Origin: Candidatus Thorarchaeota archaeon
Lineage (GTDB): Archaea > Asgardarchaeota > Thorarchaeia > Thorarchaeales > Thorarchaeaceae
Assembly: GCA_008080745.1 (NCBI GenBank)
Contig: SHMX01000005.1
Location: forward strand, 120,001 to 152,000
Direction: 5' to 3'
DNA length: 32,000 bases
In this document: in pieces, positions 1-32,000 of the stretch
How the letters are laid out: every line of letters begins with the position of its first letter
How positions within the stretch are numbered: the stretch's first letter is position 1
Notes under the pieces: model-generated
Database searches by the model: none
Told to the model about the DNA's origin: nothing
The model's input: the letters and a program-made list of their open reading frames with translations, nothing else
Position numbers and translations under genes: made by a program

Positions 1-2
1 AA

Positions 3-884
3 AGCAATGCCCTCATATGGGGTGCGGAACGCGATCTATCATCCGATAATATACAGTCTCGAATTTTTCAGCAGCTAAGTCTCAATCGAATTGAAATGAA
101 TGCATGGGATATGACTGAAACGCAGATGCGTAAATTTGCTATAAAGGTACAAAAACAAAGACCAAGAATTTTAGCTGGCTACGCGGGTGCTGTAGCTATA
201 TTCGCAAAATTCACTCTAGAGAACAACATTGATTTGAAATTTGATAGTGGCATTGTAGTTTCAGGTGAATTACTGACCGATCAAAATAGAGAAATTATTG
301 AAACCGCATTTGGTTCAAAAATCTTTAACCGATATGGTACGCGAGAGTTTGGTTCTATTGCACACGAATGTTCTTGCCACGATGGTCTTCATATTAATGG
401 TGAGAGCTTCATAATAGAACAAGGCGAAAAATACGATGATGGTTATTCTCTATTAGTAACTGATCTGAATAATTTCGCTATGCCAATGATCCGTTATGAG
501 ATTGGGGATGTTGGTCTTCTATCTACTAGAAAATGTAAATGCGGTCGAGGGCTTCCTCTTCTCGAAACCATTTTAGGTAGAACCACAAGTTACATCATCA
601 CCCCTCAAGGCTCTTATGTTAATGGAATCGTCTTCCCTCATCTTCTTCGCGATTATGGCGAGATTCTAGAATTTAGAGTAATTCAACAAAATATTGATGA
701 AATTGATATCTTTTTAGTATTAAAGAACCCTCTAGATGAAAAGCAAAAAGAGAGCATTCGAAGACGTCTGAGCAATTTCCTCCAATCAATTAGAATCAAT
801 CTTATTGAAGTTGACAAGATATCTCTTGCAGATTCGGGAAAGAGAGATCTTGTGACCTCCAAGCTTGTCTTGGAAATGGATTAG
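3..884 (+). CDS. Phenylacetate-CoA ligase/CapK-like adenylate-forming (ANL) enzyme, 5'-truncated by the window
   Basis: The frame is open from position 3 (SNALIWGAERD...), so the ORF-track start at 96 is internal. Motifs: LAGYAG, SGELL, NRYGTREFG, ECSCHDGLH, LVTDLNNFAMPMIRYEIGDVG, CKCGRGLP, GRT. Confidence 0.85.
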   Translation, partial: SNALIWGAERDLSSDNIQSRIFQQLSLNRIEMNAWDMTETQMRKFAIKVQKQRPRILAGYAGAVAIFAKFTLENNIDLKFDSGIVVSGELLTDQNREIIETAFGSKIFNRYGTREFGSIAHECSCHDGLHINGESFIIEQGEKYDDGYSLLVTDLNNFAMPMIRYEIGDVGLLSTRKCKCGRGLPLLETILGRTTSYIITPQGSYVNGIVFPHLLRDYGEILEFRVIQQNIDEIDIFLVLKNPLDEKQKESIRRRLSNFLQSIRINLIEVDKISLADSGKRDLVTSKLVLEMD

Positions 885-905
885 GACTAAGTGGTGTTAT
901 GAATA

Positions 906-2087
906 ATGAAACAGATTTCAGTAGGTCGTTTTTGCACTCGTATTTTTCCTGACAGAGGGGGACCTGCAAAACACGCTCACAAATTGTCAGAGGCATTGGA
1001 ACATATTGGGGTTAAAAATTGTGTTATTGCTAGCAAGTATTGTAAGAAAAGGAGTGCTGATAGAATATACTCCTTTCATCCTTTACCCATTTGTTCACCA
1101 TCAACTCAAACCAATCCACTATCAATGCTCCTATTTACACTCAGCTTCTTTGTTCTCGGTATTCTCTATTCTCTGGTTTATTTTCTTCGTTCAAGAGTAG
1201 ATTTGATACACGCACACAGTCCAGCCATTTCAGGAATTATTTCTTTAGCAGTTTCGAAAATACTCAGAAAACCCCTTATCATCACCATTCATGGATTTGC
1301 AGGTCCCAAACTATCCTGGGCCCCCAACTCTGGCAGCTATATTGAATTTCTTCTGGAAAAAACTGTACTTAGAAATGCAGATCACGTAATTACGGTATCT
1401 CCAGATTATCGGCATCTAATCGAACTCTATTCTCCTCAAACATCGTATTCTATCATCGGTAATGGTGTTGATATTGAATACTTCTCTCCCGCATCAGGAG
1501 ATGATGAGAAGAAAAAACTATTACTCGAATTAGGATTAGACGAATCCTCTGATATTGTAACTTGGGTGGGAAATCTGAATCTAGAAGAAAAAGTTCGTGG
1601 TGTTAGAGATCTAATCCAAGCCATTGATATTTTGGTGAATCTGAGAAAGATTGATTGTGATGTTTTGCTTGTTGGGGGTGGAACTCACATTGATCAGATT
1701 TCAGCATTGATTAATCAATATAATCTTGAACAGTCGGTTCACTTACTTGGATTCCGCGATGATATTCAAACAATATTGCAGGCGTCGGATATTTTCGTAC
1801 TACCATCTCATCATGAGGGCTCTCCTAATTCTTTGCTTGAGGCTCTTTCTTGTGGCGTAGTTTCTATTGCAACTCATGTTGGTGGGGTTCCTAGAATATT
1901 GGGGGACACGGGATATCTTTTCAGACCTGGTGACTCCGAAACGCTGGCAAGACATCTACAGCATATGCTTGCGAATCCCGATGATCGACATCAGCTCTCA
2001 CTCAAATCACGGTCTCGTGCCGAATCAGCTCTATCATGGGAAACTATTGCACATAAAACAACTGTGCAATATCAACTTCTAATTTAG
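906..2087 (+). CDS. Glycosyltransferase family 4 (GT-B, retaining)
   Basis: IHAHS, ITIHG, IGNGVD and the EX7E motif FVLPSHHEGSPNSLLEALSCG. Confidence 0.92.
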   Translation: MKQISVGRFCTRIFPDRGGPAKHAHKLSEALEHIGVKNCVIASKYCKKRSADRIYSFHPLPICSPSTQTNPLSMLLFTLSFFVLGILYSLVYFLRSRVDLIHAHSPAISGIISLAVSKILRKPLIITIHGFAGPKLSWAPNSGSYIEFLLEKTVLRNADHVITVSPDYRHLIELYSPQTSYSIIGNGVDIEYFSPASGDDEKKKLLLELGLDESSDIVTWVGNLNLEEKVRGVRDLIQAIDILVNLRKIDCDVLLVGGGTHIDQISALINQYNLEQSVHLLGFRDDIQTILQASDIFVLPSHHEGSPNSLLEALSCGVVSIATHVGGVPRILGDTGYLFRPGDSETLARHLQHMLANPDDRHQLSLKSRSRAESALSWETIAHKTTVQYQLLI

Positions 2088-3806
2088 CAGGAACACATGT
2101 ATTCTTGATATATTTACTAGATGTTGATATCCTTCCTCAAACAATTCTTGATATAGTGATTCATGTTGTTTCACGATAATCAAAATATCTGAGTTGAAGG
2201 ATAAGAGATACGATTTTAGATTTTCGAGATTTCCTTCCCTCAATGTTTCATTTGCAATACATTGTTTTGGGTATACAATTGCATAGCTTCCTATCCATCT
2301 CTCATATGTGAATACAATCTTATCATCGTCTTGATTCTCACGTATCCAATCCAATATTTGCATCTCTTCAGACGATATTGTTCTTGAATTGATATACAAG
2401 TATGAAATACCATACACCAATTGAAAGGATATTATCACAGTAATGATTGATGCTTTGAGTATCTTTGACTTGTGAGGAATTTTTGGTAAGCGTGAATCGT
2501 CTTGCCTAATATTATCAATTAAAGTCACAACTACTTGAGCCATGAGAATAGAAGCTGGAAATACGATAAAGGTTGCAGATCGAGGGGCGCTATACACGAA
2601 GAATATTATTGGTACGAATTCTGATGCTGCCCATAATACACACACGGTCCATGCGGTGACTGTCCACTTCTTGTCATGTATTCCCACAATAAATTGTAGC
2701 ACACCAACTAAAGAAAGACCGAATAGGACTGGGCCAAGAGAATATCCAATCATTAGTTTTAGCGAGCTATCAATTGAATCTATGGGGTCAACCACAGTGG
2801 TTGTTTCAACAGGATTTCCATAAAATCCATATCTTGCAAATATGTCATTGTTGAGAGCTATTGAAATTATTGCTGGTATGCAGAAGATTACGAGAGGTAG
2901 AATATATTTCATTCCTATCTGTATCGATTTTTTTATTGATGGTATTTGTTGGAATTTGATATTATTAAGGAAGAATATTCCAAATGCAATGAGAGCCGTT
3001 GTTGGATGGTAGATTACAATCCCCGCCAACAAAAGGGAAGTCAGATATGGTGATTTTCCATCATATATGTAGAGGTATGAGAGGAAAACGATAAATAGAA
3101 AAATTGCTAGAGTTTCAGGAGTTGCTAATCGTCCTCTAAATTGTAGGAGGTTACCTACCGCAAAAGCCATACTAATTATAACTGGCGCATATTCATTCCC
3201 GAAATATCTCCTTGAAACTACATAAACTACCATTATCGTGAAAAATGAAATGATTGGTGGAAAGAATCTCATTAAACTATAGACTGAATCGTAATTCGTA
3301 CCAAAATCTGCAAGTGACACAATGAGGAACACAAATCCTGCTGGATATGCTTTTAGTGATGTATAGTCTATTGTTCCTGTGTGTTGAAGATATCTGGCAT
3401 TATATAGCCATAACCATGGATCAAGAGTGGATATTACAGGACTATGTAAAACACTTCTGAGTCTTAGAAGTAATCCAAATAATGAAATTACGAAAGCTAG
3501 AACGACTGGCACTAAATACTGAGATTTTATTTTGGGCGTGTCTAGCTTCCATACCATACCTTGTTTTTTGTACACAATGAATGATACAAACGCCGTAATG
3601 CATACCATTATGATGTATAATGTGAGGACGCTGAAACCAACAGAAAGGAGCACTAGATAACCAGCTATTCCAAGCAACGATAAGCCAACTGCTGAACCAA
3701 GTATCAGCAAATCAACCAGAGAATACTGCTCTCTTTGCAAGAAAGGGGAAGCTATTGCTACCCCTGAAATCAATATAGTGAATACGGTAATCATCGCTGT
3801 TATCAA
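2079..3806 (-). CDS. Multi-pass membrane protein, GT-C/AglB-like architecture (putative lipid-linked-sugar transferase)
   Basis: Many hydrophobic segments; first-loop LDPWLWLYNARY followed by YPAGF; soluble C-terminal domain starting EEMQILDWIREN. TTG start preceded by GTGAGG. The 3' end overlaps the upstream GT4 by 9 bp. Confidence 0.65.
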   Translation of the reverse strand: MITAMITVFTILISGVAIASPFLQREQYSLVDLLILGSAVGLSLLGIAGYLVLLSVGFSVLTLYIIMVCITAFVSFIVYKKQGMVWKLDTPKIKSQYLVPVVLAFVISLFGLLLRLRSVLHSPVISTLDPWLWLYNARYLQHTGTIDYTSLKAYPAGFVFLIVSLADFGTNYDSVYSLMRFFPPIISFFTIMVVYVVSRRYFGNEYAPVIISMAFAVGNLLQFRGRLATPETLAIFLFIVFLSYLYIYDGKSPYLTSLLLAGIVIYHPTTALIAFGIFFLNNIKFQQIPSIKKSIQIGMKYILPLVIFCIPAIISIALNNDIFARYGFYGNPVETTTVVDPIDSIDSSLKLMIGYSLGPVLFGLSLVGVLQFIVGIHDKKWTVTAWTVCVLWAASEFVPIIFFVYSAPRSATFIVFPASILMAQVVVTLIDNIRQDDSRLPKIPHKSKILKASIITVIISFQLVYGISYLYINSRTISSEEMQILDWIRENQDDDKIVFTYERWIGSYAIVYPKQCIANETLREGNLENLKSYLLSFNSDILIIVKQHESLYQELFEEGYQHLVNISRIHVFLLN

Positions 3807-4039
3807 TTTTCTTTCCTCACTGATTTGAAAGTCTAGGAATTGAGCTTATTAATCTATCAGAGTGTTTTTGGCTAGTATATTTTTTGAAACTTGTCAATAC
3901 TTACTAGGACTCTATTGATTCAAATCATCTAAGTACTTGATTTTTAGAAATATTCATATCTCCGAATTTTTCCTACATTTTCAATTTAATAATATTTGAT
4001 TTACAAAACCTTTTCAAACTGAAATAGTGAGAGATAGTA

Positions 4040-5479
4040 ATGACTGGAACTCAAAAAATCGCATTCAGTACCGCTAAAATTTATCTCTCTCAATTTATTG
4101 GTGCAGGTTTTCGTGCAATCACCTTTATTATCATGCTGAATATTATGGGGAGTGTTTTCTTTGGCTTGTTCTCGTTGTCGATAGCCACTGCACTGATGAT
4201 ACAATTGGGTACAATTGGGGGTACCAGCTGGACAATCAACGTTTTCTTCTCTCTCGAAAAGGAGAATCGTCAAAAGGCTCTCACAATAGTTATTCTTGCC
4301 ATAGCATTCCTTTTTTCTATTTTAATAGGGTTGTTTGTCTTCTTCCCCGTGCAGATCTCACAAATTATCGTGGGTGGCGAAATAGTATTTCTTGGCACCC
4401 TTCTTCTATTTCCCATTATAGCAATACGTGCAGCTGCAACTTCTGTTCTGCATGGGACTAGTAATTTTTCCTATGAGGCTCTCTCAACTGTGATTTCCTC
4501 TATTGTTCTCGGCTCTATGATTTTACTTCTCATACAGCTATCTATCTTAACACTCCCGCTTGCCTTTGTGATATATGTACTCTCAGAATTGATTGGTTTT
4601 CTGATTCAGCTTTTACGTTTGAGAAAAGTGGTTTCATTAGAGCTCCCAACCTTAGATGCAATCAAAGAAACTGTAAGATATTCAAAATTTTCCCAGTCTA
4701 CTACTCTGATGATTACACTGGGTCGAGAAGGCTCTTTGATTTTCCTAGGAGTTATTCTGTCAGAAGTTGCTGTTTCAAGTTTCAATATGGCAAATATATT
4801 ATCATCACCACTACTATATCTTGGATCTGCGATTGCTGTTGTACTAGTGCCTTTTGCATCTAAGAATCAATCAATCAGAAAAGCTATAGCTGGTGAGGGT
4901 CTGAAGCACCTATTGATAATGGGCCTAGTTTCAACTCTACTGGTCTGGTGGTTATCACCAACCATTCTTCCTTTACTCTTTATAGAGTACGAGGGATTAA
5001 TTCCTTTGGTCAATCTAACTTGGTTAGCTGCATCAATAGGTGCTGTATCTCAAGCTCTGCGGCCATTGGTCTATTCTATGGAACGTTTTCAAGACGATTT
5101 GATTTCTATAATTATTTCCACTCTTACAGTTTTTCTGACTTTTCTTCTCTTGGTTGGTGAACTTGGTATTCTTGCAATTGCATATGCATACCTAATTAAA
5201 AATTCAACTTGGAGTGTAGCAATATTTTGTCTTCTTCGAAAACAAGATGTTGTTGAATCCACTAGCTCTCTTCTCAAAGGTTTAGGCTTTGGAATGGGTG
5301 GTCTTGGTATTTTCTTGGTATCTGTGATATTTTTTGTACCATTCATTTCTGGAATTATCTCTATTTTGATCTTGATTGTAGTTGGATTAGTGACTGGTTT
5401 AATTAAAGAGGAATTCATTTTTTGGAGAGGCATAATTATGGGAAATGCGCAGGAGGATATTCTTGATACATCTGTATAG
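4040..5479 (+). CDS. Wzx/MOP-type oligosaccharide flippase
   Basis: 479 aa, almost entirely hydrophobic helices (roughly 12-14), with the typical N-terminal pattern (QFIGAGFRAITFIIMLNIMGSVFFGLFS). Sits among glycosyltransferase genes. Confidence 0.8.
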   Translation: MTGTQKIAFSTAKIYLSQFIGAGFRAITFIIMLNIMGSVFFGLFSLSIATALMIQLGTIGGTSWTINVFFSLEKENRQKALTIVILAIAFLFSILIGLFVFFPVQISQIIVGGEIVFLGTLLLFPIIAIRAAATSVLHGTSNFSYEALSTVISSIVLGSMILLLIQLSILTLPLAFVIYVLSELIGFLIQLLRLRKVVSLELPTLDAIKETVRYSKFSQSTTLMITLGREGSLIFLGVILSEVAVSSFNMANILSSPLLYLGSAIAVVLVPFASKNQSIRKAIAGEGLKHLLIMGLVSTLLVWWLSPTILPLLFIEYEGLIPLVNLTWLAASIGAVSQALRPLVYSMERFQDDLISIIISTLTVFLTFLLLVGELGILAIAYAYLIKNSTWSVAIFCLLRKQDVVESTSSLLKGLGFGMGGLGIFLVSVIFFVPFISGIISILILIVVGLVTGLIKEEFIFWRGIIMGNAQEDILDTSV

Positions 5480-5575
5480 TATCACTACAATATGAATAAT
5501 ACCACTAGATATGCATTAGTAATTCATCAGATTGCTGGCAATTGTGATGTTTGTCAAAGCGACATTAGATTCTCT

Positions 5576-8455
5576 TCATAATACTCGATATATCTGGACA
5601 GAATCCAGAATAAATATCCAATTCTTTGTCATACTTAGAAATCCAAAACTCAATGATTCAAAACTGCCGTCTGCGGTCCCTGGAGTATTTGTAAGATTCC
5701 ATGTTTGAACAATCCATTGACTTTTCAATGGCAAGTAGTCCGTGTAGAACGAATACCCTCCACTGATATTATCATTATGAAATCCAAAAGCTCGTACCCC
5801 AAGTCCAGAAGTGTTACACTTGTATTTCACCGTAAGAAACATACCCTGCAAACTTTCCATTGAAATGTTGTTTGTAAACAGGTGGTACCAGTAATCTGGA
5901 TTTGCGCTATTCTTTAGTATACAGGTTCCATTCTCAATGATTGGATCTCCCCCCTCATTTGTATACCATGTTGAGTTTACTTCGAATTCTTCTTGATAAA
6001 CGGTGAACTCCTCTTGAATTGGAATATAATCAAGTTCTCTAGCACCATAGATTTTCACATCGTCGATAAATACTATCCAATTATTTTCACTATTGAAGAA
6101 ACTAAAACTCAAGGATTCAAATGGCGTGTTTCTCTCAATCATAATCTCAGTGATATTCCAAGAATAGAGCCTCCAACTAGTAAGGGGATATGTATAGTCG
6201 GATTGAAAGATTCTTTGTCCCTCTAGAAGATCGAATTCATACCCAAAAAGCCTGCATTCAAGATTTGTGGTATTAGTTCTAATCTTTGCTTCCAGATAGA
6301 TATTGTTAACATTTTTGAAACTCATAATATTTGTGAATACGTTATACCACGCAGATTCATGGGATCCTTTCTCAAGTGCTATCTGTTCATTAGATGGTTC
6401 AAGCATTCCTTCATTATCGAACCATTGTGAATCCTCATTGAATGTTTCGTTATAGTATATACTAACATTGTTCTTGCTTAGTATATACACTGCACCAAAT
6501 TTGGCTTCGACTGTGTACTTCGGTGTGAAGAACTTTGCCCACGACTCTCTTTCTAATCCATATCGTCCTACATATAGTGCAGTCTTTATTTTGATGTTTT
6601 CCTGAGCATGCCAGACCCAATCTGTTGTTCGTGGAGATATGAGGATATAGTCTATCCCATTTGTAGTAGATGCGATATTATCGTAATATTCGTCTTCCTC
6701 CCATGCGCTCTCATTGAAGAAATTGAAAATCTGGGGTCTAAGCGGTTGTGTATAAAACCGTTCGTCATTAATGAAATAATAGGATGCACTTGTCAGAATC
6801 TGTGCTCGTAACATTAGCCCAGTTGCAGGATCTGTTAGCACATAATCATCTCCAGATACTCTGCTGTCGAGCCATTGGAATGCATCCATTTCATCTTGAC
6901 GTGGGCCCTGGAGGTCCCATCTTACCGTTTCACTGATTGCTTGAACAGATGCTATCGTAGGTATTGCTAACATCAGAATCATCAATAGTGAAATGGTTCT
7001 TTTTTTATTCAATGTTGGTCTTGTGAAATTTATATTAAGAATACTAACAAAAGCTTTGGATATTGTATAAGCTCCTATTACAATAGCTAACATGATGAAT
7101 GGACGAATATACAGGTCTACCCTTGCAGCAGTAGCTACTGGTAGGAAGAATGCGAGTAGATATAAACAAAGGATTGAAAGAATGATCGTAGAGTTATTTA
7201 CTTGTACAAAACTTATTTTATTATGTGATAGTAGAGCTAGCACCATAATTCCACCCAACAGAAAAAGAATGAATAACCAATGATATGCTCTTGAAAAGAT
7301 TGCTACTTGTAGGGTTAAATTATTGGTCAATCTTAGAAAACCAATACCAAAATTCAGTTCAAAGGGTTGTATTCCAATTAATGGAAGGATGAAATAGTAG
7401 CTAGTAAAAAACACAAGACCTAACAGTATCCCAATCCATATTAAATCGATAATATATTCTGATATCTTTCTATTTTTATAGAAGAAGTAGAGTATTGCTG
7501 GAATTGTTCCTAAAATAGCGTAGGGATACAATACCAATAGGACCAAATAAGCTATGGCTGTGGTGACTTTAACCATTCTATTGTTATTGTTATTAACAAG
7601 AGCGATAATTGTAAGACAATAAATTAGAAATGCATAGGTTGACGTATACAAGTATTGAGGACCCAATAACACCCCTGCTTCATTGACAAGGGGAAATATG
7701 CTTGAAGCAACTATGGAGATTGTTTTGTTTTGAGTAAGTGTCTCCAATAAATGATAGATGAATAATAGTGCAATTGGATAAATTATTACTGGTGCTTGAC
7801 GAAATATGAACGATGGTTCTACTTTTGAGATGATTGCCATTGCGGCTATTGTAGGATGAAATCTATAGGGATATGAATCAAAAAGGAAACTCCCACCATT
7901 ATTTTCTAATAGAAAATTGACTGCAGTAAGGTGATACTGTAGATCACTTCCCGTCGTTGCAGGCCAATGCAATAAAGATAGTCTATATATAATGAATGTA
8001 AAAGCAACCAGTATACAAATTGCGATGCTAATAATCTTCATCCTGTCAAAAGTGATCGTCCTACTTGAGCTAGAGGAAAATGCTTTTTTTGATTTAAAAT
8101 AGATAAACAATCCAATACTAACTGCTCCAACGGATAGTATTGGAATTACTAATGTTAGTAAAAATAGTGATGCAAATAGCAGACATGTCCCCGTAAATAT
8201 TATTGAACTCATGAGAATATCAAGTGAAAGTGTTACTAGAAATCCAAATCTTCCTGAATGTTTATCATATATGAGATTGAAAGCGTTTCTAATCAAATTA
8301 CCTAATATAAAGAATCCAAATATCATGCTCAGAACAATTGATATAATCCCCAATCCTATCATTGATGTGAAATACATCCCTCCTATTACCATAAAATGGC
8401 CTAATAGTTTCTGCTCTAAATTGTATTCTATATTATACTCTTGATTAGGGAACAT
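5576..8455 (-). CDS. Large GT-C/AglB-like membrane protein with two tandem C-terminal beta-rich domains
   Basis: About 500-aa transmembrane region with loop SDLQYH; then EMDAFQWLDSRVSGDDYVLTDPATG (STT3-like soluble-domain start); then two alignable ~137-aa repeats. Confidence 0.65.
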   Translation of the reverse strand: MFPNQEYNIEYNLEQKLLGHFMVIGGMYFTSMIGLGIISIVLSMIFGFFILGNLIRNAFNLIYDKHSGRFGFLVTLSLDILMSSIIFTGTCLLFASLFLLTLVIPILSVGAVSIGLFIYFKSKKAFSSSSSRTITFDRMKIISIAICILVAFTFIIYRLSLLHWPATTGSDLQYHLTAVNFLLENNGGSFLFDSYPYRFHPTIAAMAIISKVEPSFIFRQAPVIIYPIALLFIYHLLETLTQNKTISIVASSIFPLVNEAGVLLGPQYLYTSTYAFLIYCLTIIALVNNNNNRMVKVTTAIAYLVLLVLYPYAILGTIPAILYFFYKNRKISEYIIDLIWIGILLGLVFFTSYYFILPLIGIQPFELNFGIGFLRLTNNLTLQVAIFSRAYHWLFILFLLGGIMVLALLSHNKISFVQVNNSTIILSILCLYLLAFFLPVATAARVDLYIRPFIMLAIVIGAYTISKAFVSILNINFTRPTLNKKRTISLLMILMLAIPTIASVQAISETVRWDLQGPRQDEMDAFQWLDSRVSGDDYVLTDPATGLMLRAQILTSASYYFINDERFYTQPLRPQIFNFFNESAWEEDEYYDNIASTTNGIDYILISPRTTDWVWHAQENIKIKTALYVGRYGLERESWAKFFTPKYTVEAKFGAVYILSKNNVSIYYNETFNEDSQWFDNEGMLEPSNEQIALEKGSHESAWYNVFTNIMSFKNVNNIYLEAKIRTNTTNLECRLFGYEFDLLEGQRIFQSDYTYPLTSWRLYSWNITEIMIERNTPFESLSFSFFNSENNWIVFIDDVKIYGARELDYIPIQEEFTVYQEEFEVNSTWYTNEGGDPIIENGTCILKNSANPDYWYHLFTNNISMESLQGMFLTVKYKCNTSGLGVRAFGFHNDNISGGYSFYTDYLPLKSQWIVQTWNLTNTPGTADGSFESLSFGFLSMTKNWIFILDSVQIYRVL
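5588..5998 (-). repeat. Protein-level repeat unit 2 (YQEEF...DSVQIY) of the 959-aa protein
   Basis: Same conserved blocks as unit 1, in the same order and with near-identical spacing. Confidence 0.85.
6047..6454 (-). repeat. Protein-level repeat unit 1 (YNETF...DDVKIY) of the 959-aa protein
   Basis: Aligns with unit 2 via shared Y.E.F, S.W..NEG, WY..FTN, NT..L..R.FG, DY, W....WN.T, FESLSF.F and NW....D.V.IY. Confidence 0.85.
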
Positions 8456-8554
8456 AAATCACACAAAACATCTCTCCTATATATCTGTGCCCGGTGAAGA
8501 AGTGGCAACTGCCAACGAGTATAAACATGCTATCATTCTTTGGATTTATCCTCT

Positions 8555-9508
8555 TCAACCATTCGATTCTCTAATCCAGTCAATAGTCAACTCTAATCCT
8601 GTATCTATATCATATTCAGGCTCATAACCCAGATGTTTTCTCGCTTTATCGATGCCTGCAAGACTATCTTTGACATCTCCTATTCTGGGAGGCAGGAACT
8701 CCAAATTAGAACTCGATCCTACTATTTCTTTGATTTTCTTCGCAAGCTCTAAAATAGTGATTCGTGATCCTCCACCCACATTGTATACCTCTCCCTTTGA
8801 TTTTTCTTCGAGTGCAGCAAGGATATTACACTTTACTACATCCTTTACAAAGGTGAAATCTCGCGTTTGTTCTCCCTCTCCCTCGATAGTTAATGGTCTA
8901 TTATCAAGAGCTTGATTTATGAAGACACTAATCACACCTGCATATGATCCACTTCGTTGTCGGGGGCCATATACATTGAAATATCTCAGTGCGGTTATAT
9001 CCATGCCATATGTTTTACTGAATGCTATAGCAAGATTCTCTCCAGCAAGTTTTGATGCTGCATAGGGGGATAATGGATTTGTTGGCATGGTTTCTATTTT
9101 TGGTAAAACTGGGGTATCTCCATAGACAGAAGACGAGGATGCAACAACTATTTTGGAAACATCTCTTTTCCGGCATTCATTTAGAAGTATAGCAGTACCT
9201 TGAGAATTGACATCCATTGTTAGACAAGGGTGTTTAGTGGAAAAGGGAACACTTACTTTTGCTGCTTCATGGAAAACAATCTCTGCTTCTTTGAGCACCT
9301 CATATACAGTGGCTGAATTTCTGATATCCTTTCTTTGAAGCAAAAAATTGTTATGTGTCTTCCAACCTTCCAAATTTGTTTCTGTACCATTACTTAAATC
9401 ATCAATAACTGTAACTATTGCATTATGTACCAATAGATAGTCTACTATATGTGATCCAATAAAACCCGCTCCTCCGGTTACAACTATTCTTTTCTCATCT
9501 AGCTTCAT
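8555..9508 (-). CDS. NAD-dependent nucleotide-sugar epimerase (extended SDR; UDP-Glc/GlcNAc(A) 4-epimerase-like)
   Basis: TGGAGFIG, FHEAA, ASSSSVYG, YAASK (YxxxK), LRYFNVYGPRQ, QTRDFTFVKD, RIGDVKDS. Confidence 0.9.
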   Translation of the reverse strand: MKLDEKRIVVTGGAGFIGSHIVDYLLVHNAIVTVIDDLSNGTETNLEGWKTHNNFLLQRKDIRNSATVYEVLKEAEIVFHEAAKVSVPFSTKHPCLTMDVNSQGTAILLNECRKRDVSKIVVASSSSVYGDTPVLPKIETMPTNPLSPYAASKLAGENLAIAFSKTYGMDITALRYFNVYGPRQRSGSYAGVISVFINQALDNRPLTIEGEGEQTRDFTFVKDVVKCNILAALEEKSKGEVYNVGGGSRITILELAKKIKEIVGSSSNLEFLPPRIGDVKDSLAGIDKARKHLGYEPEYDIDTGLELTIDWIRESNG

Positions 9509-9683
9509 TATAACACATCATATTTCTGATTCATGGTATTGATTCAAATCTTTTCGTTTCTTTTATAATTCTAACTAATTTGAAAACACTACTCGATACG
9601 CCCTGAATAAGTTAAATACCTCGACCGCTATGTGGGTAACTATCTAGTGAGTAATATGGTGGGAACAGTTAGCGCATGGTTGT

Positions 9684-9703
9684 ATATGATTATCATATTT
9701 AAA
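9684..9703 (+). promoter_or_regulatory. 7-1-7 palindrome ATATGAT-T-ATCATAT abutting a TTTAAA TATA-like box upstream of the GT operon
   Basis: Perfect dyad at 9684-9698 and TTTAAA at 9698-9703, about 55 nt upstream of the ATG at 9757, in a divergent intergenic region. Confidence 0.3.
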
Positions 9704-9756
9704 TCTAGATACAATCCCTCAAAATATATAGGAAGACTATAGGTGCATAATAGAAA

Positions 9757-19632: not shown

Positions 19633-20844
19633 TTAATTCTTATTAGCCATTTGCATTAAGAAATCTCTCATTTCCATTCCTATACTTTCAATACTCAATT
19701 TTTTTTCTACATATTCCCTTCCTTTACAACCCAGGAATGTTGATTTTTGTGGATTTTCCTTTAGTTCAATTATTGAATCGGCTAATTGTCTGAAGTCGCC
19801 TGGTTTAATCACAATTCCAGAATGACTTTCAGTAACGTATGCTCCTGGTTGTCCGCTTGAACAACAAAGAATTGGTTTTCCCATAGCTTGATACTCATAA
19901 AGCTTCGATGATATTCCCTTTTCTATAGACCCAACTCCACAAAGGGGTAAAAGGACCACGTCCGCTTCATTTATGATTCGTGCTACTTCATCACGACTCA
20001 CTATTTTTTCCCGTACCTCAATGTTATTTGATTCTACTTGGCTTTCTAATTTTCTTAGCAAATCAATCATTTCTCCCCCTCCTTGTATTAGGAATCTAAT
20101 ATCTTTATATTCCGCCAATAATTCGGCCGCTCGAAATATCTGCTCAAAATTATAAGTTGGAGAGAACGCACCAATATAAAGGACTGTAAAAAAGTTGGAT
20201 CTCTTAGATATTTTTTGGGGTTTAAACCGCTCAATATCTACTCCTGCCTTGATTACTTTAATCTTTCCAGAATTTACACCATACTTTCTTATTATCGTCT
20301 TTTTATAGGCTGGACTAATGGGTGTAATCCCATCAGCTGTCTTATATGAAAATGCTGCCAAATATCCACCAATTCGCCCCATTATTGATTTCTTTCTCAC
20401 ACCCAAGTCAAAGAGAACTTCTGGCCATAGATCATCGACATTTTGTATCAATGAACAATCATAAACAAACCGATATATTAATCCTGCAAAGATTCCAATC
20501 ACGTTGGGATTTGCTGTCCAAATCACATCAGCTTTTCGGATGTAGGGAATTGCAAGAAGTGAGGAGATAATAAAAGAAAAGAATAGAATGATTCTTCGCA
20601 AAAAACCATCAGATTTTATTGGGGGCACAAAAGTACGAATTGTTTTTATTTTTCCTTGAAGTTCAACAAGGAATGGCTTTTTCAAATATTTACTGGGAAT
20701 TTTACCATCTGGATAATGTGGTGTAGCACATACTACTGTAACATCTACACCCGAGCTGATAAGGCCCCTTGCCACATTGTAAGCTCTAGTAGCCCCTCCT
20801 CCCATATCGGGGGGAAAGTATTGTGAGATAATTATGACCCTCAT
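19633..20844 (-). CDS. Glycosyltransferase family 4, WbuB/WcaI-like subgroup
   Basis: SQYFPPDMGGG, PHYPDG, QNVDDLWPE, LYIGAFS and SSKLYEYQAMGKPI. Confidence 0.88.
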   Translation of the reverse strand: MRVIIISQYFPPDMGGGATRAYNVARGLISSGVDVTVVCATPHYPDGKIPSKYLKKPFLVELQGKIKTIRTFVPPIKSDGFLRRIILFFSFIISSLLAIPYIRKADVIWTANPNVIGIFAGLIYRFVYDCSLIQNVDDLWPEVLFDLGVRKKSIMGRIGGYLAAFSYKTADGITPISPAYKKTIIRKYGVNSGKIKVIKAGVDIERFKPQKISKRSNFFTVLYIGAFSPTYNFEQIFRAAELLAEYKDIRFLIQGGGEMIDLLRKLESQVESNNIEVREKIVSRDEVARIINEADVVLLPLCGVGSIEKGISSKLYEYQAMGKPILCCSSGQPGAYVTESHSGIVIKPGDFRQLADSIIELKENPQKSTFLGCKGREYVEKKLSIESIGMEMRDFLMQMANKN

Positions 20845-21095
20845 TATATTAACCTTTTTTCATTGACATATTGATTTGGCCGTAGATTGTTAGTGTATCA
20901 TAAGTGTTTCTCTAATCGTTTTCTTCCAGCTAGTTCTATTTGTGCAATGAGATTATCTAATTGAGAGTCTTTTTATTCTGGTTAGTTTTATATGTACCAA
21001 TATTATCTCTAAACCAAAATGGTTATACAATCAAGTGTTCACACTATCATCAAGTCATTTATTAAAAAAGAGGATAAACTTCGAGGGGAAAAAGT

Positions 21096-21881
21096 ATGAG
21101 AATTTTTCTAATTACAGCTGCTGAGCCATTTTATATCCCACATTTCCTGAAAGGATTTCTTGAAAAGTATCAGGGTGAATTAGTTGGTGTTGCCTTAATC
21201 CCTCCACATCCAAGGAAGATGTCCTTCTTTAGATACATCAAAAATCACTACAATCTTTATGGACTCAAAGATTTCATTCGAATGGGTTTTCGTTATTTCA
21301 AGAAAAAATATGTTCATAAAGTTATGAGATCTATAGGATTTAATCGCCCTCTTGATGCAGAACATCTACTCAAAAAACATGGTTGTCCCATACATAGGCC
21401 TAAAAATGTCAATAGCAGCAAATTTAGAGAAACATTGAAAGACTATGATTTGGATCTCATCGTTTCAGTAGCTTCGAGTCAAATATTTAAAACGAAATTA
21501 TTGAATCTACCAAAAATTGGTTGTATAAACATGCATGGTTCATTATTACCCAAACATAAGGGTATTAACCCAAGCTTTTGGGCTTTACTTGAGGGCGATC
21601 GTGAAACAGGTATCTCTGTACATTTTATGGACGAAAGCATTGATACTGGAAAAGTCCTCAAACAGCAAAAGGTTCCTATATTAGAGAATGAAACATTGGA
21701 TAGTCTTTCAAAGAAAATTGCAAATTTGGGAGTAGATGTACTCATAGAAGCTCTTAATCTAATAGAAAGTGGTATTGCAGATAAAAAGGCATTTTACCCA
21801 ACAGGTGAGGGATCGTATCACTCATTTCCAACCAAATCTGAAGGAAAAGAATTTCGCAAGAAGGGGAAGAAATTTCTTTGA
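21096..21881 (+). CDS. Formyltransferase (N10-formyl-THF-dependent, Fmt-like fold; probable sugar N-formyltransferase)
   Basis: NVNS, DLIVSVASSQIF, INMHGSLLPKHKGINP and GISVHFMDESIDTG (Asn-His-Asp catalytic set). No Fmt C-terminal domain. Confidence 0.88.
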   Translation: MRIFLITAAEPFYIPHFLKGFLEKYQGELVGVALIPPHPRKMSFFRYIKNHYNLYGLKDFIRMGFRYFKKKYVHKVMRSIGFNRPLDAEHLLKKHGCPIHRPKNVNSSKFRETLKDYDLDLIVSVASSQIFKTKLLNLPKIGCINMHGSLLPKHKGINPSFWALLEGDRETGISVHFMDESIDTGKVLKQQKVPILENETLDSLSKKIANLGVDVLIEALNLIESGIADKKAFYPTGEGSYHSFPTKSEGKEFRKKGKKFL

Positions 21882-22714
21882 AACGAATTGTTTGCTTTAC
21901 TCTAGATGTTGAGCCAGATTATGGGCAGGATCACATAGACAATATTGAATTAGTAGAAGAGTTGATTGAGGAATCTACTTTTTTAGACTTGATTTCTAGT
22001 CCGATAGAATTCAAATTAACCGCTTTCGTAGTTGGATCAATACTGGAAAAAAATCCGGAAATTGTTGACCGTCTAATAGAGTTCGATGCTGAAGTCGAAC
22101 TTCATTCATACAGTCATAAAATGTATAGAGAACGTCGTCCTGATATTGTCAGAGGCCTAGATATATACCGTGAAATAGTGGGACGTCTACCATATGGATA
22201 TCGAGCACCACAGGGAGCGATTTCTTTAGAAGAGATAGAAGTTCTTGACAGTTATGGGGTTTTATTTGATTCTAGTGTATTTCCTTTTTTTAGATTGGGG
22301 CAGTACAGTTTTTTTCATGCACCTCAAACTCCCTATCTTATTAGAAATTCTTCTGTAGTTGAATTTCCCATTGCATCAATTCCGCATCTTCGGTTGCCCA
22401 TATCTCTAAGCTATATGATGCTGTTTGGAAGAAGTATCTATGAACGATTATTCAGGACTTTCGGATTACCCGAAATACTTGTTTTTGACTTTCATTTACA
22501 CGATTTAACTCCCTCAAAAGCGTATAATGATCTATCAAAATTTTGGCAGATTATATATGGCAGGATTTACAAACAGAATCCGATAGAACAATTTCAAAAT
22601 TTTGTATCTTACCTAAGAAATCTAAACTATACTTTTATGAATATGAGAGAGTTATATAATTATATTCGCAAAAACAAATTTAATGAATTTTTGAAAACAT
22701 CTGCTTTTGGATGA
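21878..22714 (+). CDS. Polysaccharide deacetylase family protein (NodB/CE4-like)
   Basis: FTLDVE, LTAFVVG, ELHSYSH, GYRAP, FDSS, FDFHLHD. The TTG start overlaps the formyltransferase TGA (TTGA). Confidence 0.85.
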   Translation: MKRIVCFTLDVEPDYGQDHIDNIELVEELIEESTFLDLISSPIEFKLTAFVVGSILEKNPEIVDRLIEFDAEVELHSYSHKMYRERRPDIVRGLDIYREIVGRLPYGYRAPQGAISLEEIEVLDSYGVLFDSSVFPFFRLGQYSFFHAPQTPYLIRNSSVVEFPIASIPHLRLPISLSYMMLFGRSIYERLFRTFGLPEILVFDFHLHDLTPSKAYNDLSKFWQIIYGRIYKQNPIEQFQNFVSYLRNLNYTFMNMRELYNYIRKNKFNEFLKTSAFG

Positions 22715-22809
22715 CCTTGTAAATTTAGACTGTAAGCTTCAAATATACAATTAGATAAATCTTATAACTTAGCTTCGCTTCATCCACAATCAGCGGTTAA
22801 AGTGGAAGT

Positions 22810-23745
22810 TTGGTGACTTACAAAATGGATAAGGTTCTCATAACTGGCGGAGTAGGATTTATTGGCACAAATCTTCGACAAGAACTTGATAAACGCGGAT
22901 ACAACACTTGGATATGTGATATTTCCCATTCCAACGAATCCAAATTCATAAGATGTGATGTCGGTTCATATCGTCAACTAGAAAAAACCATTCAAAAAGT
23001 ACAACCTGATTATGTGTATCATGCAGCTGCTGAGTATGGCCGTTGGAATGGCGAGGCTCATTATGAAAACCTTTGGTTAACAAATGCTGTTGGCACAAAA
23101 AACATTCTGAAGATGCAAAAGGAATTTGGTTTCAAAATGATATTCTTTGGTAGTGCAGAAGTTTATGGTGATTATGACGGACTAATGAAGGAGGATGTCA
23201 TGGAAACTGTACCACTAAAGCAAATGAATGATTATGCTATCTCCAAATGGGTAAACGAGATGCAGATTCTAAATTCTGCAGATATGGATCATACCGAATC
23301 AGTTCGAGTTCGACTATTCAATGTATATGGACCTCATGAGCATTACAATCCCTTTAGAGGCGTAGTTCCTGTTTTCATTTATCGTCTTCTTCATGGTTTG
23401 CCAATTACGGTTTACAAGGGACACAAACGTACTTTTGAATATGTGAAGGATATTGTTAGAACGTTCGCTAATATAATTGACAATTTTGTTCCTGGTGAAG
23501 TTTATAATTTAGGCAGTGAAACCCAATACCCTATTGAAAATTTAGCAGAGATTACTCTCAAATATACTGGTGCTGATAAATCATTGGTCACTTACAAAGG
23601 TGAAGAGGCATTTACTACCCGATTCAAGAAAGCTGATTCTTCAAAAGCGCAAGCACAACTCGATCATGATATTACTATTTCTCTTGATGAAGGTATAAAA
23701 CGAACAGTGGAATGGTTTAAAAAAGAATACCATGTAGGCGGGTAA
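22810..23745 (+). CDS. NAD-dependent nucleotide-sugar epimerase/dehydratase/oxidoreductase (extended SDR)
   Basis: TGGVGFIG, YHAAAEYGRWNGE, FGSAEVYG, YAISK, RLFNVYGP. The likely start is ATG 22825. Confidence 0.88.
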   Translation: MVTYKMDKVLITGGVGFIGTNLRQELDKRGYNTWICDISHSNESKFIRCDVGSYRQLEKTIQKVQPDYVYHAAAEYGRWNGEAHYENLWLTNAVGTKNILKMQKEFGFKMIFFGSAEVYGDYDGLMKEDVMETVPLKQMNDYAISKWVNEMQILNSADMDHTESVRVRLFNVYGPHEHYNPFRGVVPVFIYRLLHGLPITVYKGHKRTFEYVKDIVRTFANIIDNFVPGEVYNLGSETQYPIENLAEITLKYTGADKSLVTYKGEEAFTTRFKKADSSKAQAQLDHDITISLDEGIKRTVEWFKKEYHVGG

Positions 23746-23748
23746 AAA

Positions 23749-24768
23749 ATGGATTATTCAAAAATTCTGGATAAGTATGAAAACTCTGTAGTTTTGATTA
23801 CTGGTGGTGCTGGATGTATAGGCAGCAATCTTGTACGGATATTATTATCAGGTAGTCCACGAAAGGTGATTGTTCTTGATGATTTCTCCTCCTCTTATCT
23901 ATGGAATCTGCCAAAAGATAATCGACTTGATGTTGTGGAGGGAAGCATTCTCGAAGAACAGAAATTGAAACAGGTATTTTACGAACGCCCTGATTTTGTT
24001 TTTCATCTAGCAGCCCATTTTGCAAATCAAAATAGTATCGACCATCCTGAAACCGATTTAATGGTAAATGGTCTTGGTCATCTTCGTATCATGGAATATG
24101 CCAGACTCACTGAACCCCAGAGAGTATTCTTTGCCGGTTCTGGTTGTTCTGTTTATGGAAGTCATGCTCCAATTCCCTTCAAGGAAACTATGGTATCCCT
24201 TACTCTTGATACACCCTATCAAATTCACAAATTACTCGGAGAACTATATTGTAATCACTATCATGAAACTTATGATCTAAAGACTACAAATGGCAGATTT
24301 TTCAATGTCTTTGGACCTGGTGAAGTCCCAGGTCCCTATCGAAATGTCATTCCAATCTTTACCTGGCGGGCAATGCATGAAAAACCTCTACTTATTACCG
24401 GAACTGGTGATGAAACTCGTGACTTCGCTTATGTAGGTGATGTTGTAAATGGAATCCTTCGAATGGGTGTTTTTGAAAAGGCAGTGGGTGAAGCAATAAA
24501 TCTCGCGTCAGGAAAAGAAACCAGCATCAAAGAGCTGGCTACACTCATCAATGAGATTACAGGTAACCCTGCTGGAATTGAATATCGTCCAAAGAGATCC
24601 TGGGATAAATCCAATAGACGTCTTGCCTCTATTGCAAAGGCAAAGGAATTGATTGGATATGAACCTCAGATGGAATTCAAACAGGGTCTCAAAAATGTTC
24701 ACGGGTGGTTGAAATCTTACAAATCTAATATTGTTGAGAGTATTGGGCCCTCTGCAGGTTTGTGGTAA
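23749..24768 (+). CDS. Extended SDR, WbmF-like putative nucleotide-sugar 3,5-epimerase
   Basis: TGGAGCIG, HLAAHFANQNS, FAGSGCSVYG, PYQIHK, RFFNVFGPGE, NLASGKETSIKELATLINEITGN, PKRSWDKS. These blocks match my recollection of Bordetella WbmF. SDR call is firm; the 3,5-epimerase function is inferred. Confidence 0.7.
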   Translation: MDYSKILDKYENSVVLITGGAGCIGSNLVRILLSGSPRKVIVLDDFSSSYLWNLPKDNRLDVVEGSILEEQKLKQVFYERPDFVFHLAAHFANQNSIDHPETDLMVNGLGHLRIMEYARLTEPQRVFFAGSGCSVYGSHAPIPFKETMVSLTLDTPYQIHKLLGELYCNHYHETYDLKTTNGRFFNVFGPGEVPGPYRNVIPIFTWRAMHEKPLLITGTGDETRDFAYVGDVVNGILRMGVFEKAVGEAINLASGKETSIKELATLINEITGNPAGIEYRPKRSWDKSNRRLASIAKAKELIGYEPQMEFKQGLKNVHGWLKSYKSNIVESIGPSAGLW

Positions 24769-24779
24769 CTGTTTTCAAT

Positions 24780-24811
24780 ATCAGAAACTGGCTTTATGCT
24801 CAGTTTCTGAT
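24780..24811. terminator. Perfect 11-bp hairpin between convergent genes; probable (bidirectional) terminator
   Basis: ATCAGAAACTG (24780-24790), 10-nt loop, CAGTTTCTGAT (24801-24811), followed by CACTTCTTTTT; begins 12 nt after the SDR stop. Confidence 0.6.
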
Positions 24812-24955
24812 GTCACTTCTTTTTCATATTTTGAGATTTTCCAAAATTTGCATAATCTAGTTGTTTTCTGTTACTCTTCAAAATTTTATTGAGCCTTGAT
24901 ATCTTGCTCAACCAGTAATGAGTACAATCATGTTTTGTATTTTCATCCACTATAT

Positions 24956-26392
24956 CTACGATACCAAATCTTTCACATGAAATATTCCCACCACATTAGT
25001 TCTCCCTGGAATATGTTTCACGCCTGAGGTGAAAACGATATCCTTTCCGATATCCAACAATCCTTGGTGAAAAACTGTTCTCACAGCTTCCTTTACTAAA
25101 TCATCCACACTATCCAAGTCCTGCTCATATTTTACCGAGTGTACTCCCCATAGCAATCTTAGCCGTCTCATTACCGTAGCATCTCTTGCAACAGCATAAA
25201 TATTCGTTGGTGGCCTGAATTTTGATATCCATCTTGCTGTAAAGCCACTTCGGGTTGCTGTAACAATTCCATCTATTTTATCGGGAAGAAGTGATACTGT
25301 GTTGTATACAAGATTACCAATGACCTCTACAATCATTTTCTTGGGTGAAGTGATATCCATCGGATCAACGGGAGTTATTCGTTTCTCAGCACGGCGTATG
25401 ATTCGATTCATAAGTGAAACAGCAGCAGGTGGATTGTGCCCCATTGCGGTTTCTCCACTTAGCATGACTGCGTCAGCTCGGTCAAATATAGCATGAGCTA
25501 CATCACTGACCTCTGCACGAGTAGGCATACTCTCATGAGTCATGGATTCTAGCATGTGAGTTGCTACAATTGACGGTCTTGCCCACATGTTAGCCTTTCT
25601 AATGAGGTCTCTCTGGAGCACAGGAACCTCTTCTATGGGTGCTTCTATTCCAAGATCACCTCGAGCTATCATGACACCATGTGACTCGCGCAGAATCTCA
25701 TCATAATTATCTATGGCAAGTTTATGTTCTATCTTGCTTATCAGGTCAACATTTTTAGGTCCATTCTCTCGAACGATATCATCTACCCTTTTCACGTCGT
25801 CTGCATCGAGAACAAAGGAGAGAGCAATCAGGTCAGGTTCAATTTCCGCTGCTAGATCCAAGTCATCTAAATCCTTCTCGGTGGGAAGGTGACAGGATAG
25901 ACGGATTCCAGGCACATTAACACCTTTTCTGCTGGATATCGGACCGCCTTGTACAATTTCTGTGACAACCTCTGAGCCCTCAGTCGACTTGACCATGAGT
26001 CGCACGATTCCGTCATTAATAGCGATAAAGTCTCCGGGGTTAACATCATCTGGAAGTTCTTTATGTGAGACCGATACTCGATGTTCATCACCAACAAAAT
26101 CTTCAACTGAGATTCTGAATTCATTACCTGTTTCAAGCTCAACTGGTTCTTGCATCTCACCTATACGAATCTTTGGACCCTGAAGATCTATAAGCACTGC
26201 AATAGTATCATCCACTGACCGAATTGTTTCCAGAGTCTTTTTTGCGGTGGGGTGGTCCTCGTGTGACATATTGATTCTAGCAACGTCCATACCTGCCTCA
26301 ATCATTTTTACTAGTACACCCTCAGAACGAGAAGCGGGGCCAATGGTACATACTATCTTGGAGCGGGTCATTTCATTCATTATCGATACCAA
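24956..26392 (-). CDS. pyk: Pyruvate kinase (K+-independent signature)
   Basis: KIVCTIGPAS, RINMSH, DLQGPKIRIG (Leu/Gln/Lys/Ile signature of the K+-independent cluster), KIEH, ARGDLG, TRAEVSD, MLSGETA. The true start may be one of the downstream Mets (MNEMTRS). Confidence 0.97.
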   Translation of the reverse strand: MVSIMNEMTRSKIVCTIGPASRSEGVLVKMIEAGMDVARINMSHEDHPTAKKTLETIRSVDDTIAVLIDLQGPKIRIGEMQEPVELETGNEFRISVEDFVGDEHRVSVSHKELPDDVNPGDFIAINDGIVRLMVKSTEGSEVVTEIVQGGPISSRKGVNVPGIRLSCHLPTEKDLDDLDLAAEIEPDLIALSFVLDADDVKRVDDIVRENGPKNVDLISKIEHKLAIDNYDEILRESHGVMIARGDLGIEAPIEEVPVLQRDLIRKANMWARPSIVATHMLESMTHESMPTRAEVSDVAHAIFDRADAVMLSGETAMGHNPPAAVSLMNRIIRRAEKRITPVDPMDITSPKKMIVEVIGNLVYNTVSLLPDKIDGIVTATRSGFTARWISKFRPPTNIYAVARDATVMRRLRLLWGVHSVKYEQDLDSVDDLVKEAVRTVFHQGLLDIGKDIVFTSGVKHIPGRTNVVGIFHVKDLVS

Positions 26393-26557
26393 CTCTTATT
26401 CTCTACTTTAGCAGATATAGGTGATTGTCTATTGAAGCATATGCTCATAGACCTATTCATCATCTACCATTTCATCATTTGAATGTATCATTGGCATAGA
26501 TTCAATTATGACTTGGTCTATAGTTTCTCTTGAGAAAGATTAAGGATTGTTTCTATA

Positions 26558-27856
26558 ATGGTCAAGATTAAGAATATTCATGCTATGGAGATATTAGACT
26601 CTCGTGGAAATCCAACGTTGATGGCAAAAGTCACTCTAACAGATGGAAGCACGGGGGTGGCTCGTGTTCCAAGTGGCGCATCTACTGGAGCTAATGAAGC
26701 TCTGGAACTACGGGATGGTGGTTCTCGCTATGGTGGAAAAGGAGTTCAGAAAGCGGTGGGTCATGTCAACAAGACTATCGCAGAAAATCTAACTGATTTT
26801 GATCCGTTATCTCAGAAGGCAATAGATGATGCCATGATTGCACTCGATGCTACAAAAGACAAGTCAAACTTTGGTGCTAATGCAATTCTTTCTGTTTCAA
26901 TGGCGACAGCGGTAGCTGCAGCTACACATCTGGAATTGCCCTTGTTTGAGTATCTGCGAACCAAAGTCTTGGGAATGCCTCCAAAATATCTGCAACCAGT
27001 TCCGATGTCGAATGTCATCAATGGTGGTTCTCATGCAGGAAATGATTTAGCAATACAAGAGTTCATGATTCTCCCTGTTGGAACAGATAACATCCTTGAT
27101 GCTGTTCGAATGATTGCGGAGGTCTATCATAAACTTGGAAAGAACATGGTTGCAAAATATGGTCGTATGGCTAAACATATCGGTGATGAGGGTGGTTTCT
27201 GCGGCTTTGGATTGAGGTCGACTGCAGATGCGATTGAGGAAATTCTCAAGGCAGTAGTTGATGCAGGTTATTCTCCCAAAGATGATATTGTTCTGGGTAT
27301 GGATGCAGCTGCGACAGAGTTTCATGCTGGTGGTAAGTATACCATCGATGGCAAGACTCTTGATTCTGGTGAACTTCTTGAGTTTTATCTTGGACTCGAA
27401 AAGACCTATCCTCTCAAGACACTTGAAGATCCATTCGATGAGTCCGCCTTTGTTGATTTCACTGAACTTACCAAAAAGACCGAGATGCAGATTGTAGCAG
27501 ATGATCTGACGGTATCCAATCCTGATATTGTAAAGAAGGCAATAGAAGTGGGTGCAGGTAATTCTTTACTATTGAAAGTGAACCAGATTGGAAGTGTGAC
27601 AGAAGCTATTGAGGCAGCTCGGCTTGCGAATGATGCCAAATGGTCGGTCGTAGTAAGCCATCGAAGTGGTGAAACCTGTGATACATTTATTGCAGACTTA
27701 GCAGTTGGATTGAGCACCGGACAGATTAAGACTGGAGCTCCAGCAAGAAGTGACCGAGTTGCAAAGTACAATCGTCTACTTGAGATAGACACAATCCTTG
27801 AAGGAGAATGTTCCTATCCCGGAAGGGATTTTGATACTGCATGGAGGAACTTCTAG
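26558..27856 (+). CDS. eno: Enolase (phosphopyruvate hydratase)
   Basis: EILDSRGNPT, VPSGASTG, EALELRD, QEFMI, GDEGG, EDPF, DDLTV, LLKVNQIG, SHRSGET, GQIKTGAPARSDR. Confidence 0.98.
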   Translation: MVKIKNIHAMEILDSRGNPTLMAKVTLTDGSTGVARVPSGASTGANEALELRDGGSRYGGKGVQKAVGHVNKTIAENLTDFDPLSQKAIDDAMIALDATKDKSNFGANAILSVSMATAVAAATHLELPLFEYLRTKVLGMPPKYLQPVPMSNVINGGSHAGNDLAIQEFMILPVGTDNILDAVRMIAEVYHKLGKNMVAKYGRMAKHIGDEGGFCGFGLRSTADAIEEILKAVVDAGYSPKDDIVLGMDAAATEFHAGGKYTIDGKTLDSGELLEFYLGLEKTYPLKTLEDPFDESAFVDFTELTKKTEMQIVADDLTVSNPDIVKKAIEVGAGNSLLLKVNQIGSVTEAIEAARLANDAKWSVVVSHRSGETCDTFIADLAVGLSTGQIKTGAPARSDRVAKYNRLLEIDTILEGECSYPGRDFDTAWRNF

Positions 27857-27859
27857 GCA

Positions 27860-29101
27860 ATGACGGAAAAGAGAGCTGCCATTCTTTTAGTGATGGACGG
27901 TGGAGGTGATCGTGGAGTCAAAGACTTGGACGGACAGACTCCGTTTCAAGCGGCTCATACCCCTAATCTCGATAGCTTAGCCAAGTCCGGACAAAATGGC
28001 CTTCTCGATGTCATTGGCCCTGGAATCACTCCCGGAAGTGATACTGCACATCTGGCTTTGTTTGGATATGACCCTGCTAGCACCTATCCTGGTCGAGGGC
28101 CATTAGAGGCATTAGGAGCGGGTCTTGATTCTCGTCCTGGGGATGTTGCATTTCGCTCAAATTTTGCTACCGTTAATGATGACATGGTAGTTCTTGATAG
28201 GCGTGCTGGACGTGACTTCACAGAAGAAGAGGGGAAGGCATTCAAGGAGGTTATCGACAAGCTGACTATCGAAGATGTAACTGTCCACTTCACCCATACT
28301 GTTGAGCATCGGGGTGCGCTTATTCTTCGAGGACCAAATCTTTCAGCAGATATCACTGACATAGACCCTCATGAAACTGGTGAAAAAATCCTTACCTGCG
28401 AAGCTGAGAATGAAGAAGCTGAAAAAACTGCGAGAATAATCAATAAGATGATTGAAGAGGTTCATAATCGAATGAAGGGTCTCAAAGTAAATCAAGAAAG
28501 GGAGGAGCGAGGATTGCCTCCAGCCAATGTTCTTCTTCTTCGAGGCCCCGGCAAACATCAAAATGTTTCCACATTACAGAATCGTTTTGGAATCCGTTCT
28601 GCAGTTATTGCTGGTGGTGCATTGTATATTGGGACAGCTAAATATGTCGGAATGGAGCACCTGCCTGTTGATGGACAGACTGGAACCATTGAAACCAACT
28701 TCACCAACATTGCAAAAAAGACCATTGAGGCTGTAGAAACGGGGTTTGACTATCTATTCCTTCATATCAAAGCTACTGATAATGCAAGCCATGATATGAA
28801 CTATGAAGAGAAGATATTGGCAATTGAGAAAACAGATGAGATGATCGGGCGAATTCTAGAAAGAGTATCAGATAAGATTGTTATCGGTATAACCGGAGAC
28901 CATACTACTCCCGTTACAGTGGGCGATCATACATGTGACCCAGTTCCCTTGACCATCTGGGCTGATTTCATTCGTTCTGATGATGTAGAACACTTTTCTG
29001 AGTTCCATGCAGCTAATGGTTCACTACATGGGATTAGGGGAAAAGATGTGATGAACTTACTTTTAGGCTATGCAGGACATATTGAGAAATATGGAGCATA
29101 A
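27860..29101 (+). CDS. apgM: 2,3-bisphosphoglycerate-independent phosphoglycerate mutase, archaeal type
   Basis: MDGGGDR, TPNLD, PGSDTAHL, YPGRGPLEALG, AFRSNFAT, EHRG, HIKATDNASH, TGDHTTP. Starts 3 nt after the eno stop. Confidence 0.95.
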   Translation: MTEKRAAILLVMDGGGDRGVKDLDGQTPFQAAHTPNLDSLAKSGQNGLLDVIGPGITPGSDTAHLALFGYDPASTYPGRGPLEALGAGLDSRPGDVAFRSNFATVNDDMVVLDRRAGRDFTEEEGKAFKEVIDKLTIEDVTVHFTHTVEHRGALILRGPNLSADITDIDPHETGEKILTCEAENEEAEKTARIINKMIEEVHNRMKGLKVNQEREERGLPPANVLLLRGPGKHQNVSTLQNRFGIRSAVIAGGALYIGTAKYVGMEHLPVDGQTGTIETNFTNIAKKTIEAVETGFDYLFLHIKATDNASHDMNYEEKILAIEKTDEMIGRILERVSDKIVIGITGDHTTPVTVGDHTCDPVPLTIWADFIRSDDVEHFSEFHAANGSLHGIRGKDVMNLLLGYAGHIEKYGA

Positions 29102-29105
29102 ATTG

Positions 29106-29127
29106 AAAAAGAGAGGGAAATCCTCTC
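29106..29127 (-). terminator. Short hairpin plus U-tract between convergent apgM and dehydrogenase
   Basis: GAGAGG-GAAAT-CCTCTC at 29111-29127, preceded by AAAAA (a U5 tract on the minus strand), right after the dehydrogenase stop. Confidence 0.45.
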
Positions 29128-29129
29128 CT

Positions 29130-30473
29130 CTATCTCTTTATGCCAGACTTGCCGACTGCTCTGTACTCAAAACCTGCTTTTTCCACACTTTTCTGGTCCC
29201 AGACGTTTCTTCCATCCACAATTATTGGTGTCCGCATGATTGATTTCAATTTCTCTAAATCGGCATCAAAGTATTCTTTATGTTTGGTCACTAATACTAG
29301 ACAATCCGCGTCTTTGGCGCAATCGTATAGATCTCGCTCGATCTCGTGTTGTGTGAACTCCCATTGATGCACATATGGATCATGCAATACCAGTGTTGCT
29401 CCTTTGGTCTGAAGAGATCCAATCAATGGAACTGCTGGTGTATTTCTGGTGTCATCAGCGTTCTCAAGGTATGCTACTCCAAGTACGACAATTTTCGCGT
29501 CGTGTACAGATACACCTCTTGCGAGAAGTGCATTCTCAACAAGATTGGAGAGATGAACTGGCATGTGATTGTTGATACGCCGTGCGACAGATATGAACTC
29601 AGGCTCAATCTTCCATGAACCATATTCATAGAGCCCAAATCTTAGAAGCCAAGGATCTTTTGGTAAACAGTGTCCGCCTACTCCAGCTCCTGGAATATGC
29701 ATGTGCCTGTCGTGGCGTGCATTAATCAATTCAATTATCTCGTATATATTTACTCCAAGACTCTCACAGACCAGAGCCATCTCATTGGCAAATGCGATAT
29801 TCACATCTCGGTATGCATTCTCAATAGTCTTTGCTAGTTCTGCACTCAGAGTATCGGTTGTATATATCTTCTCTTTGATAATTTTCGAGTACATCTCAAG
29901 GGCTCGTTCGGTACTCTTTGGTGTAATACCACCTACTACTCTGGGCATATTTACAATGAATTCGAGAAGTTTCCCTGGCATAACTCGTTCGTATGAGAAT
30001 GCAAGATCAAAATCTTCTCCACCCTTTAGGCCCGATTCTTTCTCAAGGATTTTTTGGACTACATTTTGAGTTGTTCCTGGAGCAACTGTTGACTCAACTA
30101 CAACCATAGCTCCCTTTTTCATTCTCTGTCCAATGTTTTTGCTTACCTCTCTTAAGGACACATACTGGGGCATATTTTGGGCATCGGTTGGTGTCTGCAC
30201 ATCGATAAGGATGATGTCTGCATCTTTTAGGATATCGATGTCATCTGTTACTCTGAATGTACCCTTTTCAACTACTTTGGCAATCAATTCATCTAGGCCA
30301 GGCTCATCACCCTCAAAGGGGGATTTTCCACTATTGAGCACATCTATCTTCCAACCGGAACGCTTTGATCTACGTTGCAGACCTATTACATCATAACCAT
30401 CCACATCAGCAAGCAAAGCCGCTGCTGGAATTCCTACATAACCCATACCAATTACAACAATCCTTGTAGTCAT
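29130..30473 (-). CDS. UDP-N-acetylhexosamine 6-dehydrogenase (WecC/WbpA-type nucleotide-sugar dehydrogenase)
   Basis: GMGYVG, VQTP, ESTVAPGTT, ERVMPG, ELAKTIENAYRDVNIAFANE, GVGGHCLPKDP, LGVAY, DTRNTP, IVDGRN. Confidence 0.92.
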   Translation of the reverse strand: MTTRIVVIGMGYVGIPAAALLADVDGYDVIGLQRRSKRSGWKIDVLNSGKSPFEGDEPGLDELIAKVVEKGTFRVTDDIDILKDADIILIDVQTPTDAQNMPQYVSLREVSKNIGQRMKKGAMVVVESTVAPGTTQNVVQKILEKESGLKGGEDFDLAFSYERVMPGKLLEFIVNMPRVVGGITPKSTERALEMYSKIIKEKIYTTDTLSAELAKTIENAYRDVNIAFANEMALVCESLGVNIYEIIELINARHDRHMHIPGAGVGGHCLPKDPWLLRFGLYEYGSWKIEPEFISVARRINNHMPVHLSNLVENALLARGVSVHDAKIVVLGVAYLENADDTRNTPAVPLIGSLQTKGATLVLHDPYVHQWEFTQHEIERDLYDCAKDADCLVLVTKHKEYFDADLEKLKSIMRTPIIVDGRNVWDQKSVEKAGFEYRAVGKSGIKR

Positions 30474-30719
30474 CTTAATCGTCCCGTGGATTACAATTAT
30501 AGTTCAGCATTTTCGCTGAGAGTACATTGAAAAAGGTTACTGAAACTCTGCTTGACCATCTTCATAAAAGCATGGTTATTATTGATGACTAGTATCTTGG
30601 ATTGGAGGTAGTAAGATTAAACTATTTTATTAATCACAGAATTGAATCAATATGATTGGATGAAATAACTTATTTATCCCTCATGATTCGGTTTCGATGC
30701 TTATATTTATGCCTCGAGG

Positions 30720-31403
30720 GTGATTCAAATAAAATTTCCAATCTCAAGTTTTACCGTGCGTGCCATAAAAAATCGGGTAAAAAGGATAGTAACAAGAAAG
30801 AGATCGATTAAATTCCCTAATCCCTGGATGGAAGCTGAAGAGATAGCTTTGATTGATCACTTATTCGGACGTGTGGCACCAGAGCGATGTCTGGAATGGG
30901 GCTGTGGTGGAAGTACCCTGCATTTTTCAAAGATACTTCAAGACACATCATGGGATTCAATTGAACATGATTTTCGTTGGTATAAGATTATATCCAGCTA
31001 TCTAGAACCAAAGCCAAATTGTACAATTCATCATGTTCCTTTTGGTAGTGAAACAGATTCCAGTCAAGAAGAGGTCGAGTCCTATGTCAATTTTCCTGAC
31101 ACCCTGGGAGGAGATTTTGACTTTATTCTGGTTGATGGCCGGAAGCGTGTCAAGTGTCTGAGAAAAACAAAAGACATCCTCAGTAGAAGAGGAATTGTGA
31201 TGCTTCATGACGCTGGTCGTGCTCGCTATCAGAGCGGACTGGAGGGATTTGCTTTTGGATATATGTTTAGATTACCCTGGTATCATATTGGTGTATGGGT
31301 TGGTGGAATGAACAAGTCATTGGTGAAATATTATGGTATTGATGGGCTATTCAAAGAATGGCAGATGCTCTTATATCTCTATGATTTTATTGGACTATAT
31401 TAG
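30720..31403 (+). CDS. Class I SAM-dependent methyltransferase (probable glycan O-methyltransferase)
   Basis: PWM, LEWGCGGST, SIEHD, FDFILVDGRKR, LHDA. The start is uncertain (GTG 30720 or ATG 30828). Confidence 0.75.
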   Translation: MIQIKFPISSFTVRAIKNRVKRIVTRKRSIKFPNPWMEAEEIALIDHLFGRVAPERCLEWGCGGSTLHFSKILQDTSWDSIEHDFRWYKIISSYLEPKPNCTIHHVPFGSETDSSQEEVESYVNFPDTLGGDFDFILVDGRKRVKCLRKTKDILSRRGIVMLHDAGRARYQSGLEGFAFGYMFRLPWYHIGVWVGGMNKSLVKYYGIDGLFKEWQMLLYLYDFIGLY

Positions 31404-31515
31404 TTTATGAATTTAGAAACCAATCTTCGTATTTGCACTAACTTATCATACATCCCTGATTGTACAATTGAATGGGTATAATCGTTTTCTAACTAATTAA
31501 TAATCTCTTTCAAAT

Positions 31516-31998
31516 CTATCGGAATTCTTCTATATACATGATTCTCATTTCGAATGCTTCTGCAAATTCCTCTCCCACAAAAGGACCTCTATAGCGCATA
31601 TTAGCTTCTAGACTCTTTCTAGAAAAATACGGTCTTCTTTCCAATTCGGATTTATACTCCCAAAGCGCTTTAAGTTTGGTTTCAACCTCCTTTTTAGTTA
31701 GTGGAACGAAAACGTTGGGTGAAAACCCTTGACAGTCCAAGGGCACTTCATAACTCAATAAAGTAGATTTTGTCCCCTTAAACGCTCTGAATGCCTCATG
31801 AGCTATAACTGCATGGTCTTGATGCACATCTTTTTCCCAATGAGTGAATACAATATCAAAATGAGTTTCTTTTCTAAGATCATAGAGATATTGGAGAATT
31901 TCTTGTCGATAAGCAGGTAATTTTCTAACAGGGAAGTCTAGTATTCTCAGATCTTGAATCCCAACAATCTTCGAGGCATTGACACATTCTTTTCTTCT
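31516..31998 (-). CDS. PIG-L/LmbE-family de-N-acetylase, 5'-truncated by the window
   Basis: The frame is open from 31998 (RRKECVNASKIVG...FDIVFTHWEKDVHQDH), then LLSYEVP, PNVFV, KLKAL..YKSE, AEAFE. The ORF-track start at 31827 is internal. Confidence 0.85.
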   Translation of the reverse strand, partial: RRKECVNASKIVGIQDLRILDFPVRKLPAYRQEILQYLYDLRKETHFDIVFTHWEKDVHQDHAVIAHEAFRAFKGTKSTLLSYEVPLDCQGFSPNVFVPLTKKEVETKLKALWEYKSELERRPYFSRKSLEANMRYRGPFVGEEFAEAFEMRIMYIEEFR

Positions 31999-32000
31999 GA

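Follow-up and report, generated by a model that had tools for sequence, protein, structure and literature searches.

Genes of the island and of the window

The window, a stretch of 32,000 nucleotides from contig C5, belongs to a Thorarchaeota (Asgard) MAG from marine sediment and is the right half of a surface-glycan island of ~67 kb. An earlier note on this DNA took the host for a probable archaeon. This is correct, as the genome contains an archaeal SSU and the named MAGs closest to it are assigned to Candidatus Thorarchaeota / Promethearchaeota. The sugar genes extend past the window, from ~86.5 to 153.4 kb of C5, and include at least eight GT-C candidates, ~4 flippases, 12 GT4s, two short GT2s, a DegT gene and a UDP-Glc dehydrogenase. 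Twelve of the 15 PF00534 (GT4) matches in the 3.16-Mb genome lie within C5:91-140 kb, which is far above chance expectation. AglB, with WWDYG at residue 561, is on contig C2, unlinked to the island. The sole PF00953 priming enzyme of the genome is also on C2, and a profile search of the genome finds no PF02397 priming enzyme.

The left anchor of the island is conserved and consists of an NTP-transferase, a GT2, a GT87 GT-C, two GT4s and a Wzx. The conserved right anchor is pyk-eno-apgM, usually with a UDP-HexNAc dehydrogenase. The units described here are delimited by operon layout and co-travelling genes. Unit B covers window positions 1-9.5 kb plus ~11 kb upstream. It contains amino-sugar genes (DegT, GNAT, SDR), a PaaK-like ligase, GT4s, a Wzx, a TviC-like epimerase and two related GT-Cs. 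Its genes in the window are as follows.

1..884, plus strand: PaaK/F390-synthetase-like adenylating ligase, 3' part (NCBIfam)
906..2087, plus strand: GT4 glycosyltransferase (Pfam Glycos_transf_1 and Glyco_transf_4)
2079..3806, minus strand: predicted GT-C P0002, 575 aa, ~12 TM (Atlas model, family HMM)
4040..5479, plus strand: Wzx/MOP-type flippase (Pfam Polysacc_synt)
5576..8455, minus strand: predicted GT-C P0003, 959 aa (AF2 model, structure search)
8555..9508, minus strand: extended SDR, nearest to TviC (UDP-GlcNAcA 4-epimerase) and GalE models (Pfam Epimerase)

The ligase has 446 aa and starts upstream of the window, at C5:119544. It has no Pfam match, and its NCBIfam matches (PaaK, F390-synthetase-related and the DVU_1553 ligase; E 1e-22 to 1e-28) are all under the equivalog cut-offs. 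The flippase scores 31.8 bits against a Polysacc_synt cut-off of 28.2 and has ~10-13 hydrophobic segments. The match of the SDR to TviC (NCBIfam E 1.5e-59) is under cut-off.

Unit C (9.7-24.8 kb) has a GC content of 0.333; the genome as a whole is at 0.409 and pyk-eno-apgM at 0.435. It contains four GT4s, one of them coupled to a pyruvyltransferase, a Wzx, two GT-Cs, a coupled formyltransferase/NodB pair and a pair of SDRs of the Mth373/Mth375 type.

9757..10887, plus strand: GT4, opening a six-gene operon (Pfam)
10901..12058, plus strand: polysaccharide pyruvyltransferase (Pfam PS_pyruv_trans, 58.2 bits against 25.3)
12046..13233, plus strand: GT4 coupled to the pyruvyltransferase (Pfam)
13315..14439, plus strand: GT4 (Pfam)
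14481..16199, plus strand: predicted GT-C P0004, 572 aa, RgtA/AftB/ArnT-like (Atlas model)
16218..17723, plus strand: Wzx/MOP-type flippase (Pfam Polysacc_synt, 31.9 bits against 28.2)
17726..19570, minus strand: predicted GT-C P0005, 614 aa, PMT_2-like (Atlas)
19633..20844, minus strand: GT4 (Pfam)
21096..21881, plus strand: stand-alone formyltransferase, 261 aa (Pfam Formyl_trans_N, E 6e-33)
21878..22714, plus strand: NodB-family polysaccharide deacetylase (Pfam Polysacc_deac_1)
22810..23745, plus strand: extended SDR, close Mth373 homologue (PDB 8w3u/9ar1, E 2.3e-114)
23749..24768, plus strand: extended SDR, close Mth375 homologue, WbmF-type (PDB 6pmh, E 9e-122)

The pyruvyltransferase gene overlaps the next GT4 by 13 nt. 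Its product does not attain the NCBIfam CsaB equivalog cut-off, and the same GT4 follows each of its best homologues (32-36% identity). The formyltransferase matches Fmt, ArnA and sugar N-formyltransferases, lacks the Fmt C-terminal domain and shows the family's catalytic N-x-H and later D; its gene overlaps that of NodB by 4 nt. The NodB protein matches the NCBIfam XrtA-system deacetylase (E 2e-15, under cut-off). The SDR at 23749..24768 resembles Bordetella WbmF (PDB 2pzj, E 8.3e-57) as well as Methanothermobacter Mth375, in line with the earlier comparison to the Bordetella wbm locus.

The remainder of the window contains the right anchor and part of an insertion.

24956..29101: pyk (minus strand), eno (plus strand) and apgM (plus strand), housekeeping genes of the right island anchor (Pfam)
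29130..30473, minus strand: UDP-sugar 6-dehydrogenase, WecC/UDP-ManNAc dehydrogenase-like (NCBIfam)
30720..31403, plus strand: probable class-I methyltransferase-like protein (weak matches)
31516..32000, minus strand: PIG-L family de-N-acetylase, 228 aa (Pfam PIG-L, E 8e-21 for the full gene)

The dehydrogenase scores 395.8 bits with its NCBIfam NDP-sugar dehydrogenase subfamily, over the cut-off of 189.8. Among specific models, the archaeal UDP-ManNAc dehydrogenase fits best, but the score of 359.7 bits is under the equivalog cut-off of 750. The PIG-L gene leaves the window, reaching C5:152202, and is adjoined there by a hexapeptide acetyltransferase (Hexapep; WcaF/WbbJ-like NCBIfam matches). 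The putative methyltransferase is the weakest call of the inventory; it has a visible GxGxG-type motif and matches PDB 3cvo ('methyltransferase-like', E 2e-4) and Pfam Methyltransf_24 (E 0.0056, under cut-off).

The families named in the earlier note are largely recovered by profile searches: the five GT4s, the two flippases, each just over the Pfam cut-off, the three extended SDRs and the UDP-sugar dehydrogenase. Among its six tailoring enzymes, the ligase, pyruvyltransferase, formyltransferase, NodB deacetylase and PIG-L hold, and the methyltransferase is weak.

Fold and relationships of the GT-C proteins

P0002, P0003, P0004 and P0005 have no Pfam matches even at E 1. Their assignment as four GT-C-like membrane proteins is nevertheless supported by predicted fold for all four. 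For P0003 the model was searched against solved structures; for the other three, the call comes from Atlas models together with weak matches at sequence level.

The AF2 model of P0003, built with 60 homologues, has a pLDDT of 90.8 and a pTM of 0.79. Its STT3-like core spans residues 132-664; four additional helices precede the core at the N-terminus, and two beta-sandwich domains of CBM-like type form the C-terminus. VIA Z is 20.5 to yeast STT3 (438 residues), 16.4 to AglB, 16.5 to PglB and 16.8 to ALG9, and the range for AglB, PglB, ALG9, DPY19 and AftA is 14-17. Residues 814-959 match CBM4 with Z 14.5, and the range over CBM4/11/22/29 is 13-14.5. D171 and R445 are invariant across the 60 homologues, none of which has a Pfam match.

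By profile comparison, P0002 is a remote relative of P0003 (hhalign against the P0003 family, 93.8% probability, E 1.8e-7; family HMM, E 1e-14). Its Atlas model is similar to DUF6541/PMT_2/DUF2206/ArnT clusters (TM 0.65-0.79). The P0004 model is closest to RgtA-like, AftB_C and PMT_2 clusters (TM 0.59-0.75), and homologues in the databases either have PF13231 or are called arabinofuranosyltransferase. For P0005, the best ten family-bearing Atlas matches are all of the PMT_2 clan (structural TM 0.53-0.68), and relatives are present in 12 of 71 genomes of the class. Both P0004 and P0005 have a weak PMT_2 match (E 0.0015 and 0.0076) and a DD (residues 101 and 42, respectively). Comparison of the P0003 family with the single P0004 and P0005 sequences by hhalign is not significant.

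WWDYG is not found in the P0003 sequence, nor a WWD motif in that of P0002. Polymer-acting GT-Cs, such as AftD, carry CBM-like domains. Since the GT-Cs lack the WWDYG sequon-binding motif of AglB and P0003 has CBM-type domains, their acceptors are more likely glycans than protein Asn. They could also act on protein Ser/Thr, as PMT-like enzymes, or on lipids.

Mosaic distribution among relatives

The flanks of the island are 52-94% conserved in G001, G005, G052, G010 and G079. The centre differs among these genomes and is a low-GC mosaic; the island is fast-evolving and hypervariable. The genes pyk, eno and apgM are not glycan genes and have 59-92% identity and an unchanged order in all relatives examined. 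The dehydrogenase is mostly kept beside apgM, with orthologues of 69-94% in relatives, and none is seen at the corresponding locus of G052. These three genes and, largely, the dehydrogenase are core genes embedded in the island, outside the variable set. Beyond them, the methyltransferase, PIG-L and acetyltransferase genes form a three-gene insertion, methyltransferase first. No counterpart of this block is found in G001, G002 and G004 at the syntenic site, which separates the dehydrogenase from the following conserved gene; the relatives are MAGs, often broken within the island, and absence applies to the stretch compared rather than to the whole genome.

A unit B set (GT4, P0003, SDR, P0002, DegT, GT4, SDR) is together in G052 at 33-56%, including orthologues of the GT4 at 906..2087 (43%, within the syntenic island) and of P0002 (41%). 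The SDR at 8555..9508 has orthologues of 48-62% in G052, G001 and G079. Within unit C, the SDR pair, the pyruvyltransferase and its GT4 are together on two other contigs, L144 and L145, where the GT4 orthologues (37-41%) lie directly 3' of the pyruvyltransferase. L145 also encodes a 16-TM protein of the P0003 superfamily. In G264 the SDR pair shares one 5.8-kb contig with a PF04230 match. Orthologues of the Mth373-type SDR (54-74%) occur in G005, G010, G079, G264, G306, L144 and L145, and those of its partner, at 50% identity or more, in 17 of 378 Asgard genomes. The GT4 at 9757..10887 has an orthologue in G079 (45%), and that at 19633..20844 in G079 (54%) and L145 (42%). The formyltransferase and NodB genes are adjacent in two other Asgard genomes, G018 and G199; in G199 they adjoin WecB and a GFO/IDH/MocA oxidoreductase.

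The earlier note proposed a comparison of neighbourhoods, to be set against the possibility of unrelated cassettes that never co-occur. Sub-modules do recur, and the full gene set of the window co-occurs nowhere among the relatives searched.

Assembly units and their probable products

The gene set looks like several shuffled modules rather than one new system. It probably represents not a single pathway but several neighbouring assembly units that depend on Wzx, two of which (B and C) are in the window.

It is rather unlikely that the island makes only variants of an AglB-dependent N-glycan and no free polymer, with AglS-like GT-Cs adding single Dol-P-sugar residues to the protein-attached glycan. 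The genome has a canonical AglB, and the island's two short GT2s fit this explanation. A precedent is Haloferax AglD/AglR/AglS, a trio that comprises a Dol-P-Man synthase, a flippase and a mannosyltransferase acting outside (PMC3871713), and the N-glycans of the sole Asgard archaeon studied contain unusual modified sugars and a pentose (PMC11284389). However, the numbers of GT-C candidates and GT4s far exceed any described archaeal N-glycan pathway. The two CBM-like domains of P0003 resemble those of polymer-acting GT-Cs, and the genes for AglB and for priming lie apart from the island. N-glycan synthesis may apply to individual units.

The earlier note read the whole window as one pathway for one heavily decorated anionic glycan, with pyruvyl, formyl, methyl and acyl groups stacked on a possible L-aminuronic acid, assembled by all four GT-Cs. 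This is improbable. The genes are contiguous and low in GC, a HexNAc-type dehydrogenase, a TviC-like epimerase and a WbmF-type SDR are all present, and the SDR pair, pyruvyltransferase and GT4s, sometimes with the dehydrogenase and methyltransferase, recur together elsewhere. An anionic product is plausible in view of two UDP-sugar dehydrogenases and the pyruvyltransferase. However, the multiplicity of Wzx and the separately recurring sub-modules, whose distributions differ among relatives, do not support one glycan with stacked decorations. The formyltransferase/NodB pair is an insertion of its own and travels separately, and the methyltransferase block is another, beyond pyk-eno-apgM. The L-aminuronic acid of the same proposal is also not favoured. 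Mth373 is assigned as a UDP-glucuronate decarboxylase of the UDP-xylose synthase type and was crystallised with UDP-xylose, so that its homologue in unit C points to a pentose; the activity of the WbmF-type enzyme beside it (Mth375) is unproven (PMC12820599).

An Arn-like aminopentose pathway within unit C is similarly doubtful. The Mth373-type SDR would convert UDP-GlcA to a 4-keto-pentose, DegT would aminate it and the formyltransferase protect it; a GT2 would load dolichyl phosphate and, after flipping, NodB would deformylate, with P0005 or P0004 as the PMT_2/ArnT-like GT-C that transfers the aminopentose to a surface glycan or lipid. The formyltransferase does match the ArnA N-domain (NCBIfam E 6e-28; PDB 1yrw/2bln E 9e-18), its translationally coupled NodB partner is of the ArnD superfamily, a UDP-GlcA decarboxylase-type SDR is next in the same operon, ArnT-like GT-Cs adjoin, and DegT, GT2s and UDP-Glc dehydrogenase are in the island. 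Unit C itself, however, lacks an aminotransferase and a GT2, the only DegT is ~25 kb upstream and travels with GNAT in unit B, and no ArnD model is among the NCBIfam matches of the NodB protein. In addition, the assignment of Mth373 is as a UDP-xylose synthase rather than a 4-keto-pentose releaser (PMC12820599), the SDR pair is widespread without the formyltransferase, and the G199 neighbourhood points to HexNAc chemistry.

For the favoured arrangement of separate units, we infer donors, acceptors, step order and product number from families, folds, synteny and mosaicism. On the cytoplasmic side, GT4s would assemble oligosaccharides with dolichyl phosphate as carrier, after priming by the genome's one AglH-type enzyme or by GT2s whose genes lie elsewhere. 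The oligosaccharides would be pyruvylated, with PEP as source, and flipped by Wzx. GT-Cs on the outside would use lipid-linked donors to lengthen or branch the chains, or to polymerise or ligate them. NodB together with the formyltransferase would most likely replace an N-acetyl group by N-formyl on a sugar of HexNAc type. Haloferax AglD/AglR/AglS are a precedent for this scheme as well (PMC3871713). One product drawing on both units is possible.

The earlier note knew of no comparable archaeal locus. The Mth370-380 cluster of M. thermautotrophicus is one, with an SDR pair, an RgtA-like GT-C, Dol-P-Man-synthase-like GT2s, a GT4 and a Wzx; its content is similar to that of the island and the SDR pair is common to both (PMC12820599). 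Variable alternative glycosylation clusters are also described in Haloferax (PMC5867893). The island is an unexceptional type of locus from a lineage that has received little study; what is most novel in it is the STT3-like GT-C family, which Pfam does not see.

Gene content, host and extent of the island

The window contains 24 genes, and Pfam and NCBIfam searches of their products bear out the gene inventory of the earlier note. These searches identify five GT4 glycosyltransferases, three extended SDRs and one nucleotide-sugar dehydrogenase. The genes for pyruvate kinase, enolase and ApgM (pyk-eno-apgM) are located mid-window, and the 5' end holds the 3' part only of a PaaK/F390-type adenylating ligase gene. 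A NodB deacetylase and a PIG-L deacetylase are both present by Pfam. The two Polysacc_synt flippases exceed the gathering cut-off of 28.2 by small margins (31.8 and 31.9 bits), in keeping with the 10-14 TM Wzx/MOP type, and no NCBIfam model matches either of these proteins. There is no match to the Wzy, Wzz or WaaL families within the window.

The pyruvyltransferase matches PF04230 over its full length (profile positions 1-279 of 280; 58.2 bits, cut-off 25.3) and falls below the CsaB equivalog cut-off (57.7 against 213). PF04230 is carried by all of its database homologues. The formyltransferase is a stand-alone protein of 261 aa with a Formyl_trans_N match (E 6e-33, Pfam) and no Formyl_trans_C match. 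Its translation contains an N-M-H-G-S-L-L-P motif and a later D-T-G, which correspond to the catalytic Asn-x-His and Asp, and it has the sequence features of a sugar N-formyltransferase. The methyltransferase is a weak call (Methyltransf_24 E 0.006, below cut-off; PDB 3cvo E 2e-4).

The genome contains an archaeal SSU rRNA gene (G000:C2:589938-592348). Among named loci, the best matches to the dehydrogenase and the genes flanking it come from Candidatus Thorarchaeota and Promethearchaeota MAGs, with 70-94% identity. Together these place the host as a Thorarchaeon (Asgard), in agreement with the "probable archaeon" proposed earlier. The SSU match spans 2411 nt for a 1478-position model, which implies that the gene contains an intron or insertions totalling approximately 0.9 kb. 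Five contigs of the bin (C14, C15, C17, C18 and C19; 2.4-14.6 kb) have 62-65% GC against approximately 41% in the rest and are probably MAG contamination; the quoted contamination is 4.8%. The stretch is present in only two marine-sediment metagenome DNA runs, which are from one study and may be where it came from, and no RNA runs carrying it are listed.

The island is larger than the window, at approximately 67 kb, and 12 of the genome's 15 PF00534 matches fall within C5:91-140 kb. AglB and the sole PF00953 priming enzyme are encoded on contig C2, away from the island, and the genome has no PF02397 match. Two units are distinguished within the island. Unit B (window 1-9.5 kb plus approximately 11 kb upstream) includes a separate Wzx and a GT-C pair of its own, and unit C occupies 9.7-24.8 kb.

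Features of the island, in window coordinates where given
Upstream of the window: NTP-transferase, two GT2s, a GT87 GT-C protein, seven more GT4s and a Wzx (Polysacc_synt_3)
Upstream of the window: second dehydrogenase (AglM-like), two more SDRs, a GNAT protein and a DegT protein
Upstream of the window: two 870-aa GT-C-like proteins, of which one weakly matches PMT_2, and two further multi-pass unknowns
Upstream of the window: alanine dehydrogenase adjoining a ligase-like paralogue
2079-3806, minus strand: P0002, large membrane protein
5576-8455, minus strand: P0003, large membrane protein
Unit C operon 1, plus strand: GT4, pyruvyltransferase, GT4, GT4, P0004 (large membrane protein, 14481-16199) and Wzx
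Unit C pair, minus strand: GT4 and P0005 (large membrane protein, 17726-19570)
Unit C operon 2, plus strand: formyltransferase, NodB and two SDRs (22810-23745 and 23749-24768)
Downstream of the window: remainder of PIG-L and a hexapeptide acetyltransferase

Gene neighbourhoods and sugar modules

The pyk-eno-apgM genes, usually with the dehydrogenase, are 59-94% identical and keep their order in every relative examined, as do the next genes rightward. A left-flank block (NTP-transferase, GT2, GT87, two GT4s and Wzx) is conserved in the relatives G001, G005, G052 and G010. The content between these flanks varies from genome to genome. The GC fraction is 0.333 in unit C, 0.409 in the genome and 0.435 in pyk-eno-apgM. 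A link between PEP supply by pyk/eno and pyruvylation is rejected, since the glycolytic genes keep their position in relatives with no pyruvyltransferase found at the locus.

Of the large membrane proteins, P0003 was recovered from 2 of 40 relatives by the first search and is also found in G052; P0002 is present in 1 of 71 class genomes, P0004 in 6 (identity 28% or less) and P0005 in 12 (identity 42% or less). Between the same flanks, G052 carries a full-length P0003 orthologue (33%) and orthologues of P0002, of the GT4 at 906 and of the SDR at 8555, together with those of the upstream DegT, GNAT, GT4, SDR and 870-aa GT-C genes.

Orthologues of the SDR pair (22810-24768) with at least 50% identity are present in 17 of 378 Asgard genomes, and in G005, G010 and G079 the pair lies within 4-6 kb or less of pyk. 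Each of the nearest homologues of the pyruvyltransferase (32-36%) has an orthologue of the coupled GT4 after it. On one such contig (L144) the SDR pair directly precedes the pyruvyltransferase and GT4, and the dehydrogenase is also present. On another (L145) the pair lies approximately 5 kb upstream of them, past a GT4, a methyltransferase and a transposase; other genes of this contig encode the GT4 of 19633, methyltransferases and, with 16 TM segments, a protein matching the P0003-family HMM. The L145 transposase (Logan ERR14373517 contig, 8956-9579) is of the DDE type and sits between the SDR/GT4 and pyruvyltransferase blocks, a position that fits module shuffling by mobile elements. A single 5.8-kb contig of another Asgard genome, G264, contains a Wzx, the SDR pair and a PF04230 match. 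The relative G079 shares the GT4s at 9757 and 19633, a Wzx and the SDR pair, and has no pyruvyltransferase at the locus.

A protein search found no relatives of the pyruvyltransferase in 86 other Thorarchaeia genomes. The idea that this gene is unique in its class was dropped when a Pfam family search and a large protein database returned diverged relatives; PF04230 is present in 33 of 301 Asgard genomes. The first synteny comparison suggested unit C to be absent elsewhere, an impression overturned for its core genes by the contexts of the pyruvyltransferase homologues, G079 and G264.

The earlier note had read the whole window as a candidate new system producing a single, multiply decorated glycan with a possible L-aminuronic acid. 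This is not supported: the gene-neighbourhood comparison shows a mosaic whose sub-modules recur separately. The data match a mosaic island with several Wzx-dependent units rather than one pathway. In the proposed mechanism, oligosaccharides would be built up by GT4s on dolichyl phosphate, on the cytoplasmic side of the membrane; the pyruvyltransferase would add pyruvate, and Wzx would flip the product across. Outside the cell, GT-C enzymes would then extend, branch, polymerise or ligate it.

The methyltransferase-like, PIG-L and hexapeptide acetyltransferase genes (window 30720-32000 and G000:C5:152001-153394) form a block of three that is inserted between the conserved dehydrogenase and the next conserved gene. 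Nothing equivalent was found at this site in G001, G002 and G004.

Among 300 other Asgard genomes, full-length formyltransferase relatives are confined to two (G018 and G199), and in both they adjoin a NodB gene. The two genes are adjacent, overlapping or nearly so, in all three Asgard genomes, in either gene order (L152 on G018:C117, L153 on G199:C149), and G018 has a second NodB gene beside the pair. The G199 pair adjoins WecB and a GFO/IDH/MocA oxidoreductase. The WecB neighbour favours an acetyl-to-formyl swap on a HexNAc-type sugar as the role of the couple. Alternatively, the couple could belong to an Arn-like (4-amino-arabinose) pathway. Part of the Arn set is adjacent, namely the formyltransferase, NodB, a decarboxylase-type SDR and GT-C proteins, but there is no linked aminotransferase or GT2, as both are 25-50 kb away in other modules, and no ArnD model among NCBIfam is listed for the NodB protein. 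The acetyl-to-formyl swap is preferred.

The SDR at 23749 is a close match to Mth375 (6pmh, E 9e-122) and also matches Bordetella WbmF (2pzj, E 8.3e-57). In alignment with Mth375, S-G-C stands opposite S-G-C and Y-Q-I-H-K opposite Y-Q-V-T-K, so that the active-site S-x-C and Y-x3-K are kept. Mth375 is a WbmF-type enzyme of unsettled activity, and Mth373 is a UDP-xylose-synthase-type decarboxylase (PMC12820599). The SDR at 22810 matches Mth373 closely (8w3u/9ar1, E 2.3e-114 over 303 residues) and human UXS1 entries at E 1e-28; by this similarity it is a predicted UDP-glucuronate decarboxylase/UDP-xylose synthase of the Mth373 type.

The dehydrogenase scores 359.7 bits against the archaeal UDP-ManNAc dehydrogenase model (WecC), which has a cut-off of 750. 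It clears the cut-off of the general NDP-sugar dehydrogenase subfamily and no more specific one, and its designation as a UDP-HexNAc dehydrogenase is thus putative. A WecB gene is present elsewhere in the genome, on contig C1. After Thorarchaeota, the nearest relatives of the dehydrogenase (29130-30473) are bacterial, from Anaerolineae and Desulfobacterales (61-68% identity), a hint that the gene was transferred between domains long ago.

The only Asgard N-glycans analysed are reported to contain a pentose and amino-acid-modified HexNAc (PMC11284389). As a lead, this is compatible with the UXS-type enzyme and the PaaK-like ligases. Upstream of the window, the island also encodes an alanine dehydrogenase (G000:C5:105930-108531) beside a 467-aa protein that has no Pfam match; in relatives, the matches of this neighbour coincide with those of the PaaK-like ligase. 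The alanine dehydrogenase/ligase-like pair, together with the Thr/Ser-modified HexNAc of another Asgard archaeon, suggests amino-acid amidation of a uronic acid.

The GT-C proteins

P0002, P0003, P0004 and P0005 each have 10-17 hydrophobic segments by hydropathy, and the helices are visible in the P0003 model. The four proteins show no mutual BLAST similarity and no Pfam match even at E 1. The C-terminal part of P0003 and four upstream unknowns likewise have no Pfam match at E 1 besides one chance-level SGBP match. A word-indexed search recovered three relatives of P0003, and an exhaustive profile search recovered at least 219 clusters (50% identity); 60 aligned members of this family have no convincing Pfam match. 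PDB sequence searches with the P0003 alignment and with P0004 returned nothing meaningful.

The AF2 model of P0003 from a single sequence was unusable (pLDDT 38) and was redone with an alignment (pLDDT 90.8, pTM 0.79). Residues 132-664 superpose on yeast STT3 with Z 20.5 over 438 residues (rmsd 5.7), and on human STT3, AglB, PglB, ALG9/12, DPY19 and AftA with Z 13.7-17. ALG9, ALG12, DPY19 and AftA score almost equally, so the comparison shows the GT-C fold alone for P0003 and not oligosaccharyltransferase function. For residues 814-959 the structural matches are CBM4/11/22/29 modules (Z as high as 14.5, rmsd 2.1), and Foldseek aligns the C-terminal part to tandem CBM22.

D171 and R445 are invariant in the 60 family members, and P165, G169, Y391, R451, E522, W528, D542 and W613 are nearly so. 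D171 stands where GT-C enzymes have a conserved acidic residue, at the point where the first extracytoplasmic loop begins. The region around it aligns, by hhalign of the profile consensus, with a stretch of P0002 that contains an Asp; in the single sequences, a candidate DD is found at residue 101 of P0004 and at residue 42 of P0005. P0002 is a remote member of the P0003 superfamily (hhalign 93.8% probability; family HMM E 1e-14), while hhalign of the P0003 family against the single P0004 and P0005 sequences is not significant. For P0002, P0004 and P0005 the fold is assigned from neighbours of Atlas predicted models only (TM 0.53-0.79). These neighbours are DUF6541, PMT_2, DUF2206 and ArnT clusters for P0002, RgtA-like, AftB_C and PMT_2 clusters for P0004, and PMT_2 and STT3-N clusters for P0005. 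Some database relatives of P0004 carry PF13231 or bear the name arabinofuranosyltransferase. On these grounds, all four membrane proteins are GT-C proteins, and as glycosyltransferases they would use polyprenyl-phosphate-linked sugar donors.

WWDYG is absent from all four proteins, which contain neither WWD nor WW.[YWFN]G, and none therefore has the defining mark of an oligosaccharyltransferase. The genome's only PF02516 (STT3) match, at C2:260.7-261.9 kb, is an AglB with WWDYG at residue 561. The lack of WWDYG and the CBM-like domains of P0003 point to glycans rather than protein Asn as the acceptors of the GT-C enzymes.

Two ORFs of approximately 540 aa outside the island (G000:C7:82763-84391 and C3:97314-98921) match the P0003-family HMM (E 5e-11 and 2e-5), giving the superfamily at least four members in this genome. 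In G018, another Thorarchaeon, a 1312-aa ORF has a domain (G018:C45:974-1405) that matches the C-terminal CBM-like unit of P0003 (27% over 144 residues), and the same contig encodes a P0005-like GT-C. A convergent gene pair upstream of the window (G000:C5:108619-113912) encodes multi-pass proteins of 871 and 887 aa, of which one weakly matches PMT_2. With orthologues (31-34%) in G052, G010, G013 and G079, this type is among the more widely distributed GT-C types that the island contains.

The P0003-type family combines an STT3-like core lacking WWDYG, an invariant Asp/Arg pair and, often, CBM-like C-terminal domains, and is invisible to Pfam. This family is the most novel piece of the locus. 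There is a small chance that it represents an undescribed GT-C family acting as extracytoplasmic polymerase or ligase in a Wzx-dependent, Wzy-independent route, with the island producing a true surface polysaccharide (glycocalyx or capsule) and not N-glycans alone.

Likeness to known systems and significance

The earlier note knew of no characterised archaeal locus with this combination, but a comparable one is already on record. The Mth370-Mth380 cluster of Methanothermobacter thermautotrophicus has the same SDR pair, along with an RgtA/B/C/D-like GT-C (Mth371), Dol-P-Man-synthase-like GT2s, an RfbU-like GT4, a Wzx-type transporter (Mth379) and a WbpP-type epimerase (PMC12820599). It is much smaller; the paper lists a single GT-C for it, and neither a pyruvyl- nor a formyltransferase, nor NodB, PIG-L or a PaaK-like ligase (PMC12820599). 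Its host has pseudomurein.

The agl system of Haloferax volcanii follows the same logic of cytoplasmic dolichyl-phosphate assembly, a Wzx-like flippase, an outside transferase fed by a lipid-linked sugar, and transfer to protein by AglB. There, AglD is a GT2, AglR the flippase and AglS the outside Dol-P-Man mannosyltransferase (PMC3871713). As in the island, close relatives differ strongly in glycosylation cluster content, and a variable alternative cluster, agl5-agl15, is present (PMC5867893). Unlike the island, which has at least eight GT-C candidates from families without a Pfam model, Haloferax has a single outside transferase, and its described pathways do not include pyruvylation or formylation. 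AglB is unlinked to the Thorarchaeota island.

Compared with the GT66 enzymes STT3, AglB and PglB, the P0003 core superposes with Z 16-20.5 over approximately 440 residues and shares the invariant Asp in the first outer loop. The soluble domain after its last helix opens with a conserved "...DE..A..WL..NT..." stretch, as in STT3. However, the P0003 family has TDPxTG where WWDYG would be, and P0003 has no PF02516 match, four extra N-terminal helices and two C-terminal CBM-like domains.

Bacterial Wzx/Wzy O-antigen and capsule loci, including Bordetella wbm, have in common with the island a low-GC variable centre between conserved flanks. They also share GT4s, Wzx, SDRs (including the WbmF type), uronic-acid dehydrogenases and formyl-, pyruvyl- and acetyltransferases. 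In contrast to these loci, the island has ArnT/STT3-like GT-C proteins in the expected place of the polymerase or ligase, its priming enzyme is encoded elsewhere, and its lipid carrier is presumably dolichol.

In the mycobacterial arabinan system (AftA, AftB, AftD and Emb), a polymer is worked on by several GT-Cs one after another, with polyprenyl-phosphate sugars as donors. AftD joins a GT-C core to carbohydrate-binding-type modules; P0003 has the same architecture and also matches AftD in the structure search. P0004 has AftB-like structural neighbours, but there is no AftB_C or Arabinose_trans Pfam match, and the host domain is different.

The locus is thus a large, GT-C-rich example of the known variable surface-glycan island, in an Asgard archaeon, and not a new kind of system. 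Among known organisms, the Asgard archaea are those most closely related to eukaryotes. Hardly anything is known of their cell surface, and glycan data exist for one species only (PMC11284389). The present results suggest that a large glycan island undergoing rapid reshuffling is maintained in Thorarchaeota. Islands of this kind typify surfaces exposed to pressure from phage or partner recognition; bacterial serotype loci and the alternative clusters of Haloferax are examples. This one is unusually rich in GT-C proteins, and GT-C is the fold of the eukaryotic ER lumenal glycosylation machinery. The presence of the Mth373/Mth375 SDR pair in a lineage not known for pseudomurein bears on its proposed role in pseudomurein sugar synthesis. 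Along with this SDR pair, the well-modelled, unannotated STT3-like family and the recurrent NodB/formyltransferase couple provide three concrete handles.

Follow-up and report, generated by a model that had tools for sequence, protein, structure and literature searches.

The window, a stretch of 32,000 nt, carries a co-directional string of four genes that opens with a formyltransferase gene (21096-21881, + strand; N-domain only, PF00551 over residues 96-220) and continues with genes for a polysaccharide deacetylase family protein (21878-22714, +; PF01522) and two extended SDRs, SDR1 (P0001; 22810-23745, +) and SDR2 (P0002; 23749-24768, +; 339 aa). The first 4 nt of the deacetylase gene are shared with the end of the formyltransferase gene, 95 nt separate the deacetylase gene from SDR1, and only 3 nt separate SDR1 from SDR2. 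The top solved relatives of the formyltransferase are Fmt N-domains, GDP-perosamine N-formyltransferase and the ArnA N-domain. A gene for a WbuB/WcaI-like GT4 glycosyltransferase (19633-20844, −) diverges from the string, and an NDP-sugar 6-dehydrogenase is encoded at 29130-30473 (−), with an archaeal UDP-ManNAc dehydrogenase model as its top match, at a score under that model's cut-off. Four large ORFs of the window have no family match. The closest named relatives of the host proteins are Thorarchaeota MAG proteins, no mcrA was found in the 98%-complete genome, and the host looks like a non-methanogenic, Thorarchaeota-like Asgard archaeon.

By full-length alignment, SDR1 is an orthologue of Mth373 (PDB 8W3U/9AR1, E 2e-114), with human UXS following next. 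The Mth373 alignment begins at the ATG at 22825, so the TTG at 22810 is a doubtful start and this ATG is probably the true one. SDR1 has the NAD site (GGVGFIG) and the triad (S115, Y142, K146) of an extended SDR, and its further features include E75-Y-G-R78-W, S115-A-E117, Y142xxxK146, N171 and K273. The UXS/ArnA decarboxylase motif (S115-A-E117 with Y142..K146) is invariant in 61 orthologues; the conserved Arg of those enzymes (UXS Arg277, ArnA Arg619) is absent from SDR1, which has K273 instead, likewise invariant in the 61. Mth373 itself has Lys275 for this Arg and no equivalent of the second Tyr (Table 3 of PMC12820599), and it was crystallised with UDP-xylose and assigned as a UDP-xylose synthase from structure only (PMC12820599). 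Human UXS is the nearest assayed relative of SDR1 (138 bits). A GMD/GMER-like 4,6-dehydratase is disfavoured as a reading of SDR1, since in the family-profile search every dehydratase scores below UXS, and GMD is not among the top 60 matches.

SDR2 combines the NAD motif GGAGCIG with the triad S131, Y157 and K161, and has D44/D45 after beta-2; SDR1 also has an acidic residue there, as expected of NAD-type enzymes. All of the SDR2 motifs listed in the original prediction are found in the translation of 23749-24768 (+): HLAAHFANQNS at residues 86-96 (nt 24004-24036), S131-G132-C133 (nt 24139-24147), Y157-Q-I-H-K161 (nt 24217-24231) and, in the C-terminal half, ASGKETSIKELATLINEITGN and PKRSWDKS. 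Aligned with the 120 closest database relatives, these motifs are not chance: H90-F-A-N-Q, S131-G-C133, Y157 and K161 are invariant, as are N186, R198-N199, R283, W285 and R290-R291. A large SDR clade around SDR2 is defined by xFANQ, S/T/A-x-C, RNV and RxW, and none of eight representatives of this clade reaches the curated score cut-off of an NCBIfam family model. ESM Atlas matches carry generic names only.

Alignment over residues 9-322 makes SDR2 a full-length orthologue of Mth375 of Methanothermobacter (PDB 6PMH/6PNL, E 9e-122). The likeness to Bordetella WbmF on which the original prediction was built is real, in that WbmF (PDB 2PZJ) is the second-best solved structure (E 8e-57; 270 bits with the family profile), and HMMER alignment to 2PZJ recovers the shared C-terminal blocks (asgketsi..lat.ineitgn; pkr.wd.s). 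The same alignment puts Cys opposite Cys133 and Ala opposite Ser131, so the Ser/Ala difference given in the original prediction is correct; the WbmF Ala is also stated by King 2007 (PMC2279256) and Carbone 2025 (PMC12820599). SDR2 thus has a complete Ser, Tyr and Lys triad and, two residues past the Ser, a Cys at the site of the epimerisation Cys of GME (Cys145), GMER (Cys109) and WbmF (Cys133), as set out by King 2007 (PMC2279256). In crystals of Mth375 the equivalent Cys lines the sugar pocket and is chemically modified (PMC12820599). The proposal that SDR2 is a self-sufficient 3,5-epimerase therefore stands for the triad and Cys133 but not for the second catalytic residue. The candidate base of WbmF, His90 with its cis peptide, aligns to Phe91, the His of HFANQ being one residue earlier, and the basic partner in GME (Lys217) and GMER (His179) corresponds to Asn199 through the WbmF Asn213 equivalence of King 2007; as aligned, SDR2 has the Cys of the GME/GMER/WbmF acid-base pair but not its partner.

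The core of the 3,5-epimerase idea is already in print for Mth375: Carbone et al. (FEBS J, 2025; PMC12820599) describe it as WbmF-like, with the Ser kept and an active-site Cys, and as a possible 3,5-epimerase. Their substrate-pocket fingerprint (HFANQ, SGC, YQxxK, FFNV, EVPGxYRNV, ETRDx; Table 4 of PMC12820599) is found in P0002 in full except for the gatekeeper residue, and is invariant in the family. SDR2 is a further member of a known family and probably epimerises a HexNAc-derived sugar at C3/C5.

Together, SDR1 and SDR2 form the core of a mobile gene cassette for surface sugars that is widespread in archaea. In 79 metagenome loci the gene order is WecB, Mth373-like SDR, Mth375-like SDR and then a WbuB/WcaI-like GT4; the Mth373-type gene is directly upstream of the Mth375-type gene in 49 of 58 loci, 33 of 54 have WecB no more than three genes away, 26 of 52 have the orthologous GT4 at most three genes further downstream, and a dolichyl-phosphate-sugar-synthase-like GT2 is present in 37 loci. 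With 42-59% identity, the window GT4 is orthologous to the one that trails the pair in many other loci, which confirms it as the conserved partner that it had been taken to be. The cassette WecB, a non-hydrolysing UDP-GlcNAc 2-epimerase, scores over the TIGR00236 cut-off; the window has no WecB gene, and the sole copy in the genome is on another contig. SDR2 orthologues with 51-63% identity are spread over Archaeoglobus, Odin- and Verstraete- lineages, Thermococci, Nitrososphaerales and Thermofilaceae, which have copies of 60% or more, and are also present in a bacterial MAG (55%) and in 11 of 151 genomes of one phylum with almost no hits to the pseudomurein-binding repeat (PMBR); scanning genome contigs with the single SDR2 protein returned four loci. 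The same pair is found both in relatives of the host and in distant taxa, and it is patchy even inside the host genus and family, being carried by just 5 of 24 same-family genomes. On the favoured explanation, SDR1 and SDR2 form a two-enzyme nucleotide-sugar module on the margin of a variable surface-glycan island of low GC content.

The upstream genes behave differently. The deacetylase is specific to the window locus, with a deacetylase-like gene in only a few others, and a formyltransferase is found in none of 41 other long loci. An Arn-like reading of these genes (formyltransferase, deformylase and decarboxylase) was set aside, both for this reason and because no aminotransferase, ArnC-like GT2 or ArnT-like gene is present among the window ORFs scanned.

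The dehydrogenase, which the original prediction had counted as a UDP-HexNAc dehydrogenase serving the module, does not travel with it. It belongs to a pyk-eno-apgM-DH block that is kept in 14 of 15 sampled relatives and recurs on the contig of one Thorarchaeota MAG relative (P0022), in contrast to the distribution of the SDR pair. Of the 41 long loci, only 3 have an NDP-sugar dehydrogenase close to the pair; such an enzyme is encoded somewhere in 10 of 11 orthologue-bearing genomes, never adjacent to the pair, and was not found in the remaining genome, G115, whose completeness is unknown. The gene at 29130-30473 is a family-core gene that is not co-inherited with the SDR pair, and is a possible substrate supplier only.

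The best explanation overall is that an Mth373 plus Mth375 orthologue module, with SDR2 as C3/C5 epimerase, feeds the GT4, and we put this at an evenly balanced chance. The steps that follow are the most likely ones given the residues present. SDR1, with its Ser-Ala-Glu and YxxxK and its nearness to UXS, would act at C4/C6 of a UDP-HexNAc-derived sugar, by uronate decarboxylation or a related reaction through a transient 4-keto form. SDR2, with its triad, tight NAD site and Cys133 at +2, would transiently oxidise C4, and Cys133 could then invert C5 and/or C3 before C4 is reduced again; the epimerised product, probably of the L series, would be installed by the GT4. The deacetylase and formyltransferase, which appear to have joined the operon in the host genome, suggest an N-formyl group in place of the N-acetyl. 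Against this explanation are the lack of WecB in the window, the missing basic partner of Cys133, the Lys of SDR1 in place of the UXS/ArnA Arg, docking that gave no clear outcome (PMC12820599), and the identity of the nearest assayed enzymes (see below). If SDR2 is a C3/C5 epimerase, its product could be a decarboxylated or otherwise C6-modified L-sugar, for which the chances fall somewhat short of even; L-GalNAcA or L-GalNAc from UDP-ManNAc(A) is possible at a distinctly lower level, a 6-deoxy-L-HexNAc such as L-FucNAc would be rather unlikely, and L-TalNAcA would be most improbable. More speculatively, and with appreciable doubt, WecB, the Mth373- and Mth375-type SDRs and the WbuB-like GT4 may constitute an undescribed archaeal (and in some cases bacterial) route from UDP-ManNAc to an L-galacto-type amino sugar, in which Mth375-type proteins would be the first self-sufficient UDP-sugar 3,5-epimerases, their Cys at +2 working with a different partner from the Lys/His of GME/GMER; candidate products are UDP-L-GalNAc(A) or a decarboxylated or 6-deoxy derivative, here in N-formyl form. 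A four-gene unit for an archaeal sugar is now defined and testable.

The alternative that fares best, unlikely as we consider it, is that SDR2 is a plain UDP-sugar 4-epimerase acting after a UXS-type SDR1, for example from UDP-Xyl to UDP-L-Ara or on N-acetyl-pentosamine equivalents. The Uxs-Uxe operon of Sinorhizobium has this logic, with UXS followed by a 4-epimerase that converts UDP-Xyl to UDP-L-Ara. A search for characterised homologues went against the original prediction here, as the enzymes with demonstrated activity closest to SDR2 are 4-epimerases (T. maritima GalE, 199 bits with the SDR2 family profile; WbpP/WbgU, about 160; UDP-GlcA 4-epimerase, 152), Pal and UXS, and GME scores 101 bits at about rank 39. 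The link of SDR1 to UXS, the UDP-xylose in the Mth373 crystals and the near-constant adjacency of the two SDR genes point the same way, and the crowded pocket (Phe, Asn, Cys, Arg) would fit a sugar without C6. However, the Cys at +2 is invariant through the SDR2 family and missing from the assayed 4-epimerases (T. maritima GalE has T-G-G there), WecB in the cassette points to HexNAc rather than Glc/GlcA chemistry, and a dehydrogenase is seldom nearby. Furthermore, 4-epimerisation has been argued to require a large movement of Asn91 and to be excluded for acetylated sugars (PMC12820599).

A second alternative, one of two routes suggested in the original prediction but improbable, keeps SDR2 as a self-sufficient 3,5-epimerase but has it convert UDP-D-ManNAcA, supplied by WecB and a WecC-type dehydrogenase, to UDP-L-GalNAcA, like the reaction proposed for WbmF. 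WbmF is the closest non-orthologous solved relative of SDR2, WecB belongs to the cassette, a WecC-like dehydrogenase is kept in the host family, and Arg291, invariant at the gatekeeper site that is Leu289 in Mth375, could bind a carboxylate. WcaI/WbuB-type GT4s with L-galacto donors are known, and Acinetobacter has a module of two adjacent genes, WeeE/WeeF (GnlA/GnlB; GenBank AJ243431), that is postulated to make UDP-L-GalNAcA. Yet few cassettes include a dehydrogenase, its inheritance does not follow that of the pair, none was detected in G115, and the always-present UXS-like SDR1 is left either without a role or with one that destroys the carboxylate. Moreover, the genes for genuine WbmF-type proteins (A-G-C, FHGNQ) are surrounded by a full set of WbpA/B/E/I uronic-acid genes and come with three SDRs, an arrangement that the cassette does not share.

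The other suggested route, in which the locus would produce UDP-L-TalNAcA for pseudomurein by 3,5-epimerising UDP-GlcNAcA, is scarcely credible. Its stereochemistry holds (D-gluco becomes L-talo when C3 and C5 are both inverted), and the authors of the Mth375 work, whose protein is from a pseudomurein-forming organism, raise the TalNAcA possibility themselves (PMC12820599). The host, however, lacks mcrA and is Thorarchaeota-like, so pseudomurein does not come into question here; close orthologues are widespread among archaea that have no pseudomurein, occur in bacteria, and are patchy within genus and family. A restriction of Mth375-type genes to pseudomurein lineages thus fails, and neither 'epimerase' nor 'Mth375' appears in the main text of a pangenomic survey of genes for pseudomurein. 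PMBR (PF09373) was not detected in the host genome or in genome G041, a negative that carries little weight because no control genome gave a match either; we note that G041, which is mcrA-positive, belongs to a phylum with almost no PMBR hits. L-TalNAcA for pseudomurein is a very unlikely product of SDR2, and nothing ties SDR1 or SDR2 to a methanogen cell-wall sugar, contrary to the suggested link. Mth375 is a published candidate for the TalNAcA step of pseudomurein, and this candidacy is weakened by the joint travel of Mth375 and Mth373 orthologues in a cassette across pseudomurein-free archaea, a spread that points to a general surface-glycan role for both types.

Among known systems, the closest is Methanothermobacter itself (PMC12820599). 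SDR2 resembles Mth375 (PDB 6PMH, 6PNL) in HFANQ, SGC, YQxxK, FFNV, EVPGxYRNV, ETRDx and R..W, in keeping the Ser that WbmF has lost, and in its pairing with an Mth373-type SDR; it differs in having Arg291, as do all 120 closest relatives, for the Leu289 gatekeeper, and the host locus differs in having no GT2 between the two SDR genes, in the formyltransferase and deacetylase upstream, and in belonging to a non-methanogenic Asgard archaeon. SDR1 shares EYGRW, S-A-E, YAxxK, N171 and the Lys for the UXS Arg with Mth373 (PDB 8W3U, 9AR1), with no notable difference. WbmF of Bordetella bronchiseptica (PDB 2PZJ, 2Q1S), whose predicted function is that of a UDP-ManNAc3NAcA 3,5-epimerase (King et al. 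2007, PMC2279256), is alike in the +2 Cys, Asn213/Asn199, RxW, the K/R-R gatekeeper and the C-terminal ASGKETSI..INEITGN block, but has Ala for Ser131, His90 with a cis peptide for Phe91, and a 14-residue insertion; its type of context, WbpA/B/E/D/I-type genes of a di-N-acetyl uronic acid pathway with two further SDRs, is absent from the window and the cassette, whereas a WbpA/B/E/I and SDR context does surround a true A-G-C WbmF-type representative. GME and GMER share the extended SDR fold, the Ser/Tyr/Lys triad and the Cys two residues past Ser, and differ in Lys217 or His179 for Asn, in low overall similarity, and in using GDP- rather than UDP-sugars. Finally, the bacterial fnlA-fnlB-fnlC-wbuB module for L-FucNAc follows the same gene logic, with two SDRs, a WecB-family 2-epimerase and a WbuB-like GT4; its SDRs are of other subfamilies, P0001 and P0002 matching a WbcJ-type reductase model and PseB only weakly, and the likeness to the cassette is one of organisation, seen at the level of gene arrangement.

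The two extended SDR genes are co-directional and 3 nt apart, SDR1 (P0001, 22810-23745) preceding SDR2 (P0002, 23749-24768; 339 aa); the P0001 alignment with its solved orthologue starts at the ATG at 22825, so this codon is most likely the true start rather than the TTG at 22810. The top solved relative of P0001 is Mth373 (8W3U/9AR1; E 2e-114), human UDP-xylose synthase being the next, and that of P0002 is Mth375 of Methanothermobacter thermautotrophicus (PDB 6PMH/6PNL; E 9e-122, residues 9-322), with Bordetella WbmF (2PZJ; E 8e-57) as runner-up. The SDR2 family profile scores Mth375 at 520 bits, WbmF 270, T. maritima GalE 199, Pal 162, WbpP/WbgU ~160, UXS 145 and GME 101; the SDR1 profile scores Mth373 at 547, UXS 138, Mth375 134, Pal 122 and RmlB ~105, with GMD missing from its best 60 matches. 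Neither P0001 nor P0002 reaches the cut-off of any curated NCBIfam model. By sequence comparison the pair is orthologous to Mth373/Mth375, adding new members to a known family whose structures are described and whose biochemical role is predicted. Both Methanothermobacter proteins were solved by Carbone et al. (FEBS J 2025; PMC12820599), who named Mth375 a WbmF and described its catalytic Ser129, retained unlike in WbmF, and the adjacent active-site Cys131, chemically modified in crystals. Since the WbmF-like reading with Ser and Cys already appears there, the central inference of the original prediction, that SDR2 is a WbmF/GME-type 3,5-epimerase, is a rediscovery of a hypothesis published for the orthologue; what it states about WbmF is correct and agrees with King et al. 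2007 (PMC2279256) and Carbone et al.

Every motif that had been listed for P0002 is present at the positions given for it: HLAAHFANQNS (residues 86-96), S131-G-C133, Y157QIHK161, ASGKETSI..LAT.INEITGN and PKRSWDKS. As defined by King et al. (PMC2279256), 3,5-epimerase features comprise a Cys (GME Cys145, GMER Cys109 and, in the predicted epimerase WbmF, Cys133) and a basic partner (GME Lys217, GMER His179 and, by prediction, WbmF His90 or Asn213). Residue equivalences were read from the P0002-WbmF alignment and a Mth375/WbmF/GalE fingerprint. Cys133 of P0002 matches WbmF Cys133, Ser131 matches Ala131, Phe91 matches His90, and Asn199 matches Asn213 (GMER His179); the His of HLAAHFANQ sits one residue ahead of the WbmF His position. 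Of the acid-base pair, SDR2 retains the Cys alone; the basic partner is missing (Phe91, Asn199). The Ser/Cys/Tyr/Lys set is invariant in the 120 closest P0002 relatives, as are the other positions of H90-F-A-N-Q, S-G-C, Y157, K161, N186, R198-N199, R283, W285 and R290-R291. Among representatives clustered at 50% identity, a large clade carries xFANQ, S/T/A-x-C, RNV and RxW, and includes an S-G-C subgroup (Mth375-type), an A-G-C subgroup with [FY]HGNQ (WbmF-type) and a large S-S-C/YAISK subgroup; none of eight members scanned reached a curated NCBIfam cut-off.

The cassette around SDR1-SDR2 is conserved. SDR1 lies directly 5' of SDR2 in all sufficiently flanked loci, from relatives and distant taxa, except Archaeoglobus locus L016. 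We retrieved 80 metagenome loci with the family alignment and called SDR2 in 79, from which neighbours were counted: SDR1 is immediately upstream in 49/58, a WecB-family 2-epimerase is within three genes upstream in 33/54, and a GT4 at least 40% identical to that at 19633-20844 is within three genes downstream in 26/52. The cassette WecB-family genes exceed the TIGR00236 cut-off. A GT2 of ~300 aa, nearest to PpgS/AglJ/Dol-P-hexose transferases but below cut-off, occurs in 37 neighbourhoods. A TIGR04076 small protein (~98 aa) lies just 5' of the cassette WecB in 15 metagenome loci (L082:3131-3427 and 14 others). L016 (Archaeoglobus sulfaticallidus CP005290, 16749-35747) is a variant without an adjoining Mth373-type gene, in which the gene after WecB encodes a 719-aa fusion of zinc-ADH-like and Gfo/Idh/MocA domains; 4-8 kb downstream are two more SDRs and a DegT aminotransferase.

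In the window, the pair ends a co-directional four-gene string that opens with a formyltransferase (21096-21881), closest among solved structures to Fmt N-domains, a GDP-perosamine N-formyltransferase and the ArnA N-domain, and a deacetylase (21878-22714) overlapping it by 4 nt; the cassette GT4 (19633-20844) is divergent, just upstream. Among 41 metagenome loci with at least eight genes, a deacetylase is near SDR2 in three and a formyltransferase in none. The string lies in a low-GC (30-36%) glycan island of 24 kb. Its variable part at 1-21000 (30-37% GC) encodes five GT4s, a polysaccharide pyruvyl transferase (10901-12058), a pair of Wzx-like flippases (4040-5479, 16218-17723) and a further GalE-like SDR (8555-9508; 35% identical to SDR2), and it includes four large ORFs that match no Pfam family (2079-3806; 5576-8455, 959 aa; 14481-16199; 17726-19570). 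GC jumps to 41-44% at the adjoining glycolysis genes (pyk-eno-apgM). A DegT aminotransferase lies ~4 kb ahead of the window, and the sole WecB gene of the host is on a different contig.

We propose that WecB would supply a manno-configured HexNAc, that SDR1, which is UXS-like with Glu at +2 and without the UXS Arg, may act at C4/C6, and that SDR2 may be a transient-keto epimerase with Cys133 acting at C5 and/or C3; the GT4 would install the product, and in this host, formyl may replace the 2-N-acetyl group. The main alternative, that SDR2 is a plain 4-epimerase downstream of a UXS-type step, is a minor but credible possibility because all assayed near relatives of SDR2 are 4-epimerases.

An L-GalNAcA product, as originally suggested, is a slim possibility. 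That suggestion enlisted the NDP-sugar dehydrogenase at 29130-30473, which shows neither linkage to nor co-variation with the pair: an orthologue of at least 69% identity occurs in 14/15 sampled family genomes versus 5/24 for the pair, and such a gene is near SDR2 in 3/41 long metagenome loci. The dehydrogenase belongs to a block (24956-30473) that also comprises pyruvate kinase, enolase and archaeal-type phosphoglycerate mutase, in a gene order that family relatives share. Where present, the pair is inserted at the pyruvate-kinase edge, apparently a site at which glycan genes integrate repeatedly. Just beyond the dehydrogenase lie a protein of 227 aa that weakly matches methyltransferases (30720-31403) and a second de-N-acetylase, of the PIG-L family (31516-31998), running past the window end.

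L-TalNAcA for pseudomurein is very unlikely, and the pair lacks a pseudomurein context. Pseudomurein is known solely from Methanobacteriales and Methanopyrales (PMC12820599), so its synthesis by this host would be unexpected; mcrA was not found in its genome (3.16 Mb, 98% complete) by a search positive for control methanogens. The host archaeal 16S rRNA match (G000:C2:589938-592348) spans 2411 nt against a 1478-position model, so the gene is probably interrupted by at least one large insertion or intron. 'Candidatus Thorarchaeota' MAGs supply the closest named P0002 relatives (62-72% identity), and the contig of one relative (P0022) repeats the order SDR1, SDR2, pyruvate kinase, enolase, apgM, dehydrogenase. 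Orthologues of SDR2 (at least 58% identity) occur in five of 24 same-family genomes (G005, G010, G015, G023 and G016, the last copy broken by a contig end), and none was found in same-genus genome G001. Copies of at least 60% identity carry the source names Archaeoglobus sulfaticallidus, Odinarchaeota, Verstraetearchaeota, Thermococci, Nitrososphaerales and Thermofilaceae, and the pair recurs in a Syntrophaceticus MAG (55%) and on a complete mcrA-positive 'Euryarchaeota' chromosome (51%), whose phylum has an orthologue in 11/151 genomes and is nearly devoid of pseudomurein-binding repeats. The family thus has a wide but patchy distribution that is not tied to pseudomurein.

The added value of this analysis is comparative: a role of Mth375 in TalNAcA synthesis, put forward in print as a possibility, loses weight given the conserved cassette and the non-pseudomurein distribution, and the cassette is a defined unit for experiments. 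Mth375 is itself atypical of its family at the gatekeeper position, since P0002 and its 120 closest relatives have Arg291 where Mth375 has Leu289, to which the hydrophobic character of the Mth375 C6 pocket was due. Unlike the cassette, the genes around a true WbmF-type protein make up the full di-N-acetyl-uronic acid context: they encode an NDP-sugar dehydrogenase, a 2-epimerase, a DegT aminotransferase, a Gfo/Idh/MocA oxidoreductase and an Asn-synthase-like amidotransferase, along with two more SDRs.
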